From contig CAWDTA010000002.1 of NCBI GenBank assembly GCA_963805085.1, positions 1,088,001 through 1,152,000 on the forward strand: a stretch of 64,000 bases of DNA. Reading direction: 5' to 3'. This document shows positions 1 to 64,000 of the stretch, in pieces. The translations under genes were made by a program, and so were the position numbers. Positions within the stretch are counted from its first letter, which is position 1. Every line of letters starts with the position of its first letter. The notes beneath the pieces were generated by a model. That model ran no database searches. It was not told the DNA's origin and saw only the letters and a program-made list of their open reading frames with translations. The DNA is from an uncultured Veillonellaceae bacterium. Its GTDB lineage: Bacteria; Bacillota; Negativicutes; JARBTT01.

Positions 1-1
1 T

Positions 2-3000
2 TTAAGTGATAAAGAGTTCTGGTGTGCAAAATACCAAACAATTCCAGAGCCGCTTTTTAACAGGTGCACTGATAATGCTGCTAGTAGCGATAGTTCAGTG
101 TTAAGTGATAGGATTACATTTAGTATCAAAAGGGCTGCTTATAATAAAATGATCGAATTTAGTGAAGCAAACGGTTGTAGTGTCTTCCACTTTATTTTGG
201 CAGTGCTGTTTACCTATTTCAGCAGGGTATGTAATAAGGAAGAGATTGTTATCGGCGTTCCTATTCTAAATAGAGGAAAAGCAAAATATAAGCAAATAAT
301 AGGCCTATTTGCTAATATAGTACCTTTAAGAATAAATATAGGGAAAGATATAAGTTTTAGCGAGCTTATGCTTACGATAAAAAATGAACTTATGGAATGC
401 TATAGACACCAGAAGTTTCCTGTTGGAGAAATATACAGAACGGTTTCTGAACAGGGTAAGGAAAAAAATAATATTTTTGATATTTCCCTTTCCTATATAA
501 ATCGTGATTTTAGTGATAATTTTGTCACTGCTAGTGATTATGACATTGTAAGCCTGGCGCATCAGCATGAGCGGAATGCCTTGACGATATTCGTAAGGGA
601 GTATAGCGAGGATAGGGATATCTTATTTGATTTTGATTATCAGATTGGTGTATTTAAAAAATTTATGTCCATTGAATCTGTTATTGCACAGTTTAAATAT
701 TTGCTAGGTGAAGTGATTGAAAACAGTGAGAAAAGTGTCTCTGAGATAGAAATAATTCCTGAAGTGGAGAAACAAAAAATTTTATATGGCTTCAATAATA
801 CAAAGATGGAATATTCAAAAGAGAAGACAATTCAGGAATTGTTTGAAGAGCAGGTTAATAGAGTGCCTGATCATGTAGCTGTAGTTTTTAAAAATACAAG
901 GTTAACCTACGAGGAACTAAATGCCAAAGCAAACCAAATGGCAAAGGTTTTGAGAAATAAGGGAGTAAAGCCTGATAGTATCGTAGGTATAATGCTAGAT
1001 CGGTCTATTGAAATTGTCGTTGGCATACTTGGTGTACTCAAGGCAGGCGGTGCATATCTGCCGATAGATCCAAACTACCCTACGGAAAGAATAAACTATA
1101 TACTGGAAGACAGCGCTACAGGTATTCTGTTAACACAGAAAGATTTAAAAGATAGAGTAAGTTATCAAGGTCAAGTCATTGATATTGAGGATGATATATA
1201 CAAAGGGGACAATGAAAAACTAGAAAATATAAATAAGTCGAGTGATTTGGCATATATCATTTATACCTCAGGATCAACAGGGAAACCTAAAGGAGTTATG
1301 ATAGAGCATAGGGGAATTGCAAATTTAAAGACCTTTTTTCAGCAGAATTATCATGTGGATGAGAAAGATAACATGTTGCAATTTGCTAGTAGTTCCTTCG
1401 ATGCCTCCGTATGGGAAATTTTCACGAGCTTGCTGACGGGTGCAACGTTGTATATGGTTCCTAAGGAAACGATTAACAATCTAGTTGATTTCGAAAATTT
1501 TATTAATAAAAATGAGATAACGATGACACTTCTTCCACCAACCTATTTAGCTAGTATTGAACCCGCAAGAGTAACTAAGTTGAAGAATTTATTCACAGGT
1601 GGGTCTGCTATAACTAAAGGATTGGTTGATAAATGGAAGGAAAGGCTTGTGTATAGTAACGCTTATGGGCCTACGGAGTCAACGATTATGGCAACTACTT
1701 GGAAATATAATGAGCAAGAATTGGGAGATAGTCAGGTGCCGATCGGGAGCCCGGTAAATAATACGGAAATATATATTTTAGATAGCAATAACCAAGTTTT
1801 ACCAATTGGTTCGGCGGGCGAATTGTGCATCGGTGGAGATGGGCTGGCTAGGGGATATCTACACAAACCTGAGTTGACAGCGGAAAAATTTGTAGCTAAT
1901 CCTTACCGAAATGGGGAAAAGATGTACAAGACGGGTGATTTGGCAAGATGGCTTCCCAATGGCAACATCGAATTTCTTGGCAGAATGGATTATCAGGTAA
2001 AGATAAGGGGCTTTAGGATCGAACTGGGGGAAATTGAAGCAGAATTATTAAAGTATCCGGAAGTTAAAGAGGTAATCGTAATTGACCGGGACGGTGAGCA
2101 AGGGGACAAATACCTAGTCGCATATTTTGTAGCAGATAGTCAGTTGACAATAGATGAACTAAGGGAACATTTATTAAAAGAACTACCTGAATATATGGTG
2201 CCTTCCTACATGATGCAGCTTGATAATATGCCTCTGACTTCCAATGATAAGATTGACAGGAAAGCACTACCAGAGCATGATTGTGGTAGTGGATCTGGTG
2301 TGGTGTACGTAGCTCCAAGGGATGATAAAGAAAAAATATTGGTAAAATTATGGCAGGAAGTATTAAAAGTGGAACGGATTGGGATAAGAGATAACTTTTT
2401 CAATCTGGGCGGAGACTCCATAAAAGCAATACAGATATTGTCAAGACTAAATGCTTACAGGCTAAAATTGGAAATGAGAGATTTGTTTAAGCACCCAGCT
2501 ATTGAGGAATTGGGTGCTTTTGTTCAAGAAGTAGCGCGTACAGCAGAACAAGGTCTTATTGAAGGTAAAGCAAATTTGACGCCAATACAGCATTGGCTAT
2601 TTGAGCAAAGATTTGCAGAGAAATATCACTTTAATCAAGCAATTATGCTTTATCGACAAGAAGGTTTTATAGAGGAAATCCTAAAAAATGTATTTAGTAA
2701 ACTGGTAGAACATCATGATGCCTTGAGAATGGTTGCTAAACAGGAAGAAAGTGAGGTCGTTCTGTTTAACAGAGGGCTTGAAGGTAACTTATATTCTTTA
2801 GAAGTATTTGATTTGCGAAAATGCGCTAATTTTAGAGACGTCATTGAAGTAGAAGCGAATAAGATACAGGCAAGCTTAGACCTTTCACAAGGGCCATTGG
2901 TTAAGCTTGGTCTCTTTAAGACGAAAACAGGAGATCAACTTTTAATCGTGATTCATCATATAGTCGTAGATGGTATATCCTGGAGGATTATACTTGAGGA

Positions 3001-6000
3001 TCTTTTTAATGGGTATATGCAGGCTTTAAAGAAGGAAACAATACGGTTCGCCGATAAAACCGATGCTTTTAATGCTTGGACTGTTCAGTTATCTACGTAT
3101 GCCAATAGTTGTGAGTTATTAAAGGAAGTAGAGTATTGGGAGGAAATTGAACGGGTAACTGTAAAAGCGTTGCCTAAGGACCAACCCATTACAGAAAGAA
3201 AATGTGAAGAAACTGAAAAGGTGCATATAGAATTAAGCACACAAGACACGGAAAAATTACTTAAAGATGTAAATCAAGCATATAACACTGAGATTAATGA
3301 TATTTTGCTTACAGCATTAGGATTAGCGGTTAAGGAATGGACAGGTGAGGAAAAAGTATTAATTAATCTAGAGGGACATGGCAGAGAAGAGATAGGTAAT
3401 GAGCTTGATATATCAAGGACAGTCGGATGGTTTACCGCCCAATATCCTGTAATCCTGAACATGAGAAAAAAGAAGGATCTTGCATATAGTATAAAATCAG
3501 TGAAAGAAGGAATGCGGCGGGTTCCGAATAAAGGAATTGGCTATGGAATTCTAAAGTATCTAACTTTGCCAGAAAACAAGAAAAATTTGCAGTTTAACCT
3601 AAAACCAGAAATTAGCTTTAACTATCTTGGACAATTTGGAGAAGATACTGATAACAGTGCATTTAGTATATCGGATATTTCTGTCGGAGAGTGTGTATCA
3701 CCAAATATGGAGCAGCCTTATGCCATTGATATAAATGGCATGGTGACAAAGGGAAGATTGGTATTGGATTTTACCTATCATAAAACTGAGTATGATAGGG
3801 TTACAATTGAAAAATTTGCAGAAAGTTTTAGAAAAAACTTGGTAGATGTAACAATCCATTGTACAGCTCTTGATTATACAGAGATGACTCCTAGTGATTT
3901 CACCTTTAAGAACTTTACCCTTGATGAACTTGAAACTGGATTAAGCAATTTAAATACAAGAAACATAAAAGATTTGTATCGATTGAGTCCTATGCAAGAA
4001 GGCATGCTGTATCATGCAATGAAGGAAAATGAATCTTCAGCGTATTTTGAACAAGTGATTTTATCAATAGAAGGTAAGTTGGATATAGCTAACATAAGAG
4101 AAAGTTTTAACAAGCTTATCGAAGCATATGATGTATTTAGAACTGTATTTGTCTATGAAAAGATAGCAAAACCGATACAAGTTGTTATGAAGGCTCAAGA
4201 AGTATCTGTAAATGTTGAAAATATTACTTGTTTGGCGGAAAGAGAGCAGCAGCTATTTATTGAAAAGTTTAAGGCGAATGACAAAATGGCAGGGTTTAAT
4301 CTCCAGGGAGGTATGCCAATAAGATTAAACGTCATCCAAACAGGGGCAGATTCCTACAAGTTAATATGGAGCTTCCATCATATCATTATGGATGGATGGT
4401 GCCTCGGGATAGTTCTTAAACAATTTTTTGAAATATATGATAGCTTACAAGAAAATAGGTCACTGGAATTAGATAAAGTATATCCATATAGCAACTATAT
4501 TAAATGGCTTGATAGACAAGTAAATAAGGGTGCGCAAACTTATTGGGAAGGATACTTAAGTGATTATCAAGAGCAGGTATCACTTTCTGGATATAACGGT
4601 GTCTTACCACAGGGCGGATATGAACAAGAAGAGTTTCGCTTTAGTTTTGATGAGAAAATAAAATCTGGTCTTGAGAATATAGCCAAGAAAAACAATGTAA
4701 CTCTTAGTACGATAATTCAAACTATATGGGGGCTCTTGCTTGCAAGGTATAATAATACCGATGATGTTGTTTTTGGTGCGGTCGTGTCGGGAAGACCTCA
4801 TGAAATAGTGGGTGTAGAAAGCATGGTGGGGTTATTTATAAACACTTTACCAGTAAGAATAAAATGCGAGGGTAATCAATCATTGGCACAATTGCTGCAA
4901 GAAGTGCAATTAGCTGCGATAGAATCTGAGGAATTTAGCTATTATCCTCTTGTGGAAATACAGGCAAGGACAAGTATGGGAGATGCTCTGTTTGATCATA
5001 TTGTTGCTTTTGAAAATTACCCAATAGAAGAGGCAATAAACGGTAACTTTAGTGTTAATATAAAAGCGGCTGAAGCTTTTGAACAGACCAATTATGATTT
5101 TAATATGGTCGTTATTCCAGGTAGGGAATTAAACATCAAGTTTATGTATAATTCATTGGTTTATGATAGAGGATTTATTGGAGCCCTTAAGGTGCATTTC
5201 GAAACAATGATCTTAGGAGCGATTGGCAATCCGGAGATATTGGTAAAAAATATAGATATGCTTACGATAGAAGAGGAAAAGGTGCTTTTAGATACTTTTA
5301 ATCATACGAAAACTGACTACCCAAAAGATAAGACCATATCAGAACTCTTTGAGGAGCAGGTTAAGAGGACGCCTAATAATATAGCAGTAGCTTTTAAAGA
5401 TCAGAGACTAACGTATGGCGTATTAAATGAAAAAGCTAACCAACTAGCAAGGGGATTAAGAAGTAAGGGGGTAACGACAAATCATATTGTGGGAATTATG
5501 GCAGAGCGTTCTCCGCAAATGTTGGTTGGGTTATTAGCTATTTTGAAGGCAGGAGGAACTTATTTACCTATCGATCCTGAATATCCGTCAGATAGGATTA
5601 GCTATATGCTGTCGGATAGTGGGGCGCAAATATTATTAACACAAACACATTTGCTTAGTAAGACTGCTTTTAACGGGGTCATTATTGATTTAGAAGAAGA
5701 AAGATTATATCAAGGTGATGCTAACAATTTAATAAGAGAAAATACCTCACAAGATGTAGCGTATGTGATTTACACATCAGGTTCAACGGGGAAACCAAAA
5801 GGAGTTGAGATTGAACACACTAGTTTGGTAAATCTTGTATTCTGGCATCGGCGTGCGCATCATATTACCTCTGAGGATAGAGCTACTCTAGTGGCTGGAC
5901 CAGCGTTTGACGCTTCGGTTTGGGAGACTTGGCCATATCTGGTTTCCGGTGCGGGGCTATATATTCCCAATGATGAAATCAGAGTGTCAACGACAAGTCT

Positions 6001-8317
6001 TATTAAGTGGTTGCAAGATAACTTAATCACTGTAAGTTTTATGCCGACACCATTGGCGGAAGCGCTTTTAGCAGAGGAGTGGCCAAGTGAGATATCGTTA
6101 AGGACTATGCTGACAGGTGGAGATAAATTACATCGTCGGCCTAATGCAGATATGCCATTTACGTTGTTTAATCAGTATGGACCAACTGAGAATACAGTGG
6201 TTACTACTTGGGGGGCCATCAGGCCAGAAGATGCAGTTGACACTTTACCATCAATCGGTCGTCCTGTGGATAATACAAATGTCTATATATTGAATAGATA
6301 TGATAGACTGCAACCAATTGGTGCCCCGGGAGAATTGTGCATTTCAGGCGATAGTCTGGCTAGAGGCTATTTAAACAGACCTGATTTGACGGCGGAGAAG
6401 TTTATTCCAAATCCGTTCAAATCAGGTGCGAGGATGTATCGGACAGGAGATTTGGTAAGATGGCTGCCGGATGGCAATATAGAGTTTCTTGGGCGAATTG
6501 ACCACCAGGTCAAGATTAGAGGATTTAGAATGGAACTGGGGGAAATAGAAAGCCAAATATTAAAGCATCAGGCAGTTAAGGAAGCGGTAGTAATAGCCAG
6601 AGAGGATAAGCAAAATGACAAATATTTGGCAGCATATCTGGTAGCAGATCGTGAATTGACAGCGAATGAGCTTAAGGCGTATCTATTAAAAGAACTGCCT
6701 GAATATATGGTACCATTGTACTTCACTCAGCTTGATAAATTACCTTTGACTCCTAATGGCAAGATTGACCGAAAGGCGTTGCCTGTTCCTGATGGATGGG
6801 GCAGCACGGGAGAATGCTATATAGCCCCACGAAATGAAGCTGATGGAAGAATCCAAAAAGTCTGGGAAGATATACTTGGAATCGATAGAATTGGAATTGA
6901 TGATAATTTCTTTATGCTTGGAGGCAATTCGATAAAAGCAATACAAGTTGTTGCCAAATTGGCACTGGATTTTGAGATCGGGATAAATGATATTTTCCAA
7001 TGCCAGACCATAAGGAAGATCTCTGATACAATAAAATACTCTAAAGATAGATTAAAGGCAACGATTGACGCTATGAGTGAAGCGGCTGCGGCAAAGGATA
7101 ATTTGATTAACTTCGATGGAGCCATTCGAGACAAGTTGAGAAAGTATAAAACTAAAAATCAAGTCTACAAAAAGGCCAATCTTTTTGAAACAGTTCCGTA
7201 TAAAAATATCCTGCTTGCAGGGAGTACCGGTTATCTTGGAATACATATTCTATACCAGTTACTAGAAAATACTGATTATATGGTGTATGTAACGATCCGG
7301 GCTAAAGATGATGAGGAGGCAAAAGAAAGGTTGTGGGGTAAACTGGAGTTTCATTTTAATCTTAGCAGCAATGATCGAGATATTTTAAAAAATAGAATTC
7401 GTGTAGTCCATGGTGATTTATCAAAAGAGTACCTTGGTTTAGATTATACAAAATATATGGAGTTGGCAGACACCATTGATTGCATCATAAATTCTGCAGC
7501 CAATGTTAAGCATTATGGACATTACTCCGAATTTGATGCTGTAAATGTGAAGGGGAATCAAAGACTCGTTGAATTCGCAAATACGGGCAAGAAAAAAGCA
7601 TATAATTTTATATCCACCACCAGTGTAGGAAGCGGATATGTAGCTAGAAAAGACAAGCTTGTATTCACAGAATACGATTGTGATTTAGGGCAGAGTTCGG
7701 ATAACTATTATGTAGCAACTAAATTGGAAGCAGAGAAATTGTTGCTAAAATCAAGAGAAGAGGGGCTGACGACAAATGTTTTCAGGGTTGGAAATCTTGT
7801 ATTTGATTCTGCATCCGGAGTGTTTCAGGAAAATATAGAAAATAATGCTTTTTATAACATGATAAAATCGTTAATAAAAATTGGTTATTTCCCGCAAATG
7901 AATGATAGAAGTATAAATTTTTCCTTCATCGATTATGTTGCTAAAGCGATTGTATTGCTGTTTGATAAGAAAAATTTACAGAATGAAACCTTTCATTTAT
8001 ATAATAGTAACCAAATTAGTATCGTTTCATTGGCAGAACTTTTAAATGAAGTGGAAATAAATGTAAAAACAATTCCTGTAGATGAGTTCATACAATATTT
8101 GTACGAAAAGTTTGAAGATGAAGAAACAAAAAGTTATATTTCTAGAATTCTCGTTCACTCTAATATGTTTTTTGAAGGGGCAAGTAAAACCTCATTTATG
8201 ATACGCAATGAAAAAACAGAAAACATTTTGAAAGAGTTAAACTTCAAATGGCCTAAAATGAATGGTTTAAGGGTCAGATTGATGATGGATCACTGTAAGA
8301 GAGTTGGATTTATGTAG
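2..8317 (+). CDS. Non-ribosomal peptide synthetase, 5'-truncated by the window edge; domains C(starter-like)-A-T-E-C-A-T-R (terminal thioester reductase)
   Basis: Frame is open from nt 2 (LSDKEFWCAKYQTIPEP...) into ORF 98..8317. A-domain cores YTSGSTGKPKG, YGPTE and TGD occur twice; T motifs LGGDSI (~2408) and LGGNSI (~6920); E motifs HHIVVDGISW, EGHGRE and RTVGWFT; C motif HHIIMDGWC; R domain GSTGYLG (~7220) and YxxxK (YVATK, ~7710). Confidence 0.96.
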   Translation, partial: LSDKEFWCAKYQTIPEPLFNRCTDNAASSDSSVLSDRITFSIKRAAYNKMIEFSEANGCSVFHFILAVLFTYFSRVCNKEEIVIGVPILNRGKAKYKQIIGLFANIVPLRINIGKDISFSELMLTIKNELMECYRHQKFPVGEIYRTVSEQGKEKNNIFDISLSYINRDFSDNFVTASDYDIVSLAHQHERNALTIFVREYSEDRDILFDFDYQIGVFKKFMSIESVIAQFKYLLGEVIENSEKSVSEIEIIPEVEKQKILYGFNNTKMEYSKEKTIQELFEEQVNRVPDHVAVVFKNTRLTYEELNAKANQMAKVLRNKGVKPDSIVGIMLDRSIEIVVGILGVLKAGGAYLPIDPNYPTERINYILEDSATGILLTQKDLKDRVSYQGQVIDIEDDIYKGDNEKLENINKSSDLAYIIYTSGSTGKPKGVMIEHRGIANLKTFFQQNYHVDEKDNMLQFASSSFDASVWEIFTSLLTGATLYMVPKETINNLVDFENFINKNEITMTLLPPTYLASIEPARVTKLKNLFTGGSAITKGLVDKWKERLVYSNAYGPTESTIMATTWKYNEQELGDSQVPIGSPVNNTEIYILDSNNQVLPIGSAGELCIGGDGLARGYLHKPELTAEKFVANPYRNGEKMYKTGDLARWLPNGNIEFLGRMDYQVKIRGFRIELGEIEAELLKYPEVKEVIVIDRDGEQGDKYLVAYFVADSQLTIDELREHLLKELPEYMVPSYMMQLDNMPLTSNDKIDRKALPEHDCGSGSGVVYVAPRDDKEKILVKLWQEVLKVERIGIRDNFFNLGGDSIKAIQILSRLNAYRLKLEMRDLFKHPAIEELGAFVQEVARTAEQGLIEGKANLTPIQHWLFEQRFAEKYHFNQAIMLYRQEGFIEEILKNVFSKLVEHHDALRMVAKQEESEVVLFNRGLEGNLYSLEVFDLRKCANFRDVIEVEANKIQASLDLSQGPLVKLGLFKTKTGDQLLIVIHHIVVDGISWRIILEDLFNGYMQALKKETIRFADKTDAFNAWTVQLSTYANSCELLKEVEYWEEIERVTVKALPKDQPITERKCEETEKVHIELSTQDTEKLLKDVNQAYNTEINDILLTALGLAVKEWTGEEKVLINLEGHGREEIGNELDISRTVGWFTAQYPVILNMRKKKDLAYSIKSVKEGMRRVPNKGIGYGILKYLTLPENKKNLQFNLKPEISFNYLGQFGEDTDNSAFSISDISVGECVSPNMEQPYAIDINGMVTKGRLVLDFTYHKTEYDRVTIEKFAESFRKNLVDVTIHCTALDYTEMTPSDFTFKNFTLDELETGLSNLNTRNIKDLYRLSPMQEGMLYHAMKENESSAYFEQVILSIEGKLDIANIRESFNKLIEAYDVFRTVFVYEKIAKPIQVVMKAQEVSVNVENITCLAEREQQLFIEKFKANDKMAGFNLQGGMPIRLNVIQTGADSYKLIWSFHHIIMDGWCLGIVLKQFFEIYDSLQENRSLELDKVYPYSNYIKWLDRQVNKGAQTYWEGYLSDYQEQVSLSGYNGVLPQGGYEQEEFRFSFDEKIKSGLENIAKKNNVTLSTIIQTIWGLLLARYNNTDDVVFGAVVSGRPHEIVGVESMVGLFINTLPVRIKCEGNQSLAQLLQEVQLAAIESEEFSYYPLVEIQARTSMGDALFDHIVAFENYPIEEAINGNFSVNIKAAEAFEQTNYDFNMVVIPGRELNIKFMYNSLVYDRGFIGALKVHFETMILGAIGNPEILVKNIDMLTIEEEKVLLDTFNHTKTDYPKDKTISELFEEQVKRTPNNIAVAFKDQRLTYGVLNEKANQLARGLRSKGVTTNHIVGIMAERSPQMLVGLLAILKAGGTYLPIDPEYPSDRISYMLSDSGAQILLTQTHLLSKTAFNGVIIDLEEERLYQGDANNLIRENTSQDVAYVIYTSGSTGKPKGVEIEHTSLVNLVFWHRRAHHITSEDRATLVAGPAFDASVWETWPYLVSGAGLYIPNDEIRVSTTSLIKWLQDNLITVSFMPTPLAEALLAEEWPSEISLRTMLTGGDKLHRRPNADMPFTLFNQYGPTENTVVTTWGAIRPEDAVDTLPSIGRPVDNTNVYILNRYDRLQPIGAPGELCISGDSLARGYLNRPDLTAEKFIPNPFKSGARMYRTGDLVRWLPDGNIEFLGRIDHQVKIRGFRMELGEIESQILKHQAVKEAVVIAREDKQNDKYLAAYLVADRELTANELKAYLLKELPEYMVPLYFTQLDKLPLTPNGKIDRKALPVPDGWGSTGECYIAPRNEADGRIQKVWEDILGIDRIGIDDNFFMLGGNSIKAIQVVAKLALDFEIGINDIFQCQTIRKISDTIKYSKDRLKATIDAMSEAAAAKDNLINFDGAIRDKLRKYKTKNQVYKKANLFETVPYKNILLAGSTGYLGIHILYQLLENTDYMVYVTIRAKDDEEAKERLWGKLEFHFNLSSNDRDILKNRIRVVHGDLSKEYLGLDYTKYMELADTIDCIINSAANVKHYGHYSEFDAVNVKGNQRLVEFANTGKKKAYNFISTTSVGSGYVARKDKLVFTEYDCDLGQSSDNYYVATKLEAEKLLLKSREEGLTTNVFRVGNLVFDSASGVFQENIENNAFYNMIKSLIKIGYFPQMNDRSINFSFIDYVAKAIVLLFDKKNLQNETFHLYNSNQISIVSLAELLNEVEINVKTIPVDEFIQYLYEKFEDEETKSYISRILVHSNMFFEGASKTSFMIRNEKTENILKELNFKWPKMNGLRVRLMMDHCKRVGFM

Positions 8318-8426
8318 AAAGAAGTAGAAAAAGCTTAGTAAAAAATTCATTGGAATGAAAAAACGGAAGGGCGTGTGAAAGATTGATACGATAGTATCGC
8401 CTTTTGACAGGAATTTTGGATTCTCC

Positions 8427-9059
8427 ATGAAATCGTTGGATGATTATGATGAATTGATGCTATACCCTGAGGAATTAGGAATTCTTAGTTCTAAAGCTGT
8501 ACCAAAACGCAGAATTGAATTTTGTATAGGCAGGGCTGCAGCGCATAGTGCTTTAAGTAAAATAGGTATAAAAAATTTTCCTGTTCTTAAGGGAGTTCAT
8601 AATGAACCCTTATGGCCGAAAGATGTGGTCGGTGCTATTAGTCATTCGGGCGAATTAGCACTGGCTGCAGTGGCCCATAAAGAAGAGACTACGGGAATTG
8701 GTATCGATATCGAAATGATAGATAAAACGATATCAGAGGACATCATAAAGATAATATGTACGCCAAGGGAGGCTGACTGGGTAAATAGGAGAAAGGACCG
8801 GAAACTTCAAAGACTGTTTATGATGTTTTCTGCAAAGGAAAGCATTTTTAAAGCTTTTTTTCCTATAACGAATGTACCTCTTAATTATTTCGATACTAAA
8901 CTTATATGGCATGAGGATATGGGATGTTTTTCAGGTCAATTGCTAACGCGAGTGGGGGAAGAATATAAAGAAGGATATCTTTTTGAGGTAGGATGTAGAA
9001 CACTTGATAAGTATATATTTACGTTTATGACGTTACCTTTGCTTACAGCCCCGCATTAA
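8427..9059 (+). CDS. 4'-phosphopantetheinyl transferase (EntD-like)
   Basis: Motifs RRIEFCIGRAAA, EPLWP..VVGAISHS, GIGIDIE, FSAKESIFKA; directly follows the NRPS. The true start may lie slightly upstream. Confidence 0.9.
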   Translation: MKSLDDYDELMLYPEELGILSSKAVPKRRIEFCIGRAAAHSALSKIGIKNFPVLKGVHNEPLWPKDVVGAISHSGELALAAVAHKEETTGIGIDIEMIDKTISEDIIKIICTPREADWVNRRKDRKLQRLFMMFSAKESIFKAFFPITNVPLNYFDTKLIWHEDMGCFSGQLLTRVGEEYKEGYLFEVGCRTLDKYIFTFMTLPLLTAPH

Positions 9060-9080
9060 ATTTGCGAAGGGCTTATTTTT
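9047..9080 (+). terminator. Possible intrinsic terminator after the PPTase
   Basis: Imperfect hairpin AGCCCCGCA...TGCGAAGGGCT followed by TATTTTT. Confidence 0.45.
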
Positions 9081-9143
9081 GTAGTCTGATTACAAGCTAG
9101 ATGACTTAAAGCGGCTGAGAGCTGCAAGGGAGGAATTTATACA

Positions 9144-9902
9144 ATGCTTGGGAAATTGCTGCCTTGGTTGGCAGCTGTGGATTTACCACGACCAAAACCG
9201 GAAGCGGCTGCAGTGGAGCTTACGGCTGTGCGTAAAATTTATATGACTGGTGCCGGTGAATTTATGGCATTGAAAGGAATCGATCTTAAAGTTGATAACG
9301 GCGAATTTGTGGCGGTAGTTGGCAAATCAGGTAATGGTAAGTCTACATTGATCAATATGATTACTGGCATAGATCGACCTACTTCTGGAGACGTTTGGGT
9401 GGCAGGTACACCAGTGCATACTCTGACAGAAAATCAGATTGCTGTATGGCGAGGGCGTACGGTAGGCGTTGTGTTTCAGTTTTTCCAGTTGCTGCCTACG
9501 CTTACAGTGCTAGAAAATGTGATGCTACCCATGGATTTTTGTAATGTCTACGATCCTTTAGAACGGCCAGAACGAGCCATGGAAATCTTAAAATTGGTCG
9601 GTGTGGAAAACCAGGCGGACAAAGTGCCGGTCAGTCTGTCTGGAGGTCAGCAACAACGGGTGGCTATTGCCCGTTGCCTGTCTAATGATCCTCCGCTTAT
9701 AGTGGCCGATGAACCAACGGGCAATTTGGACCCGCGCACTGCTGAATCAGTTATTGAATTGTTCAGAGAATTAACTCGTGGAGGAAAAACGATTCTGATG
9801 GTTACTCATGATGAGGATTTAGCCCGCCGAAGCAGTAGAATTGTAACTGTATCTGAGGGACAGATTGTTCGGACATCGCCTGCTCGAGAGGGGGCATTAT
9901 GA
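9144..9902 (+). CDS. ABC transporter ATP-binding protein (MacB/LolD type)
   Basis: Walker A GKSGNGKS, signature LSGGQQQRV, Walker [13 protein letters not shown]-loop VTHD. Confidence 0.95.
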
Positions 9903-12325
9903 TCAGCTATTTTCTATTATCTCCACGTTGGCGAAAGGTATGGACGGATATATGGGGCAATAAGCTGCGAACGATTTTAGTGGTACTGTCTATCTCAGTT
10001 GGGGTGTTTGCAGTTGGGATGGTTTACAGTTCCTATTTGATGTTCCAACGGGATCTGGCCATTAGTTGGCGGACAGCGTCACCAGCTAATGCCAGCTTGA
10101 TTGCGGATCCTTTTGATGAGGAATTGGTACAGGCCATCCGAAGCATGAAGAGTATTAAAGAGGCTGAGGGGCGGCGTAACGTCAACTTGCGGGTTAGTAC
10201 CAGTGATGGTCAGTGGAGCCAGCTGGTTTTGGTTGCGATTCCAGACTATGTTAAGCAAAAAGTTAATGTGGTGCGTCATCTATCCGGAGCTTGGCCGCCG
10301 GGGGATGGTGATGTTCTATTGGAGCGGTCATCTGTGAATGAACTAGGGGTAAAACAAGGTGATAGAATTATAGTCGAGACTTCCACTGGACGTAAACGAT
10401 CTATGAAAGTGGCCGGGACTGTATATGATCCGAGTCAGATCCCAAGCTTGTTCAGCGGAAACTATTATGGCTATATCAGCATGGACACCCTAGATAAATT
10501 GGACGAGGCGCGTCAATTGGATCAAGTTAATTTAGTAGTCGAACCTTGGGTACTGCAAGGTAAAAATACGGAGCCAATCAAAACAGTAGGACGGCAGGCT
10601 TGGAGAAAACTTGAACAGGGTGACACGCTTGTATCGTGGCTGCAGGTAAATACACCAGAAGAACATCAAATGCAGGGGGCTATCAATGCGCTATTGCTAT
10701 TGCTGGCAGTATTAGGGGGATTGTCGTTGCTGCTGGGAACTTTCTTGCTGGTGAATACGATATCAGCTATATTAGCCCAGCAGGTGCGCCAAGTTGGCAT
10801 TATGAAATCTATTGGGGCGCGCAACGATCAGATTTTACGGATGTATTTGAGCCTTGTAGGGGCGTATGGAATTTTGGCATTGCTGGTGGCAGCACCATTA
10901 GGTGCTTTGGCAGCCAGTATGGTGACTAGCATTATCTCTGGAATGTTCAATTTTGATTCTGGTGGATTGGAATTACCAGCTAGGGTCATCATGCTGGAAA
11001 TAATGGTGGCCATTCTGGTGCCATTGTTAGCAGCATTGGGACCAATCTGGCATGGAACAGGTGTAACTGTTAGAGAAGCGATAAATGATTATGGTATCAG
11101 TGGCATTCAGGCAAGGGGAAGGATGGATCGTTGGGTTGATGCTGCTTTAGAACGGCTAAAAAAGCTGCCAAGACCAGTTGTATTGTCACTTCGAAATACC
11201 TTTAGACGTAAAGGTAGACTAGTACTTACCTTGTTGACATTAACTGTTGCTGGCACGGTATTTATGGCAGTGTTCTCTGTCCGTTTGTCTTTGGATTCAA
11301 CATTAGACCAAGCACTGGATTACTTTAATTATGACGTTTCAGTGCAATTTACCCAGAGTTATCGGTCTAGCAGAATTGAGCAGGAGGTATTACAGGTGCC
11401 CGGAGTTAAGGCGGTTGAATGTTGGGGACGAACCTCAGGACGAGTGTTGGAAGATGAGACAAAGGGGGCTGAAGCTAGTAAGAATGTGTTTATTCTAGCT
11501 CCGCCAGTCAACACAAAGATGATTAGCCCCCAGCTTATCGAGGGGCGTTGGCTTTTACCCAATGATGAAAGTGCTTTGGTAGTGAATACTGAGGTTTTGA
11601 AAGACAGTCCACAGCTAAAGGTAGGCGAAGTGGCTGTGGTTATGGTTGGGGATCGCAAATTGCGATTCACGGTGGTTGGTGTTGTCCAGGGAATTTTAGC
11701 TGGACCTATTGTTTATGCTCCATACGACTGGTTTACTGGAGCGGTGCAAGAGACTGGACGAGCTCGTTCAGTGCAGATTGCGGCTAATTCATCGGATATT
11801 AAAGAACAAAGTGCTTTAGGTAGAGCGGTAGAAAAGCAATTGAAAAAAAATAGTCTGCGTATTCAAAATGCAAGTATTACTTGGGAACAGAAAAAACGTA
11901 TTCGGTCTCAATTTGATATCATTACTACATTTCTGCTTATTATGGCGATATTGTTGGCAGTGGTTGGGGCACTGGGATTGGCAGGCACTATGGGAATTAA
12001 TGTACTGGAAAGAACTAGGGAGATCGGTGTGATGCGATCTATTGGCGCTTCAAGTGTGGACATCGGCAAGGTATTTGTGGTGGAAGCTTTATGTATCGGT
12101 CTGCTCAGCTGGATAGCGGGGATGGTTTTGGCCGTACCAGTGGCGTGGATGCTAAGTCAGGAAGTAGGGATATTGTTTCTGAAAAATCCTTTGGCTTTTT
12201 CATTCAGTTTTCAAGGGGTTGGCATTTGGTTAGGATTATCGACTATGTTATCGATAGTTGCAAGCTTATTGCCAGCATGGAATGCGGCTCGGCTAAGTGT
12301 GCGGGATGTACTAAGTTATGAATAA
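9899..12325 (+). CDS. ABC transporter permease, FtsX/MacB-like, with duplicated periplasmic and TM halves
   Basis: Two repeats of N-terminal TM, extracytoplasmic domain and three TMs; motifs [11 protein letters not shown] and [11 protein letters not shown]; ATGA overlap with the ATPase gene. Confidence 0.92.
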
Positions 12326-12349
12326 TATGATACAAAGGGAGACTTTTAT

Positions 12350-13243
12350 ATGGCAATGATAAAACGACATTGGCTGCTGTACTTGTTAGTGATCGCGGTA
12401 TTAGCTGTAGGCGTAGGCTCGTGGTCTTTTTTTAATAGTCGTCAAGGACAAACGAAAGACATACCGGTGGTAAAAGCCGATGATAGGGTATTGGCAGAAG
12501 GCATAGTATATCCGGTACATTATGCCGAGATGTCAATGCCTGTCGAAGGAACGATTGGTGAAATACTGATCAAAGAAGGGGATAATGTGGTGGCAGGACA
12601 ACCTATTATCCGGTTAGTGCGTGAAGATTATCAAGAACGGGTGGGGAGTGATCGATCAAACGTGGCTGGAGCTGTTGCTGCTGTGGAGCAAGCGCGTGTA
12701 AATGTGGCAGATGCAGAACGGGAATTGCGGCGTCAGCAGCGACTTGAAAATGCCGGAGCGGCAACTAGACAGAAAATCGAACAGGCCCAGATGGAGGTAG
12801 AACGAAAGAGGGCAGCCTTGACTCAGGCTCAGGCAGATGTAAGTGTAAGAGAAGGAAAGGTCTCAGAATCTCAAAAAGTATTAGATAAGGCAGAAATAAG
12901 GGCACCGATAAATGGAACAGTGGTCTTCTTGGATGTGAAGGTAGGCGAACATGCCACTACGGGTAAAGTGCTGGTGCGGATTGCTGACGAATCGGGCTGG
13001 GAGGTACGCAGCGATGATTTAACAGAATTGGCTATAGCTAAGCTTAAGATCGGGGATGCAGTGAATTTGACCTTTGATGGTATACCAGAACTGGATATTC
13101 CAGGAAGGATAAAGTTCATCCGTTCTTATGGAGAGAAAAAAAGAGGCGATATGACTTACACGGTATTCATTGCTCCAGAACAGTGGGATAATCGATTGCG
13201 TTGGAATATGACTGCACAAATAGCCATTTCGCCGTCTGAATAA
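12350..13243 (+). CDS. Efflux membrane-fusion (periplasmic adaptor) protein, HlyD/MacA family
   Basis: N-terminal TM anchor; lipoyl-like halves (GTIGEILIKEGDNV; IRAPINGTV); coiled-coil hairpin. Confidence 0.9.
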   Translation: MAMIKRHWLLYLLVIAVLAVGVGSWSFFNSRQGQTKDIPVVKADDRVLAEGIVYPVHYAEMSMPVEGTIGEILIKEGDNVVAGQPIIRLVREDYQERVGSDRSNVAGAVAAVEQARVNVADAERELRRQQRLENAGAATRQKIEQAQMEVERKRAALTQAQADVSVREGKVSESQKVLDKAEIRAPINGTVVFLDVKVGEHATTGKVLVRIADESGWEVRSDDLTELAIAKLKIGDAVNLTFDGIPELDIPGRIKFIRSYGEKKRGDMTYTVFIAPEQWDNRLRWNMTAQIAISPSE

Positions 13244-13286
13244 GATTATCGACAGTTTTTATAATCATTTATCGAGGAGGCGTAAC

Positions 13287-14612
13287 ATGGTAAGACAACA
13301 AATATGGAGAAAATATTTACTTGCAGTACTGATTGGAGGAATACTCCTAGTAAATCCTTCGTATGTATTGGCAGCTCCCTTAGAATTATCGATTGCTGAT
13401 AGTGTCGCTTTGGCGTTTAAAAATAGTCCCAGTGTAAGAATGACGGAAGATGATAAAGTAATTTCAAATTGGGCAATTGCTGAGGCAAAGGCGAATTTTG
13501 GTCCTAGTATTAAGTATTCACATAAGGATACTCGGACGGGAATCCCGCAATATTCATTAGGACAGTATCTATCCGGTACACCGTTTGCTGATATTGCATT
13601 TGGTGGTATATATAATTCATTCGGAAATACAATCAGCGTTAGCGTGCCTCTTTATACGGGAGGGGGATTAGAAGGAAAACTTGAGAAAGCGAAAAAAAAT
13701 CTTCAGGTTGCCGATCTTGAAGTTGAGAAGAATAAGCAGCAGCTTAAGCTTGACACGACAACTGCTTATTTTGATGTTTTGGGAGCACTTAATCAGTTAC
13801 GAGTGAATCAAGAATCTCTTGATAATCTCACAGCGCATTTGAAAAGTGTTCAGGCACAGTATGAAGAAGGTGTAGTAAATAAAGCTGACGTCCTCCGTTC
13901 TCAGGTTGAAGTGATAAATGCTCAGCAAGATGTTATGGTAGCCAACAATAAATACAACTTGGCAATGGTTAGTTTAAAAAAAGTGATGAGTTTACCCCTT
14001 ACTAGTGAGATTAAGTTAAAAGATGATTTAAACTATCAACAATATAAGGCTACTGTTGATGAGTGTGTAACATATGCATTAGAGAATCGTCCAGATGTCA
14101 TACAAGGGCAAACTAAAATTGATATTGCAAAGAGTGAGGTAAAAGTGGCTAAAAGCAATAATTCGCCGCAAGTTAGTTTCACTGGTAGCAATAATTGGGA
14201 TACCGATAGTTTTCCTGGTTGGAAACAAGACTATTGGATGGTGAGTCTTACCGCCTCAATCAATGTATTTGATTCTGGGCTTACGAAAGCAAAGGTGAAA
14301 GGAGCAGAAAGTTCCGTAGATAAGGCACAGGACGGAATCGAGCAGATACGAGAAACTGCGGCTCTCGAAGTAAGCCAAGCTTATTTAAATCTAAAGGTAG
14401 CAGAAGAACGAATTGAGACAAGCAAAAATGCTGTAGATAAGGCGCAAGAAGCATTTAGAATTAATGAGATTTGCTATGAAGAAGGTGTAGGCAAAAATTT
14501 AGATGTTATTGATGCTCAATTGGCGTTGGTTAAGGCTAAGACTAATTATAATCAAGCACTATATGACTATAATAGCAGCAAAGCAAAATTGGATAAAGCA
14601 ATGGGTATTTAA
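13287..14612 (+). CDS. tolC: TolC-family outer-membrane efflux protein
   Basis: Signal peptide; two OEP repeats (PLYTGG...YFDVL; VFDSG...AYLNL; YEEGV..LDVIDAQ); follows the MFP gene. Confidence 0.9.
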   Translation: MVRQQIWRKYLLAVLIGGILLVNPSYVLAAPLELSIADSVALAFKNSPSVRMTEDDKVISNWAIAEAKANFGPSIKYSHKDTRTGIPQYSLGQYLSGTPFADIAFGGIYNSFGNTISVSVPLYTGGGLEGKLEKAKKNLQVADLEVEKNKQQLKLDTTTAYFDVLGALNQLRVNQESLDNLTAHLKSVQAQYEEGVVNKADVLRSQVEVINAQQDVMVANNKYNLAMVSLKKVMSLPLTSEIKLKDDLNYQQYKATVDECVTYALENRPDVIQGQTKIDIAKSEVKVAKSNNSPQVSFTGSNNWDTDSFPGWKQDYWMVSLTASINVFDSGLTKAKVKGAESSVDKAQDGIEQIRETAALEVSQAYLNLKVAEERIETSKNAVDKAQEAFRINEICYEEGVGKNLDVIDAQLALVKAKTNYNQALYDYNSSKAKLDKAMGI

Positions 14613-14654
14613 TTAAAATGGAATGAAACGAAAAATCTAAAAGGGTGGATAATT

Positions 14655-15653
14655 TTGATAGGAAAAAATGTAACGGGTATGGCGGTGGAAATCAACAATC
14701 TTAGCAAAAGTTTCAAGAAAAGCAGTGGAACTCAGTTTATAGCGGTTGATAATATTAATCTTGGTGTACATAAGGGTGAAGTATTCGGATTTCTAGGATC
14801 AAATGGTGCAGGCAAAACTACGACGATAAAAATGATGTGTGGTCTAGTAACACCAACAACTGGACGGATATTGCTTAATGGCTGTGATGTTGGACTAGAA
14901 CATGGCGAAGCCATGCGGCAAATCGGTGTGGTATTAGAAGGAACGAGAAATATCTATTGGCCTTTGACCGCGTGGCAAAATATAATGTACTTTGGAAATT
15001 TAAAGGGCTGTTCAAGAAAAGATAGTAAGGAGCGGGGGGAAGCGCTCCTTAAAGAATTGGAACTTTGGGATAGGCGTAATGATATCATACGGAATTTTTC
15101 ACGGGGAATGCAGCAGAGAATTGCGATTGCTTGTGCTTTGATTGCTGATCCTTCTATTCTGATTTTCGATGAACCGACGCTAGGACTTGATGTGGAAGCG
15201 ACGCAGATCATGAAAGCATTGTTAAAGCGATTAGCGCAAGATTATAAAAAAACGATAATCATTACTTCGCATCAGTTGGACGTAGTGCAAGAGCTTTGTG
15301 AGCGCGTCGTTATTATGCATAAAGGGAAAATAATCGCTGATAAGAATCTTAATGAATTACTTATGCTTTTTGGACAGAATTATTACCAGATTAAGATAAG
15401 GGGAACATTCGATGGTTTTAGAGATGATGAGCTAAAGAATTTCATTATCAAAGAGGAAGAAGGGACTACTTTATTGACTGGATTGATTGAGAGTCAAACA
15501 AAATTATATAGTTGGCTTGATAAAATCAGAGAACAGGGAATGGCGTTAATTTCTGTATCTCCTTTAGAACCAGATTTAGAAGAAGTATTTTTAAAACTGG
15601 TAAAAAACGAAAGGGAGAGTGATAATCGTGAAAACATTAAAAATTATGCTTAA
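14655..15653 (+). CDS. ABC-2 type exporter ATP-binding protein
   Basis: GSNGAGKTT, FSRGMQQR, DEPTLGLD, SH switch, C-terminal LEEVFL. Confidence 0.93.
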   Translation: MIGKNVTGMAVEINNLSKSFKKSSGTQFIAVDNINLGVHKGEVFGFLGSNGAGKTTTIKMMCGLVTPTTGRILLNGCDVGLEHGEAMRQIGVVLEGTRNIYWPLTAWQNIMYFGNLKGCSRKDSKERGEALLKELELWDRRNDIIRNFSRGMQQRIAIACALIADPSILIFDEPTLGLDVEATQIMKALLKRLAQDYKKTIIITSHQLDVVQELCERVVIMHKGKIIADKNLNELLMLFGQNYYQIKIRGTFDGFRDDELKNFIIKEEEGTTLLTGLIESQTKLYSWLDKIREQGMALISVSPLEPDLEEVFLKLVKNERESDNRENIKNYA

Positions 15654-16413
15654 TGAAACATATAAAGGCTTACTTATTGCCTGGAACTATAAATTTGAAA
15701 CTTTTTTGCAACTGGTAATGATGGGGGTCATCTTTATTGGTATAGGTTTTATTATCGGCGGAGGAAAGTTGAGCACAGAAAAGCTTGCCTATACGCTAGT
15801 TGGTTATTCGATATGGCTATATTCTTCAATTGTCATTTCTGGTATGTGTCGTGAGTTATTAGGAGAAGCCCAAGCGGGGACATTAGAACAAATTTTTATG
15901 AGCCCTGTTTCTGTGTCACTCATATTAATCGGTCGATCTTTTTCCACATTAATTACGGCGACAATCAATATTTTATTATTTATAATAGTCATCGTATGGG
16001 GAATGGAAATTAATATTTCCGTACCATGGCGAACCCTTGTTATTTTTGTTCTTACTATGGCAGGATTATTTGGTTTTGGTTTCGTAATTGCTGGCTTAAC
16101 CTTGATTTTTAAGCGAGTTGGTGAACTTGCAGGGCTAACGACAAATGCATTACTTTTCTTGAATGGCTCTATGTTACCTGTTGAGCAATTTCCCAAATGG
16201 CTGGCTTTATTCGCCAAGACGTTACCAACGACCCAAGGGATTAGCTTACTACGTGATACTCTATTGGATATGAAACTCTTAAATGATTTATGGCAAGATG
16301 GCAGCCTGATATTGCTTTGTTGCCAGTCTATCATTTATTTTGGGGGTGGACTCCTGATTTTCATCTTGTGTGTAAGAAGAGCGAAACTTCAAGGAACATT
16401 AGGACATTACTAA
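15619..16413 (+). CDS. ABC-2 type exporter permease
   Basis: About 6 TM segments; EAQAGTLEQIFMSP motif; overlaps the ATPase gene. Confidence 0.88.
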   Translation: MIIVKTLKIMLNETYKGLLIAWNYKFETFLQLVMMGVIFIGIGFIIGGGKLSTEKLAYTLVGYSIWLYSSIVISGMCRELLGEAQAGTLEQIFMSPVSVSLILIGRSFSTLITATINILLFIIVIVWGMEINISVPWRTLVIFVLTMAGLFGFGFVIAGLTLIFKRVGELAGLTTNALLFLNGSMLPVEQFPKWLALFAKTLPTTQGISLLRDTLLDMKLLNDLWQDGSLILLCCQSIIYFGGGLLIFILCVRRAKLQGTLGHY

Positions 16414-16499
16414 ATCGATTCTAAAAAAATGAATGTAACATTACTAGGAGTATAAAATACTTTTTTTATGCTCAATGTAAAAAAAATAGGGGTGAAGCG

Positions 16500-17240
16500 A
16501 TGGAAAAGATTGTTATCATTGGTGCAACGTCTGGGATTGGAAAAGAGTTAGCTGAAATATTTTCTTATCAAGGTAATGCAGTAGGATTGGTCGGACGAAG
16601 AGAAGGATTGCTATATAAAATTGCTGATGAGATACCAAATAAAGCTTATGTAAAAGTAATCGACATTTCAGTTGTTGATGATGCCACAAAGAAATTAGAA
16701 GAATTGCTGTCAGAAATGGGCGAAATAGATGTCATCGTTGTAAATGCTGGAGTTGGACTGTTTAATTTCGAGTTAGATTGGTCAATAGAGAAGAAAACGA
16801 TTGATACGAATATCTATGGTTTTGCGGCAATGTGTGATGTTGCTATGAAATATTTTGTAAAACAAGGCAAGGGACATTTAGTGGGGATATCTTCAATTGA
16901 TGCTATCAGAGGAAATGGGTGCGCTCCTGCTTATGCAGCATCAAAGGCTTTTGTAGCAAATTATTTGGAGGGGCTTCGTTTTTGGGCACGAGCAAAAAAA
17001 ATCCCAATAAATGTAACGGAAATACAACCTGGGTTTGTTGAAACACCTATGACTAACGGGAGAAAAGGACTTTGGCCAGCATCGGCTCAAAGAGCAGCAA
17101 AGCAGATATATGAAGCCATTATTAATAAAAAAAATCACGTATATGTAACAAAACGATGGTGTTTAGTCGCTTGGATTATGAAACTTTTACCTGGAGGGAT
17201 GCTGGGAAAATTTTATGAACGATATAAGCCAGAAACGTAA
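16500..17240 (+). CDS. Short-chain dehydrogenase/reductase (classical SDR)
   Basis: GATSGIG Rossmann motif, NAG, catalytic S...YAASK, PGFVET. Confidence 0.92.
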   Translation: MEKIVIIGATSGIGKELAEIFSYQGNAVGLVGRREGLLYKIADEIPNKAYVKVIDISVVDDATKKLEELLSEMGEIDVIVVNAGVGLFNFELDWSIEKKTIDTNIYGFAAMCDVAMKYFVKQGKGHLVGISSIDAIRGNGCAPAYAASKAFVANYLEGLRFWARAKKIPINVTEIQPGFVETPMTNGRKGLWPASAQRAAKQIYEAIINKKNHVYVTKRWCLVAWIMKLLPGGMLGKFYERYKPET

Positions 17241-17376
17241 AAATCCTTTGAGGATAGAAAGATCACGAGTCTCGTATAAGGAATATTTTTGGTGCCCCAA
17301 TATAGTATTGTTGCTGGAAAATGTTTGGGGGCTGCCCTGAAAACTTAATCACTAAAACTTATTTCAGGGTAACACA

Positions 17377-17412
17377 AAACCTCGCATATTCATTATGCGA
17401 GGTTTACATTTT
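17377..17412 (+). terminator. Intrinsic terminator-like hairpin ending the NRPS/export operon
   Basis: 12-bp perfect stem AAACCTCGCATA / TATGCGAGGTTT with a 5-nt loop, followed by ACATTTT. Confidence 0.6.
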
Positions 17413-17653
17413 AGATTCCACTAGAATCGGTAATTATTTTAGTAGTCCATGTACTAATCAGTATCTTTAACATTGTAAAAATTTTGTGCTAAAATCCTTG
17501 ATTGCGTGAAAAAGATAAAAATATGTTATTAAAATTATTTAAACAATATTGTAATATATTTAAATAAATGGTAATGTAATAATAAAATTATTTGTATTGT
17601 GTAATCTAGAATTTTGTGATTATATGTCTGTCAGCAATTGATTGAAGAAAAAG

Positions 17654-17671
17654 ATCAAGGCATGCCTTGAT
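17654..17671. promoter_or_regulatory. Perfect 18-bp palindrome upstream of the PKS cluster (candidate operator)
   Basis: ATCAAGGCATGCCTTGAT is its own reverse complement; 56 nt upstream of the start at 17728. Confidence 0.45.
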
Positions 17672-17727
17672 TAATAGAATCTTTTGGGCTTTTGAGAGAG
17701 TACTATTGAAGATAGGAGGGATACGTA

Positions 17728-18696
17728 TTGAGTAAACCTATTATTTTTATGTTTTCGGGTCAAGGATCTCAATATTACCATATGGGAAAAGAATTGTATT
17801 TTCAAAATAATGTATTTAGGCGTTGGATGGTAACACTAAACGATATAGTATATAAAAATGTAGGTATTTCAATTATTGATGAAATATACAATGAAAACAA
17901 AAAGAGAAGTGAACCATTTGATCAGCTTTTGTATACACATCCAGCTATTTTCATGATAGAGTATTCATTAGCTCGTACTTTAATAGAAAGTGGAGTGGAA
18001 CCTGATTATGTTTTAGGAGCAAGTTTAGGAGAGGTTACTTCAGCAACAGTTGCGGGTATGATTTCAATTGAAAAAACGATAGAATGTATCTTAAAACGGG
18101 CGGAATTAATTGAAAATTATTGTGAATTAGGAGGTATGATAGCGATAATTAACAATCAAGAACTATATCATCAAGTTCCTATATTTACACTTAATTCAGA
18201 ATTAGCAGCAGTTAATTATTCTTCCCATTTTGTTATTTCTGGTACTAGAAATAAGTTAATAAAAATTGAAGAATATTTAAAAGACAGAAATATTCTTTTT
18301 CAAACACTTCCCGTAAGATATGGTTTTCATTCTTCGAATATTGATTCCATAGAAAGTGAATATGAAAAATTCTTGTACAAGTCATCATTTAAAAAAGCTA
18401 AAATATCGGTTATATCTTGTTTAACAAGTGGATGTATTACCGAGGTTTCTCCCCAATTTTTTTGGGATGTTTCTAGGCAGCCAATTTATTTTCAAAAAAC
18501 CATATTAGAGCTTGAAAAAAAAGGACAATTTAATTATATTGATGTGGGACCATCTGGAACATTGGCTACTTTTGTGAAAAAAATTTTAAATAAGGATTCG
18601 GTATCTCAAATTTATGATATTTTAACTCCTTTTAGTCAGGGGATTAAAAAGCTTGAAAGATTAAAAGAACTTTTCAATGTAACTAAGATATCCTAA
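17728..18696 (+). CDS. pksD: Trans-AT PKS acyl hydrolase / proofreading acyltransferase (PksD/PedC-like)
   Basis: N-terminus FMFSGQGSQYYHMGKEL resembles B. subtilis PksD as recalled; active site GASLG and YGFHS; RBS AGGAGG before the TTG start. Confidence 0.8.
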   Translation: MSKPIIFMFSGQGSQYYHMGKELYFQNNVFRRWMVTLNDIVYKNVGISIIDEIYNENKKRSEPFDQLLYTHPAIFMIEYSLARTLIESGVEPDYVLGASLGEVTSATVAGMISIEKTIECILKRAELIENYCELGGMIAIINNQELYHQVPIFTLNSELAAVNYSSHFVISGTRNKLIKIEEYLKDRNILFQTLPVRYGFHSSNIDSIESEYEKFLYKSSFKKAKISVISCLTSGCITEVSPQFFWDVSRQPIYFQKTILELEKKGQFNYIDVGPSGTLATFVKKILNKDSVSQIYDILTPFSQGIKKLERLKELFNVTKIS

Positions 18697-18737
18697 TGCA
18701 GAGTCAAAACGTTTGTTATTGTAATACATTCAATATA

Positions 18738-18807
18738 CTTTAAAGAGAGAGCTTATCCAGGATTCTCATAATGAGCGTTCTGAATAAGCTCTCTCTCTTT
18801 TTAAAGT
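18738..18807 (+). terminator. Long hairpin with T-tract after the pksD-like gene
   Basis: AAAGAGAGAGCTTAT...ATAAGCTCTCTCTCTTTTT. Confidence 0.6.
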
Positions 18808-19291
18808 CCGGTAAAAAGGAATATCTCCAACAATAATTTTTTGACCAAGAGCTAGGTTGACGGTTGTCATTTAAATTTCTGAACAAACATTACCCGTTTC
18901 AGAACTGTTCCACATTTCGATCTTCTATCAATATCCAGCTTATTATACCATTTCCAGTTGATTAGAACATATTTCAAAAGGGATCTTAACTGTGATTGGT
19001 TTGCCAATATTGCCCCGATTTTAATTGACTGAAAAAGATTTTGCAAAAAAATAATAAAATATTAATAAAATATTAATGGAAAGTTAATGGAAAATTAAAA
19101 TTAAATACCATATTTGGACAAAATTTTCAAAAAAAATGATGTAATATGTAACTAGCACATAAAATAAATTAATTATTGAAACATTAGTGTAAAGAGTAAA
19201 ACTGATCTTTGGAGAAATAGACACGTAAAATTGCAATAGGGATGTGCTGAGCTGGAAAAAAATTATGGAGCAAAAAAACTAAACTCTATTT

Positions 19292-21646
19292 ATGAAAGGG
19301 GATAACAAAAGGATGGTTACATACGTTTTTCCGGGACAAGGATCTCAAACGAAAGGAATGGGTAATGGCTTATTTGATGAATTTGAAGAACTCACATTAC
19401 AGGCAGATGGTGTTTTGGGATATTCGATTAAGGAACTTTGCTTGGAAGACCCGAATCAAACAATTGGGATGACTCAGTATACTCAACCGGCTTTGTATGT
19501 TGTAAATGCATTGAGTTATTTACAAAAAGTGAATAATACCGGGGAAAAACCAGATTTCGTTGCTGGACATAGTTTAGGAGAGTATAATGCATTATTTGCG
19601 GCAGGCGCATTTGATTTTGCTACAGGATTAAAATTAGTACAAAAACGAGGAGAATTGATGAGCCATGCGATTGGCGGTGGAATGGCTGCCGTCATTGGAT
19701 TAACAGCAGAGCAAGTGGCTGATGCTCTGATAAGTAATGGCTTGGGAAATATAGATATCGCAAACTATAATTCTCCCACACAAATTGTTATTTCAGGCAA
19801 AAGAACCGATATTGAAAATGCACAGCCTATATTTGAAAGAGTTAAAGGCGTGAAAATGTATGTTATTCTAAAAACTAGTGGGGCATTTCATTCACGATAT
19901 ATGGAACAATCAAGAAAAGAATTCGAAGGTTTCATAAGTAACTTCCAATTCTCCGAATTAATGATTCCTGTAATCTCGAATTTTACCGCAAGGCCATATA
20001 AACAATCAGAAATTAGACAGAATTTAATTCAGCAAATCACCCATCCAGTTAAGTGGACAGAAAGCATTAGATATTTAATGGGATTAGGAGAAATGGATTT
20101 TGAGGAAATAGGTCCGGGAAAAGTTTTAAGTGGATTGGCTCGACGCATAGAAAATGAAGCAGAGCCTTTAATCGTTAGTCAAGATGAGCAGAGTATAGAT
20201 ACTCTAGTAAAAACCGCAGAAGAACATAACGTAGTACCTATTAAAAGTCATAAAACTGTAGCAAAAGAAGCGATTAGGGCAGAACAAAAGCTGATGTTAT
20301 CAGCTTCTTCATTAGGGAGTTTAGAGTTTAAAAAGGATTATGGCCTTAAATACGCTTATCTAACAGGTGGAATGTATCGAGGGGTTGCCTCGATAGACAT
20401 GGTAGTTAAAATGGGAAAGGCTGGTATGATGGGGTATCTTGGAACAGGTGGTTTACAGTTACCTGAAATTGAACAAGCAATTGAAAGCATTCAGCAGGGA
20501 CTATCCGCGGGTGAATCATATGGCATAAATTTATTACATAATCCGAATAATCCCGAAAAAGAAGAGCAAACTGTTGATATTTTTCTGAAACGTGGAGTTA
20601 AAAAAATTGAAGCTGCAGCCTTTTTGAATGTGACTCCAGCATTAGTTAAATATCGTGCCAAAGGCTTAAAATGCAATTTACAGGGAGAAATTTTAGTGCC
20701 CCAAAAAGTTATGGTCAAGGTCTCTCGTCCGGAAGTGGCGGCAGAATTCTTAACTCCGGCGCCGGAACGGATTGTGTCGAAATTGCTTGAGGACAATAAA
20801 ATTACAAAAGAAGAAGCAGAACTGTTAAAGAAAATTCCTATGGCCGATTATATTTGCGTTGAAGCTGATTCAGGCGGTCATACTGATGGCGGAGTGGCTT
20901 ATACATTAATGCCGGCTATGATTAAATTGCGCGATGAAATGATGAAAAAACATCAATACATTAAGAAAGTTGGAATTGGATCTGCAGGTGGGATTGGGAC
21001 ACCTGCAGCTGCAGCTGCAGCATTTATCTTAGGTGCAGATTTTATTCTGACAGGTTCAATTAACCAATGTACGGTAGAAGCGGCTACCAGCGATAATGTT
21101 AAGAATCTATTGCAACAAATGAATGTTCAAGACACTGAATATGTGCCTGCTGGAGATATGTTTGAAATCGGCGCTAAAGTGCAAGTGCTGAAAAAAGGAT
21201 TATTCTTTCCAGGGAGAGCAAATAAATTATATGAATTGTATCGGAAATATAATTCTCTAGATGAAATAGATGAGAAAACTAAGAAACAAATTCAGGAAAA
21301 ATATTTCAATAGAAGTTTTAAAGAAGTATATGAGGATGTTAAAAAGTATTATCCTCCTCAAGAAATCGAAAAGGCGGAGCGTAACCCAAAACATAAAATG
21401 GCGCTGATTTTTAGATGGTATTTTGGCTATAGTAGTCAACTTGCGTTAAAAGGAGATGAAAAAGGTAAAGTCGATTATCAAATTCACTGCGGGCCGGCAT
21501 TAGGCGCATTTAATCAATGGATTAAGGAAACACCTTTGGAAAATTGGCAGAATAGGCATGTTGATGGAATTGCGGAAAAAATAATGGCGGAAGCAGCAGT
21601 TTTATTAAATCAACGTTATAATACGTTGATGAAGAATTGTATTTAA
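19292..21646 (+). CDS. pksE: Trans-acting malonyl acyltransferase fused to a PfaD-type FMN enoyl reductase (PksE/BaeE-like); likely start 19313
   Basis: AT: FPGQGSQ, GHSLG, SGAFHS (malonyl type). ER: [38 protein letters not shown]. Confidence 0.9.
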
Positions 21647-21668
21647 ATTCGGGTTCTTCACACTAGAC

Positions 21669-21736
21669 ATACAGAACCCTCCGAATAAACAAGTTGTACT
21701 TTAATTATACTTCCTGCTACTAGGAGGGTTCTGTAT
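21669..21736. other. 14-bp inverted repeat with 40-nt spacer
   Basis: ATACAGAACCCTCC ... GGAGGGTTCTGTAT. Confidence 0.6.
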
Positions 21737-21845
21737 ATATAATAGTTAAAAAATTCTACAATTAATGACAAAAAACATAAATGTATTCATTAGAAAAATT
21801 AATTTAAAATTCAAGTTTATGGTAGTACTTTAAACGAGAAATAGC

Positions 21846-21896
21846 CCCTCAAATCAGTAGATCCTTTGGCCGGGAGTCTGATTTGAGGGTTACTTT
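21846..21896 (+). terminator. Hairpin in the leader of the first PKS gene (terminator/attenuator candidate)
   Basis: CCCTCAAATCAG ... CTGATTTGAGGG followed by TTACTTT. Confidence 0.45.
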
Positions 21897-22056
21897 AGCA
21901 TATTACTTATATGCCTTATTTATTATAACATAGCGCCAATATTGCTGTAAATAATTTACGCAAATATTCCATATATTTCTATAGTGGGATAGATGGCGAA
22001 TTTTATTGATTAAATTTGAGTTAATAAAGTTGTATTAGTAGGAAGGAGATTTTACG

Positions 22057-25000
22057 GTGAAGATAGACATTGCAACGAATTCGAGGGAGATAGCCATAGT
22101 GGGGATGGCCTGTAGATTTCCAGGTGCTCCTGATTATGAAACTTTTTGGGATAATTTATCAAAAGGAATTAGTTCTATTCGCGAAATTGATCGTTGGAAT
22201 TTTAATGAACACTATTCTCCTAACGGGAAGGATAATAAATCAATAGGCAAGTGGTGTGGACTACTTGATGATATCGATAAGTTTGATAACAATTTTTTTC
22301 ACATTTCCCCTCGTGAGGCCATCCATATGGATCCGCAGCAGAGAATTTTATTGGAAGAAGCTTGGCATTGCATTGAAGACTCAGGGATATCTTTAAAGGA
22401 ATTGCAACAAAAGCGGACTTCTATTTATGTTGGTACTGTGGCGATGGATTTATATCAAGGGTCACCTGATGAAAAGGATCTAGATATGTATTCAGGAACT
22501 GGAATGTATCGATTTATGTTAGCGAATCGACTATCTTATTTTTTAGGGTTAAGTGGTGAGAGTATTGTTCTTGAAGCGGCATGTGCTTCTACATCAGTAG
22601 CAATTTGTAATGCTAAGAAAGCATTACAAACAGGTGATTGTGATTATGCACTTGTTGCAGGTGCTAATTTACATACGTCGCCATTAAGACATCAAATATA
22701 CTTAAAAAATCGTATGTTAAGTAAAGATGGAAAATCTAAAACTTTTGATAAAGATGCTGATGGTTTTATAGCAGGAGAAGGGGTCGGATTTTTATTATTG
22801 CAATCCTTAGATAAAGCTGTCCAACAGCAAAGTCATATTTTTGGAGTGATTAAGGGATGTGCAGTTAATCATGGGGGGAAAGCTGTTTCTTTATCGGCGC
22901 CGCGTGTGGAGGCACAACGGGATGTTATTCTAGCTGCATATGAAGATGCTGAGATTAATGCTGAAACAGTTAATTATATCGAAGCACATGGTACTGGAAC
23001 ATCATTAGGGGATCCTATTGAAGTAGAAGCTTTAACACAGGCTTTTCAAAAGTTTACATCGGAAAAGCAGTTCTGCAAAATAGGTTCAGTAAAAACAAAC
23101 ATTGGTCACTTAGAAGCAACAGCGGGAATGGCTGGTGTTATTAAGGTATTATTGATGATGCGTCATAAAAAAATACCACCTACTTTGAATATAAAAACAG
23201 TAAATCCAATTATTGATTTTAAAAATTCCCCTTTTTCTATAGCAAATGAATTGACTGAATGGAGCAGCCGAGATGGATTACCATTACGAGCAGGCGTGAG
23301 TTCTTTTGGATTAGGTGGTGTTAACAGTCATATCCTACTTGAAGAATATCCAGATAAAAATACAGTTGTTGATGCTGCCATTGTAACGAAGTATCCGTTT
23401 GTACTTTCAGCTAAAAACGAGAAAAGCTTAGAGGGTATGTTAAATAAATGGCGATCCTTTGTAAAAAGTGATGCATTTACTCAATATGGGCTTCGTGATA
23501 TTTGCCTGACTCTATTAACAGGACGGGAGAATTTACCTGTTCGTTATGGTAGCCTGATTTTAAATAAAATTGAATTAGTAGAGTTACTTGATAAAACGAC
23601 ATCTGCATTTTTAAATAAGGTAGATGAATCGTGGGGACTATGCGTTGGAGATTTTGTATGGAACAGCTACGCAGAGTTGGAACCTATAATTGAAGAATTC
23701 CCTATATTTAAGGGGAATTTAGATAAAGTGCTGGAATCTATAGAAGAATATGATAAAGGCAGGAAGATTAAAAAAGGATTTTTAGCTACAACGTGGCCTA
23801 AATCCAAAATAAACCTGTATTCTTTTATTGCAAATTATACTTGTATATCTACTCTGGTCGATTTGGGACTCTCGTTAAGCTTAATTACTGGAGTAAAAAG
23901 CGGGTTATGGGTTAGTTTAGTTGTGAGTGGTGCGACAAGTTTAGGAGAAGTTATAAAGGTTTTATGTGGTGAAAAAGCGGTAGACAAAATTGAGGTTGCT
24001 CGTCCACTGATCTCTTTTTATGATCCAATAAACAAAACAGTAATTAAACCCTACGCTTTTGAAGAAGAATATGTACAGGACTTAATCAGTGAATTAGAAA
24101 TATCTGATAACGTTATTGAGCATTATTGGGAAAAGGCGCACTTATTATCTGAAAATCAATTTACTTTCATTCACTTTTTAGACGAATGGGATAGTAATTT
24201 AAAAGAGGTTGGATTAGATATTAAAGCACTACTTGCCGATAAAAATGTTTTAAGGTTGAAAGACGAAAAAAACTATAAAAAAACCTTATTACTTATGGTT
24301 GTTATATTGAGTTGTTTGTATAGACTTAATCTAAAATGGAAATTATCTGAACACAAATTAATAAAAGATGAACGGTTTTATGAGCTACTTGATCTAGTGC
24401 TGGATGATGTAATACCAAAAGATATATTAATTGCTTTATTGACAAGTGAAAAACCGGATTTGACAATTGTTATCGATACATTGAAAGAACGGCAGAGCAA
24501 AATCAATATATGTAAATCGTATAAATGCTTAAAACAACGCAGCCGAAAAGTAACTGACATAGCAAATATTGGTCAGTGGGCTAAACAGATGCTGATACAG
24601 GAAGATTTAGTATCTTTACCTGCTATGGAGTATATAGATTTTGGTAAAATAGCTAATAGAAATCCAGCGAAGAAAACAATTATTTTTAACAAAAAAGAAG
24701 ATATTCTGGTCGCAATTCATGAGGTGCTAAATAGTTTATGGATCCGGGGCGTAAATGTCCAATGGGATAAAATGTACACTGAAAATTCTTTTCAGAAAAA
24801 ATCTTTACCTGTTTATGTCTTTGATCGAACATCATTTTGGTTACAGGATAATAGAGCGAAACAAGCTACGGATTTTAATGAGGTAGTAGAAAAAAATGCT
24901 ACAGTAGATAATTTTCTTCATCCCCTTGTTCATAAAAATACATCTAGCTTTTTCGAAGAGCGGTTTAGTTCGAAATTTACTGGACAAGAATTTTTCCTGA

Positions 25001-28000
25001 AAGATCACGTAATAAAAGATCAAAAAATCTTACCAGGAGTGGCCTATCTGGAAATGGCTCGGGAAGCCGTAGAACAGGCATTAGGAGGAGTAGAGGAAGA
25101 AAAAACAAAAATCTGTCTTAAAAATATAGTATGGATTCGTCCTATGTCGGTAAACGATCAGCCGCTACAAGTGCATATTGGACTTGTAACAGAGGATAGT
25201 GGTGAAATTACTTACGAAATATACAGCCAAAGTAAAGATAATGATGTTTTGTATAGCCAAGGCATTGCAGTGTTGGAACCGTGCAGTGAAATATCTAGTT
25301 TGAATCTTAAACAATTACAAGAGGATTGTAGCCAGAAAAAATTGCAGTCAGTTCAGTGCTATGAGATGTTTAAAACAATGGGATTTAGTTATGGACCGGG
25401 ATATCAGGGCATTAAAGAAATATACGTGGGCACAAATAAACTATTGGCCAGACTATCTTTGCCAGAGGTTGTTGCTGATACAGAAAAACAATATGTTTTG
25501 CATCCAAGTGTGATGGATGCTGCTTTACAAGCTTCAATTTGCTTGACCGTAGATGATAACACAAACCGGAGAAAAGTGGGGAAAATTAAACCATTATTGC
25601 CTTTCGCATTACAGAATTTAAAAATATTTGATAATTGTACTGCTTGTATGTGGGCATCTGTACGCTATAGTGCGGATAGCAAAGCTGGGGATACGGTTCA
25701 AAAATTTGATATTGATCTATGCGATGACAATGGAAAAGTATGCGTGCAAATGCGAGGATTTTCCACGAGAACACCACAGGGTGAAATAAGAGCGTCTTCT
25801 ACGCAACGAAACGGTGTTTTAATGTTACATCCTCAGTGGCGTGAAGAAGCGGTTCAACAAGAATGTATATTGCCAAGTTATGTTCAGCACTTGGTAATAG
25901 TGTGTGAAGCCGGTAAAATAAGCGCGGAAAGTATCAAAAACCAAATGCAGAATGTTAAGTGTATAACCTTAGAAGCAAAAGAAGAAGATATCGCAGAGCG
26001 TTTCTCAAACTATGCAATACGAGTTTTTGAAGAAATACAAACCATCATCAAAGGAAATCCAAAAGGAGAAGCATTAATACAAATTGTCATTTCACAAGAA
26101 AAGGAAGGGCAGCTTTATTCTGGGTTATCCGGGCTCTTAAAAACTGCACACTTAGAATATCCAAAACTGATAGGGCAAATCATTGAAATTGACAAAAATG
26201 ATGATTCCGAAAAACTTATAGAGCAAATAAAAGTAAATAGATGTTGTCCTCAAGAGACTCAGATCCGCTATCAAGGTGGGAAACGACTGGTTGCCGGATG
26301 GAAGGATGTAGAAGCTTTCCAGGACAAACTGGACATTCCATGGATAAACCAGGGTGTTTATTTAATCACCGGTGGTAGTGGAGGGTTAGGTCTGATTTTT
26401 GCCAAAGAAATAGCAGATACCGTTAAAGGTGCAACTTTAATTTTAACCGGACGGTCAGAACTGGATACAAACAAGAAAGTACAATTAAAAGAAATAGAAC
26501 AAAAAGGGATTCAGATTGCTTATAAACAAGTTGACGTCACACGGAAACAAGATATAGAAAAATTAATCCAAAATGTTCTAGAGCAGTACGGCAAAATTGA
26601 CGGTATTATCCATGCAGCGGGAATGCTTCGGGATAACTATATCATTAAGAAGACGAAAGCTGAGTTTCAGGAAGTGTTAGCCCCTAAAGTTGCCGGATTG
26701 GTGAATTTAGATCAGGCGAGTAAGGACGTTTCACTTGACTTTTTCATCCTCTTTTCTTCTATAGCGGGAAGTCTGGGGAATTTAGGACAGGCAGATTATG
26801 CAACTGCCAATTCATTTATGGATGCATTTTCCAGATATCGTGGCGAACTTGTAGACTTACAGCTTAGAAGAGGCAAAACTTTATCCATTAATTGGCCATT
26901 ATGGAGAGATGGTGGAATGCATGTTGATGTACAAACTGAAAAGATGATGATGGAGAATCAGGGGATGGCGGTTATGCAAACCGCAAATGGGGTCAAAGCG
27001 TTATATCAAGGCATGAAACTGGAAAATACACAGATAATGGTTCTGGAGGGCTTGATTGATAGAATGAGACGTAAGGTGCTGAAACAAGTAGATGGGGCTA
27101 TGATTAACCCAATCAATAAATCAGCAGCGGTGATTGATGATGGCGCATTATTAGAAAAAGTACAAACGGAATTAATTCAAGCAGTTTCTAAACTTCTTGG
27201 GGTTGCAATTGAAGATATTGATACGGAGGTTGAGCTAAGTGAATATGGTTTTGATTCGATTACCTTTACTGAATTTACGAATCAACTAAACCAGGAATAT
27301 AAAATTGCGTTGACACCGACCATATTCTTTGAGCATCCAACGCTTAGTAGTTTTGCAGAGTTTTTGTTGGACGAATACCGAATGGTATTTGGTGCGCAAC
27401 AGTTGATAATGCCAATAGCGAGTCAGGTCAACACTTCATCCTATAAATCAGGAGCGGTGATTGATGATGGCGCATTATTAGAAAAAGTACAAACGGAATT
27501 AATTCAAGCAGTTTCTAAACTTCTTGGGGTTGCAATTGAAGATATTGATACGGAGGTTGAGCTAAGTGAATATGGTTTTGATTCGATTACCTTTACTGAA
27601 TTTACGAATCAACTAAACCAGGAATATAAAATTGCGTTGACACCGACCATATTCTTTGAGCATCCAACGCTTAGTAGTTTTGCAGAATATTTGCTGGACG
27701 AATACCGAATGGTATTTGGTGCGCAACAGTTGATAATGCCAATAGCGAGTCAGGTCAACACTTCATCCTATAAATCAGGAGCGGTGATTGATGATGGCGC
27801 ATTATTAGAAAAAGTACAAACGGAATTAATTCAAGCAGTTTCTAAACTTCTTGGGGTTGCAATTGAAGATATTGATACGGAGGTTGAGCTAAGTGAATAT
27901 GGTTTTGATTCGATTACCTTTACTGAATTTACGAATCAACTAAACCAGGAATATAAAATTGCGTTGACACCGACCATATTCTTTGAGCATCCAACGCTTA

Positions 28001-31000
28001 GTAGTTTTGCAGAATATTTGTTGGACGAATACCGAATGGTATTTGGTGCGCCGCAGTTGGTAATGCCAACAGAGAGTCAATCCAACATTACATCTTACAC
28101 TATACTAGCTGAAAGTGCGCGAAGAATTGAACAGCCACTTAATAATATAAGACGATCTCGCTTCTCAAGGGCAAGCGTGGTCTCGACGGGAAATGCTAGT
28201 ATCAATACAGATGAATCCATTGCAATTGTAGGAATGAGCGGTATATTCCCAATGGCCAAAGATGTGAATGAACTTTGGACAAACCTTGTGGAAGGGAAAG
28301 ATTGCATTACGGAGATTCCTAAGAGTCGTTGGGATTGGCGAGAGTATTATGGCGATCCTAAAAAAGAAGCCAATAAATCAAACGTCAAATGGGGTGGATT
28401 TATTGACGGTATAGATGAGTTTGATCCGTTGTTTTTTGGAATTTCGCCTAGAGAAGCCGAGCTAATGGATCCTCAACAGCGGTTACTAATGATTCATGCT
28501 TGGAAGGTTATTGAAGATGCTGGATATTCGGCGCAAAGCCTTTCAGAAAGTAAAACGGGTATGTTTGTAGGAACCATGAGTACTGGTTACAATCAATTGG
28601 TTGCCGAGGCAAAAGTAGCCGTCGAAGGGTATTCTTCTACGGGTATGGTTCCTTCGGTTGGGCCAAATCGAATGAGCTATTTTCTCAATATTCATGGTCC
28701 TAGCGAACCTGTTGAAACGGCTTGCTCCAGCGCATTAGTTGCAATTCATCGGGCAGTAAGCGCCATAGAAAATGGAAGCTGTGAGATGGCACTGGTTGGC
28801 GGTGTCAATACAATGGTGACACCAGATTTCCAAATCAGCTTCAACAAAGCAGGAATGTTATGCGAAGATGGACGATGCAAAACTTTTTCAAATAAAGCCA
28901 ACGGCTATGTACGAGGCGAAGGTGCTGGGATGATTTTTCTGAAAAAGCTTAAGGATGCAGAACAGGCAGGAGATCATATTTATGGAGTAATCCGCGGCAG
29001 TGCTGAAAATCACGGCGGTCGTGCAAATTCCTTGACGGCGCCTAATCCAAAGGCACAGGCAGAAGTGTTAGAAGCTGCTTACACTAAGGCAGGAATTGAT
29101 CCGAGAACCGTTACTTACATTGAGGCGCATGGAACTGGTACGGAACTGGGTGATCCGATTGAAATTAACGGGTTAAAGATGGCCTTTAAAGACCTTTACC
29201 AAGCCACAGGAGATTCACAGGTGGTAAGTAGTCATTGCGGAGTGGGATCGGTAAAAACCAATATTGGTCATTTGGAAATAGCTGCAGGAATTGCGGGTGT
29301 GATTAAAGTCTTATTACAGCTTAAACATAAAACGCTAGTTAAAAGCCTTCATTGCGATACGATTAATCCATATATTCAGCTTAAAGATAGTCCGTTCTAT
29401 ATAGTTCAGGAGACTAAGGAATGGAAAACCATACAGGATGAGAGAGGCAATGATCTTCCAAGGCGGGCTGGAGTAAGTTCGTTTGGATTTGGTGGTGCTA
29501 ATGCCCACGTAGTAATTGAGGAATATATTCCAAAGAATCAGGAACGACCTCAAGGTTCGATCACCCCTGATAACCCAGCGATTATTGTATTATCGGCGAA
29601 GAATGAAGAACAACTTAAAAAACAAGTGCAGCAGTTGTTGTCGGAAATTGGCAAGCAGAAATTCTCTGATGACAACTTAATGGATATAGCATATACGCTC
29701 CAAGTCGGACGTGAAGCAATGGAAGAACGTTTAGCTATGATTGTAGGATCAATCAAGGAACTTGAGAAAAATCTAAAGGGCTTTATAGAAGGTCAAAATG
29801 GTATTCCTAGGTTCTATCAGGGGCAGGTTAAACGCAATAAAAACACGGTAGCTGTTTTTTCAGCAGATGAAGATTTAAAGAAGGCGATAGATGCTTGGGT
29901 TATTAAAGGAAAATATGCAAAAATTTTAGACCTTTGGGTTAAGGGGCTGATTTTTGATTGGGAAAAATTTTATGGCGATAGTAAACCCCGGCGTATCAGT
30001 CTTCCAACATATCCATTTGCCGAGGAACATTATTGGGTACCTGAGCTTAAGAAGAAATTTGCCGATAACAGCGTAGTTGCAAACTCCGTCATTACTACTA
30101 ACATTCACCCCTTGCTCCAGCAAAACACTTCAGATTTTTCTGAGCAGCGATTCAGTTCCATATTTACTGGACAGGAATTTTTTCTGGCAGGTCATATCGT
30201 AAAGGGACAGCGGGTTTTACCCGGAGTAGCCTATCTTGAAATGGCACGAGCGGCAGTGCGGCAGGCAACAGGAGCTCTGAAAGATGGTAAGACCCAGCAG
30301 ATTCAATTAAAAAATATTGTCTGGTCCAGGCCTATTATTATAGGAAAACATCCGGCCCAAGTAAATATTGGGTTATATCCTGAAGATAATGGAGATATTG
30401 CTTATGAAATATATAGTGAATCTGAAGATAGCAATGCAGACCCTATAGTATATAGTCGGGGCAGTGCAGTGCTCAGTTCGGGTTTTGAAATTCCGGCTTT
30501 AGATCTTAAGGCGTTACAAACACAATGTAGTCAAAGCAGCCTTTCTTCCAGTGAATGCTACGAAATCTATAGTGAAATGGGAATTGACTACGGTCCAGGA
30601 CACCAGGGAATTGAGAAGGTGTACGTGGGCTTGGGCCAAGTGTTGGCGAAACTGTATTTACCTTCTGCTGTCTCCGATACTCAAGATCAATTCGTCCTGC
30701 ATCCTAGTTTGATGGATTCGGCCTTACAGGCATCAATTGGTTTAATGATGGGGTCTAGTGCCCCAAAATTATCCCTGCCTTTTGCGCTTCAGGAACTTAA
30801 AGTCTTTAGTAAATGCACCTGTGCCATGTGGGCTCTGATTCGCTACAGCAACGGAAGTAAAGCTGGGGACAGAGTACAGAAACTTGATATTGACTTGTGT
30901 GATGAAACAGGAAATGTTTGTGTGCAGATAAAGGGATTTTCATCAAGAGTTCTGGAGGGTGAATTGGGTACGATAGGCTCCTCGGAGGCAGTTGGAATGT

Positions 31001-34000
31001 TGAGACTTGCATCTTTGTGGAAAGAACAAGATGCGCAAGGAGAGAACATGGCATCTGACTATGTCGAGCATGTTGTGATACTTTGTGAACCGGAAAAAGG
31101 AATTCAGGAAAGCATTGAAACTGCAATGAGAGGAGTCAGCTGTGTTACCCTGAAATCTGAGCACAGCGGTATAGACCAACGGTTTCAAACCTATGCAGTC
31201 CAAGTGTTTAAAAAAATCCAAAGTATTATCAAAGGAAAACCTACAGGTAAGGTCCTGGCTCAGATTGTAGTTTCTACAGAGAATGAACAACAACTTTTCA
31301 TGGGATTTTCCGGGCTTCTAAAAACGGCGCAGCTTGAGAATAAAAATTTTATTGGACAGCTGATTGGTTTAGATGGATGGAAAGTTGCTAAAGAAATTAT
31401 AGAAAAATTGACTGAAAATAGTCGAAGCAAAGCAACTCAGATCCAATATCAAAAAGGCAAACGACAGGTTATGACTTGGAGTGAAATAGGAGTATCAGAC
31501 AAAGAAGTGAGTATTCCTTGGAAAGAGCAGGGTATCTATCTGATTACCGGCGGTGTCGGCGGTTTAGGGATCATTTTTGCCAGAGATATTGCACATAAAG
31601 TTAAGAATGCCACCATAATTTTGACAGGAAGATCTCCTCTGAGTGAGGAAAAACAAGAAAAACTTAAAGAATTAGAAAGTTTAGGTATCCGGACTGAATA
31701 TAAGCAGGTTGATGTAATCCAAAAGAAGGCGGTTGCCGATTTAATTAAGGATATCCAAAAGAAATTTGGAAGTCTTAATGGCATCATTCATGCTGCAGGA
31801 GTAAATCGAGATAACTTTATTATCAAAAAGACTAAAGATGAACTATTAGAAGTGTTGGCTCCCAAAGTTACCGGACTGGTAAATTTAGATCTGGCAAGCA
31901 AGGATCTAAGCCTTGACTTCTTCGTGCTCTTTTCTTCAATCGCAGGAAGCTTAGGAAATTTAGGCCAGGCTGATTATTCAACTGCCAACGCTTTCATGGA
32001 CGCTTATGCAAGGTATCGTAATGATTTGGTGGTTGCAAATCAACGACAGGGCCGGACACTATCCATCAATTGGCCATTGTGGAAAGATGGTGGGATGCAT
32101 GTAGACGAGGAAACAGAAAAGATGATGCTGCAGACTATGGGTATGATGGCGATGCAGAGCTCAACTGGAATAAGAGTTTTATATGAAGGTTTAGTTTCAG
32201 GGAAAGATCAGATTATGATGGTAGAAGGTAAGCTAGCACGAATGAAGCAAAAACTTCTTTCTAATCAACAATCGAAAACTTCCATTGCATCCGATTCCTC
32301 AATAGAGATTGATACAAGCAATATGTTGGATAAAGTGCAGGAAGCTTTAATGCAAACAGTATCTAATTTAATTAAGGTTAATATCGGTGATATTGATGCC
32401 GATGCCGAATTGAGTGAGTATGGATTTGATTCAATAATGTTTACCGAATTTACCAATAAACTCAATCAAGAGTATATGCTTGAACTGACACCGACCATAT
32501 TTTTCGAATATCCTACGCTCGGTAGTTTTGCCATCTATTTGGTAAAACAACACCAAGATGTGCTTGCACCACGATTTGTAGTACGGACTAGGATAGATAT
32601 ATCTGTACAGAACAGTGAAGTTGCAGCTGCTTCCTCAATGGAGATTGATACAAGCAATATGTTGGATAAAGTGCAGGAAGCTTTAATGCAAACAGTATCT
32701 AATCTAATTAAGGTTAATATCGGGGATCTTGATGTAGATGCTGAATTGAGTGAATATGGATTTGATTCAATAATGTTTACCGAATTTACCAATAAGCTCA
32801 ATCAGGAATACAAGCTTGAATTGACACCGACCATATTTTTTGAATATCCTACGCTCTGTAGTTTTGCTAGATATTTGGTAGAACAACACCAAGATGTGCT
32901 TGCACCACGATTTGCAGTACAAGCCAAGGTAGAAGCGCCGATACAACCCATTGAAGATAAAAAGGAAGAAATTTCATCGAATAAAAGGCAACATTCCCGG
33001 TTTGTAAGAACGATGGCAGTATCCGCAGAAAAATCGACTACAAGCAATTCGGAACCTATTGCTATTGTAGGAATGAGTGGCATATTCCCTATGGCCAAAG
33101 ATGTGAATGAACTTTGGACAAACCTTTTGGAAGGTAAAGATTGCATTACGGAGATTCCTAAGAGTCGTTGGGATTGGCGAGAGTATTACGGTGATCCTAA
33201 AAAAGAAGCCAATAAATCAAACGTCAAATGGGGTGGATTTATTGACGGCATAGACGAGTTTGATCCGTTGTTTTTCGGAATTTCTCCCAGAGAAGCCGAG
33301 CTAATGGATCCTCAACAGCGGTTATTAATGATTCATGCTTGGAAGGTTATTGAAGATGCCGGATATTCGGCGCAAAGTCTTTCAGGAACCCAAACGGGTA
33401 TGTTTGTGGGAACCATGAGTACTGGTTACAATCAATTGATTGCCGAGGCAAATGTAGCCGTCGAAGGATATTCTTCTACGGGGATGGTTCCTTCGGTTGG
33501 ACCAAATCGAATGAGCTATTTTCTTAATATTCATGGCCCTAGCGAACCGGTTGAAACGGCTTGCTCCAGTGCATTAGTTGCAATTCATCGGGCAGTAAGC
33601 GCCATAGAAAATGGAAGCTGCGAGATGGCACTGGTTGGTGGTGTCAATACACTGGTAACACCAGAACTTCAGATCAGTTTCAACAAAGCAGGAATGCTAT
33701 GTGAAGATGGACGATGCAAAACTTTTTCAAATAAAGCGAATGGTTATGTACGAGGCGAAGGTGCTGGGATGATTTTTCTGAAAAAGCTTAAAGATGCAGA
33801 ACAAGCAGGAGATCATATTTATGGAGTGATTCGAGGCAGTGCTGAAAATCACGGAGGTCGTGCAAATTCCTTGACGGCGCCTAATCCAAAGGCGCAGGCA
33901 GAAGTGCTAAAAGCTGCTTATACTAAGGCGGGGATTGATCCGAGAACCGTTACTTACATTGAGGCGCATGGAACTGGTACGGAGCTGGGTGATCCGATTG

Positions 34001-35052
34001 AAATTAACGGGTTAAAAGCAGCCTTTAAAGACCTCTACCAAGCCACAGGAGATTCACAGGTCGTAAGTAGTCATTGCGGAGTGGGTTCGGTAAAAACCAA
34101 TATTGGTCATTTAGAAATGGCTGCAGGAATTGCGGGTGTAATTAAAGTCCTATTGCAGCTTAAACATAAAACGCTGGTTAAAACCCTTCATTGCGATACG
34201 ATTAATCCGTACATTCAGCTTAAAGACAGCCCATTCTATATAGTTCAGGAGACTAAGGAATGGAAAACCGTACAAGATGAGAGGGGCAACGATATTCCGC
34301 GGCGGGCTGGAGTGAGCTCGTTTGGATTTGGGGGCGCCAATGCTCACGTAATAATTGAGGAATATATTCCAAAGAATCAGGAACAACCTCAAGGCTCGCT
34401 TGCCAATGGTAATCCTGTAATTATTGTATTATCGGCTAAAAATGAAGGGCAACTCAAAGAACAGGCGCGGCAATTATTGTCCGGAATACAGAAACAACAA
34501 TTTTCAGATGCTAGTTTAGCGGATGTGGCCTATACACTTCAGGTTGGACGTGAAGCAATGGAAGAACGCTTGGCCATAATTGTTGGATCTGTCAAAGAAC
34601 TCGAAGAAAAATTAAAGGGTTTTATAAACGGACAAAATGGTATTCCAGATTTATATGGTGGAGGGGTCAAACGAAATAAAGATACTATAGCTATTCTTGC
34701 AGTAGATGAAGATATGCCAAAGATCATAGATGCTTGGATTGCCAAAGGGAAATTTAAGAAATTACTAGACATGTGGGTTAAGGGTTTAAACTTTGATTGG
34801 AATAAGTTGTATGGCGATATTAAACCTAGTCGTTTGAGTCTCCCAACCTATCCTTTTGCTAGGGAGCACTATTGGGTTCCGGAAAGTAAAAAACAAATAT
34901 CGACAAGTTCTTTATTTTTACCAAAAGACGTCCAATTCAATTATTCATTTTATGATCAATTATTTGATGATGTAATCAATAATACGATAAGTGTTGACAA
35001 TGCTAGTCAGAAAGTAATAAATTTACGGAAAAATAAAAATCTTAATATTTAG
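22057..35052 (+). CDS. Trans-AT PKS subunit 1: KS1-[inactive AT relic]-DH-KR-ACP-ACP-ACP-KS2-DH-KR-ACP-ACP-KS3-docking helices
   Basis: KS motifs EAACAS / ETACSS with HGTGT and GHLE; DH motifs DHVIKDQKILPG and GHIVKGQRVLPG; KR motifs GGSGGLG / GGVGGLG with LRD/NRD (B-type); five ACPs with GFDSI; no active integral AT. Confidence 0.95.
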   Translation: MKIDIATNSREIAIVGMACRFPGAPDYETFWDNLSKGISSIREIDRWNFNEHYSPNGKDNKSIGKWCGLLDDIDKFDNNFFHISPREAIHMDPQQRILLEEAWHCIEDSGISLKELQQKRTSIYVGTVAMDLYQGSPDEKDLDMYSGTGMYRFMLANRLSYFLGLSGESIVLEAACASTSVAICNAKKALQTGDCDYALVAGANLHTSPLRHQIYLKNRMLSKDGKSKTFDKDADGFIAGEGVGFLLLQSLDKAVQQQSHIFGVIKGCAVNHGGKAVSLSAPRVEAQRDVILAAYEDAEINAETVNYIEAHGTGTSLGDPIEVEALTQAFQKFTSEKQFCKIGSVKTNIGHLEATAGMAGVIKVLLMMRHKKIPPTLNIKTVNPIIDFKNSPFSIANELTEWSSRDGLPLRAGVSSFGLGGVNSHILLEEYPDKNTVVDAAIVTKYPFVLSAKNEKSLEGMLNKWRSFVKSDAFTQYGLRDICLTLLTGRENLPVRYGSLILNKIELVELLDKTTSAFLNKVDESWGLCVGDFVWNSYAELEPIIEEFPIFKGNLDKVLESIEEYDKGRKIKKGFLATTWPKSKINLYSFIANYTCISTLVDLGLSLSLITGVKSGLWVSLVVSGATSLGEVIKVLCGEKAVDKIEVARPLISFYDPINKTVIKPYAFEEEYVQDLISELEISDNVIEHYWEKAHLLSENQFTFIHFLDEWDSNLKEVGLDIKALLADKNVLRLKDEKNYKKTLLLMVVILSCLYRLNLKWKLSEHKLIKDERFYELLDLVLDDVIPKDILIALLTSEKPDLTIVIDTLKERQSKINICKSYKCLKQRSRKVTDIANIGQWAKQMLIQEDLVSLPAMEYIDFGKIANRNPAKKTIIFNKKEDILVAIHEVLNSLWIRGVNVQWDKMYTENSFQKKSLPVYVFDRTSFWLQDNRAKQATDFNEVVEKNATVDNFLHPLVHKNTSSFFEERFSSKFTGQEFFLKDHVIKDQKILPGVAYLEMAREAVEQALGGVEEEKTKICLKNIVWIRPMSVNDQPLQVHIGLVTEDSGEITYEIYSQSKDNDVLYSQGIAVLEPCSEISSLNLKQLQEDCSQKKLQSVQCYEMFKTMGFSYGPGYQGIKEIYVGTNKLLARLSLPEVVADTEKQYVLHPSVMDAALQASICLTVDDNTNRRKVGKIKPLLPFALQNLKIFDNCTACMWASVRYSADSKAGDTVQKFDIDLCDDNGKVCVQMRGFSTRTPQGEIRASSTQRNGVLMLHPQWREEAVQQECILPSYVQHLVIVCEAGKISAESIKNQMQNVKCITLEAKEEDIAERFSNYAIRVFEEIQTIIKGNPKGEALIQIVISQEKEGQLYSGLSGLLKTAHLEYPKLIGQIIEIDKNDDSEKLIEQIKVNRCCPQETQIRYQGGKRLVAGWKDVEAFQDKLDIPWINQGVYLITGGSGGLGLIFAKEIADTVKGATLILTGRSELDTNKKVQLKEIEQKGIQIAYKQVDVTRKQDIEKLIQNVLEQYGKIDGIIHAAGMLRDNYIIKKTKAEFQEVLAPKVAGLVNLDQASKDVSLDFFILFSSIAGSLGNLGQADYATANSFMDAFSRYRGELVDLQLRRGKTLSINWPLWRDGGMHVDVQTEKMMMENQGMAVMQTANGVKALYQGMKLENTQIMVLEGLIDRMRRKVLKQVDGAMINPINKSAAVIDDGALLEKVQTELIQAVSKLLGVAIEDIDTEVELSEYGFDSITFTEFTNQLNQEYKIALTPTIFFEHPTLSSFAEFLLDEYRMVFGAQQLIMPIASQVNTSSYKSGAVIDDGALLEKVQTELIQAVSKLLGVAIEDIDTEVELSEYGFDSITFTEFTNQLNQEYKIALTPTIFFEHPTLSSFAEYLLDEYRMVFGAQQLIMPIASQVNTSSYKSGAVIDDGALLEKVQTELIQAVSKLLGVAIEDIDTEVELSEYGFDSITFTEFTNQLNQEYKIALTPTIFFEHPTLSSFAEYLLDEYRMVFGAPQLVMPTESQSNITSYTILAESARRIEQPLNNIRRSRFSRASVVSTGNASINTDESIAIVGMSGIFPMAKDVNELWTNLVEGKDCITEIPKSRWDWREYYGDPKKEANKSNVKWGGFIDGIDEFDPLFFGISPREAELMDPQQRLLMIHAWKVIEDAGYSAQSLSESKTGMFVGTMSTGYNQLVAEAKVAVEGYSSTGMVPSVGPNRMSYFLNIHGPSEPVETACSSALVAIHRAVSAIENGSCEMALVGGVNTMVTPDFQISFNKAGMLCEDGRCKTFSNKANGYVRGEGAGMIFLKKLKDAEQAGDHIYGVIRGSAENHGGRANSLTAPNPKAQAEVLEAAYTKAGIDPRTVTYIEAHGTGTELGDPIEINGLKMAFKDLYQATGDSQVVSSHCGVGSVKTNIGHLEIAAGIAGVIKVLLQLKHKTLVKSLHCDTINPYIQLKDSPFYIVQETKEWKTIQDERGNDLPRRAGVSSFGFGGANAHVVIEEYIPKNQERPQGSITPDNPAIIVLSAKNEEQLKKQVQQLLSEIGKQKFSDDNLMDIAYTLQVGREAMEERLAMIVGSIKELEKNLKGFIEGQNGIPRFYQGQVKRNKNTVAVFSADEDLKKAIDAWVIKGKYAKILDLWVKGLIFDWEKFYGDSKPRRISLPTYPFAEEHYWVPELKKKFADNSVVANSVITTNIHPLLQQNTSDFSEQRFSSIFTGQEFFLAGHIVKGQRVLPGVAYLEMARAAVRQATGALKDGKTQQIQLKNIVWSRPIIIGKHPAQVNIGLYPEDNGDIAYEIYSESEDSNADPIVYSRGSAVLSSGFEIPALDLKALQTQCSQSSLSSSECYEIYSEMGIDYGPGHQGIEKVYVGLGQVLAKLYLPSAVSDTQDQFVLHPSLMDSALQASIGLMMGSSAPKLSLPFALQELKVFSKCTCAMWALIRYSNGSKAGDRVQKLDIDLCDETGNVCVQIKGFSSRVLEGELGTIGSSEAVGMLRLASLWKEQDAQGENMASDYVEHVVILCEPEKGIQESIETAMRGVSCVTLKSEHSGIDQRFQTYAVQVFKKIQSIIKGKPTGKVLAQIVVSTENEQQLFMGFSGLLKTAQLENKNFIGQLIGLDGWKVAKEIIEKLTENSRSKATQIQYQKGKRQVMTWSEIGVSDKEVSIPWKEQGIYLITGGVGGLGIIFARDIAHKVKNATIILTGRSPLSEEKQEKLKELESLGIRTEYKQVDVIQKKAVADLIKDIQKKFGSLNGIIHAAGVNRDNFIIKKTKDELLEVLAPKVTGLVNLDLASKDLSLDFFVLFSSIAGSLGNLGQADYSTANAFMDAYARYRNDLVVANQRQGRTLSINWPLWKDGGMHVDEETEKMMLQTMGMMAMQSSTGIRVLYEGLVSGKDQIMMVEGKLARMKQKLLSNQQSKTSIASDSSIEIDTSNMLDKVQEALMQTVSNLIKVNIGDIDADAELSEYGFDSIMFTEFTNKLNQEYMLELTPTIFFEYPTLGSFAIYLVKQHQDVLAPRFVVRTRIDISVQNSEVAAASSMEIDTSNMLDKVQEALMQTVSNLIKVNIGDLDVDAELSEYGFDSIMFTEFTNKLNQEYKLELTPTIFFEYPTLCSFARYLVEQHQDVLAPRFAVQAKVEAPIQPIEDKKEEISSNKRQHSRFVRTMAVSAEKSTTSNSEPIAIVGMSGIFPMAKDVNELWTNLLEGKDCITEIPKSRWDWREYYGDPKKEANKSNVKWGGFIDGIDEFDPLFFGISPREAELMDPQQRLLMIHAWKVIEDAGYSAQSLSGTQTGMFVGTMSTGYNQLIAEANVAVEGYSSTGMVPSVGPNRMSYFLNIHGPSEPVETACSSALVAIHRAVSAIENGSCEMALVGGVNTLVTPELQISFNKAGMLCEDGRCKTFSNKANGYVRGEGAGMIFLKKLKDAEQAGDHIYGVIRGSAENHGGRANSLTAPNPKAQAEVLKAAYTKAGIDPRTVTYIEAHGTGTELGDPIEINGLKAAFKDLYQATGDSQVVSSHCGVGSVKTNIGHLEMAAGIAGVIKVLLQLKHKTLVKTLHCDTINPYIQLKDSPFYIVQETKEWKTVQDERGNDIPRRAGVSSFGFGGANAHVIIEEYIPKNQEQPQGSLANGNPVIIVLSAKNEGQLKEQARQLLSGIQKQQFSDASLADVAYTLQVGREAMEERLAIIVGSVKELEEKLKGFINGQNGIPDLYGGGVKRNKDTIAILAVDEDMPKIIDAWIAKGKFKKLLDMWVKGLNFDWNKLYGDIKPSRLSLPTYPFAREHYWVPESKKQISTSSLFLPKDVQFNYSFYDQLFDDVINNTISVDNASQKVINLRKNKNLNI
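27127..28070 (+). repeat. Three near-identical tandem 327-bp ACP-encoding repeats
   Basis: Unit start GCGGTGATTGATGATGGCGC recurs at 27127, 27454 and 27781. Confidence 0.95.
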
Positions 35053-38000
35053 GAGGGAATATGAAAGATGAAAGATATTGTCAAGTACATTTTTCATGAG
35101 GTACAGAGTAGGCGATTACCGAAAACGGATGCAATAGATTTGATAAGTCAACTTCAAACTCAGATTATTTCTGATCGATCTTGTTTCCTTCACCCTCTGC
35201 TCCAGCAAAACACTTCTGATTTTTCTGAGCAAAGATTCAGTTCCACATTTACCGGGCAGGAATTTTTTCTGGCAGATCATATCGTGAAGGGACAGCGGGT
35301 TTTACCCGGGGTAGCCTATCTTGAAATGGCACGAGCAGCAGTACAGCAGGCAGCAGGCGCTCTGAAAGAGGGTAACAACCAACAAATTCAATTTAAAAAT
35401 ATTGTTTGGTCTAGACCTATTGTTATAGAAAAACATCCGGTTCAGGTAAATATTGGACTATATCCTGAAGATAATGGAGATATTGCCTATGAAATCTATA
35501 GCGGATCTGAAGATATCAATGCAGAGCCTATAGTATATAGCCGGGGCAGTGCCGTGCTCAGTTCGGGTTTTGAAATTCCAGTTTTAGATCTTAAGGCGTT
35601 ACAAACACAATGTAGTCAAAGCAGCCTTTCTTCTAGTGAGTGCTACGAAATCTATAGCGAAATGGGAATTGACTATGGTCCAGGACACCAGGGAATTGAG
35701 AAGGTGTACGTGGGCTTGGGCCAAGTGTTGGCAAAGCTATATTTACCTTCTGTTGTCTCCGAGACGCGAGATCAATTCATCCTGCATCCTAGCTTGATGG
35801 ATTCTGCCTTACAGGCATCAATTGGCTTAATAATGGGGTCTAGTACCCCATTATTATCCCTGCCTTTTGCGCTTCAGGAGCTTAAAGTCTTTAGTAAATG
35901 CACCTGTGCCATGTGGGCTTTGATTCGCTACAGCAACGGAAGTAAAGCTGGGGATAAAGTACAGAAACTTGATATTGACTTGTGTGATGAAATAGGGAAT
36001 ATTTGTGTACAGATGAAGGGTTTTTCATCGAGAGTTCTAGAAGGTGAAGTGGGATCGGTAGGCTCATCAGTGGCAGAGACAGTTGGAATGTTGAGACTTA
36101 CACCCTTGTGGAAACAACAAGATGCGCAAGGAGAGAACATGGCATCTGACTATGCCGATCATGTTGTGATACTTTGTGAACCAAAAAAAGAAATTCAGGA
36201 AAGCATTGAAACTGCAATGAAAGGAATACACTGCTTTACCTTGAAATCTGAGCACAGCGGTATAGACCAACGGTTTCAAACCTATGCAGTCCAAGTGTTT
36301 GAAAAAATCCAAAGCATTATCAAAGGAAAAACTACTGGTAAGGTGCTAGTTCAGATTGTAGTTTCTACAGAGAATGAACAACAACTATTCTTGGCATTTT
36401 CCGGGCTTCTAAAAACGGCGCAGCTTGAGAATAAAAATCTTATTGGACAGCTGATTGGTTTAGATGGATGGAAAGATTCTAAAGGAATTATAGAAAAATT
36501 GACTGAAAATAGTCGAAGCAAAGCGACTCAGATCCAATATCAAAAAGGCAAACGACAGGTTATGACTTGGAGTGAAATAGGAGTATCAGACAAAGAAGTG
36601 AGTGTTCCTTGGAAAGACCAGGGTATCTATCTGATTACCGGCGGTGTCGGCGGTTTAGGGATCATTTTTGCCAGAGATATTGCACATAAAGTTAAGAATG
36701 CCACCATAATTTTGACAGGAAGATCTCCTCTGAGTGAGGAAAAACAAGAAAAACTTAAAGAATTAGAAAGTTTAGGTATCCGGACTGAATATAAGCAGGT
36801 TGATGTAATCCAAAAGAAGGCGGTTGCCGATTTAATTAAGGATATCCAAAAGAAATTTGGAAGTCTTAATGGCATCATTCATGCTGCAGGAGTAAATCGA
36901 GATAACTTTATTATCAAAAAGACTAAAGATGAACTATTAGAAGTATTGGCTCCGAAAGTTACTGGATTGGTGAATTTAGATCTGGCAAGCAAGGATCTAA
37001 GCCTTGACTTCTTCGTGCTCTTTTCTTCAATCGCAGGAAGCTTAGGAAATTTAGGTCAGATTGATTATTCTGCCGCTAACGCCTTTATGGATGCTTATGC
37101 GAAGTATCGTAACGATTTGGTGGTTGCAAATCAACGACAGGGTCAGACTTTGTCCATCAATTGGCCATTGTGGAAAGATGGTGGGATGCATGTAGACGAG
37201 GAAACAGAGAAGATGATGTTGCAGAATACGGGCATGATGGTCATGCAGGCTTCAACCGGCATAGGAGTATTATATGAAGGTTTAGCTTCTGGCAAAGATC
37301 AGATTATGATGGTAGAAGGTAAGCTAGAACGAATGAAGGAAAAATTGCTTTCTAATCAACAATCGAAAGCTCCAGTTGCAGCTGCTTCCTCAATGGAGAT
37401 TGATACAAGCAATATGTTGGATAAAGTGCAGGAAACTTTAATGCAAGCAGTATCTAATCTAATTAAGGTTAATATCGGGGATCTTGATGTAGATGCTGAA
37501 TTGAGTGAATATGGATTTGATTCAATAATGTTTACCGAATTTACCAATAAACTCAATCAGGAATATACGCTTGAATTGACACCAACCATATTTTTTGAAT
37601 ATCCTACGCTCTGTAGTTTTGCTAGATATTTGGTAGAACAACACCAAAATGTGCTTGCACCATATTTTATAGTACAAACCAAGGTGGAAGCTCCGATACA
37701 AACCATTGCTTCAATAGGGATTGATACAAGTAATATGTTGGATAAAGTGCAGGAAGCTTTAATGCAAGCAGTATCTAATTTAATTAAGGTTAATATCGGG
37801 GACCTTGATGTAGATGCTGAATTGAGTGAATATGGATTTGATTCAATAATGTTTACCGAATTTACCAATAAACTCAATCAGGAATATACGCTTGAATTGA
37901 CACCAACCATATTTTTTGAATATCCTACGCTCTGTAGTTTTGCTAGATATTTGGTAGAACAACACCAAGATGTGCTTGCACCACATTTTGTAGTACAAAC

Positions 38001-39960
38001 CAAGGTAGAAACTTCGATACAACCCATTGAAGATAAAAAGGAAGAAGTTTCATCTAATAAAAGACAACATTCCCGGTTTGTAAGAACGATGGCAGTATCC
38101 GCAGAAAAATCGATTGCAAACAATTCGGAACCTATTGCAATTGTAGGGATGAGTGGCATATTCCCTATGGCCAAAGATGTAAATGAACTTTGGACAAACC
38201 TTGTGGAAGGCAAAGATTGCATTACGGAAATTCCTAAGAGTCGTTGGGATTGGCAAGAGTATTATGGCGATCCTAAAAAAGAAGCCAATAAATCAAACGT
38301 TAAATGGGGAGGATTTATTGACGGCATAGATGAGTTTGATCCGTTATTTTTTGGAATTTCTCCTAGAGAAGCCGAGCTAATGGATCCTCAACAGCGGTTA
38401 CTAATGATTCATGCTTGGAAGGTTATTGAAGATGCTGGATATTCGGCGCAAAGCCTTTCAGGAACAAAAACAGGTATGTTCGTGGGAACCATGAGTACCG
38501 GTTACAATCAATTGATTGCCGAGGCAAATGTAGCCATCGAAGGGTATTCTTCTACAGGCATGGTTCCTTCGGTTGGACCAAATCGAATGAGCTATTTTCT
38601 CAATATTCATGGTCCTAGTGAACCGGTTGAAACGGCTTGCTCCAGCGCATTAGTTGCAATTCATCGGGCAGTAAGCGCCATAGAAAATGGAAGCTGCGAG
38701 ATGGCACTGGTTGGTGGTGTCAATACACTGGTAACACCAGAACTTCAGATCAGTTTCAACAAAGCAGGAATGCTATGTGAAGATGGACGATGCAAAACTT
38801 TTTCAAATAAAGCGAATGGTTATGTACGAGGCGAAGGTGCTGGGATGATTTTTCTGAAAAAGCTTAAAGATGCAGAACAAGCAGGAGATCATATTTATGG
38901 AGTGATTCGAGGCAGTGCTGAAAATCACGGAGGTCGTGCAAATTCCTTGACGGCGCCTAATCCAAAGGCGCAGGCAGAAGTGCTAAAAGCTGCTTATACT
39001 AAGGCGGGGATTGATCCGAGAACCGTTACTTACATTGAGGCGCATGGAACTGGTACGGAGCTGGGTGATCCGATTGAAATTAACGGGTTAAAAGCAGCCT
39101 TTAAAGACCTCTACCAAGCCACAGGAGATTCACAGGTCGTAAGTAGTCATTGCGGAGTGGGTTCGGTAAAAACCAATATTGGTCATTTAGAAATGGCTGC
39201 AGGAATTGCGGGTGTAATTAAAGTCCTATTGCAGCTTAAACATAAAACGCTGGTTAAAACCCTTCATTGCGATACGATTAATCCGTACATTCAGCTTAAA
39301 GACAGCCCATTCTATATAGTTCAGGAGACTAAGGAATGGAAAACCGTACAAGATGAGAGGGGCAACGATATTCCGCGGCGGGCTGGAGTGAGCTCGTTTG
39401 GATTTGGGGGCGCCAATGCTCACGTAATAATTGAGGAATATATTCCAAAGAATCAGGAACAACCTCAAGGCTCGCTTGCCAATGGTAATCCTGTAATTAT
39501 TGTATTATCGGCTAAAAATGAAGGGCAACTCAAAGAACAGGCGCGGCAATTATTGTCCGGAATACAGAAACAACAATTTTCAGATGCTAGTTTAGCGGAT
39601 GTGGCCTATACACTCCAAGTGGGACGTGAAGCAATGGAAGAACGCTTGGCCATAATTGTTGGATCTGTCAAAGAACTCGAAGAAAAATTAAAGGGTTTTA
39701 TAAACGGACAAAATGGTATTCCAGATTTATATGGTGGAGGGGTCAAACGAAATAAAGATACTATAGCTATTCTTGCAGCAGATGAAGATATGCCAAAGAT
39801 TATAGATGCTTGGATTGCCAAAGGGAAATTTAAGAAATTACTAGACATGTGGGTTAAGGGTTTAAACTTTGATTGGAATAAGTTGTATGGCGATATTAAA
39901 CCGAGTCGTTTGGGTCTCCCAACCTATCCTTTTGCTAAGGAGCACTATTGGGTTCCGAAA
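30100..39960 (+). repeat. Direct duplication (~5.1 kb period) of a DH-KR-ACP2-KS unit across PKS subunits 1 and 2
   Basis: Identical antisense shadow ORFs at 31536/36627 (offset 5091) and 34150/39226 (offset 5076); long identical DNA stretches in the KR and KS regions. Confidence 0.9.
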
Positions 39961-40884
39961 AACCGGAGTAAACTTGGTAGAAGTAATGCAGTTGCAACCA
40001 TTCATCCGCTGCTGCAACAAAATACATCAGATTTTTCTGCCTACCGATTTAGTTCTACATTTACGGGTCAGGAGTTTTTCCTAACCAATTATGAAGTAGA
40101 GAATCAACGGGTTCTATCAGAGGTGTCCTATCTTGAAATGGCACGAGCTGCAGTAAGTCAGGCAATGGGAGATTTACAATTAGGTGAGACTAAAATTTGG
40201 CTTAAAAATGTGGTTTGGTCTAAGCCTATCGTTGTAGTGGATCAGCCCATTCAGATACATATTGAACTCTACCCCGAAGAAGATGGCGATATCGCTTATG
40301 AAATCTATAGCAAGTCTGAAAAAAATGATGCAGAGCCTGTAATACATAGCCAGGGTATAGCAGTATTAGGTTCGTCCTCTGAAATTCGAGGCTTGAATAT
40401 TAGTGATTTACAAGCGCAGTGCAGCTATGGCAACCTTTCTTCCAGCCAGTGTTACGAAAGCTATAGCCAAATGGGAATTGACTATAGCTCTGGACAGCGG
40501 GGGATTGAGAAGGTGTATGTGGGTTCAGACAAAGTGTTGGCAAAGCTGTATTTACCTTCAGCTATCTTGGATACTCAAGACCAATTCGTTCTGCATCCTA
40601 GCTTAATGGATTCCGCCTTACAGGCATCAATTGGCTTAATGATGGGCTCTGATAACCCTAAATTGTCTGTACCTTTCGCACTTCAGGAACTTGAAATTTT
40701 TAGTAAATTAACTTCCGAAATGTGGGCTCTAATTCGTTACAGCAACGGAAGTGAAGCCAGAAATAAAGTACAGAAACTCACTATTGATTTGTGTGATGAA
40801 ACAGGGAATGTTTGTGTACAAATGAAGGGACTTTCAACAAGAATTCTAAAAAGTAAAGTGTATAACTATTCGAACATCAGTTAG
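35068..40884 (+). CDS. Trans-AT PKS subunit 2: docking helices-DH-KR-ACP-ACP-KS4-DH0 (inactive)
   Basis: DH motif DHIVKGQRVLPG; KR GGVGGLG; two GFDSI ACPs; KS ETACSS/HGTGT/GHLE. The terminal DH reads NYEVENQRVLSE, lacking the catalytic His and Pro. Confidence 0.95.
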   Translation: MKDIVKYIFHEVQSRRLPKTDAIDLISQLQTQIISDRSCFLHPLLQQNTSDFSEQRFSSTFTGQEFFLADHIVKGQRVLPGVAYLEMARAAVQQAAGALKEGNNQQIQFKNIVWSRPIVIEKHPVQVNIGLYPEDNGDIAYEIYSGSEDINAEPIVYSRGSAVLSSGFEIPVLDLKALQTQCSQSSLSSSECYEIYSEMGIDYGPGHQGIEKVYVGLGQVLAKLYLPSVVSETRDQFILHPSLMDSALQASIGLIMGSSTPLLSLPFALQELKVFSKCTCAMWALIRYSNGSKAGDKVQKLDIDLCDEIGNICVQMKGFSSRVLEGEVGSVGSSVAETVGMLRLTPLWKQQDAQGENMASDYADHVVILCEPKKEIQESIETAMKGIHCFTLKSEHSGIDQRFQTYAVQVFEKIQSIIKGKTTGKVLVQIVVSTENEQQLFLAFSGLLKTAQLENKNLIGQLIGLDGWKDSKGIIEKLTENSRSKATQIQYQKGKRQVMTWSEIGVSDKEVSVPWKDQGIYLITGGVGGLGIIFARDIAHKVKNATIILTGRSPLSEEKQEKLKELESLGIRTEYKQVDVIQKKAVADLIKDIQKKFGSLNGIIHAAGVNRDNFIIKKTKDELLEVLAPKVTGLVNLDLASKDLSLDFFVLFSSIAGSLGNLGQIDYSAANAFMDAYAKYRNDLVVANQRQGQTLSINWPLWKDGGMHVDEETEKMMLQNTGMMVMQASTGIGVLYEGLASGKDQIMMVEGKLERMKEKLLSNQQSKAPVAAASSMEIDTSNMLDKVQETLMQAVSNLIKVNIGDLDVDAELSEYGFDSIMFTEFTNKLNQEYTLELTPTIFFEYPTLCSFARYLVEQHQNVLAPYFIVQTKVEAPIQTIASIGIDTSNMLDKVQEALMQAVSNLIKVNIGDLDVDAELSEYGFDSIMFTEFTNKLNQEYTLELTPTIFFEYPTLCSFARYLVEQHQDVLAPHFVVQTKVETSIQPIEDKKEEVSSNKRQHSRFVRTMAVSAEKSIANNSEPIAIVGMSGIFPMAKDVNELWTNLVEGKDCITEIPKSRWDWQEYYGDPKKEANKSNVKWGGFIDGIDEFDPLFFGISPREAELMDPQQRLLMIHAWKVIEDAGYSAQSLSGTKTGMFVGTMSTGYNQLIAEANVAIEGYSSTGMVPSVGPNRMSYFLNIHGPSEPVETACSSALVAIHRAVSAIENGSCEMALVGGVNTLVTPELQISFNKAGMLCEDGRCKTFSNKANGYVRGEGAGMIFLKKLKDAEQAGDHIYGVIRGSAENHGGRANSLTAPNPKAQAEVLKAAYTKAGIDPRTVTYIEAHGTGTELGDPIEINGLKAAFKDLYQATGDSQVVSSHCGVGSVKTNIGHLEMAAGIAGVIKVLLQLKHKTLVKTLHCDTINPYIQLKDSPFYIVQETKEWKTVQDERGNDIPRRAGVSSFGFGGANAHVIIEEYIPKNQEQPQGSLANGNPVIIVLSAKNEGQLKEQARQLLSGIQKQQFSDASLADVAYTLQVGREAMEERLAIIVGSVKELEEKLKGFINGQNGIPDLYGGGVKRNKDTIAILAADEDMPKIIDAWIAKGKFKKLLDMWVKGLNFDWNKLYGDIKPSRLGLPTYPFAKEHYWVPKNRSKLGRSNAVATIHPLLQQNTSDFSAYRFSSTFTGQEFFLTNYEVENQRVLSEVSYLEMARAAVSQAMGDLQLGETKIWLKNVVWSKPIVVVDQPIQIHIELYPEEDGDIAYEIYSKSEKNDAEPVIHSQGIAVLGSSSEIRGLNISDLQAQCSYGNLSSSQCYESYSQMGIDYSSGQRGIEKVYVGSDKVLAKLYLPSAILDTQDQFVLHPSLMDSALQASIGLMMGSDNPKLSVPFALQELEIFSKLTSEMWALIRYSNGSEARNKVQKLTIDLCDETGNVCVQMKGLSTRILKSKVYNYSNIS

Positions 40885-41035
40885 GTTATTTTCTCATAAA
40901 AACAGTGAAGAATTGAATTCATTGCATCCCATTAATGAGTTGTTTAAAACTAATGATTCACTAGAAGGTTGGTCATAGATAACGTATGAAAATCGCTCAA
41001 TTAATTCGTTCGTTTAAAAAGAAGGAGGGGTATTA

Positions 41036-44000
41036 ATGAATTCGAAAGAGAGTTTACTTGCACAGCAAGCGGAAAAAACAAGTTGCGATGGTAAAAAGGA
41101 TTCAATAGAAATAGAATCAGGGCAATCTCCAAAACCAGATTTTACTGAAGAAAACAAAGTAGTTTCAGCGGTAGGTTCACAGGCAAATATGGCATTCGTT
41201 TCGCAAGTGGATCAAGGTATACTTCTAGAAAAGACTATATATAAACTTAGAGGACTCTTTGCAGAAATTATTAAGTTACCTATTGACAGAATTGATGCTG
41301 ATGAGGCTTTGGAGGTATATGGAATTGACTCGATTATGATTATCGAGTTTAATAAAAAACTAGTTAATATTTTTGGAGAACTGTCAAAAACTTTGTTTTT
41401 TGAATATAGAACCTTAGAAACTTTTGCGGGATATCTCATTGCACACTATTCGCAAGATTGTGTGAAGTGGACTGGCCTAGTAGATCAGCAGCGAAAAAGA
41501 CCGGAAGTGGATTCAGCAGCAGTGCATTCTAATGAAGACCTTCCTGTGTTAACCTCATTGAAAGCAAGCAAGAAAGCAGGGCAAAACTTTACCGTTAAGA
41601 GACCAGATAAAAGAACCCAGGAACCTATTGCCATTATTGGCATGAGTGGACGTTATCCACAAGCAAAAGATTTAAATGAATATTGGAAAAATTTAAAGGA
41701 AGGCAAAGATTGTATTACAGAAATTCCGGAAGAACGCTGGTCATTAGAAGGTTTTTTCAATCCAGATGTTCAGGAAGCTATAGCACAAGGAAAAAGCTAT
41801 AGTAAATGGGGTGGCTTTGTAGACGGATTTGCAGATTTTGATGCTTTCTTTTTCAGTATCCCGCCTCGAGAAGCGATCAACATAGATCCTCAAGAACGGT
41901 GCTTTATTGAATCATGCTGGGAAGTGTTAGAGGATGCTGGATACACTAAGGAACTGCTTGAAAAACAGTATAATCGGCGGGTTGGTATTTTCGCAGGAAT
42001 CAACAGAACTGGTTTTGCCTTATATGGACCCGACCTATGGAAACAGGGCGAAAAAATTTTCCCCTATACTCAGTTTGGCTCGGTCGCTAACAGAGTTTCC
42101 TATTTGCTGAATCTACAGGGACCAAGTATGCCGATCGATACAATGTGTTCATCTTCATTAACTGCGATTCACGAAGCCTGCGAACATATTCATAATGGAG
42201 AATGTGAAATGGCGATTGCAGGTGGGGTAACCCTGTACCTTCATCCGTCTAATTACACTCAACTTTGTAGTTTGCAAATGCTGTCTGTAGATGGACAATG
42301 TAAGAGCTTTGGACAAGGTGGTAATGGATATGTACCTGGAGAAGGAGTAGGTACTGTTTTATTGAAGCGCTTATCCCAGGCTATCGCCGATAGGGATCAT
42401 ATTTACGCCGTAATTCGAGGTACTGGTATTAATCATGGTGGAAAAACCAATGGATATACGGTACCTAATCCGACAGCCCAAGGGGAACTTATTAGAACGG
42501 TATTGGATAAAGCAGGGGTAGATGCCCGAGCAGTCAGCTATATTGAAACTCATGGAACTGGGACGGCTCTTGGCGATCCTATTGAAATTACTGGGATTAC
42601 TCAAGCGTTTCTAAAGGATACGCAAAAAACACAGTTTTGCGCCATTGGCTCTGTAAAATCAAATATTGGACATTTGGAAGCTGCAGCGGGGATTGCAGGA
42701 GTTACTAAAATTGTATTGCAAATGAAGCATCAGAAAATTGTCCCAAGCTTACATTCAAAACAATTAAACCCCAATATTGATTTTACAAAAACGCCGGTTG
42801 TTGTTCAGCAAGAACTTGTGGATTGGAAACGGCCAATTATTGAAATAAACGGAGAAGTTAAGGCATATCCTAGAATTGCCGGTATCTCGTCCTTTGGTGC
42901 GGGTGGAGCAAACGCCCACGTGCTGATTGAAGAATATATTCCAGATGATCACGAAGATGCTCAAGGGATGATTAATAACTTGGATTTTGCAATTATTGTT
43001 TTATCAGCAAAAAATCGAGAACAACTCAAAAAACAAGTGCAGCAATTGTTAGCTGCTATCCAAGAACAACAATTTTCTGATAATAGCCTGGCTGATATGG
43101 CTTACACACTTCAAATAGGGCGCGAAGCAATGGAAGAACGTTTAGCTGTGGCTGTTAGATCAATCAAAGAACTTGAGGAAAAACTACAGGGCTTTCTCGA
43201 CGACCGGGATGGCATCCCCGATCTATATCAAGGACAGGTCAAACGTAATAAAGAGACATTGTCAATTTTTAAAACTGATAAAGAATTACAGGAAGCAATG
43301 GAAAAATGGATTGAACGCGGGAAATACAGTCAGCTTATGGAGCTCTGGGTCAAAGGATTAAACTTTGATTGGGACAAGTTGTACGGAGAGGATAAACCCC
43401 GCCGTATCAGTTTGCCGACTTATCCGTTTGCCAAGGAACGTTATTGGGTGCCAGAAGTAGTGAAAAAATCTAGTATTATAACAAAGGCTTCCGAGGGAGT
43501 AGTTCTTCATCCATTACTGCAACAGAATACCTCGAATTTTTCCGGTCAGCGTTATAGTTCTATTTTTTCGGGGCAGGAGTTTTTTCTGGCGGATCATATA
43601 GTAAACGGACAGCGCGTTTTGCCTGGGGTGGCCTATCTAGAGATGGCCAGGGCGGCAATTGAACAAGCAGAAGGTTTGGAAGCAGGTGAGAAAAGGATCG
43701 GGTTGAAAAATATTGCTTGGGCCAATCCTATTGTCGTTAATGGACAGTCAGTAAAGGTACATATTGGTCTCTATCCTAAGGAGAATGGAGAAATAGCTTA
43801 TGAAATCTATGTCGGAGAGGATAACGCGGAACCTGTTATATATAGTCAAGGAATTGCAGTGTTCAATCCGGCAACGGAAGTTCCAACCTTGGATTTGAAG
43901 AGTTTACAGGCGCAGTGCAGCAAAGGTGTGCTTAGTTCCAGTGAATGTTATGACACATTTAAGGCTGTAGGGATTGAATATGGTTCAGCTTACAAGGGTG

Positions 44001-47000
44001 TTGAAAAAGTGTATGTGGGAGCAGAGAAAGTATTGGCCAAACTGTCTTTACCTAATGTTGTAACTAATACTGGAGACCAATATGTCTTGCACCCAAGTTT
44101 AATGGATTCTGCCTTACAGGCATCAATTGGGCTTTTAGGCGGCAATAATTTCAAACCGGTTTTGCCTTTCAATCTTCAAAATATAGAAATTATTAGTAAA
44201 TGCACGACGGTCATGTGGGCTCTGATTAGCTACAGTGAGGACAAAGCTAAAGGGCAAAGCCTGGACATTGATTTAAGTGATGAAAACGGAACAGTGTGCG
44301 TCAGGATGAGGGGATATTTAACAAGGGGGCTGGAAAGTGAAAGTTTGTTGAATAATATTGGAACACTATTGTTCTCTCCACGTTGGCAAGCACAAGAAGT
44401 TACCCGGGAAGCTACAGCTCCGGACTATGCCCAGCATTTGGCAGTACTTTGTGAACCGGATAATACTCTCCAGAAAAGCGTTGAAAGGCAGATGGAGGAT
44501 GTTCACTGTATTACTTTGCAATCCGTAGAAGAAGATATTGATAAAAGGTTCCAAACCTATGCTATTCAAGTGGTTGAGAAAATTAAGGACATTCTTGCAG
44601 ATAAGCCTAAAGGTAAGGTACTGTTGCAAATTGTGGTCACTAGCCAAAATGAACAGCAAGTTTTCTCCGGACTTTCGGGGCTTTTGAAAACAGCTCGGCT
44701 GGAAAATCCAAAAATCATAGGGCAGCTGATTGAAGTGGAAGCGGGAGAAGGCGGCGACGGGGTTGTAGAAAAACTTAAGGAGAACAGCAGGAGTCCAATT
44801 GATAGTCATATTAGTTATCAGGACGGAGCAAGGTATATCTCACGTTTCAGTCAATTGGAAATTCCCCAGGAACAAGTGGTTATCCCCTGGAAGGAACAGG
44901 GCATATATTTGATTACTGGAGGGGCTGGTGGACTAGGTCTTATATTTGCCAAAGAGATTGCTCAGCATGCTAAGGGGGCCACTCTGATCATTACAGGACG
45001 GTCTGCTTTAAGTGAAAACAAACAAGCAAAATTGCGAGAATTACAGTCGCTAGGAGTTCGGATTGAATACCGGCGGATTGATGTGACAGATAAAGAAGCG
45101 GTGTCAGCGTTAATCTATAGCATTCGGAATGAGTTTAAAGGCCTAAATGGCATTATTCACGGTGCCGGACTGATTCGGGATAACTTTATCATTAAAAAGA
45201 CCAAGGAAGAAATGCAAGAAGTTTTATTACCAAAGGTTACTGGGCTGGTAAACCTAGATCAGGCAAGTAGAGAACTGCCGTTGGACTTTTTAATTCTCTT
45301 TTCTTCAGCCGCCGGGGCTTTGGGCAATCCGGGACAGGTAGACTATGCAGCGGCTAATGCCTTTCTAAATGCCTATGCTAAGTACCGAAATTCACTGGTA
45401 GCCTTAACACAACGATACGGACAAACCATAGCAATGAATTGGCCGCTGTGGAAGGAAGGCGGGATGCGTGTTGATCAAGAAACCGAGAAGCTGTTAAGTA
45501 GCGAAGGTATTATCACGCTGCGGACCTCAAGCGGTATTAAGGCTCTGTATCAAGGAATGGGTTCCGGTGAAGAACAAGTCGTAGTAATAGAAGGCGATAT
45601 ACGGAGGATACAGGAGAGATTCTTAAGTACGCCGACAAAAACTGAATCACATCCTCCTAAAATGACGGTTTCGGAAATTGATACCGGAATACTGCGAGAA
45701 AAAACCCTATATCAGCTTGAAATGCTATTATCTAAAGTAACCCAGATAGATGCTGGAAAATTAGATGACGATGAACCTTTAGAGACTTATGGGATTGATT
45801 CGATCATCATTACTCAGCTCAATCATGAGCTGGCCGGAACCTTTGGAGAGATATCCAAAACACTATTTTATGAATATCAGACTTTGGGCGCCTTGGTAGA
45901 ATATTTTATTGCCGAACATACACAGACATGCAGGCAATGGACTGGACTAGTAACTGAAGTCCAGGCAAAGCCAGAAATATCGAAGAAACCTTTAACGGAT
46001 GTAGGCACTGATAATAAGGTTCCCGTTTTGACATCATGGGAAAAAGGCAAGAAGCAAAAAAGAAACTACCTTTGTACAAATTTAGATTCCAAAAACTTCG
46101 AACCTATTGCCATTATTGGTATGAGTGGGCGTTATCCGCAGGCAAAAACTCTCCAAGACTACTGGACGAATTTGGAATCCGGTAAGAATTGTATTACAGA
46201 AATTCCCCAAGAGCGCTGGCCGTTGGAGGGATTCTTCCAATCCGATAAACAAGAAGCTGTGGACCAAGGCAAAAGTTACAGTAAATGGGGCGGGTTTATA
46301 GATAACTTTGCGGATTTTGATCCCTTGTTTTTTAATATTTCGCTAAAGGATGCAAGAAATATGGATCCTCAGGAACGCTTATTTGTTGAATCCTGCTGGG
46401 CAGTGTTTGAGGATGCAGGATATACTAAGGAACAGCTTGCCGTAAAGTATAATGACCGAATCGGTGTTTTTGCGGGAATTACAAAAACAGGCTTTGAGTT
46501 ATACGGTCCTGATTTATGGAAGCAGGGTGAAAAAATATTTCCTCATACTTCGTTCAGCTCAGTGGCTAATAGGGTTTCCTACCTGCTGAATTTACATGGA
46601 CCTAGTATGCCGATTGATACAATGTGCTCTTCCTCGTTAACAGCGATTCATGAGGCTTGTGAACATCTCTATCGTGGAGAATGTGAAATGGCGATTGCGG
46701 GCGGCGTTAATTTGTATCTACATCCATTGAGTTATATTGGACTTTGTGCACAGCAAATGCTGTCTATAGATGGACAGTGCAAGAGCTTTGGACGAGGCGG
46801 AAACGGATTTGTGCCTGGTGAAGGGGTAGGAGCTATACTGCTGAAACGTCTATCCCAGGCGATAGCTGATGAAGATCATATTTACGCCGTTATCCGGGCA
46901 ACCAGCATTAACCATGGTGGAAAGACGAATGGTTATACGGTTCCCAATCCTATAGCCCAAGGGGAGATTGTCCGGGCTGTGCTGGATAAAGCAGGGGTAA

Positions 47001-50000
47001 ATGCCCGCGCAATCAGCTATATAGAAGCTCACGGTACGGGAACAGAACTTGGCGATCCGATTGAAATTACGGGATTAAGCCAGGCATTTGCTAAGGATAC
47101 CCAAGATACCCAGTTTTGTGCCATTGGCTCAGCAAAATCGAATATAGGTCATTTGGAAGCTGCCGCTGGGATTGCAGGAGTTACCAAGATTGTACTGCAA
47201 ATGCAACACAAAAAAATTGTTCCAAGCCTGCATGCCAAAGAGCTAAATCCTAATATCAATTTTGCCAAGACACCATTTGTAGTTCAACAAGATCTTGCGG
47301 AATGGAAACGACCAATAGTTGAGAGCAACGGAGTAAGTAAGGAATATCCAAGAATAGCCGGTATATCAGCTTTTGGTGCCGGAGGATCAAATGCTCACGT
47401 AGTGATTGAAGAATATATCCCGCAGGATACGGAGCGGTCTAACATTCTGATTGGTGAGCAGAGTCCTGCCATTATCGTATTGTCAGCAAAGGATGAAGAC
47501 CGTCTTAAAGCTAAGGTACAACAATTGCTCTCTGCGATTCAAAAACAAAAATTAAGTGATAATGATCTTGCCAATATCGCGTATACACTTCAGGTAGGGC
47601 GTGAAGCAATGGCAGAGCGCTTGGCTTTATTCGCAGGATCTATGAAAGAACTGGAAGAAAAACTAAAGGCATTTATAGCTGGTAAGAGTGGAATTGAAAA
47701 TTTGTATCAAGGTCAGGTCAAACGTAATAAAGAAACGCTTAATCTTTTTGCTGCAGATGAAGATTTGCAACAAGTAATCGATATTTGGGCCAGTAAAGGA
47801 AAATATGCTAAACTTTTAGATCTTTGGGTCAAGGGGCTAGTTTTTGACTGGAACAAGATTTATGAGGATGTCAAGCCTCGTCGAATCAGCCTGCCTACAT
47901 ATCCATTCGCAAGGGAACACTTCTGGATACCTAAAATTACCGATGATTTCCAAGTAACGCCGAAAAATCGACAAGGAAATGAGAAACGCAGCGCCTTGAT
48001 GTATCAAGGTGATCGTGTACAAGCATCAGAACCTTTAAAAGGCAGGCTGATTGCTTCTCCGCTGAAAGAAATGCAATTTGAATATATTATGAGTACTGAG
48101 AACTTTACTGAGCTTAGAGATAACCATAATGTGCTGCATGTTGGATATTATCAGGAAATATTGTGCGATGCTGTTAAGGCTAGTTTCAATACTAGCTCAT
48201 ATGTACTACATAATATTGAGTTCTTAACAGCTTTGAGGTTTGATGAAGATTCTGCCCGAGTTGTGAATCTGATCTTAAGTCCTGAAGATGAAAATGGTTT
48301 TATGAAGTTTCAGGTAAGTAGTCGGAAAACCGGGAAGAATAAATGGACGCTGCATGTAAAAGGAAGCCTTAAGATTAATAGGGATATTCAAGTTGATAAA
48401 TTGCCGGTTGAGCAATATCTTAATATTACCAAGGATGGGGAACAGTACACAGCCGACGAGTTTTACCAAAAAATATTTGAACAAGGTTTTCGTTTAGGTG
48501 ATAGTGTAAAATGGGTGGATCATGTATGGCATAGAAAGGGAGAAATTCTTGCCCGTTTTAGACCTTTCACTGAAATGGAGAAGTGGTGCAATTACTCTAT
48601 TGGGATTCATCCTGGTGTGCTTGATGCATGCGCACAACTTTTTGTTTTCGCCGGTCAGGAATGCCTGCCATCAGGTACCATCTTTATGGTGGTAGAAATG
48701 AAAGAATTCAGCTTTCATTGTGCAGGCAACAGGGATAAAGCTGTATGGTGCCATTTTGTGCTGGATAAAGATGGCCAGGATGGCGATTGTATACAAGGAA
48801 ACTATACGCTTTATGATGAAGATGGACTTATTCTGGCACAGGCGAGAGGAAAAAAAGTAAAAAAATTAAATATAAAAGGCTTAAAAACTATAGATCTGAA
48901 TCGTAGTCAAGCCGAAAATTTTAAGAAATCCTTATTGTCTGATGCAAATGATGGAAAATCATGTATGCAAGCTGAAGTATTGGAAGACTCATTGCGGCAG
49001 ATAATGGCTGAACAATTAGGTATGTTGCCGGAACAACTTGATACCGGTGAGTCACTGAGAGATTTGGGAATGGATTCAATTGCCGCCATGAACTTTAGAA
49101 GTATGGTTGAGAAGTCCTTGGGCACAAAGATTTCCGCGGAAGACTTACTGGAAGGACCGTGTATTAAGGAATTGGCTGCTACTTTGAATTCTCAATGGCA
49201 AAAATTGGATAAGGATGGCGAAGAACAAGAAAAAACTGAAATTGTTAAGAGTGAAGAGCTGGAGGATTCTTTGCGGCAACTAATGGCCGAACAATTAGGT
49301 ATGTTGCCAGAACAGCTTGACACTGGCGAGCCGCTGAGAGATTTGGGAATGGATTCAATTGCCGCTATGAACTTTAGAAATATGGTTGAGAAGTCCTTAG
49401 GTATAAAGATATCCGCGGAAGACTTACTGGAAGGACCGTGTATTAAGGAGTTGGCTACGATAATACAGACTGAATTACAAAATTCTGATCTTAAGCCTAA
49501 AAAATTGGCAACCGTACAGGAGCAATCAAAAGGGGCAAGTATATGGTATGCGCATAGAATTATCAATAAAAATGCTAAATTTAGACTCTTTTGTTTACCA
49601 TATGGCGGCGGGGGAGCCTCATTATATCGTGAATGGCAAGGAAAACTGCCGGATTATATTGAAGTATGTCCTATTCAGATGCCAGGTAAAGAAAACAGAA
49701 TAAAGGAAGTTCCTATTGACAATATTGATGACGCAGTAAATACGCTGGAAAAAGCTATCAAAACTGAATTAGATATTCCTTATGCCTTTTATGGGCATAG
49801 CTTGGGAGTACTAATTGGCTACAGACTATCTTACCGTTTATGGCAAACGGCAAAAAATAAACCTAGCCACTTCTTTGTGGGAGGTTTTAGCCGACCTGAG
49901 GCTATTCCTAATTTTAATCTTGGAAAGAGGCTTGCTATGTTAAAATCTAGAGGTTTTGACAGTATTCCCACTGTAAGTGAAATCGAAGCGTTACCAGCTG

Positions 50001-50341
50001 AACAGCTTGACTTCTTGGTGCACCAAATAGGGGGCATGGAAAATGTCGTTGTAGAGGACGACATAGCTAGGAAACTGATAGCGGCCGCTCTTTGTGATTT
50101 GAGAATTTGTGAGAGCTTTAAGTTTAAAGAGGAGCCTCCATTTGACGTACCGATTACTGTTTTTCACGGCATAAAGGATGAGCGTGTTCCGGTAGAGAGT
50201 ATGGAGGCATGGAAATTGAATACTACATCAGCCTTTAAACTCCATGTGCTACCAGGAAATCATTTCTTCCTAAATAAAGAGCAGTATCAAGATGAATTGA
50301 TGGCCTTTATTAAAGAAGATATAGATCTGCATATATCCTAA
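41036..50341 (+). CDS. Trans-AT PKS subunit 3: ACP-KS5-DH-KR-ACP-KS6-atypical hotdog (PT/DH-like)-ACP-ACP-TE
   Basis: ACPs GIDSI (x2) and GMDSI (x2); KS DTMCSS/HGTGT/GHLE twice; DH DHIVNGQRVLPG; KR GGAGGLG with IRD; TE GHSLG (~49793) and GNHFF. Confidence 0.95.
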   Translation: MNSKESLLAQQAEKTSCDGKKDSIEIESGQSPKPDFTEENKVVSAVGSQANMAFVSQVDQGILLEKTIYKLRGLFAEIIKLPIDRIDADEALEVYGIDSIMIIEFNKKLVNIFGELSKTLFFEYRTLETFAGYLIAHYSQDCVKWTGLVDQQRKRPEVDSAAVHSNEDLPVLTSLKASKKAGQNFTVKRPDKRTQEPIAIIGMSGRYPQAKDLNEYWKNLKEGKDCITEIPEERWSLEGFFNPDVQEAIAQGKSYSKWGGFVDGFADFDAFFFSIPPREAINIDPQERCFIESCWEVLEDAGYTKELLEKQYNRRVGIFAGINRTGFALYGPDLWKQGEKIFPYTQFGSVANRVSYLLNLQGPSMPIDTMCSSSLTAIHEACEHIHNGECEMAIAGGVTLYLHPSNYTQLCSLQMLSVDGQCKSFGQGGNGYVPGEGVGTVLLKRLSQAIADRDHIYAVIRGTGINHGGKTNGYTVPNPTAQGELIRTVLDKAGVDARAVSYIETHGTGTALGDPIEITGITQAFLKDTQKTQFCAIGSVKSNIGHLEAAAGIAGVTKIVLQMKHQKIVPSLHSKQLNPNIDFTKTPVVVQQELVDWKRPIIEINGEVKAYPRIAGISSFGAGGANAHVLIEEYIPDDHEDAQGMINNLDFAIIVLSAKNREQLKKQVQQLLAAIQEQQFSDNSLADMAYTLQIGREAMEERLAVAVRSIKELEEKLQGFLDDRDGIPDLYQGQVKRNKETLSIFKTDKELQEAMEKWIERGKYSQLMELWVKGLNFDWDKLYGEDKPRRISLPTYPFAKERYWVPEVVKKSSIITKASEGVVLHPLLQQNTSNFSGQRYSSIFSGQEFFLADHIVNGQRVLPGVAYLEMARAAIEQAEGLEAGEKRIGLKNIAWANPIVVNGQSVKVHIGLYPKENGEIAYEIYVGEDNAEPVIYSQGIAVFNPATEVPTLDLKSLQAQCSKGVLSSSECYDTFKAVGIEYGSAYKGVEKVYVGAEKVLAKLSLPNVVTNTGDQYVLHPSLMDSALQASIGLLGGNNFKPVLPFNLQNIEIISKCTTVMWALISYSEDKAKGQSLDIDLSDENGTVCVRMRGYLTRGLESESLLNNIGTLLFSPRWQAQEVTREATAPDYAQHLAVLCEPDNTLQKSVERQMEDVHCITLQSVEEDIDKRFQTYAIQVVEKIKDILADKPKGKVLLQIVVTSQNEQQVFSGLSGLLKTARLENPKIIGQLIEVEAGEGGDGVVEKLKENSRSPIDSHISYQDGARYISRFSQLEIPQEQVVIPWKEQGIYLITGGAGGLGLIFAKEIAQHAKGATLIITGRSALSENKQAKLRELQSLGVRIEYRRIDVTDKEAVSALIYSIRNEFKGLNGIIHGAGLIRDNFIIKKTKEEMQEVLLPKVTGLVNLDQASRELPLDFLILFSSAAGALGNPGQVDYAAANAFLNAYAKYRNSLVALTQRYGQTIAMNWPLWKEGGMRVDQETEKLLSSEGIITLRTSSGIKALYQGMGSGEEQVVVIEGDIRRIQERFLSTPTKTESHPPKMTVSEIDTGILREKTLYQLEMLLSKVTQIDAGKLDDDEPLETYGIDSIIITQLNHELAGTFGEISKTLFYEYQTLGALVEYFIAEHTQTCRQWTGLVTEVQAKPEISKKPLTDVGTDNKVPVLTSWEKGKKQKRNYLCTNLDSKNFEPIAIIGMSGRYPQAKTLQDYWTNLESGKNCITEIPQERWPLEGFFQSDKQEAVDQGKSYSKWGGFIDNFADFDPLFFNISLKDARNMDPQERLFVESCWAVFEDAGYTKEQLAVKYNDRIGVFAGITKTGFELYGPDLWKQGEKIFPHTSFSSVANRVSYLLNLHGPSMPIDTMCSSSLTAIHEACEHLYRGECEMAIAGGVNLYLHPLSYIGLCAQQMLSIDGQCKSFGRGGNGFVPGEGVGAILLKRLSQAIADEDHIYAVIRATSINHGGKTNGYTVPNPIAQGEIVRAVLDKAGVNARAISYIEAHGTGTELGDPIEITGLSQAFAKDTQDTQFCAIGSAKSNIGHLEAAAGIAGVTKIVLQMQHKKIVPSLHAKELNPNINFAKTPFVVQQDLAEWKRPIVESNGVSKEYPRIAGISAFGAGGSNAHVVIEEYIPQDTERSNILIGEQSPAIIVLSAKDEDRLKAKVQQLLSAIQKQKLSDNDLANIAYTLQVGREAMAERLALFAGSMKELEEKLKAFIAGKSGIENLYQGQVKRNKETLNLFAADEDLQQVIDIWASKGKYAKLLDLWVKGLVFDWNKIYEDVKPRRISLPTYPFAREHFWIPKITDDFQVTPKNRQGNEKRSALMYQGDRVQASEPLKGRLIASPLKEMQFEYIMSTENFTELRDNHNVLHVGYYQEILCDAVKASFNTSSYVLHNIEFLTALRFDEDSARVVNLILSPEDENGFMKFQVSSRKTGKNKWTLHVKGSLKINRDIQVDKLPVEQYLNITKDGEQYTADEFYQKIFEQGFRLGDSVKWVDHVWHRKGEILARFRPFTEMEKWCNYSIGIHPGVLDACAQLFVFAGQECLPSGTIFMVVEMKEFSFHCAGNRDKAVWCHFVLDKDGQDGDCIQGNYTLYDEDGLILAQARGKKVKKLNIKGLKTIDLNRSQAENFKKSLLSDANDGKSCMQAEVLEDSLRQIMAEQLGMLPEQLDTGESLRDLGMDSIAAMNFRSMVEKSLGTKISAEDLLEGPCIKELAATLNSQWQKLDKDGEEQEKTEIVKSEELEDSLRQLMAEQLGMLPEQLDTGEPLRDLGMDSIAAMNFRNMVEKSLGIKISAEDLLEGPCIKELATIIQTELQNSDLKPKKLATVQEQSKGASIWYAHRIINKNAKFRLFCLPYGGGGASLYREWQGKLPDYIEVCPIQMPGKENRIKEVPIDNIDDAVNTLEKAIKTELDIPYAFYGHSLGVLIGYRLSYRLWQTAKNKPSHFFVGGFSRPEAIPNFNLGKRLAMLKSRGFDSIPTVSEIEALPAEQLDFLVHQIGGMENVVVEDDIARKLIAAALCDLRICESFKFKEEPPFDVPITVFHGIKDERVPVESMEAWKLNTTSAFKLHVLPGNHFFLNKEQYQDELMAFIKEDIDLHIS

Positions 50342-50811
50342 TATTTGCCGAGACTAAATAAATTATTCGCAGCTTCGTTTTATCTGTAATTTCATGCCTA
50401 AGTGGAATTTCTCATCCCGGAAAATCGTATAGAAAATTTGAATGCTAATACAAATATATAGACCAACTGATTAAGGACAAAAAAGGCTAGAGGATGAAAT
50501 AGGTGTGAAAGCAGGACATTGTAAATCACAAAAAGAGCAAGAATCAAGTAGCTTAATAGGATGAATACTTAAGGCCCAGACCAAATCTTTTGGGGTATTC
50601 GATTATAGAAAAAAGAAGAGTGGTAAATGGAGATACCTGTGGATTTCATGAAAAATAAGGGTCTTTTGTTTAACCACTCTTCTTTGTTTTTGAAGATTTA
50701 GATTTGAATGATAACAGGAGGTGAAGGTTTATGTGACCTAATAACTTTAGAGTAAAGTATTCAATCGTTGCTAAATGAATGACAATTTTAGTATTTTCGA
50801 GAAAGTAGGAG

Positions 50812-51612
50812 GTGCGCAGTTTTATGATGAACGTAAGTTTGGTATTAAGAAAAGAAATTTTAAATGGATGCAATACATTTACGGATTATTTCTCCATAAA
50901 ATTATCTGAAAAAAGCTACAAAGTTTCTTTGAATTTTTCTAAATTTAATAAGTTTGATGCAAGTTTAAACATAAAAAATCTTCTTCATGACGTTGAGCGT
51001 AAATATTTTGAGACTCTTAAATATAATCGAAGAATAAATAGTTTCCTTTTAGGAAGATATTCTGCTAAAAGAGCCATTACTGCATTAGTTGGTAATGAGA
51101 AAGATTTTACAAAAATTCTTATCAAAAAGGGAGTGTTTAATCAGCCAATTGTAGATTGTGAGACATCCAGTAATATACAGGTCAGTTTAAGCCATAGTGA
51201 TGACCTTGCAGCAGCAATAGCATTTAATGATATGCTGATTTTAGGAATTGATATTGAAAAAGCTAGTAGGCATATCAATCAAGAAGTGGAAGCAGTGTTA
51301 ACACAATGCGAAAGGGACCTTTCTTTTAAAGTTCCATGCTCATATAGAAATTTTCTGTTAATGATTTGGACAGTAAAGGAATCTCTTTCTAAGGTTCTTA
51401 AAACCGGGTTAACAGTACCTATGCGCATTTTAGAAGTAAGAAATATTGAAGAGCTTGAGGGATATTGCGTCAGCACTTTTACAAATTTTCCACAATATAG
51501 TACAGTGTCCTTTATAGTGGAAGATTATGTTTGCTCGATTACATTCCCAAAAAATGTTGAAATATATATAGACATTAATAGGATAAAGGATAATTTATAT
51601 AAGATTTTATAA
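50812..51612 (+). CDS. 4'-phosphopantetheinyl transferase (Sfp-type, trans-AT-cluster associated); likely start 50824
   Basis: SFLLGRYSAK, GVFNQP, SLSHS, LGIDIE, WTVKESLSK; RBS AGGAGG at 50807-50812. Confidence 0.88.
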   Translation: MRSFMMNVSLVLRKEILNGCNTFTDYFSIKLSEKSYKVSLNFSKFNKFDASLNIKNLLHDVERKYFETLKYNRRINSFLLGRYSAKRAITALVGNEKDFTKILIKKGVFNQPIVDCETSSNIQVSLSHSDDLAAAIAFNDMLILGIDIEKASRHINQEVEAVLTQCERDLSFKVPCSYRNFLLMIWTVKESLSKVLKTGLTVPMRILEVRNIEELEGYCVSTFTNFPQYSTVSFIVEDYVCSITFPKNVEIYIDINRIKDNLYKIL

Positions 51613-51764
51613 AGAAAAAATGTAAGTGTCCGTGAAGGATAAAAAGTATGAAATCATACAATTCAATGATATCATTGCTGATACTAACACCTCGATCGCT
51701 TTCACACAGTCTGGCATCCCTAGTGTACTTGAGTTAAAGACGATTGCAATATAAAATTTTATTG

Positions 51765-51818
51765 AAAAAGTGTGCCTCAACAAAGACTTCATGAGCCATT
51801 GTTGAGGCACGCTTTTTT
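51765..51818 (+). terminator. Intrinsic terminator after the PPTase
   Basis: AAAAAGTGTGCCTCAACAA ... TTGTTGAGGCACGCTTTTTT. Confidence 0.7.
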
Positions 51819-52043
51819 ATTAGCGTATTTGGTAGTATAATTTCAAAACAATGAAAACAGCAAGAATACAATGTAAACTCTGTTGGAACACAAGCTTGTA
51901 ACGTATTATAATGTTCATCAAGGACCCTAATGTTTTTGTTTTACTATTTATGTTTCAGTATTTGCTACTGGAATTATTCTTAGTCATCGTAGTTCGGAGA
52001 TGTAATAAAGGCTTTGGTGATATATTAAAAATAAGGGGTGAAA

Positions 52044-52072
52044 TTGACAAAAAAATTAGGTGGGTGTAAAAT
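52044..52072 (+). promoter_or_regulatory. Sigma-A/70 promoter for the MFS gene
   Basis: TTGACA (52044-49), 17-nt spacer, TAAAAT (52067-72). Confidence 0.75.
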
Positions 52073-52078
52073 TAACTC

Positions 52079-52179
52079 AATTGATTAACTAGTTAACTAA
52101 TTAGACTGATAATAATAAAAAGAGTAAAAGATATAATTGGTGAAGCTGCTATTCTATATAGTTAACTAGTTAATCAATT
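52079..52179. promoter_or_regulatory. Two inverted 21-bp operator-like sites, each with the palindromic core TTAACTAGTTAA
   Basis: AATTGATTAACTAGTTAACTA (52079-99) and its exact reverse complement TAGTTAACTAGTTAATCAATT (52159-79), just downstream of the -10 element. Confidence 0.7.
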
Positions 52180-52218
52180 ATCGAAGGAAACAAATATATA
52201 AGTTAGTCTAATTTTTAT

Positions 52219-53436
52219 TTGCTAAAAAGGAGAGTATATATGAGTACTGTACAGTTGTGGACAAAAAACTTTATCGCTTTGATTTTATCCAATGCATTAA
52301 TGTTTGGAGGATTTCATATTTTGCTTCCGACGCTTCCGGTTTATGCTGCATATAACGGAGCAACAGGGACACAGATTGGGATTATTACTGGAATCTTTGG
52401 AGTTTCAGCTATCTTTATTCGACTTTTTACAGACTTAGGTGTAAAAACCATGGGAAAGAAAAATTGTTTGTACATTGGTTTACTTATTTCATTGATTTGT
52501 ACTATTAGTTATGCTGTATTTTCTTCAGTAGAAGGAATGATTATCACGAGGGTATTACATGGTTTTGGCTTTGGACTCACTACTACTTTTTCGGCTGCGA
52601 TTGCTGCAGATATTATTCCTGGATCGCGACGCGGCGAAGGTATAGGATATTTTGGTCTAGGAAGTACAGTCGCGATGGCTTTGGGGCCAGCTATTGGTGT
52701 CTGGTTAATTAGTGACTATGGATTTGTAGCTATGTTTATAGCTTCAGCAGTAGGTACTGGTATTGCTCTATTAGGAACAAAATTTTGCTATGTTCCTAAT
52801 AATGCTATTGCTAAGAAAAAAAATGAACTTCATGTATCTTTATTAGATAAGTTTTTTGAAAAAGGTACAGGAATTCCATCTTTACTGACAATGCTATTTG
52901 GAATTAGTTATGGAAGTGTTAATACCTTTATCGCAATGTTGGCACAGGAAGCTCATATTGCGAATTCTGGCTATTTCTTTATAGTCGGTACATTATGCGT
53001 GTTCCTATCTCGTCCGATAGGAGGAAAAATCTTTGATACAAAAGGTGCCGCGTGGATTATATTACCTGGATCAATTTTTTTACTTTTAGGGTTAATTGTG
53101 CTTATTAATACGAAATCGCTTAGTATGCTATTAGGAGCTGCGGTATTATATGGATTCGGTGGAGGCTTTTTACTTCCATCGCTCATCACATGGATGCTAA
53201 ATTTAGTACAGCCTAGTCGGCGTAGTGCAGCTAGTGCTACTTTTTATAATATGCTGGATGTTGGAACGAGTGCAGGCGCTATTTTACTTGGCATGGTAGC
53301 TGAAAAAACAGGATTTATTAGTATGTACAAGTATTCTGCTGGTGCTATGGTACTTTTTTTAATCGTCTTTGCACTTCAAACTTTGATAAGTAGAAGTGTT
53401 AGTGAGAAAAAAGAAGAGCTAATTGAGACTAAGTAA
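52219..53436 (+). CDS. MFS transporter (probable exporter); likely start 52240
   Basis: About 12 TM segments; RVLHGFGFG, DIIPGSRRGEGIG, RPIGGKIFD motifs. Confidence 0.9.
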   Translation: MLKRRVYMSTVQLWTKNFIALILSNALMFGGFHILLPTLPVYAAYNGATGTQIGIITGIFGVSAIFIRLFTDLGVKTMGKKNCLYIGLLISLICTISYAVFSSVEGMIITRVLHGFGFGLTTTFSAAIAADIIPGSRRGEGIGYFGLGSTVAMALGPAIGVWLISDYGFVAMFIASAVGTGIALLGTKFCYVPNNAIAKKKNELHVSLLDKFFEKGTGIPSLLTMLFGISYGSVNTFIAMLAQEAHIANSGYFFIVGTLCVFLSRPIGGKIFDTKGAAWIILPGSIFLLLGLIVLINTKSLSMLLGAAVLYGFGGGFLLPSLITWMLNLVQPSRRSAASATFYNMLDVGTSAGAILLGMVAEKTGFISMYKYSAGAMVLFLIVFALQTLISRSVSEKKEELIETK

Positions 53437-53501
53437 AAATGGCGTATAAATAAAAGTAATTGTATTTTCGTTGAATGTCCAAGATGAAATCTAACTTTTA
53501 C

Positions 53502-53528
53502 ACTTCCAGTTATGCTGGAAGCCTTTTT
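53502..53528 (+). terminator. Intrinsic terminator after the MFS gene
   Basis: ACTTCCAG-TTATG-CTGGAAGC followed by CTTTTT. Confidence 0.65.
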
Positions 53529-53531
53529 CTA

Positions 53532-53579
53532 TGGGGCTGATAATCAGGATCGAACCCACGACCCACTCGTTACAAATGA
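53532..53579 (-). pseudogene. Degenerate 3' half of tRNA-Thr(TGT); probable integration-site (att) scar
   Basis: Minus strand reads TCA-TTTGTAA-CGAGT-GGGTC-GTGGG-TTCGAT-CCTGAT-TATCAGC-C-CCA: anticodon loop with TGT, GTTCGA T-loop, acceptor 3' strand complementary to GCTGATA (typical Thr 5' end) and CCA. No D-arm or 5' acceptor strand. Confidence 0.7.
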
Positions 53580-53620
53580 AAATATAAACTTTAGTTTACG
53601 TTTTACTATGTCTCGGAACT

Positions 53621-53672
53621 AAATAAAATCAAGGATTATAAAGATTTTTCTTTATAATCCTTGATTTTATTT
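53621..53672. repeat. Perfect 24-bp inverted repeat with a 4-nt loop
   Basis: AAATAAAATCAAGGATTATAAAGA-TTTT-TCTTTATAATCCTTGATTTTATTT. Confidence 0.9.
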
Positions 53673-53862
53673 TACATATTTTAGAAAATAAATACTAGAT
53701 GATAACGCTTGGCAACGTTTAGTTGTATAGTCATATAAGAATTTCAAAAATAAACTCTGTGTTTCGTTGAGTTCCGCTGGTTCTTTCGCTCTTATTTTTG
53801 GACCCATCTTTTATTTTAGCTTCAGCCCCAATAACCTCTTTTCGCAACTTAACTTTTTGCAC

Positions 53863-55341
53863 TTAGATTATACATTCGCGACTCGAATAATTAGCGGCGA
53901 TTTTTTTCTCAGCATCCGTTAATAATCGTTTACGCAATACAACTTGCATTTCGTCAACGGCACGTGGAGTAGCAAGAATCTCAGCCAAGGAGGCATGGTT
54001 CGCTTGCATGGCAAGTCCGGCGGAATTCAGTGTAAATAGATTTTCCACTAAGTCAAATCTCGCTTCCGTCCAACCAACATACCAACTCCATTCCGTATAA
54101 TAAAGCCAGCTCTTTTCATTAAATGCCCGCACATGAGTTGGATCCTGCCATGCTCCACAAGACAAATCATAGGGAACATTAATTTTAAAAACACCTCCTA
54201 CTTTTAATAATTTCAAACACACGGTCATCGCCGTAATTAACTCCCTAATATGTTCTAAAACATGACTTGCAATAATCTCATCGAAGGAGTCTTCCTTGAT
54301 CGTTATTATGCCAAATCGTGCAGTTGCAACTTCCTTATTTAAAGGAAAATTATTACTTATGTCAGCAACGACATCAGGCTGCCAATACTGGTTTATATCA
54401 ATATTCAACCAATCTGGCCGAAAAAGCTTCCCACTGCCAAGGTTTATAATTGTTGGTAGCTGTTGTAATTCATTTTTAACAAGGGTTTTTTCAGTAATCA
54501 CGTCACGCAAAATATCGATTTCATTTCTTAAACTAAAACTTTCAAACCCATTCTTCTCCAATAGTTGGCGTTTCTCATCATTGTTAACAAGCTTGATACA
54601 GGTTTCAACAAGTTTATCATAAGGTACTAAAGCAACGGCTGTTCTTAAATCATCAGCAATTTCAGTGTTGTCATTGCATTCAGCGACAACTGCTTTATGA
54701 TTAGCTAATAAATAAGATATTCGAACAATCTCAAATATACTAGAAGCATAAAAATGAATATTAATGATTACTTTGGCCCGGGCAATAGCTACATCTCTTT
54801 CCTTTCCATATACACCAAATAAAGTAACAACAGTAAGCCCACTTTTTTTTAGCTCTTCCATAATTTTTTCACGCCTTACATTCATAGAACCATAAAATAA
54901 AACATCAATATCTTGGGGTGAAACTGGGGCGATGCAGGTCAACTCTGGTACATAACCGATTGGCACATAATATAAAAGATTTTTACAACCCATTTTTCTA
55001 TATTTTTCAATATTGCGTTTGCTATAATCCCATACAGTAAACCTCTTAAACAAAGGCAGCGTTGCAGCGTTAAGCATAGATTTCGAATCAAATTGTTCTA
55101 AATTATAAATAATTGAAGACAAAGGAATTTTATCAATCAAGTCTGCCGTTATAAGATGGATACCTAAGATAATATTAATATTGTCCATTGAAAAGTCGTT
55201 TTCTGTAATTATGATGTTATACCCTAGTCTTTCTATTCCATACCTTAGCATTGTTGCGACCTCTCGAAACCCATCGGAATGTTGATATCCCTGTGGACGA
55301 ATAATTACAATTTGGTAGGTAGTCAAACATACAGGTTCCAT
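53863..55341 (-). CDS. Glycosyltransferase-like (CgeB/YkvP-like) domain fused to a class I SAM-dependent methyltransferase
   Basis: N-terminal DIDVLFYGS..RR and INIHFY...FEIVRISYLLAN; C-terminal INLGSG, ASHVLEH, LKVGG, WQDPTHVR. Confidence 0.7.
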   Translation of the reverse strand: MEPVCLTTYQIVIIRPQGYQHSDGFREVATMLRYGIERLGYNIIITENDFSMDNINIILGIHLITADLIDKIPLSSIIYNLEQFDSKSMLNAATLPLFKRFTVWDYSKRNIEKYRKMGCKNLLYYVPIGYVPELTCIAPVSPQDIDVLFYGSMNVRREKIMEELKKSGLTVVTLFGVYGKERDVAIARAKVIINIHFYASSIFEIVRISYLLANHKAVVAECNDNTEIADDLRTAVALVPYDKLVETCIKLVNNDEKRQLLEKNGFESFSLRNEIDILRDVITEKTLVKNELQQLPTIINLGSGKLFRPDWLNIDINQYWQPDVVADISNNFPLNKEVATARFGIITIKEDSFDEIIASHVLEHIRELITAMTVCLKLLKVGGVFKINVPYDLSCGAWQDPTHVRAFNEKSWLYYTEWSWYVGWTEARFDLVENLFTLNSAGLAMQANHASLAEILATPRAVDEMQVVLRKRLLTDAEKKIAANYSSRECII

Positions 55342-55566
55342 TTCAACACCTCATACCTTTTGGATATATCTATGTTAATCGTTTTAAGTATATGACTATA
55401 TTTAGCCATGTAGTCATATTGAGCGGAGATTTAAGGAATATATTGGTTGGCTTTCAAAACTTAACTAGTACACAAAAATTATATATCAATTCTGTTTCAC
55501 GTCGTTGTCACTCTATGCGTATTATAGGGTGATAACATTTTTTTTTGAAAAAGGAGGCTAATTATT

Positions 55567-56268
55567 ATGTCAGATAAAGATGAAGAACGTTATGGATGTC
55601 ATGGATGTCATGGATATAATGAGTGTAATGAGTGTAATGAGTGTAATGAGTGTAATGAGTGTAATGAGTGTAATAAATTTTCAACAGCATGTTTTATGAT
55701 CCCGGAACCAGGTGCTCAAGGAGCCACCGGAGCCACTGGACCTGCGGGTAGCTCTACTGGAGCAACAGGGCCAACAGGAGCAACAGGACTAACAGGAGCA
55801 ACAGGACTAACAGGAGCAACAGGCTTAACTGGTGATACGGCCCAAATAAGCGGGAGGGAAATTCAGTTACAAAATCCAGCAGTAGTATCTGTTGCATCCG
55901 GAGCACCTGTTTTGTTTGACACAACAGTAAGCGTTCAGTCACTTTTTATTGCATATAACGCATTGACAGGCACGATAACCATTACGGAGACAGGCGTTTT
56001 CTATATTAATTGGTGGGTATCAGTTGATGGGATGGAAGGCGGAGTAGATTTAGTGCCGACATTTTCCATAATTACTTCTGAAGGCGATAATGTAAGAGCA
56101 TCAAGTCCGATCATAACAGGACAATTGAGTGGAAATGCTTTAATTGAAGTTGTCGCCACCCCAATAAGCCCGGTGACTTTACAACTTGTAAATGCTACTG
56201 ATGCAACCATAGGCTATGGTGCAACGCCAATTAAGGCAGATTTAACAATTTTTAATGTAACTTTTTAA
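55567..56268 (+). CDS. Short BclA/BclB-like collagen-repeat spore-surface protein with Cys-rich N-terminus
   Basis: GXT triplets; C-terminal beta-rich domain ([10 protein letters not shown]); RBS AGGAGG. Confidence 0.8.
55592..55674 (+). repeat. 9-bp tandem repeats encoding (GCH)2 and (ECN)6
   Basis: GAGTGTAAT x6 (55621-55674) preceded by ATGGATGTC x2. Confidence 0.95.
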
Positions 56269-56390
56269 TTTATAACCCATAGAAACTGCTGATTTGACAA
56301 GTCAAAATATAATAGGAAAATTAACAAGAATAGAAAGAGTCATGTAGATATATTGAACATGACCCTTTTCATAATATATGGCACATTGTG

Positions 56391-60258
<3,868 letters not shown>

Positions 60259-60274
60259 CAAAGTTACCTGTCTA

Positions 60275-60318
60275 AACAAGAGTTGGAAGCTAAAACTTCC
60301 AACTCTTGTTATGTTATT
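60275..60318 (+). terminator. Intrinsic terminator-like hairpin after the collagen gene
   Basis: 15-bp perfect stem AACAAGAGTTGGAAG / CTTCCAACTCTTGTT. Confidence 0.7.
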
Positions 60319-60449
60319 TCGTAATGAGATTCACTGTAGCGCGAATAACGACGAATTTGTTTTTGTAGAAAATGGAAGTGTATTTTTTATTAATAAACAA
60401 TGCCACCAATGAATATATTTGTAATATATTCCGGAGGAGGTATTGAAAA

Positions 60450-61562
60450 ATGAATGAATTGGAACAAAATTCAGCATCAGCAATAACCATCAGTCTATGT
60501 ATGATTGTAAAAAATGAAGCAGCAACGATTGAGCGTTGTTTACGATCAGTAGCTAGCGCCACTGACGAAATCATAATTGTTGATACAGGCTCTACCGATC
60601 AAACAAAAGAAATCGTCCGTCAATTTACTGATAAAATTTATGATTTTCCGTGGATAGATGACTTTGCGGCTGCGCGCAATTTCGCTTTTAGTCACGCATC
60701 GCAAGAGTATATTCTCTGGTTGGATGCCGATGACGTTCTATTGTCAAACGATTTACAAAAATTGCTACTGTTAAAACAGAATGCTGACGGAACAGTAGAC
60801 TCCTATACCATGAATTACAATGTATCCTTTGACGAAGCTGGCAATGTTGTTTCAACCTTGGGAAGGAATCGGCTTGTCAAACGGTCAAAACATTTTCAAT
60901 GGATTGGACCCGTTCATGAATGCCTAGTAGTTGGTGGGAAGATAGCTAATATGGATATCAGTGTAACGCATAAAAAGGAACATCACGACACTTACGACCG
61001 CAACCTGAATATCTATGAAAATCGCCTTGCAAAAGGTGAAACCTTTTCACCAAGGGATTTATATTACTATGCCAATGAACTAAACGATCACCAAAGGTAC
61101 GAAAAAGCCATTGAATATTATCGAAAAGCTTTAGATACTCAGTTATGCTGGGTCGAAGATAATATTTCCATTTGCGGAAAACTGGCCGACTGTTACAGTG
61201 TTCTTGGCGATGACCAAAATAAGTTAAACTATACGTATCTTTCCTTCAATTACGATACACCACGAGCAGAATTTTGCTGTCGCCTAGGCTTCCATTTTCT
61301 AGGCTTAAAGAGATATCAACAAGCTATATTTTGGTATACACTCGCGATTAACCTGCAAAAGCCTAAAGATCCTCTAGCTATGTTAAACAATGCCTGTTGG
61401 ACGTGGCTCCCCCATCTTCAGCTCTGTGTATGCTACGACAGAATCGGCAAATATGAATTAGCGTGCAAGCACAACGAAATAGCAGCAGGTTTTGTACCAG
61501 AGCATTCTGGAATTTTGTACAATCGCACATATTTCGAAAACCTCTTTAATAAAACTACGTAG
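60450..61562 (+). CDS. GT2-family glycosyltransferase with C-terminal TPR repeats
   Basis: ISLCMIVKNE, VDTGSTD, DDFAAARN, WLDADD (DxD), VHE; TPR-like C-terminus. Confidence 0.92.
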   Translation: MNELEQNSASAITISLCMIVKNEAATIERCLRSVASATDEIIIVDTGSTDQTKEIVRQFTDKIYDFPWIDDFAAARNFAFSHASQEYILWLDADDVLLSNDLQKLLLLKQNADGTVDSYTMNYNVSFDEAGNVVSTLGRNRLVKRSKHFQWIGPVHECLVVGGKIANMDISVTHKKEHHDTYDRNLNIYENRLAKGETFSPRDLYYYANELNDHQRYEKAIEYYRKALDTQLCWVEDNISICGKLADCYSVLGDDQNKLNYTYLSFNYDTPRAEFCCRLGFHFLGLKRYQQAIFWYTLAINLQKPKDPLAMLNNACWTWLPHLQLCVCYDRIGKYELACKHNEIAAGFVPEHSGILYNRTYFENLFNKTT

Positions 61563-61627
61563 TCCATTCACCTAACGTAAGACCTCTCCTGTTACTACAT
61601 TGAATACTTCCTGTTTTTGCCGAAGAA

Positions 61628-61712
61628 GCTACTGGTTGAACTGGCGGAAGGATTGCATTTGATTCCGCAGACGATACTGCGCCGCTTACTGGAGCTCATT
61701 CCTACACGTTAA
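61628..61712 (+). pseudogene. Eroded relic of the 3' end of a collagen-like gene paralog
   Basis: Matches 59854-59896 (GCTACTGG.T.AACTGG.GG..GGATTGCATTTGA.TCC) fused to 60136-60173 (GCCGCTT.CTGGAGCTCATTCCTACACGTTAA). Confidence 0.75.
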
Positions 61713-61788
61713 AGGTAGTGTGTACTAAAAGATTCATTTCCTGACATTCCTTTGGTCCTTTATAAAAAAGAAAGAGGTGATAAGCTAA

Positions 61789-62553
61789 ATGGAATCTACT
61801 GAATTTGTAACCATTGCCATTTTGGCAAAAGACAAAGCGCATGTATTACCTTTGTATCTTAATTTAATTGAGAATCAGACTTATCCCGCTGACAAAATCA
61901 AGCTTTATATACGTACAAACAATAATCATGATCAAACCGCAGTTTTGCTTGAGCAGTGGATAGAAAAAGTTAAGGATCGGTATTCAGAAATCTATTACGA
62001 TTCGAGCGATGTTGCAGACCCCATCCATGAATACAGTCCACATGAATGGAATGCATTGCGATTCCAAGTGTTGGGGCGGCTGCGCCAAGAGTCAGTAGAA
62101 TGGGCGCGAGCAAAAGGAACTCACTATTTCGTAGCTGATTGCGATAATTTTATTGTTCCTAAAACACTGGAAATGCTTCTTAATACCGGTTTGCCAGTCA
62201 TTGGACCCTTGCTAAGAAATGGTGATGATCCAGCCAGCTTATATTCTAATTACCACTACGTTACTGATGAAAATGGTTACTATAAAGGCTCGAAATTATA
62301 TTTCGAAGTATTATACCAGACAATTAAGGGGTTAATTGCGGTGGAAGTAATCCATTGCACTTATTTAATTCGGAATGATGTTTTAGATTTTGTCAGTTAT
62401 GATGATAAAAGTGGTCGGCATGAATATGTAATTTTTAGTGATACCTTAAGAAAGTCAGGTATACCCCAATATATTGACAATCGTCATAATTATGGAAAGC
62501 TGACTTTCTGCAATACAGCGGAAGATTTCCAGTCCAAGAATATAACAATATAG
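61789..62553 (+). CDS. GT-A fold glycosyltransferase resembling the N-terminal domain of procollagen galactosyltransferase (COLGALT/PLOD-like)
   Basis: ILAKDKAHVLP, YP..KI.LYIRTNNNHDQT, RLRQES, FVADCDN (DxD), YSNY....DENGYY, VEVIHCTYLI. Confidence 0.7.
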   Translation: MESTEFVTIAILAKDKAHVLPLYLNLIENQTYPADKIKLYIRTNNNHDQTAVLLEQWIEKVKDRYSEIYYDSSDVADPIHEYSPHEWNALRFQVLGRLRQESVEWARAKGTHYFVADCDNFIVPKTLEMLLNTGLPVIGPLLRNGDDPASLYSNYHYVTDENGYYKGSKLYFEVLYQTIKGLIAVEVIHCTYLIRNDVLDFVSYDDKSGRHEYVIFSDTLRKSGIPQYIDNRHNYGKLTFCNTAEDFQSKNITI

Positions 62554-62670
62554 TCCAATTTATTGGGTTCAGACCCAATGAATCAAGCGCTTGTCAAATC
62601 TAACAATAAGCAATATAGTATGGAAGAAATAAAGAAATAAAGAAATAATCCCGGAATTCGGAGGCTGCCA

Positions 62671-63336
62671 ATGAACGCAAATAAAATTTGTTTTGTAACC
62701 TGCGTAAACGATGAGAAAATGTACCAAAAATGTCTTTGGGATATTCAGCACCTTGAAGTTCCCGTTGGTTATGAGATTGAAACGCTGGCTATAAGAAAAG
62801 CTGTCTCAATGACTGGTGGTTACAATGACTCCCTACATCGGACAGATGCAAAGTATAAGGTGTATTTACATCAAGACGTATATATTATTAACAAGAACTT
62901 TCTTCAAGAAGTATTACATTTGTTTAAACATCCTCAAATCGGTATGATTGGTGTTGCTGGCTGCACGCAAATTCCTTTTAGTGGAATTTGGTGGGAAGCA
63001 GAGAATCTCTATGGGAAAGTTTATGATAGCCATGCGGGAATCATGGGATTACTTGCTTTTCATGAAGTGGAGAATGAATATAAAGAAGTGCAAGGTATTG
63101 ATGGGTTAATTATGATCACCCAATTTGATATAGCATGGCGAGAAGATATTTTCACTGGATGGCATTTTTATGACTTATCACAAAGTAGAGAGTTCAGCCG
63201 CGCTGGATATAAGGTCGTAATTCCCCGACAGTCGGAACCCTGGTGTATTCACGATTCTGGAGTGGCAAACATAAGTGGATATCATCATTATCGCCAAGTG
63301 TTTTTAAATGAATATTGCCCAAAACAATTTCTTTAA
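62671..63336 (+). CDS. Glycosyltransferase-like protein (Glyco_tranf_2_5 type)
   Basis: FVTCVND, GYN, YLHQDV, IGMIGVAG, IDGL, GWHFYD motifs. Confidence 0.82.
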   Translation: MNANKICFVTCVNDEKMYQKCLWDIQHLEVPVGYEIETLAIRKAVSMTGGYNDSLHRTDAKYKVYLHQDVYIINKNFLQEVLHLFKHPQIGMIGVAGCTQIPFSGIWWEAENLYGKVYDSHAGIMGLLAFHEVENEYKEVQGIDGLIMITQFDIAWREDIFTGWHFYDLSQSREFSRAGYKVVIPRQSEPWCIHDSGVANISGYHHYRQVFLNEYCPKQFL

Positions 63337-63400
63337 GCCAATATGCTGAATCTGTCATAAGATAATAGATATCAAAGGTGTGTTACGTAATGGCAAAAAG

Positions 63401-63553
63401 ATGCTTTTACAGAATCGGACACCACAAATACATATTGATCCCAATGAATTAGCTGCAGCAGAATGGTTTGAACGCAGTGAAATTCCTGATGATTCAATGA
63501 AAGGCAGCATAGCCCATGAAATGATTGAAGCCTTTCGAATACAACTATGTTAA
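63401..63553 (+). pseudogene. nudC: C-terminal fragment of an NADH pyrophosphatase (NudC-like)
   Basis: IHIDPNELAAAEWFERSEIP...SIAHEMIEAF resembles the NudC C-terminus; no Nudix box present. Confidence 0.55.
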
Positions 63554-63570
63554 TAGAAATTTAAGAACAA

Positions 63571-63723
63571 GTTATTCAGGTTCGGGAAATTGCCTGCGCT
63601 TTGAGTAATCGGATTTACTCTGTTGCTTCCCAAAAGAGAGTCCTTCTAGAGCTGGATTCAACCTTGCTTTCATCTTATCATGGTGGTGCATATAAGAAAA
63701 AATATCAAAATCAGTTTAGATGA
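63571..63723 (+). mobile_element. Possible IS1380-family transposase fragment
   Basis: RIYSV....VLLELDSTLLSSY resembles the IS1380 LDLDST.L..YG motif; short, and no terminal repeats seen. Confidence 0.3.
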
Positions 63724-63991
63724 AATTTAGAATGGAGAAGATTCGAAAAAAATCAAGTAGCAAAAGTGGGGAAGAACGCTTTACCTGATAGTAAAAACTC
63801 TATAAATAATGAATCATCAGCAGCTTTCTATGATAAAATTAAAAATCATAGAAAGTTATTTTTTTTCTTAGGTTGATCCAATTGGTGCTATGTCTTTGCA
63901 TGTATGAGATAACTGGTTGAGATTACGAGCGTGAGAAAGTTATTTTTTGCGTAGATTCAGATATGAATTGAATTAGAAGAGGTGTATAAAT

Positions 63992-64000
63992 ATGGAGTCG
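63992..64000 (+). CDS. Start of the next gene (runs off the window)
   Basis: RBS GAGGTG followed by ATG GAG TCG at the window end. Confidence 0.4.

Follow-up and report, generated by a model that had tools for sequence, protein, structure and literature searches.

The 64,000-nt stretch of DNA analyzed here (the window) begins inside a nonribosomal peptide synthetase (NRPS) gene with a terminal reductase domain, and other megasynthase genes lie upstream of it. The question is whether this gene is the tail of a longer assembly line or a line of its own, and what it would release. In the window it appears as a single open frame on the + strand (2-8317, 2771 codons) whose 5' end is open. This is the 3' part of a 2966-codon gene, N5, whose start was located in the whole genome at contig position C2:1087417, 584 bp upstream of the window. 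The gene opens with a separate ATG, 23 nt past the stop codon of the preceding gene (C4), with AAGGAG 8 nt before it. The first-pass annotation, made from the window alone, had expected a start some hundreds of bp before the window, and only one C domain at the head of the gene. This proved correct, and one complete C domain is present ahead of the first adenylation domain.

The domain order is C-A-T-E-C-A-T-R, and the first-pass reading of it is confirmed by Pfam, by motifs and by a tree of C domains. Pfam found three Condensation, two AMP-binding, two AMP-binding_C, two PP-binding and one NAD_binding_4 (E 1.5e-49) domains in the window frame. All domains are on the + strand and their catalytic motifs are intact. 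The C-terminal ~260 residues of the putative starter-type first C domain lie at 2..784; its PF00668 match, supported by Pfam on the N-terminal 394 aa, covers C2:1087447-1088784. It is followed by A1 (842..2254, end approximate; AMP-binding at residues 281-620 of P0001), the carrier T1 (2339..2524; PP-binding 780-841; LGGDSI) and the E domain (2561..3904; PF00668 at C2:1090561-1091904). The second module consists of a C domain of the DCL type (3968..5290; Pfam 1323-1763; LSPMQEGML and HHIIMDG), A2 (5340..6763, start approximate; Pfam), the carrier T2 (6850..7050, limits approximate; second PP-binding stretch, with LGGNSI at window 6917) and the thioester reductase R (7214..8317, through the stop codon; NAD_binding_4 at 2405-2650). 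The R domain carries GSTGYLG and YVATK. These motifs of an NAD(P)H-binding R domain with the Tyr/Lys pair, together with the C-A-T and C-A-T-R modules, are the hallmarks of bimodular reductase NRPSs. N5 departs from the plain form of this type, in which no E domain and an L-to-L C domain are expected. The full architecture is shared by 24 of the 120 relatives listed.

The three C-type domains were classified in a tree of 51 C-type domains, in which GrsB, TycB and LicB were among the references and characterized starter C domains were not included. The first C domain of N5 and its orthologues form, together with two further N-terminal C domains, a clade apart from LCL, DCL and E domains (SH-aLRT 95-99). 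Thus, the starter-type domain of the first-pass annotation is neither LCL nor DCL in this tree. All elongation C domains of the cluster, in contrast, fall in the LCL or DCL clades. The first C domain scores 281.8 bits against PF00668, versus 444.8-474.2 bits for the LCL domains of the cluster. Against PDB sequences it matches the starter C domain of RzmA (E 3.5e-35) and the LCL structure of TycC6 (E 1.8e-36) alike. Its motif HHIIIDG, located 160 bp before window base 1, is intact. The middle C-type domain contains the epimerase motifs PIQHW, HHIVVDG, EGHGRE and FNYLG. Its neighbors in the tree are the terminal C-type domains of TycB and LicB, presumably E domains themselves. The second C domain is placed with those that come first in GrsB, TycB and LicB, taken here to be DCL domains.

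An alignment of 37 A domains reproduced both specificity codes exactly as they had been written in the first pass: DAWLFGAIMK for A1, a hydrophobic, Leu-like code, and DAWFLGQVVK for A2. Read at these alignment columns, the protein named LicB by its source has the codes DAFWIGGTFK, DLTKVGHIGK and DAWFLGNVVK. The A2 code is identical at nine of ten positions to that of the third module of LicB, which presumably loads Leu. For A1, no close reference code was observed among the 37 domains. The Leu-Leu product proposed in the first pass is plausible as a prediction. In the full-text literature, where such codes appear mostly in tables and supplements, so that their absence carries little weight, neither the A1 and A2 codes nor four orthologue codes nor one Leu code were found. 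The Paenibacillus orthologues have another code, DAWLVGAVIK, in both modules, which makes Leu a guess.

N5 has an obligate partner, which lies outside the window and was missed in the first pass. C4 (C2:1086102-1087394), directly upstream of N5, encodes a free-standing C-fold protein of 430 aa with the motif NHxxxNG. In all of the 16 loci examined, some probably from the same organisms, a relative of C4 and one of N5 occur as neighbors or as a fusion. The 16 are the locus analyzed here, G034, G184, G108, G051, L029, L030 and L032-L040. L027 and L028, apparently contigs of loci already counted, were left out, as was G110, an N5 fragment on a 3.9-kb contig. In two records, L029 and P0010, C4 and the NRPS form one frame, with C4 at the N-terminal end (3404 and 3406 aa, 92.6% identical to each other). 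A profile from a 5-sequence C4 alignment detected only three loci on genome contigs, and one from a 6-sequence alignment detected nine loci on metagenome contigs. The family profile had no match beyond the genome of origin among 400 genomes of the phylum. In the plasmid collection C4 was found in one Paenibacillus record only. As C4 is a constant and little-studied companion, the final product of N5 may be less ordinary than a simple aldehyde.

Among proteins of solved structure, the closest relative of C4 is AzeD, a recently described enzyme, by both fold and family profile. Its AF2 model (pLDDT 93.3) shows the C-domain fold (Foldseek E about 1e-16). In a structural search of about 48,000 chains, the best match was AzeD of Pseudomonas aeruginosa (PDB 8s6l, chain A; Z 30.5, rmsd 3.5, 391 aligned residues), and the next had Z 26.0. 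The C4 family profile against PDB sequences also ranked AzeD best (E 1.6e-11; next 1.2e-8), while a 5-sequence C4 profile found nothing relevant there. C4 has no match in NCBIfam, and its score against Pfam Condensation, 21.9 bits, is below the cut-off of 30.6. AzeD is the founder of the "C_standalone" clade and, like C4, a stand-alone C-fold protein. According to its report, AzeD removes water from an alcohol that an SDR reductase has produced, dehydratase activity in the clade is shown for AzeD only, and the authors leave open such a role for the other members (bioRxiv 10.64898/2026.07.17.738954). Both proteins retain the second His of the motif but have another residue in place of the first, and both belong to NRPS pathways in which the reductase acts first. 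The two are only about 12% identical, and NHxxxNG in C4 corresponds to PHxxxDG in AzeD. The partner NRPS of C4 ends in R, whereas that of AzeD ends in TE; the reductase is an NRPS domain in the former system and a free SDR in the latter. The C4-N5 system has neither the BVMO nor the P450 of the AzeD pathway, and C4, unlike AzeD, is fused to its NRPS in two records.

It is probable, though far from certain, that N5 is an autonomous line that yields an N-acyl-D-Xaa-L-(Leu-like) aldehyde or alcohol, later modified by C4, and that it shares its operon, a phosphopantetheinyl transferase (PPTase) and a MacB-HlyD-TolC exporter with an upstream lipopeptide line. The first C domain would transfer an acyl group from acyl-CoA or acyl-ACP to a Leu-like residue on T1, which the E domain would convert to the D form. 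The DCL domain would join this residue to a second Leu-like residue on T2. Reduction by R with NAD(P)H would then free the N-acyl-D,L-dipeptide as an aldehyde, and a second reduction would give the alcohol. C4 may act on this product or on a tethered precursor. By analogy with AzeD, its closest solved relative, the likeliest single chemistry for C4 is dehydration after reduction, for example of the aldehyde in its cyclic carbinolamide form. A complex prediction of C4 with the T2 carrier gave a score of 0.00; it was run without controls and is evidence neither for nor against contact.

The upstream NRPS genes bear directly on this reading. The first-pass annotation held that, if such genes existed, N5 would be the end of a longer peptide. 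They do exist: upstream of C4 and N5 lies a line composed of a fatty acyl-AMP ligase (FAAL), a PKS and eight NRPS modules (N1-N3). N5 could then contribute the last two modules of one synthetase, and the product would be a single ten-residue lipopeptide released by reduction. The genes from FAAL to N5 are on one strand and overlap or are separated by very short gaps. The longest C4 frame starts upstream of the N3 stop codon; relatives in the alignment begin with the sixth codon of this frame, which lies downstream of the stop. The C4-N5 pair is also found directly behind an N3-like gene in eight other loci. However, N3 ends in T-TE with the intact thioesterase motifs GFSAG and GTHD, and as the upstream line thus has its own release domain, N5 is not implied to be its tail. 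The first C domain of N5 also stands outside the clades that hold the elongation C domains of the cluster. In G051, transporter genes lie between the lipopeptide line and the pair. Further, in at least four loci (G034, L037, L039 and the Paenibacillus record L030) the pair has no lipopeptide-line gene beside it, and the first C domain heads a gene with no neighboring upstream NRPS partner. In G034, whose genome is 100% complete, the order is LytTR, LoaP, TEII, C4, N5, X and MacB-HlyD-OEP, and only FAS-like matches of 29-32% identity were found in place of an orthologue of the PKS part of N1. L030 contains only the NRPS and a C4 homologue (50.6% identity) amid housekeeping genes, and neither L037 nor L039 has an N3-like neighbor at the locus. 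A single ten-residue line is thus very improbable. Adjacent megasynthase genes in one operon need not form one assembly line. A chemical link between the two lines may nevertheless exist, since an N3-like neighbor is common and, of the five genomes that have an N1 orthologue, four also have N5.

Such a link is part of another explanation, in which the two lines converge and C4 is a true condensation or ester-forming enzyme. It would couple the N5 product or a tethered precursor to another unit, acyl or peptidyl (the lipopeptide, for example), or it would O-acylate the dipeptide alcohol, in parallel with the pairing of fatty-acyl reductase and wax-ester synthase. C4 has the fold of the C superfamily, with the conserved His in 42 of 43 family members, and its structural matches include PapA5 (Z 24.1) and wax-ester synthase (Z 21.2). 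Its language-model neighbors in the Atlas are labeled Condensation, PapA_C and WS_DGAT_C; the latter two labels, on 10-18% of the members, would fit an acyltransferase. The frequent location of the pair beside other megasynthases is also consistent with convergence. Against it, the best match of C4 in both sequence and fold is the dehydratase AzeD and not an acyltransferase, the Asp of HHxxxDG is replaced by Asn in 30 of the 43 members, and coupling to a lipopeptide is impossible where the pair stands alone. Convergence is rather unlikely. A different explanation concerns the first C domain. If it were silent, N5 would release a free dipeptide aldehyde that cyclizes by itself to a pyrazinone, as in gut clostridial enzymes. 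Related C-A-T-C-A-T-R enzymes have yielded pyrazinones as their isolated products (PMC12327764), and nine of 30 members of the first-C family have another residue in place of the first His of the motif. The catalytic second His is, however, conserved in all 30, and N5 itself has the full motif. Moreover, the E domain would be pointless in a line whose pyrazinone product has both alpha carbons planar. This makes a silent first C domain quite improbable.

The autonomous N5 line with C4 as a modifying enzyme can be extended to a more specific and rather unlikely proposal. C4 and N5 could be an unrecognized two-enzyme unit, in some cases one polypeptide, in which an AzeD-like dehydratase takes the N-acyl-D,L-dipeptide aldehyde, via the cyclic carbinolamide, to an unsaturated heterocycle. 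This might be an N-acyl dihydropyrazinone or a 2,4-disubstituted oxazole, in which only the D center of residue 1 would be kept. The unit would be distributed in Negativicutes, Paenibacillus and Clostridia, repeatedly beside lipopeptide synthetases with which it would share regulators and an exporter.

Among known systems, the dipeptide-aldehyde NRPSs of gut Clostridia are similar to N5 in having two modules and a terminal R domain. They include the ruminopeptin enzyme of Ruminococcus bromii and the pyrazinone-yielding enzymes, and their products are described as small dipeptide aldehydes (PMC12327764). Many proteins of ~2480 aa with Condensation, AMP-binding, PP-binding and NAD_binding_4 domains match the first C domain of N5 at 25-28% identity. 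N5 differs from the gut clostridial enzymes in its E domain followed by a DCL domain, its obligate C-fold partner gene, its diderm host with a TolC-type exporter, and the operon common to it and a lipopeptide line. The aureusimine synthetase AusA and the myxochelin synthetase MxcG also end in a reductase. N5 has strong matches to the respective NCBIfam models (1573.6 and 1135.6 bits), which are only partly covered, and is below their curated cut-offs of 2500 and 2300. With surfactin- and lichenysin-type systems, N5 shares the near-identical A2 code and an N-terminal C domain before the first A domain, but release is by R in N5 and by TE in those systems.

Small peptide aldehydes act as protease inhibitors and signaling molecules. 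A literature search for a characterized member of the N5 family from Paenibacillus or Negativicutes returned nothing relevant. The pairing with C4 is a warning that the product may differ from the simple aldehyde read off the domain string, as this gene may alter what is finally made. The obligate pairing, and occasional fusion, with an AzeD relative also gives a second case, with clean genetics, for learning the function of stand-alone C-family enzymes.

Downstream of N5, the + strand encodes functions that the C4-N5 pair, co-transcribed with the lipopeptide line, would use in common with it. The adjacent PPTase noted in the first pass is an Sfp-type gene at 8427..9059 (Pfam 4PPT_N and ACPS). 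A PPTase gene adjoins N5 in G184 and G108 and is in the same cluster in G051. A tripartite exporter follows at 9144..14612 (Pfam), composed of a MacB-type ATPase (9144-9902), an FtsX permease (9899-12325), an HlyD adaptor (12350-13243) and a TolC-type outer-membrane protein (13287-14612). An ABC-2 transporter pair at 14655..16413 (+) is absent in G034 and present in the loci of the three relatives with the lipopeptide line. The exporter genes are kept beside C4 and N5 in G034, G184, G108 and G051. The TolC-type gene, and relatives named Sporomusaceae, Acetonema and Lucifera by their sources, agree with the diderm host recognized in the first pass; members of the N5 family come from anaerobic diderm Firmicutes and from Paenibacillus.

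The open frame at 2-8317 of the window, on the forward strand, is single, contains 2771 codons and is open at its 5' end. Pfam assigned to it three Condensation stretches, two AMP-binding, two AMP-binding_C and two PP-binding domains, with NAD_binding_4 at its C-terminal end (E 1.5e-49). In the whole genome, where the window occupies G000:C2:1088001-1152000, the full NRPS gene, designated N5, extends from C2:1087417 to 1096317 (2966 codons). Its ATG, preceded by AAGGAG, lies 584 bp upstream of the window, and the 195 extra N-terminal residues complete one single C domain with HHIIIDG. The motifs of the E domain (PIQHW, HHIVVDG, EGHGRE and FNYLG) and of the R domain (GSTGYLG and YVATK) are intact. 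These Pfam domains and the completed C domain show that the first-pass annotation was right in its domain string, C-A-T-E-C-A-T-R, and in its prediction of an upstream gene start with a single C domain.

The specificity codes were read from an alignment of 37 A domains. They are DAWLFGAIMK for A1 and DAWFLGQVVK for A2, exactly as written in the first-pass annotation, whose observation is thus sound in domain string, codes and gene start. The same columns in LicB give DAFWIGGTFK, DLTKVGHIGK and DAWFLGNVVK, which we take to be the codes of its Val, Asp and Leu modules. On this basis, A2 has a Leu code save one position. The Negativicutes orthologues have DAWFLGHVVK at A2. The A1 code is variable across the orthologues, DAWL[F/I/V]GA[V/I][I/M]K, and the Paenibacillus orthologues have DAWLVGAVIK in both modules. 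A full-text literature search found none of the code strings of N5 and its orthologues in print. A fair reading of the codes is two hydrophobic, Leu-like residues; this much of the predicted Leu-Leu stands, but Leu-Leu specifically is only a guess.

A tree of 51 C-type domains, including all of this cluster, those of the N5 orthologues and those of the source-named GrsB, TycB and LicB, showed four well-separated groups. The E group includes the N5 domain at residue 1180, the N2 domain at residue 1016 and the domain that stands last in TycB and in LicB, in both presumably an E domain. The N5 domain at 1654 and the first C domain of N3 are in the DCL group, as is the first such domain of each of GrsB, TycB and LicB, assumed here to be of DCL type. 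The LCL group takes in each of the five N1 C domains, the remaining two of N3 and the internal ones of GrsB, TycB and LicB. In the fourth group (SH-aLRT 95-99), the first C domain in N5 is joined by its orthologues and by a further two N-terminal C domains. This first domain scores 281.8 bits against PF00668, lower than the LCL domains of the cluster (444.8-474.2 bits), and among PDB sequences it best matches a TycC LCL domain (E 1.8e-36) and the starter C domain of RzmA (E 3.5e-35). Its separate group in this tree of cluster, orthologue, GrsB, TycB and LicB domains, the lower score and the PDB matches indicate that it differs from ordinary elongation C domains. All 30 family members keep the catalytic second His, and the first His of the motif is replaced in nine of them.

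Upstream of N5 and on the same strand, a fatty acyl-AMP ligase (FAAL) gene is followed by the NRPS/PKS genes N1, N2 and N3, then by C4 (430 codons) and N5. N1 (6289 aa) contains carrier, KS, AT, KR and carrier domains, then four C-A-T modules closed by one more C domain. N2 (1352 aa) contains half a C domain, A, T and E, and N3 (3359 aa) contains DCL-A-T, C-A-T and C-A-T-TE. The thioesterase of N3 has GFSAG and GTHD, and thus this lipopeptide line, from FAAL to N3, is complete in itself. It spans G000:C2:1051381-1086120 (L009, L010 and L011). Its A-domain codes in the same alignment are DGIFLGGVFK, DAKDLGVDVK, DGFFLGAVFK, DAWTIAAICK, DVWHFSLVDK, DAWFLGHVVK, DAKDLGVDIK and DGFFLGAVFK. The domains and codes suggest a beta-hydroxy-acyl octapeptide with one D residue. 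At the N1/N2 junction (G000:C2:1070561-1072776; L009 and L010), N1 terminates in a full LCL domain. What precedes the A domain in N2 is just the C-terminal lobe of a C domain, which matches PF00668 at positions 187-456 (89.1 bits) and is ~23% identical to C domains. The junction is a split module or else the scar of a recombination event.

According to the first-pass annotation, additional upstream NRPS genes would make N5 the end of a longer peptide line. Such genes are literally present, but N3 ends in its own thioesterase, and the C domain that follows it, opening N5, differs in type from the upstream ones. By sequence comparison, N5 is not the tail of the adjacent lipopeptide line. Among a class sample of 300 other genomes, five have its first C domain (E at most 1e-60). 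In G034 (100% complete), the order is LytTR regulator, LoaP-like antiterminator, type II thioesterase, C4, N5, X (a DUF362/ferredoxin gene), MacB, HlyD and OEP; no orthologue of the N1 PKS part was found in that genome, the only matches being FAS-like at 29-32% identity. G184 and G108 have the order N3-C4-N5, as in our genome, and in G051 the lipopeptide genes are separated from C4-N5 by the transporter genes. In a Paenibacillus record (L030), an NRPS homologue (51-54% identical) lies amid housekeeping genes and is directly followed by a "hypothetical protein" 50.6% identical to C4. Nine of nine metagenome loci with C4 relatives have an adjoining N5 relative; an N3-like gene is upstream in six and absent in L037 and L039, and L040 has N5 then C4, the same order as Paenibacillus. 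Five genomes of the class sample carry an orthologue of the N1 PKS part (63-80% identity). Four of these also have N5, and the fifth, G172, is 65% complete. Since loci exist with no lipopeptide genes beside C4-N5, the two lines are frequent neighbours yet separable.

In each of the 16 loci examined, C4 lies next to an N5 relative. Some of these loci probably come from one and the same organism: our genome and L032 are 98-99% identical, and the X gene of L038 is identical to that of G108. In L029 and P0010, C4 and N5 form one frame (3404 and 3406 residues; 92.6% identity), in which ~20 residues link C4 to the N terminus of the NRPS. C4 scores 21.9 bits against Pfam Condensation, below the cut-off, and has no match in NCBIfam. 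A profile search over 1.84 billion representatives yielded 93 relatives at E up to 0.001, 42 of them at E up to 1e-30. One His is kept in 42 of 43 aligned members, inside the motif [N/S]HxxxNG. The AF2 model (pLDDT 93.3, pTM 0.92) has the predicted fold of an NRPS C domain (Foldseek E about 1e-16). Its top match in the all-against-representatives comparison is AzeD of Pseudomonas aeruginosa (8s6l_A; Z 30.5, rmsd 3.5, 391 residues aligned), followed by heterocyclisation domains at Z 26 or below. The 43-sequence profile against PDB sequences also places AzeD first (E 1.6e-11; next 1.2e-8), and the family His is aligned with the His of PHxxxDG in AzeD. Judged from these comparisons, C4 is an obligate AzeD-like partner of N5, and this is the new element here.

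We infer the chemistry of the N5 pathway overall as follows. The starter-type C domain would acylate residue 1, the E domain would turn it to D, and the DCL domain would link it with residue 2. The R domain would then free an N-acyl-D,L-dipeptide as its aldehyde or, by reducing it twice, as its alcohol, and C4 would act on the released product. According to a 2026 preprint, AzeD is a stand-alone C-family protein which dehydrates the free alcohol produced by the short-chain reductase AzeE (bioRxiv 10.64898/2026.07.17.738954). It is the founding member of a "C_standalone" clade (35 homologues) near Cy and E domains, with the first His varied in one third and NRPS or PKS genes nearby in one third; the authors leave the dehydratase role of other members undecided (bioRxiv 10.64898/2026.07.17.738954). 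C4 shares with AzeD its stand-alone form, the replaced first His and a reductase acting earlier in the pathway. It has Asn at the Asp position, however, is about 12% identical to AzeD and has a different partner NRPS.

By this analogy, our preferred single guess is that C4 is a dehydratase following reduction, as with AzeE and AzeD. The E domain is in module 1 only, which would fit a product with the first stereocentre kept and the second lost. It is nearly as likely that C4 is an acyl-transfer enzyme: PapA5 and a wax-ester synthase are among its further structural matches, and its Atlas neighbours are labelled as such acyl-transfer types. This AzeD-like partner makes the end product of N5 uncertain and more interesting than a plain aldehyde. 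The first-pass interpretation, an N-acyl-D-Leu-L-Leu aldehyde or alcohol, mostly survives; N5 is not the tail of the lipopeptide line.

Downstream of N5 are genes for an Sfp-type PPTase, a MacB-type ABC pump with HlyD adaptor and TolC-type outer-membrane protein, and an ABC-2 pair. The MacB set remains beside C4-N5 even in G034, and among the relatives' loci the ABC-2 pair is only in the three with the lipopeptide line. In most Negativicutes relatives, the gene after N5 is X (DUF362 and 4Fe-4S ferredoxin, about 381 aa; L020:11660-12802, minus strand; also beside N5 in L024, L026, L029, L034, L036, L038 and L039). It is absent from our N5 locus, and none was found elsewhere in the 83%-complete genome. 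Ahead of FAAL, L011:8598-13426 (G000:C2:1044597-1049425) contains an agr-like quorum-sensing set (AgrB, histidine kinase and LytTR regulator), followed by genes for a LoaP-like antiterminator, which scores 119.2 bits against a cut-off of 125, and for a type II thioesterase. The same LytTR-LoaP-thioesterase trio immediately precedes C4-N5 in G034; in our genome a chemotaxis receptor gene separates it from FAAL.

A PF00668 search found more genes with Condensation domains, marking other NRPS loci, at G000:C3:184227-192403 and C1:171908-173200. A second large cluster occupies 17728-51612 of the window. Its PKS genes (4331, 1938 and 3101 aa) have KS, DH, KR and carrier domains without an AT domain, and two acyltransferase genes are free-standing, so it is a trans-AT PKS; a terminal thioesterase and a second PPTase are also present. 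No Rfam match was found in 55000-61500 of the window. The region at 56663-59866 is GC-rich (0.56), purine-skewed and open in several frames. The encoded protein is collagen-like, its globular N-terminal part being followed by long runs of G-x-T triplets, within which the reading frame shifts about.

Follow-up and report, generated by a model that had tools for sequence, protein, structure and literature searches.

The window, a 64,000-nucleotide stretch of contig CAWDTA010000002.1 from an uncultured Veillonellaceae bacterium of a soil or groundwater type, contains an intact six-module trans-AT polyketide synthase (PKS) between positions 17728 and 53436, as mapped with Pfam on whole proteins and on 400-aa tiles (Table 1). 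The cluster consists of an AT of the acyl-hydrolase type, an AT-ER fusion, three megasynthases with six elongating KSs, a phosphopantetheinyl transferase and an MFS exporter. Neither the whole proteins nor the tiles of PksA, PksB and PksC gave a match to the AT family PF00698, and each of the six KSs is accompanied by RhiE-like/CurL-like linker matches, placing the synthase among the trans-AT systems. Loading modules and free-standing ACPs are absent from the cluster. The module list of the earlier note was reproduced by the Pfam map, plus one region of module 1 that it had not listed. Its statement that there is no MT or HMGS cassette in the window was borne out as well: Pfam found no HMGS, ECH or MT domain in any window ORF of at least 150 aa, and the sole HMGS-like gene of the genome sits on a different contig. 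Efflux-type NCBIfam matches to the MFS transporter all fall under their cut-offs. A TolC-type outer-membrane efflux gene lies upstream of the PKS cluster; with the PksC ortholog of Pelosinus, it is what speaks for the probable Negativicute of the earlier note.

Table 1. Genes and domains of the PKS cluster (positions in the window)
Feature	Position	Strand	Basis and remarks
AT-like protein, most likely a proofreading acyl hydrolase (AH)	17728..18696	+	Acyl_transf_1, 8e-34; GASLGE
trans-AT fused to PfaD-type trans-ER	19292..21646	+	fabD 372 bits, PfaD family 698 bits; GHSLGE, GAFHS
PksA, KS1-AT remnant-DH1-KR1-ACPx3-KS2-DH2-KR2-ACPx2-KS3	22057..35052	+	4331 aa; Pfam tiles, motifs
KS1, divergent, elongating, no loading domain upstream	22084..23193	+	Cys-His-His (CHH) motifs; begins at aa 10 of PksA
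AT0, conserved AT-like remnant of ~430 aa, apparently catalytically dead	23614..24906	+	PksA aa ~520-950
DH1, KR1 and three near-identical ACPs	24919..27996	+	Pfam tiles; DH1 HVIKDQKILPG and DAALQ
Exchange unit DH2-KR2-ACPx2-KS3, duplication copy 1	30104..34885	+	Ends just past LPTYPFAREHYW
Exchange unit DH3-KR3-ACPx2-KS4, duplication copy 2	35189..39961	+	In tandem with 30104..34885
PksB, DH3-KR3-ACPx2-KS4-DH4(0)	35068..40884	+	1938 aa; Pfam tiles
DH4, inactive dehydratase in a KR-less module, beta-keto kept	40003..40851	+	Catalytic His replaced by Tyr
PksC, ACP4-KS5-DH5-KR5-ACP5-KS6-DH6-ACPx2-TE	41036..50341	+	3101 aa; Pfam tiles
DH5 (intact motifs) and KR5 (IRD at the LDD position)	43508..45457	+	Motifs
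KS6, elongating, precedes DH6	46100..47236	+	CHH motifs
DH6, double-hotdog DH-like domain with relocated His; proposed aldol cyclase/aromatizing dehydratase	48008..48895	+	H44, D206, C208, Q210
ACP6a and ACP6b, tandem	48989..49498	+	Pfam tiles; DSI serine
Thioesterase (TE)	49583..50317	+	PF00975, 9e-28; GHSLG and GNH
4'-Phosphopantetheinyl transferase	50812..51612	+	ACPS, 4.4e-14
MFS transporter, probable exporter	52219..53436	+	MFS_1, 1.7e-38

Judging from its motifs, the AT of the AT-ER fusion would load malonyl units in trans. It carries both the GHSxGE and the xFHS motif of free-standing malonyl-specific ATs, a definition taken from the accessible part of PMC11775670, and its fabD score exceeds the cut-off. 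The trans-ER noticed previously was confirmed as the second half of this protein, which has a 71% identical ortholog adjoining the PKS of Pelosinus baikalensis. The 322-aa protein at the start of the cluster had also been called an AT. It scores 129 bits against fabD, under the cut-off of 260.9, and its GASLGE agrees with the G(A/S/V)SL that acyl hydrolases of the PksD/PedC type carry where ATs carry GHSL (PMC11775670, in excerpt). It is most likely a proofreading acyl hydrolase, which would clear stalled acyl groups.

All six KSs retain the active-site Cys, HGTGT and NIGH. KS1 is 41-49% identical to KS2 through KS6, and its best solved relatives are trans-AT KSs (408 bits for PksJ versus 351 bits for CurL). 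Since the cluster has no loading module, KS1 must presumably be primed otherwise; the starter would be decarboxylated malonyl (acetyl) or an acyl-CoA or acyl-ACP from primary metabolism. The domains of module 1 are those listed before (KS-DH-KR-ACP3), but that list was incomplete in omitting the ~430-aa AT0 region. To judge by sequence, AT0 looks like a dead AT remnant. It gave no Pfam AT match at E<=10 and lacks the xFHS motif, and its nucleophile elbow is GVKSG in this cluster (GLKKG in P. baikalensis), as opposed to GHSLG in a real AT. Its look-alikes in the atlas are Acyl_transf_1 clusters (top score, 0.91), and the hhalign probability was only 4.8%. The 960-aa stretch of KS1 and AT0 is 61% identical in P. 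baikalensis.

The three ACPs of module 1 repeat with a 327-bp period at 95.7-97.6% nucleotide identity. The serine of the DSx motif is present in all ACPs of the cluster, and in each of the four KRs the LDD position is occupied by xRD. The two copies of the tandem exchange-unit duplication are 93.9% identical over 4789 bp, with 268 mismatches; among the duplicated pairs, KS3 and KS4 are 99%, KR2 and KR3 95%, and DH2 and DH3 88% identical. The duplication ends at LPTYPFx5W, which is the boundary derived for engineering in the available portion of PMC11260071. Modules 1 to 3, each with an intact DH and a B-type-like KR, would give an enoyl chain, whose units may be saturated in part or throughout by the PfaD-type trans-ER.

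By its sequence, module 4 cannot reduce, as a KR is absent and its DH is dead. The DH4 motif is NYEVENQRVLSEV, compared with DHIVxGQRVLPGV in the other DHs; Tyr replaces the catalytic His, and neither the Gly nor the Pro of the motif is retained. No KR lies between DH4 and ACP4, where the gap between PksB and PksC is only ~150 nt. Reduction of module 4 in trans, for example by the SDR encoded at 16500-17240, would give a hydroxy or polyene acid or a delta-lactone and leave no C7 ketone for an aldol reaction. The SDR gene does lie 490 bp upstream of the AH gene. However, blastp at 1e-10 found no SDR ortholog within 55 kb of the P. baikalensis cluster, and in related metagenome-assembled genomes the SDR shares its contig with the upstream ABC and efflux genes. 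Moreover, the DH4 ortholog of P. baikalensis has shrunk to a 46-aa remnant, the terminal logic being otherwise conserved, which fits long non-reducing use of the module. We regard trans reduction of module 4 as quite unlikely.

The keto/reduced/keto pattern previously read from modules 4 to 6 was confirmed: module 4 lacks a KR and an active DH, module 5 has both a DH and a KR, and module 6 has no KR. The combination of the B-type Asp of KR5 with an intact DH5 usually means an E-olefin, which would need isomerization to cyclize. This caveat, already raised in the earlier note, stands but is softer than was stated there, given that LDD is also reported for some of the KRs that accompany Z-forming DHs (PMC11228615, in excerpt).

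Module 6 had been credited with a hotdog domain in front of ACP2-TE. This description was upheld, as DH6 shows a weak DH-like match and a double-hotdog fold. DH6 is only 17-23% identical to DH1 through DH5. The best structural match of its AF2 model (mean pLDDT, 86.9) is the CurJ DH (TM 0.83), although the fold fails to tell DH from PT (Z 30.9 for the CurJ DH versus 26.5 for the PksA PT). In the alignment with CurJ, N39 of DH6 takes the place of the catalytic His, and H44 lies at or beside the canonical Pro position. A canonical PKS dehydratase would have HxxxGxxxxP with its catalytic His and act on a beta-hydroxyl supplied by the KR of its own module; we rejected this class for DH6, because the catalytic His position holds Asn and module 6 lacks a KR. 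The missing His means that DH6 could be catalytically dead. At the same time, H44, D206, C208 and Q210 are invariant in an alignment of relatives at 28-71% identity.

We examined how common such domains are in bacteria. The family signature was defined as D-[NT]-x-x-[VIL]-x-H-[VIM]-G without the canonical His and with the Asp of DxCxQ kept; in the window domain these motifs are DNHNVLHVGY and LDACAQ. Among the 150 top-ranked representatives of an exhaustive HMMER search, the relocated His at H44, combined with absence of the canonical His, occurred in 72. Fifty-three of these 72 were followed by a TE within 400 aa, versus 1 of 41 with the canonical His; the family is located almost only in front of ACP-TE. 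Clustered at 50% identity, it numbers at least 72 clusters, and it is found in 51 species genomes of Bacillota, Thermodesulfobacteriota, Myxococcota, Actinomycetota and others. The relatives of ~1500 aa consist of a KS, a gap of ~430 aa with AT-remnant matches, the DH6-type domain, an ACP and a TE.

The neighborhoods were analyzed at 51 loci in named genomes, with domain maps built from small HMMs of this cluster's own domains; 45 loci with at least two upstream KSs were informative. Module n-1 contained a KR in 37 of the 45, and the remaining eight were fully non-reducing. Module n-2 was without a reductive domain in 32 of the 37 loci with a KR; among the other five, one (L001) had only a DH remnant and four were unclassified. 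The KS preceding the DH6-type domain retained CHH in 48 of 48 cases. Thus, the last module elongates, leaving a beta-keto group on which a DH cannot act directly.

Most relatives have a KR but no DH in module n-1 and a DH but no KR in module n, an arrangement that recalls a dehydrating bimodule (KS-KR-ACP plus KS-DH-ACP), in which the last KS does not elongate and DH6 removes the hydroxyl left by the previous module. We consider this explanation highly improbable, since the Cys-His-His residues are intact in KS6 and in all 48 KSs and module 5 here already owns an intact DH. Assignment to the bimodule class, defined by a KS0 without the His of HGTGT, was rejected on the same residues.

As the cluster product we favor, by a modest preference, a 6-alk(en)ylsalicylic acid formed through a DH6-mediated C2-C7 aldol reaction. 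The 6-alkylsalicylate that the earlier note had predicted is partly supported, by the domain pattern and the precedents; its saturated tail is an assumption. Module 5 would reduce and dehydrate and module 6 would elongate without a KR, so that with the keto group of module 4 the chain on ACP6 would be a 3,7-dioxo-4-enoyl thioester. Its C6 protons would occupy the alpha position of the C7 ketone and the gamma position of the C3 enone. Enolization at C6 would free rotation about C4-C5, so that an aldol reaction of C2 with C7 could close a six-membered ring. The resulting C7 hydroxyl would be beta to the thioester carbonyl, as in an ordinary dehydratase substrate, and the relocated His and retained Asp of DH6 would template the aldol reaction, remove water, or both. 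Tautomerization would give the aromatic ring, TE hydrolysis would release the acid, and the MFS protein would export it. The product arithmetic given before holds: acetate and six C2 units make a C14 acid, which is 6-heptylsalicylate if the tail is saturated. The five-module cluster of P. baikalensis would make a C12 acid.

This proposal agrees with published termini, all cited here in excerpt. A terminal non-canonical DH was implicated in salicylate formation by the necroxime PKS and served as a mining handle (PMC7318616); the view that benzolactone trans-AT PKSs use a terminal PT-like DH, invoked in the earlier note, is stated there in print. Salicylate was attributed to the last four modules, and comparable series occur in psymberin and legioliulin (PMC7586987). 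The cluster described here shows the features of such benzene-forming series, namely a KS-non-canonical DH-ACP-TE terminus without a KR and a keto/reduced/keto pattern at C7/C5/C3. The psymberin terminus is ACP-KS-DUF-DH-ACP-TE, and its KS takes beta-keto chains (PMC11260071). For the DH-like PT of AviM, C2-C7 aldol cyclase activity has been proven by experiment (PMC9135731). KS5 and KS6 form one clade (support, 100) with the terminal KSs of Pelosinus and Vallitalea, but they fall outside the main clade of KSs preceding DH6-type domains elsewhere, which counts against the salicylate reading.

Ring closure might not occur at all, in which case the product would be a linear 3,7-dioxo-enoic acid or its decarboxylated methyl ketone, and DH6 would either act as a double-bond isomerase or persist as a structural relic. 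The loss of the canonical catalytic His points in this direction, as do the E-olefin predicted from DH5 and the B-type-like KR5, which would disfavor cyclization, and the psymberin terminal unit, which left a foreign chain unaromatized and yielded a pyrone rather than an arene in an engineered chimera (PMC11260071, in excerpt). However, the four invariant residues and a signature kept in nearly half of the best representatives argue that the active site is under selection and not a relic. A 3,7-dioxo-4-enoyl thioester would also be prone to aldol closure, and the recurrent keto/KR/DH6-TE series would have no obvious purpose for a linear product. We consider linear release unlikely.

The same intermediate would permit C6-to-C1 Claisen (Dieckmann) closure by the TE, resulting in a 2-acylresorcinol instead of a salicylic acid. 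Fungal TE/CLC domains perform such a release. The TE here, however, is an ordinary PF00975 domain of the hydrolase type, and the published trans-AT precedents, as described in the available parts of PMC7318616 and PMC7586987, retain C1 as a carboxyl or ester. Claisen release is very unlikely on these grounds.

The closest counterparts of the cluster are the benzolactone enamide PKSs (necroxime nec, lobatamide lbm, oximidine and apicularen), which, from the excerpts available, are likewise trans-AT systems ending in KS-non-canonical DH-ACP-TE, with salicylate assigned to the last modules and C1 kept as a carboxyl (PMC7318616, PMC7586987). They are PKS/NRPS hybrids on a 13-module scale that produce macrolactones with enamide or oxime side chains, whereas this cluster is a six-module pure PKS without NRPS, oxygenase or MT that is predicted to release a simple acid by hydrolysis. 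The likeness drawn here is one of architecture. The published benzolactone genera sought (Pseudomonas, Chromobacterium, Chondromyces, Allorhizobium/Rhizobium, Gynuella and Burkholderia) were returned neither by the genome scan with two exact DH6 motifs (51 loci) nor by a profile search that required shared words (proteins of 528-2000 aa, 40 matches); within this scope, their absence is a further point against the salicylate reading.

The domain order of the psymberin terminus matches that of the ~1500-aa relatives, and its KS, part of a benzene-forming series (PMC7586987, in excerpt), natively takes a beta-keto chain (PMC11260071, in excerpt). In contrast, this cluster and those of Pelosinus and Vallitalea have no DUF, with ~100-190 aa between the KS linker and the DH6-type domain, and they differ from psymberin in having two ACPs, KSs of another clade, and a DH-KR module instead of keto modules before the terminus. 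The psymberin TE lactonizes, whereas hydrolysis is predicted here.

The PT of AviM, an orsellinic acid synthase, has a DH fold outside a dehydratase context and performs the C2-C7 aldol reaction on an ACP-bound chain with a His-Asp dyad (PMC9135731, in excerpt). AviM is an iterative KS-AT-PT-ACP protein, and its H949 was equated with H1345 of the PksA PT in the same source. DH6-type domains have Asn or Thr at the canonical DH His position and the new His five residues on. With its His relocated and its context modular, DH6 is not an AviM-type PT; a working like that of AviM is not thereby less probable. The CurJ DH of the curacin cis-AT PKS is the best match to DH6 in sequence (profile E, 1.4e-39) as well as in structure. 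The two share the Asp motif (DSCFQ in CurJ, DxCxQ in the family), but in CurJ the canonical His is present, one loop is longer by three residues and the module contains a KR.

6-Methylsalicylic acid synthase carries a chain with a C7 keto group, a reduced C5, a C3 keto group and a C1 thioester. Chain oxidation pattern and predicted ring are thus the same as in this cluster. Membership in that iterative class (a single KS-AT-DH/TH-KR-ACP) was rejected because six KSs are distributed over three proteins. To our knowledge, proposals on how trans-AT PKSs form benzene rings have until now relied only on architecture; in the accessible part of PMC7318616, the terminal DH of the necroxime PKS is termed PT-like without biochemistry.

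P. baikalensis (Sporomusaceae) has the same cluster with one tail module fewer. Over the C-terminal 802 aa, the PksC orthologs show identities of 91, 82, 75, 64 and 63%. A further relative, the metagenomic P0003 (85% identical), has lost precisely KR5 through a clean deletion of 417 aa, which would turn salicylate logic into resorcylate logic. Some family members lie in beta-branching clusters or fully non-reducing series, so the role of the family may exceed salicylate formation.

More tentatively, and with rather less confidence than in the product, we suggest that DH6-type domains may form a class of their own in trans-AT PKSs, namely widespread, uncharacterized exchange units that act as terminal cyclases/aromatases. 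Relocation of the His to the canonical Pro position would have made an aromatase, working by aldol reaction and dehydration, out of a dehydratase; whether the upstream KR is kept or lost would decide between salicylate and resorcylate, and TE or reductase endings would give acids or aldehydes. The cluster in the window would then be the smallest natural form, producing phenolic lipids of the free alkylsalicylate type, with chain length evolving as whole exchange units are duplicated.

With six modules, or five in the cultured P. baikalensis, and no NRPS, oxygenase or macrolactone steps, the cluster is small enough for expression as a whole and for mutation of H44 and D206, a direct test of the ring step. 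The 94%-identical exchange-unit duplication, the species pair differing by one tail module and the KR5-deleted relative are natural experiments. Type III PKS alkylpyrones were the only characterized Negativicute PKS product found in our literature search (PMC9827899). Should the present cluster make an alkylsalicylate, the group would have a second kind of phenolic lipid.

Pfam searches of the three megasynthases, cut into 400-amino-acid tiles, returned the domain order listed in the table and bore out the six modules (M1 to M6) of the earlier note. None of the six KSs has lost the Cys, HGTGT or NIGH residues; the serine is present in each ACP and GHSLG in the TE. The His and Asp motifs are kept in DH1, DH2, DH3 and DH5, whereas DH4 has NYEVENQRVLSEV in place of the DHIVxGQRVLPGV of the other DHs. 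DH6 shares 17-23% identity with the remaining DHs and is without HxxxGxxxxP. The four KRs have L/N/I-R-D at the LDD position, with Ser/Tyr/Asn intact. As a result, M4 is unable to reduce its β-keto group and M5 able to reduce and dehydrate, and M6 is without a KR. The keto/reduced/keto pattern of M4, M5 and M6, on which a salicylate product had been proposed, is thus real: the DH4 motif is lost, KR5 and DH5 are intact, and M6 lacks a KR.

Features of the PKS region, its surroundings and the loci compared with it
Feature	Location	Strand	Content
trans-AT PKS genes	17728-53436	+	322-aa AT-like protein, AT-ER fusion, three megasynthases, second PPTase, MFS transporter
PksA		+	KS1, unassigned ~430 aa, DH1, KR1, ACPx3, KS2, DH2, KR2, ACPx2, KS3
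PksB		+	DH3, KR3, ACPx2, KS4, DH4
PksC		+	ACP, KS5, DH5, KR5, ACP, KS6, weak DH-like, ACPx2, TE
Triple ACP-coding repeat	27116-28097		three repeats, 327 bp each, 95.7-97.6% mutual identity
Tandem repeat, first copy	30104-34885		DH-KR-ACP2-KS
Tandem repeat, second copy	35189-39961		DH-KR-ACP2-KS
Separate-looking neighbouring cluster	2-17240		upstream of the trans-AT PKS
NRPS, 5'-truncated	2-8317		3 C, 2 A, 2 T domains and a terminal NAD-binding reductase
Other genes of neighbouring cluster	within 2-17240		Sfp-type PPTase, MacB-like ABC + HlyD + TolC-type OEP, ABC-2 transporter, SDR
491-aa ORF	53863-55341	-	weak C-terminal methyltransferase matches
Collagen triple-helix repeat proteins	55567-59866		two proteins, 233 and 1067 aa
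HMG-CoA-synthase-like match	same genome, contig C3, 206121-206567		44 bits
rpoB	same genome, contig C4, 99703-103128		several frames, internal stop codons
P. baikalensis AT-ER			71% identical to the AT-ER of the window
P. baikalensis PKS			KS1-AT0-DH-KR-ACP-KS; DH-KR-ACP3-KS-(46-aa DH remnant)-ACP-KS-DH-KR-ACP-KS-DH*-ACP2-TE

The divergent DH-like domain of M6 (DH6, hereafter DH*) was searched exhaustively with HMMER against 1.84 billion representatives, yielding 2354 matches at E<=1e-3, of which 34 reached E<=1e-30. The best matches, almost entirely from MAGs, are mostly proteins of ~1500 aa with the order KS, linker, gap, DH*, ACP, TE, or the C-termini of larger trans-AT PKSs. Eleven DH* domains were aligned; all have H44, D206, C208 and Q210, and E35 is nearly invariant. 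The best solved relative by profile is the curacin dehydratase CurJ DH (E 1.4e-39), with which DH* has an Asp motif in common (DxCxQ in DH*, DSCFQ in CurJ). The position of the CurJ catalytic His is Asn or Thr in the DH* profile, which also has a three-residue deletion, and H44 comes to lie beside the canonical Pro. When the best 150 representatives were aligned to this profile, ordinary DHs had their canonical Pro exactly in the H44 column.

A confident AlphaFold model based on the alignment of the eleven domains (pLDDT 86.9, pTM 0.86) predicts a DH-type double hotdog, which matched CurJ DH with TM 0.83 and Z 30.9 and the PT domain of the comparison protein PksA with Z 26.5. With Foldseek and VIA-align, the DH* model, ordinary DHs, a pyran synthase, an enoyl isomerase and the same PT domain all scored Z 25-31, and the PT of AviM was absent among the fold matches listed. 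Since DH-fold enzymes score nearly equally, the predicted fold does not decide the function of DH*. A protein atlas queried with DH* returned generic PKS-DH clusters only.

Among the best 150 representatives, the His is relocated and the canonical His missing in 72, of which 53 have a TE within 400 aa downstream; another 41 have the canonical His, with a TE at that distance in one, and the remaining 37 have neither His or are partial. Some members of the DH* family (P0129, P0277, P0279, P0280 and P0285) end in an NAD-binding reductase (PF07993) rather than a TE, which would give release of an aldehyde rather than an acid.

A genome scan with one genome per species, seeded with two DH* motifs, located 51 loci in Pelosinus, Vallitalea, Desulfobacterales MAGs, Paenibacillus, Myxococcus/Archangium/Corallococcus, Micromonospora, about 30 Streptomyces, Sulfidibacter and others. 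Example loci were trans-AT by Pfam, with RhiE-type linkers; what separates KS from DH* in them is an AT remnant at most. Modules were counted by a script over the domain maps of 45 loci, the 6 truncated ones being left out. A KR was present in the module before that of DH* (n-1) in 37 loci, and 8 were non-reducing throughout. For the 37 KR-type loci, module n-2 was without a reductive domain in 32 and had a DH remnant in Pelosinus baikalensis; the remaining 4 were without a call. In many actinomycete and myxobacterial loci (L012, L016 and L032 among them), the penultimate module apparently has the unusual order KS-ACP-KR, fewer than 90 aa separating the KR from either the following KS or the end of the protein.

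The KS before DH* retains Cys-His-His in 48 of 48 cases and is thus of the elongating type, which rules out a dehydrating bimodule as the explanation of the series. On a FastTree phylogeny of 149 KSs, positional labels clustered strongly (9 changes versus ~78 in shuffles). KS5 and KS6 cluster (support 100) with the terminal KSs from Pelosinus and Vallitalea. Their group is nested in a clade of 59 rows, in which KSs downstream of a non-reducing module predominate, and lies outside the main clade of KSs preceding DH* elsewhere. The AT-remnant "DUF" of ~300 aa is absent from the Pelosinus and Vallitalea lineage. Evidently, different KSs have become joined to DH*-ACP-TE as a unit.

Certain members of the DH* family are found in β-branching clusters. 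Loci of the L032 type, for which no product is recognised, encode an HMGS and a FabG-like KR immediately after the TE. An assignment of the Streptomyces loci to glutarimide (cycloheximide/actiphenol) clusters was dropped on this account and because the glutarimide ring is made once the chain has left the PKS (reviewed in PMC12710063).

The expected chain after M6 is a 3,7-dioxo-4-enoyl thioester, whose β-keto group offers a dehydratase no substrate, yet the His/Asp pair is conserved in DH* and the domain is almost confined to the position behind this module series. An aldol closure would place a new hydroxyl β to the thioester, and such a hydroxyl would be a natural dehydratase substrate. The earlier note had cautioned that a B-type KR5 with an intact DH5 usually gives an E-alkene, so that cyclisation would need delayed or Z dehydration. 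The concern about KR5 and DH5 stands, but it is weaker than first put: C6 would be doubly activated, so that enolisation and rotation could ease the E/Z problem, and PMC11228615 documents exceptions to the rule that LDD means E.

Termini of this kind are described in several papers. In the necroxime PKS, a terminal, motif-divergent DH was singled out as PT-like and used to mine ten related clusters (PMC7318616); in the lobatamide PKS, the salicylate was assigned to the terminal four modules, and psymberin and legioliulin were noted to have series like it (PMC7586987). The psymberin terminus is ACP-KS-DUF-DH-ACP-TE, and its engineered version gave a pyrone on a foreign chain (PMC11260071). In AviM, a DH-like domain is a proven C2-C7 aldol cyclase (PMC9135731). 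Benzene-ring formation is the published interpretation of such termini, and the idea itself is already known; by its module architecture, DH* would be a candidate for the same role. The producer genera of the published PT-like DHs appeared neither in the motif-seeded scan nor in a 528-2000-aa profile search nor among plasmids, where tblastn with DH* gave generic cis-AT-type DHs only (24-28% identity) and no rhizobial benzolactone plasmid.

Five orthologues (91, 82, 75, 64 and 63% identity) were recovered when the last 802 aa of PksC served as query in a word-based search, the sole named one being from P. baikalensis; Vallitalea maricola and Corallococcus exiguus were more remote. The P. baikalensis locus, mapped by HMMs made from the domains of this cluster, has five KSs as opposed to six here. 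The last three modules are alike, with the dead DH nearly gone. Its penultimate-module DH (also P0004) has Glu in place of the catalytic Asp (HPSVMEAVLQ). Within 55 kb of the P. baikalensis PKS, the acyl hydrolase, SDR, PPTase, MFS and NRPS/efflux genes of the window had no match at 1e-10. Thus, the conserved core consists of the AT-ER and the PKS.

The two copies of the tandem repeat are 93.9% identical over 4789 bp (268 mismatches, 4 gap openings), too diverged for an assembly artefact, and the unit crosses the PksA/PksB gene border. P. baikalensis has one such unit fewer; the extra module arose from tandem duplication. The repeat ends three residues past LPTYPFAREHYW, which coincides with the LPTYPFx5W boundary derived in PMC11260071 as the limit of evolutionary "exchange units".

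Another change is seen in P0003, a metagenomic PksC relative of 2658 aa with 85% identity. It has a clean internal deletion of 417 aa, corresponding to PksC residues 1136-1552 and exactly to KR5, with the DH5 motifs intact. This natural KR-minus variant would retain the C5 oxygen, predicting a resorcylate-type product that would differ from that of the present cluster as orsellinate does from 6-methylsalicylate. The variant fits the proposed ring-forming logic.

The genome that holds the cluster, from an uncultured organism, is 83% complete with 6% contamination, and only one of 40 sampled relatives had a DH* match (33% identity). The frameshifted rpoB of this genome suggests indel errors in parts of the assembly; no such break affects the reading frames of the PKS, 28 kb in all. 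None of the sequencing runs listed as containing the sequence was an RNA run, and the DNA runs contained it at shares of 0.24 or less, which gives no indication of expression or habitat.

In the AT-ER, the AT scores 372 bits, above the fabD cut-off, and the C-terminal half of the fusion belongs to the PfaD family of enoyl reductases (698 bits). A trans-ER is therefore present; the modules it serves and the starter unit are not readable from the sequence, and heptyl is one of several possible tails. The precursor of micacocidin is 6-pentylsalicylate. No free ACP or loading enzyme was found among ORFs of at least 40 aa at 16300-22200. Modules with three ACPs, as in MmpB, are presumed to act iteratively; the triple ACP of P. 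baikalensis lies in its second module, the first having one ACP. A flagging Trp marks ACPs used for β-branching and, by eye, is absent from those of this cluster. The single HMG-CoA-synthase-like match in the genome lies on another contig and so is not part of this PKS cluster. The nucleophile of the 322-aa AT-like protein lies in GASLGE, and its fabD score is below the cut-off. Trans-AT acyl hydrolases have G(A/S/V)SL in place of the GHSL of true ATs, as stated in PMC11775670, and this protein is most likely a proofreading acyl hydrolase.

A cis-AT origin of KS1 was ruled out, as its best solved relatives are trans-AT (PksJ, 408 bits, versus 351 bits for the cis-AT CurL); KS1 classifies by sequence as a divergent trans-AT-type KS. 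For the region that follows (AT0, PksA aa ~520-950), a Pfam search as permissive as E<=10 gave no AT match, and the xFHS motif is missing. Acyltransferase clusters made up 21 of its 30 protein-language-model look-alikes (top scores 0.90-0.91), which we take as a lead only. It could be aligned to real ATs around the nucleophile elbow only (hhalign probability 4.8%), where Lys occupies the Ser position (GVKSG; GLKKG in P. baikalensis). Together with KS1, it is 61% identical to its P. baikalensis counterpart. The region is probably a structural AT relic.

None of the genes of the neighbouring upstream cluster was found near the P. baikalensis PKS. The terminal reductase of its NRPS points to aldehyde or alcohol release. 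In related MAGs, the ABC, OEP and SDR genes lie together on one 35.9-kb contig, and the SDR is unlikely to be a member of the PKS pathway. Downstream, the methyltransferase matches of the 491-aa ORF were sub-threshold (E ~1e-4), and NCBIfam gave no match. The collagen-repeat genes (GC up to 56%, strong AT skew) are followed by three glycosyltransferase genes; the arrangement resembles that of spore formers with glycosylated, collagen-like proteins on the surface or exosporium.

In the literature searched, which left most subscription journals outside, we found no trans-AT PKS of Negativicutes and no modular bacterial alkylsalicylate synthase; type III alkylpyrones were the only characterised Negativicute PKS product (PMC9827899). 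The value of the cluster lies in offering a minimal, testable model of the aromatisation step and a clear-cut case, in nature, of a duplicated exchange unit and a lost KR.

Follow-up and report, generated by a model that had tools for sequence, protein, structure and literature searches.

A non-canonical double-hotdog domain ending a six-KS trans-AT polyketide synthase line, a candidate product-template-like aldol cyclase

The window, a 64,000-nucleotide stretch of DNA from an uncultured Veillonellaceae bacterium related to Pelosinus, encodes a six-KS, polyene-type trans-AT polyketide synthase (PKS) line whose last module contains an atypical double-hotdog domain, here termed DH*. DH* belongs to a clade without canonical dehydratase (DH) domains and is probably a product-template (PT)-like aldol cyclase/aromatase giving a 6-substituted salicylate. 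A cyclase or PT domain had been suspected in an earlier note on this DNA, and this reading is favoured because DH*-type domains form one clade, occur in chain-ending modules without a KR, go with a module pattern that would leave carbonyls at C3 and C7, have aromatic-linked relatives (legioliulin-type and putative apicularen lines), and, in related loci, lie beside genes for phenol-tailoring enzymes. What is observed directly is the anatomy, the clade, the conservation and the context of DH*, from which the chemistry, the catalytic residues and the product are predicted.

The PKS line and the anatomy of DH*

DH* is encoded within PKS3 (P0001; 3101 aa; 41036..50341, + strand), for which the open reading frame, its translation and Pfam give the order ACP(module 4)-KS5-DH5-KR5-ACP-KS6-DH*-ACP-ACP-TE. 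PKS1 (KS1-(about 430 aa unassigned)-DH-KR-ACPx3-KS2-DH-KR-ACPx2-KS3) and PKS2 (DH-KR-ACPx2-KS4-DH4) are located upstream (22057..40884, +; Pfam). The line is accompanied by a trans-acting AT (17728-18696, +; Pfam), a fusion of a second AT with an enoyl reductase of the PfaD family (trans-ER; 19292-21646, +; Pfam and NCBIfam, with TIGR02814 at 697.8 bits and TIGR00128 at 371.9 bits) and, downstream of the PKS genes, a phosphopantetheinyl transferase (50812..51612, +; Pfam and NCBIfam). A stand-alone SDR gene (16500-17240; Pfam and NCBIfam) sits amid exporter genes. The window's PKS genes themselves showed no NRPS, oxime or enamide domains, and no papers on Pelosinus trans-AT PKSs were among the literature matches listed.

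Module 4 (n-2) lacks a KR. Its KS4 (38128..39270, +; Pfam) is followed by DH4 at the C-terminal end of PKS2 (40003..40851, +; Pfam and alignments). DH4 is probably inactive because its canonical motif is degenerate in the alignments (NYEVENQRVLSE, His replaced by Tyr and Pro by Ser), and the ACP serving its module is the start of PKS3 (about 41228-41425). Module 5 (n-1; 41624..45457, +; Pfam and alignments) consists of KS5, a canonical DH5 (aa 825-1104) and KR5 (aa 1289-1474); according to Pfam the latter is the sole KR of P0001, which agrees with the earlier statement that module 6 has none. KS6 (46100..47245, +; Pfam and motif scan) is expected to be elongating since its Cys (in DTMCSSS) and both His motifs (HGTGT and NIGH) are intact in the motif scan. 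Co-transfer of KS6 with DH* was considered and rejected, KS6 being 79% identical to KS5 while sharing only 37-43% identity with KSs from stand-alone DH* modules. The module is completed by tandem ACPs (aa 2652-2717 and 2738-2821; 48989..49498, +; Pfam) and a thioesterase (TE; PF00975; aa 2850-3094; 49583..50317, +; Pfam).

DH* extends over about aa 2337-2621 of P0001 (48044..48898, +), as delimited by Pfam, the match to the CurJ sequence in the PDB, a structural model and fold searches; its structured residues are 12-296 of a 305-aa query spanning window positions 48011-48925. After KS6 the translation reads EPLKGRLIASPLKEMQFEYIMSTENFTELRDNHNVLHVGYYQE and, further on, IGIHPGVLDACAQ. The earlier note had started the domain at 48030, which is one base off (the frame lies at 48029/48032, and stops occur in the frame given), with a peptide that is otherwise exact. 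DH* is a genuine double hotdog, with matches to Pfam PS-DH (E 4.2e-13) and PKS_DH_N (2.8e-05) and, in a sequence search, to the CurJ DH (3kg8; E 4.1e-24). With the AlphaFold model (pLDDT 84.8), the best Foldseek matches were the CurJ, CurF and CurK DHs (CurJ, E 1.5e-23), and a VIA fold comparison with the CurJ DH gave Z 30.2 and rmsd 2.8 over 282 aligned residues. NCBIfam contained no family matching DH*.

When aligned with the window's five canonical DHs and 38 loci, motif 1 of DH* (DNHNVLHVGYYQE, D37 to E49; 48119..48157, +) corresponds to HxxxGxxxxP minus five residues and without the Pro. It contains H39 (P0001 H2364; 48125-48127, +), aligned with the canonical catalytic His, and H43 (P0001 H2368; 48137-48139, +), the His of LHVG that is kept family-wide. 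Motif 2, HPGVLDACAQ (H200 to Q209; 48608..48637, +), includes D205 (P0001 D2530; 48623-48625, +), these positions again being taken from the alignments. The shortened first motif and the retained Asp had been recognised before and are confirmed here. DH* has the double-hotdog fold and the DxxxQ/H Asp of a canonical DH and lacks HxxxGxxxxP and, within its own module, a partner KR. It shares 19-26% identity with DH1-5, which are 54-90% identical among themselves, in line with the earlier remark that it looks unlike the other five DH-type domains.

Conservation and module context of the DH* clade

In a FastTree phylogeny of 189 rows, for which supports are SH-like only, all 109 DH*-type rows came together with the terminal domain from Chondromyces apiculatus in a single 110-tip clade (SH-like 98) that includes no canonical DH. 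The 110 domains are non-redundant and drawn from many phyla. PDB reference sequences (CurJ, PksA PT, enoyl isomerase (EI), pyran synthase (PS) and branching (B) domain) stood outside the tree and were compared by E-values and Z-scores only; a grouping of DH* with B domains or common inactive DH0 domains, named as counter-evidence in the earlier note, was not seen in the tree or in these comparisons. When sequences are clustered at 50% identity, the family numbers at least 195 clusters (E <= 1e-30). Of 20 proteins whose cluster names were consulted, five had a named cluster, one of the names being that of an organism (Vallitalea) and none that of a known producer. Contig motif scans used narrow patterns, the first keeping 38 loci and the second the best 80 of 141 relatives; that Gynuella, Pseudomonas, Chromobacterium, Burkholderia and (Allo)rhizobium were not among the matches listed by these narrow scans means little. 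The first C. apiculatus match from a motif scan (L071) proved to be a canonical DH and not of DH* type, and the DH*-like terminal domain of this organism was found only through a whole-genome profile search.

The second His, at the H43 position, is kept in 109 of the 110 clade members, whereas the canonical-aligned His (H39 position) is present in only 65 of 109 and lost in 44; the motif 2 Asp occurs in 99 of 110. Similarly, among the 93 short-loop domains found in 185 proteins, the second His occurs in 90 and the first in 45. Motifs 1 and 2 recur across many phyla among relatives with only 23-41% overall identity, a recurrence beyond chance. This bears on the possibility that DH* is an inactive remnant (DH0), a mere spacer between KS6 and the ACPs, any ring being formed spontaneously or on the TE. 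The broken HxxxGxxxxP, the lack of a KR in module 6 and the existence of a decayed DH4 (His to Tyr) in the same cluster would all fit such a remnant, but the new motifs are maintained over the distances just given, and DH* is better conserved than the active DH5: between the window and Pelosinus baikalensis, identities are 73% for DH*, 59% for DH5, 72% for KR5 and 65% for TE. The dispensable DH4, moreover, is missing in the Pelosinus homologue, where Pfam marks three PS-DH stretches and BLAST and HMM searches map no DH between the first two KSs, and DH* is retained even in stand-alone terminal modules of about 1500 aa. Judged by this conservation, DH* is not a decayed DH, and a spacer role is very improbable.

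A KR between KS and DH* was found in 0 of 90 short-loop domains, and 77 of the 80 that were not cut off lie directly before a TE or reductase. Downstream of the 90 domains were ACP and TE (66), TE (7), a reductase (4, one with an ACP match), ACP only (2) and ACP and KR (1), while 10 were cut off; Pfam analysis of 16 loci agreed with this context for the 14 that are of DH* type. None of the 14 multi-module cases examined had a KR in the n-2 module, as judged with Pfam for the window, P0005, P0051, P0061, P0065, P0068, P0098, P0191 and Legionella saoudiensis, and by BLAST only for P0012, P0014, P0076, P0189 and C. apiculatus, P0098/P0191 and P0061/P0189 being near copies. Since both the n-2 and the final modules are without a KR, carbonyls would be left at C3 and C7, as a C2-C7 aldol closure needs. 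The window follows this benzene-series pattern, with no KR and a dead DH in module 4, KS-DH-KR in module 5 and no KR in module 6. Among the neighbours of DH* in nine related loci were O-methyltransferases (2), FAD aromatic-ring hydroxylases (2), a SnoaL-like protein (1), a multicopper oxidase (1) and a sulfotransferase (1); phenol-type tailoring enzymes are encoded in the neighbourhood in four of the nine, and five have upstream PKS segments that consist of KS and ACP only and lack both KR and DH.

It might be argued that DH* is still a dehydratase, acting on a beta-hydroxyl made by a trans-reductase (the SDR at 16500-17240) or only on the C5/C7 hydroxyl, the aldol step then being spontaneous or catalysed by the TE. 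The earlier view that module 6 offers no hydroxyl to remove is likely, but not certain, to be right; this SDR is encoded nearby, among exporter genes. Active DHs (CurJ, CurK and CurF) are the closest to DH* in sequence and fold, and this nearness to working dehydratases counts against the cyclase reading. The window's copy also retains both H39 and D205, so dehydration could still take place. Moreover, a KR is present in the n-1 module of the lines of legioliulin type, of Vallitalea type (P0051) and of P0061, for which Pfam, DH* apart, detects no DH, so that some dehydration is needed there; the same n-1 pattern is seen in C. apiculatus by BLAST and the DH*-family HMM only. A dehydratase, however, would hardly be expected to lose the canonical-aligned His in 44 of 109 members while keeping the second His in 109 of 110. 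In the window, module 5 has its own canonical DH, and yet DH* is conserved at the level seen with Pelosinus. Nor would a plain dehydratase explain why DH* keeps so strictly to terminal modules lacking a KR. A dehydratase function is considered unlikely on balance, and the PT-like cyclase is preferred.

Comparison with known systems

The curacin DHs of CurJ, CurK and CurF (PDB 3kg8, 3kg9 and 3kg6) are the best sequence and fold matches (CurJ profile E 2.4e-36) and share LGxSxxW and HPxLxD(A/S)CxQ with DH*. They differ in having the full H-x8-P loop and a KR partner, whereas DH* has five loop residues fewer, no Pro and the additional LHVG His, and is never found in a KR-containing module. The same fold is common to other families, the VIA Z-scores being 26.7 for the sorangicin PS (6b2v), 25.9 for AmbC, 25.0 for the RhiE B domain (8oii) and 24.5 for PksEI (4u3v), as compared to 30.2 for CurJ, and an enoyl isomerase (a double-bond shifter) could aid ring closure by shifting or rotating C4=C5. 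Enoyl isomerases generally lack the Asp, and EI, PS and branching domains show family-specific loss of Asp or His. The Asp is retained in DH*, its profile recovered AmbC only at E 0.0035, and the 4u3v isomerase, the sorangicin PS and RhiE were not recognised by name among the 37 matches listed at E <= 10. Oxa-Michael addition by a PS would also lack a substrate, as the Pfam module map agrees with the earlier note that no upstream module leaves a free hydroxyl, and a tie to chain-ending modules is not expected of any of these families. Assignment of DH* to an EI, PS or branching function is accordingly held to be highly improbable.

The fungal PT of PksA (PDB 3hrq/5kbz) shares with DH* the double-hotdog fold and the proposed chemistry, a regiospecific aldol cyclisation/aromatisation on the ACP. 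It is farther in fold than CurJ (5kbz, VIA Z 26.4 versus 30.2), its name was absent among the 37 DH* profile matches at E <= 10, and it is larger, with extra helices, according to the account of AviM by Feng et al., 2022 (PMC9135731). The same source presents the AviM PT as the first characterised bacterial PT domain, a DH-like C2-C7 aldol cyclase with a structure resembling the CurF DH (PMC9135731). Like DH*, it is a double hotdog that is structurally closest to the curacin DHs, but AviM has an iterative KS-AT-PT-ACP architecture and a poly-beta-ketone as its substrate, whereas DH* lies in a modular terminal module with a TE, and the catalytic His of the AviM PT is placed as in DHs. The name AviM was absent among the 37 DH* profile matches (E <= 10) and the 50 VIA matches listed, from libraries that may lack the AviM entry.

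A terminal aromatising DH-like domain has been suggested before: Niehs et al., 2020 (PMC7318616) proposed a 'PT-like DH' for the last, salicylate-forming module of the benzolactone trans-AT PKSs of necroxime, oximidine, lobatamide and apicularen. These domains have in common with DH* a position in the last module before ACP-TE, non-canonical DH motifs and an implied role in salicylate formation; the necroxime domain is likened to DH* from its published description. Literature searches aimed at a biochemical test of such a terminal PT-like domain found none. The trans-AT line of C. apiculatus DSM 436 reads KS-ACP, KS-KR-ACP, KS-DHlike-(ACP)-TE, and its cluster (C32) would correspond to the published apicularen cluster. 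Its terminal domain (NFHIGFYIE / HPGFLDAVLQ) lies inside the DH* clade and shares the short loop with H-I-G-F-Y-x-E, at an identity to the window's DH* of at most about 23%; its placement is uncertain, on a branch 2.52 long within a sub-clade of 17 tips (SH-like 96). The window's line differs from these benzolactone systems in being a short, six-KS polyene type and in having a DH of its own in the n-1 module.

A second aromatic-linked relative is found in L. saoudiensis, whose cluster reads AL-ACP-KS-DH-KR-ACP-KS-ACP-KS-ACP-KS-KR-ACP, then KS-DH*-ACP-TE, and also contains a trans-AT and an aromatic amino-acid lyase. Legioliulin is an isocoumarin described in PMC5126622 as the product of a cinnamate-primed trans-AT PKS; a 2020 paper (PMC7586987) is also cited for this comparison system. 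The L. saoudiensis architecture fits such a PKS and is therefore regarded as legioliulin-type, which suggests that the cluster makes legioliulin. Its terminal KS-DH*-ACP-TE is placed in the DH* clade; the loop is short, the second His is kept and motif 2 reads HPGILDACIQ, and the line shares the window's carbonyl pattern at n-2 and n. It differs in a DH* identity of 27%, a replaced first His (DSFSVLHSG), an n-1 module with a KR only, and a cinnamate-like starter indicated by AL-ACP loading and the aromatic lyase.

Proposed cyclisation and implications for the family

In the proposed mechanism, the substrate of DH* would be the full-length chain while it is bound to the last module's ACPs. Module 4, with KS4, a dead DH4 and no KR, would leave a ketone at the future C7, module 5 (KS-DH-KR) would set the C4=C5 double bond, and module 6, with KS6 and no KR, would leave the C3 ketone. 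DH* would then take a C2 proton, join C2 to C7 and promote loss of water, turning the chain into a 2-hydroxy-6-substituted benzoyl (salicyl) thioester from which the TE would free the product. An RDN Asp in a KR predicts an E double bond. This Asp is present in all four KRs, which look alike in the motif scan, so the KR stereotype was uninformative as a pointer to a Z double bond. With an E bond predicted at C4=C5, ring closure would need rotation via enolisation. The base is most likely H43, the LHVG His, with D205 as its partner; H43 sits where the central helix begins, in or next to the position that Pro takes in canonical DHs. As a correction to the earlier note, the His that the family conserves is this second one and not that of DNH. 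If acetate is the starter, a C14 6-heptatrienyl-salicylic acid would result, which the trans-ER may have reduced in part; both the SDR and the trans-ER (at the coordinates given above) could modify the predicted chain.

It is possible, and is put forward tentatively here, that DH* represents a large uncharacterised family of chain-ending aromatases making salicylate or resorcylate ends, which arose from dehydratases of the curacin type through the loss of five loop residues. The deletion would bring the catalytic His four residues closer to the central helix, into the position of the canonical Pro. Such a family would serve trans-AT lines and stand-alone KS-(AT remnant)-DH*-ACP-TE/R modules alike, with salicylate ends where module n-1 reduces and resorcylate ends where it does not.

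Benzene-ring formation by modular (non-iterative) bacterial PKSs is still argued from gene architecture alone. The six-KS line, found in a non-pathogenic Pelosinus relative, and the stand-alone modules of the family are small enough for in vitro rebuilding, and the family-wide conservation singles out H43, and not the textbook His, for mutation. The short-loop signature, [VIL]-x-H-[VIA]-G-[YHF]-[YF]-x-E together with HPG-x-x-D-x-C-x-Q, provides a handle for genome mining and can mark aromatic termini that tools would read as 'DH without KR'. If the family is as proposed, the window's cluster would direct an anaerobic Pelosinus relative to make an unknown salicylic acid with a 6-polyenyl or 6-alkyl substituent.

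Organisation of the trans-AT cluster and its terminal domain

The window encodes a trans-AT polyketide synthase (PKS) cluster in which a free acyltransferase (17728-18696) and a fusion of an AT with a PfaD-family enoyl reductase (19292-21646) precede three PKS genes, with a phosphopantetheinyl transferase downstream of these; none of the PKS modules carries an AT of its own. PKS1 (22057-35052) has the order KS1 - ~430 unassigned residues - DH-KR-ACPx3 - KS2-DH-KR-ACPx2 - KS3, PKS2 (35068-40884) continues with DH-KR-ACPx2 - KS4-DH4, and PKS3 (41036-50341) comprises ACP - KS5-DH5-KR5-ACP - KS6-DH*-ACP-ACP-TE, where DH* denotes the atypical hotdog domain of module 6. KS2-4 are mutually 96-99% identical and DH2/DH3 90% identical (28100-40884); judging from their sequence, modules 2-4 arose by recent tandem duplication. 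Three near-identical ACPs lie in module 1, and repeats of this kind could be mis-assembled or collapsed in this genome of five contigs and 83% completeness. From the KS1 linker to DH1, a stretch of ~430 residues (PKS1 residues 500-960, 23557-24936) matched no Pfam family at 1e-6 and gave only a weak, linker-like NCBIfam match; PKS1 begins directly with KS1, ahead of which neither a loading domain nor an ACP was seen. The upstream region (2-16413) encodes the 3' part of an NRPS with a thioester reductase end (C-A-T-C-A-T-R type), a PPTase, and two ABC export systems accompanied by an adaptor of the HlyD type and a TolC-like protein of the outer membrane. A 1067-aa ORF at 56663-59866 is made up of collagen triple-helix repeats (Pfam E 8.8e-58) and is overlapped on both strands by many long spurious ORFs.

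DH* occupies residues ~2337-2621 of the PKS3 protein (~48044-48898). The peptides quoted for it in the earlier note agree exactly with the translation; the start given there, 48030, lies one base off frame. Alignment with the five cluster DHs and 38 related loci bore out the reported alteration of motif 1, DNHNVLHVGYYQE being five residues shorter than the canonical HxxxGxxxxP and devoid of the Pro, and showed that motif 2, HPGVLDACAQ, retains the Gln as well as the Asp already remarked upon. Module 6 does lack a KR, the sole KR of PKS3 belonging to module 5, and DH* is as distinct from the other five DHs as had been claimed (19-26% identity to DH1-5, versus 54-90% among DH1-5).

That DH* is a true double hotdog is borne out by Pfam (PS-DH, E 4.2e-13) and by the CurJ dehydratase, which matched it at E 4.1e-24 in sequence searches; its AlphaFold model (pLDDT 84.8, built from a nine-sequence alignment) had curacin and other PKS dehydratases as its top Foldseek and VIA matches. 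The VIA Z scores were 30.2 for CurJ, 26.7 for the sorangicin PS, 26.4 for the PksA PT, 25.0 for the RhiE B domain and 24.5 for EI; because all PKS hotdog families score alike, fold cannot assign a function. One rival reading gives DH* an isomerase or pyran-synthase role. By sequence, the nearest to a profile of the DH* family were the curacin DHs (E 2.4e-36), and the 37 profile matches listed at E <= 10 included no recognisable 4u3v isomerase or RhiE name and no PksA or AviM name.

A widespread family with its own conserved histidine

Searches with the domain recovered relatives at 23-41% identity across many groups, among them Desulfobacterales, Paenibacillus, Vallitalea, Myxococcus, Archangium, Corallococcus, Thiotrichaceae, Kiritimatiellae, Bryobacteraceae, Legionella saoudiensis, Nocardia, Amycolatopsis, Streptomyces, Micromonospora and others, as well as one at ~70% identity in Pelosinus baikalensis; 195 proteins in a library of 50%-identity representatives matched at E <= 1e-30. 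In a FastTree phylogeny of 189 non-redundant DH-like domains with SH-like supports, all DH*-type rows formed a single clade of 110 tips (support 98) that contained no canonical DH. H43, the His of LHVG (numbered within the 305-aa query, 48011-48925), sits where the central helix of the model (44-59) begins and is present in 109 of the 110 clade rows, and the motif 2 Asp in 99 of 110. The short loop was found in 93 domains among 185 proteins, with the second His, that of LHVG, in 90 and the first, aligned with the canonical catalytic one, in 45.

A residual dehydratase role for DH* is the most serious rival and may hold in part, dehydration being one step of an aromatisation. Working dehydratases are the closest relatives of DH*, and H39, which aligns with the canonical catalytic His, is retained in the window's domain; across the clade it occurs in only 65 of 109 rows. 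An inert spacer, another rival reading, is argued against by the motif conservation and by the identity to Pelosinus, which at 73% for DH* exceeds that of the active DH5 (59%) and is comparable to those of KR5 (72%) and TE (65%), so that DH* reads as a family and not as a decayed domain. The only truly decayed DH of the cluster appears to be DH4 (40003-40851, at the end of PKS2), in which Tyr has taken the place of the catalytic His and Ser that of the Pro (NYEVENQRVLSE) and whose module has lost its KR at a protein split; Pelosinus has no counterpart, its module 4 showing no DH and none being seen between the first two KSs of the homologue.

Module context and the candidate cyclisation

A KR between KS and DH* was found in none of the 90 short-loop domains surveyed for context. 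ACP and TE follow in 66 of them, a TE in 7, a thioester reductase in 4, an ACP only in 2 and an ACP then the KR of a further module in 1, the other 10 being cut off. A Pfam scan of 16 loci comprised two ordinary DHs with KR and 14 DH*-type loci, of which 11 are stand-alone proteins of ~1300-1750 aa (KS-(AT or AT remnant)-DH*-ACP-TE or -R); of the remaining three, two are truncated, and the M. xanthus protein is longer (KR-KS-DH*-ACP-TE). In five related proteins and loci (P0007, P0009, P0010, P0011 and L013; ~1715-1745 aa) a thioester reductase replaces the TE (KS-AT-DH*-ACP-R); by analogy with the NOCAP aglycone (NOCAP preprint), such modules are predicted to yield salicyl- or resorcyl-aldehydes.

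The module two positions upstream of the DH*-bearing one (n-2) lacks a KR in all 14 cases whose preceding modules lie on the same protein or locus, a set that includes five cases read by BLAST only and two pairs of near copies. Since n-2 and the terminal module both lack a KR, carbonyls are expected at C3 and C7, counted from the thioester, in every case, and these are required if a C2-C7 aldol reaction is to close the ring of a salicylate or resorcylate. The intervening module (n-1) is reducing in the window, Pelosinus, the myxobacterial lines, Vallitalea, Legionella and Chondromyces, and non-reducing in the homologues P0065, P0068 and P0098, with C5 predicted to be deoxygenated or oxygenated according to its type. 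The metagenomic protein P0004, with a DH* 81% identical to that of the window, has the order KS-DH-KS-DH*-ACP-ACP-TE by BLAST and no PF08659 in its Pfam list; its n-1 thus lacks a KR, and the C5 reduction state differs even among near relatives.

DH* is best read as a dehydratase-derived candidate aldol cyclase/aromatase. The substrate would be an ACP-bound ...C8=C9-C7(=O)-C6H2-C5H=C4H-C3(=O)-C2H2-C1(=O)-S chain, from which a base would remove a C2 proton; C2 would then add to C7, water would leave, the C3 ketone would become a phenol and the TE would free a 6-substituted salicylic acid. Conservation points to H43 as the putative base, with D205 as its probable partner. Besides the nearness to working dehydratases and the retained H39, two features count against a cyclase: the four KRs of the cluster all look alike and would by their type predict an E double bond, and the window also encodes a free SDR together with a trans-ER. 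A precedent is the PT of AviM, a bacterial DH-like domain described as performing C2-C7 closure with its own His as base and as resembling the CurF DH (PMC9135731).

Relation to known aromatic polyketides

At nine related loci surveyed, the neighbouring genes fit phenolic products: O-methyltransferases and FAD aromatic-ring hydroxylases each occur at two, a SnoaL-like protein, a multicopper oxidase and a sulfotransferase at one each, and at five there are upstream PKS segments of KS and ACP only, which lack KR and DH. In a Desulfobacterales MAG (L011, 8053-12658), a stand-alone KS-AT-DH*-ACP-TE gene is immediately followed by three consecutive B12-binding radical-SAM enzymes and preceded by an O-methyltransferase, which suggests a C-methylated phenolic product.

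Legionella saoudiensis has a complete trans-AT line of five KS modules (L129/L130, G041:C9:243000-282000) with the order AL-ACP - KS-DH-KR-ACP - KS-ACP - KS-ACP - KS-KR-ACP | KS-DH*-ACP-TE, and the locus also encodes a free AT, a 558-aa aromatic amino-acid lyase, an amino-acid permease and a FadL-like porin. This pattern fits a cinnamate-primed legioliulin-type product. Legioliulin is described as an isocoumarin made by a trans-AT PKS with a cinnamic acid primer (PMC5126622), and the psymberin and legioliulin PKSs as having module series similar to that of lobatamide, whose salicylate is built by the terminal four modules (Ueoka et al. 2020, PMC7586987). A whole-genome profile search of Chondromyces apiculatus DSM 436 gave 20 DH-like domains, one of which ends a giant trans-AT line as KS-DHlike-(ACP)-TE, preceded by KS-ACP | KS-KR-ACP. 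This domain has the short loop (NFHIGFYIE) and HPGFLDAVLQ, and falls inside the DH* clade beside Legionella-type rows, yet on a long branch. We infer that it belongs to the apicularen-type cluster located in this species via the 'PT-like DH' from the last module of the necroxime line (Niehs et al. 2020, PMC7318616).

The concept of a PT-like DH ending salicylate-forming trans-AT lines has been in print since 2020, and the window's domain, which fits it, adds a member to an already proposed kind; a literature search, with most subscription journals outside its coverage, found no later biochemical test. What is new is how widely the family extends, taking in stand-alone modules of cis-AT derivation and forms that end in a reductase, together with the rule that the n-2 module has no KR and a conserved His that differs from the textbook one.
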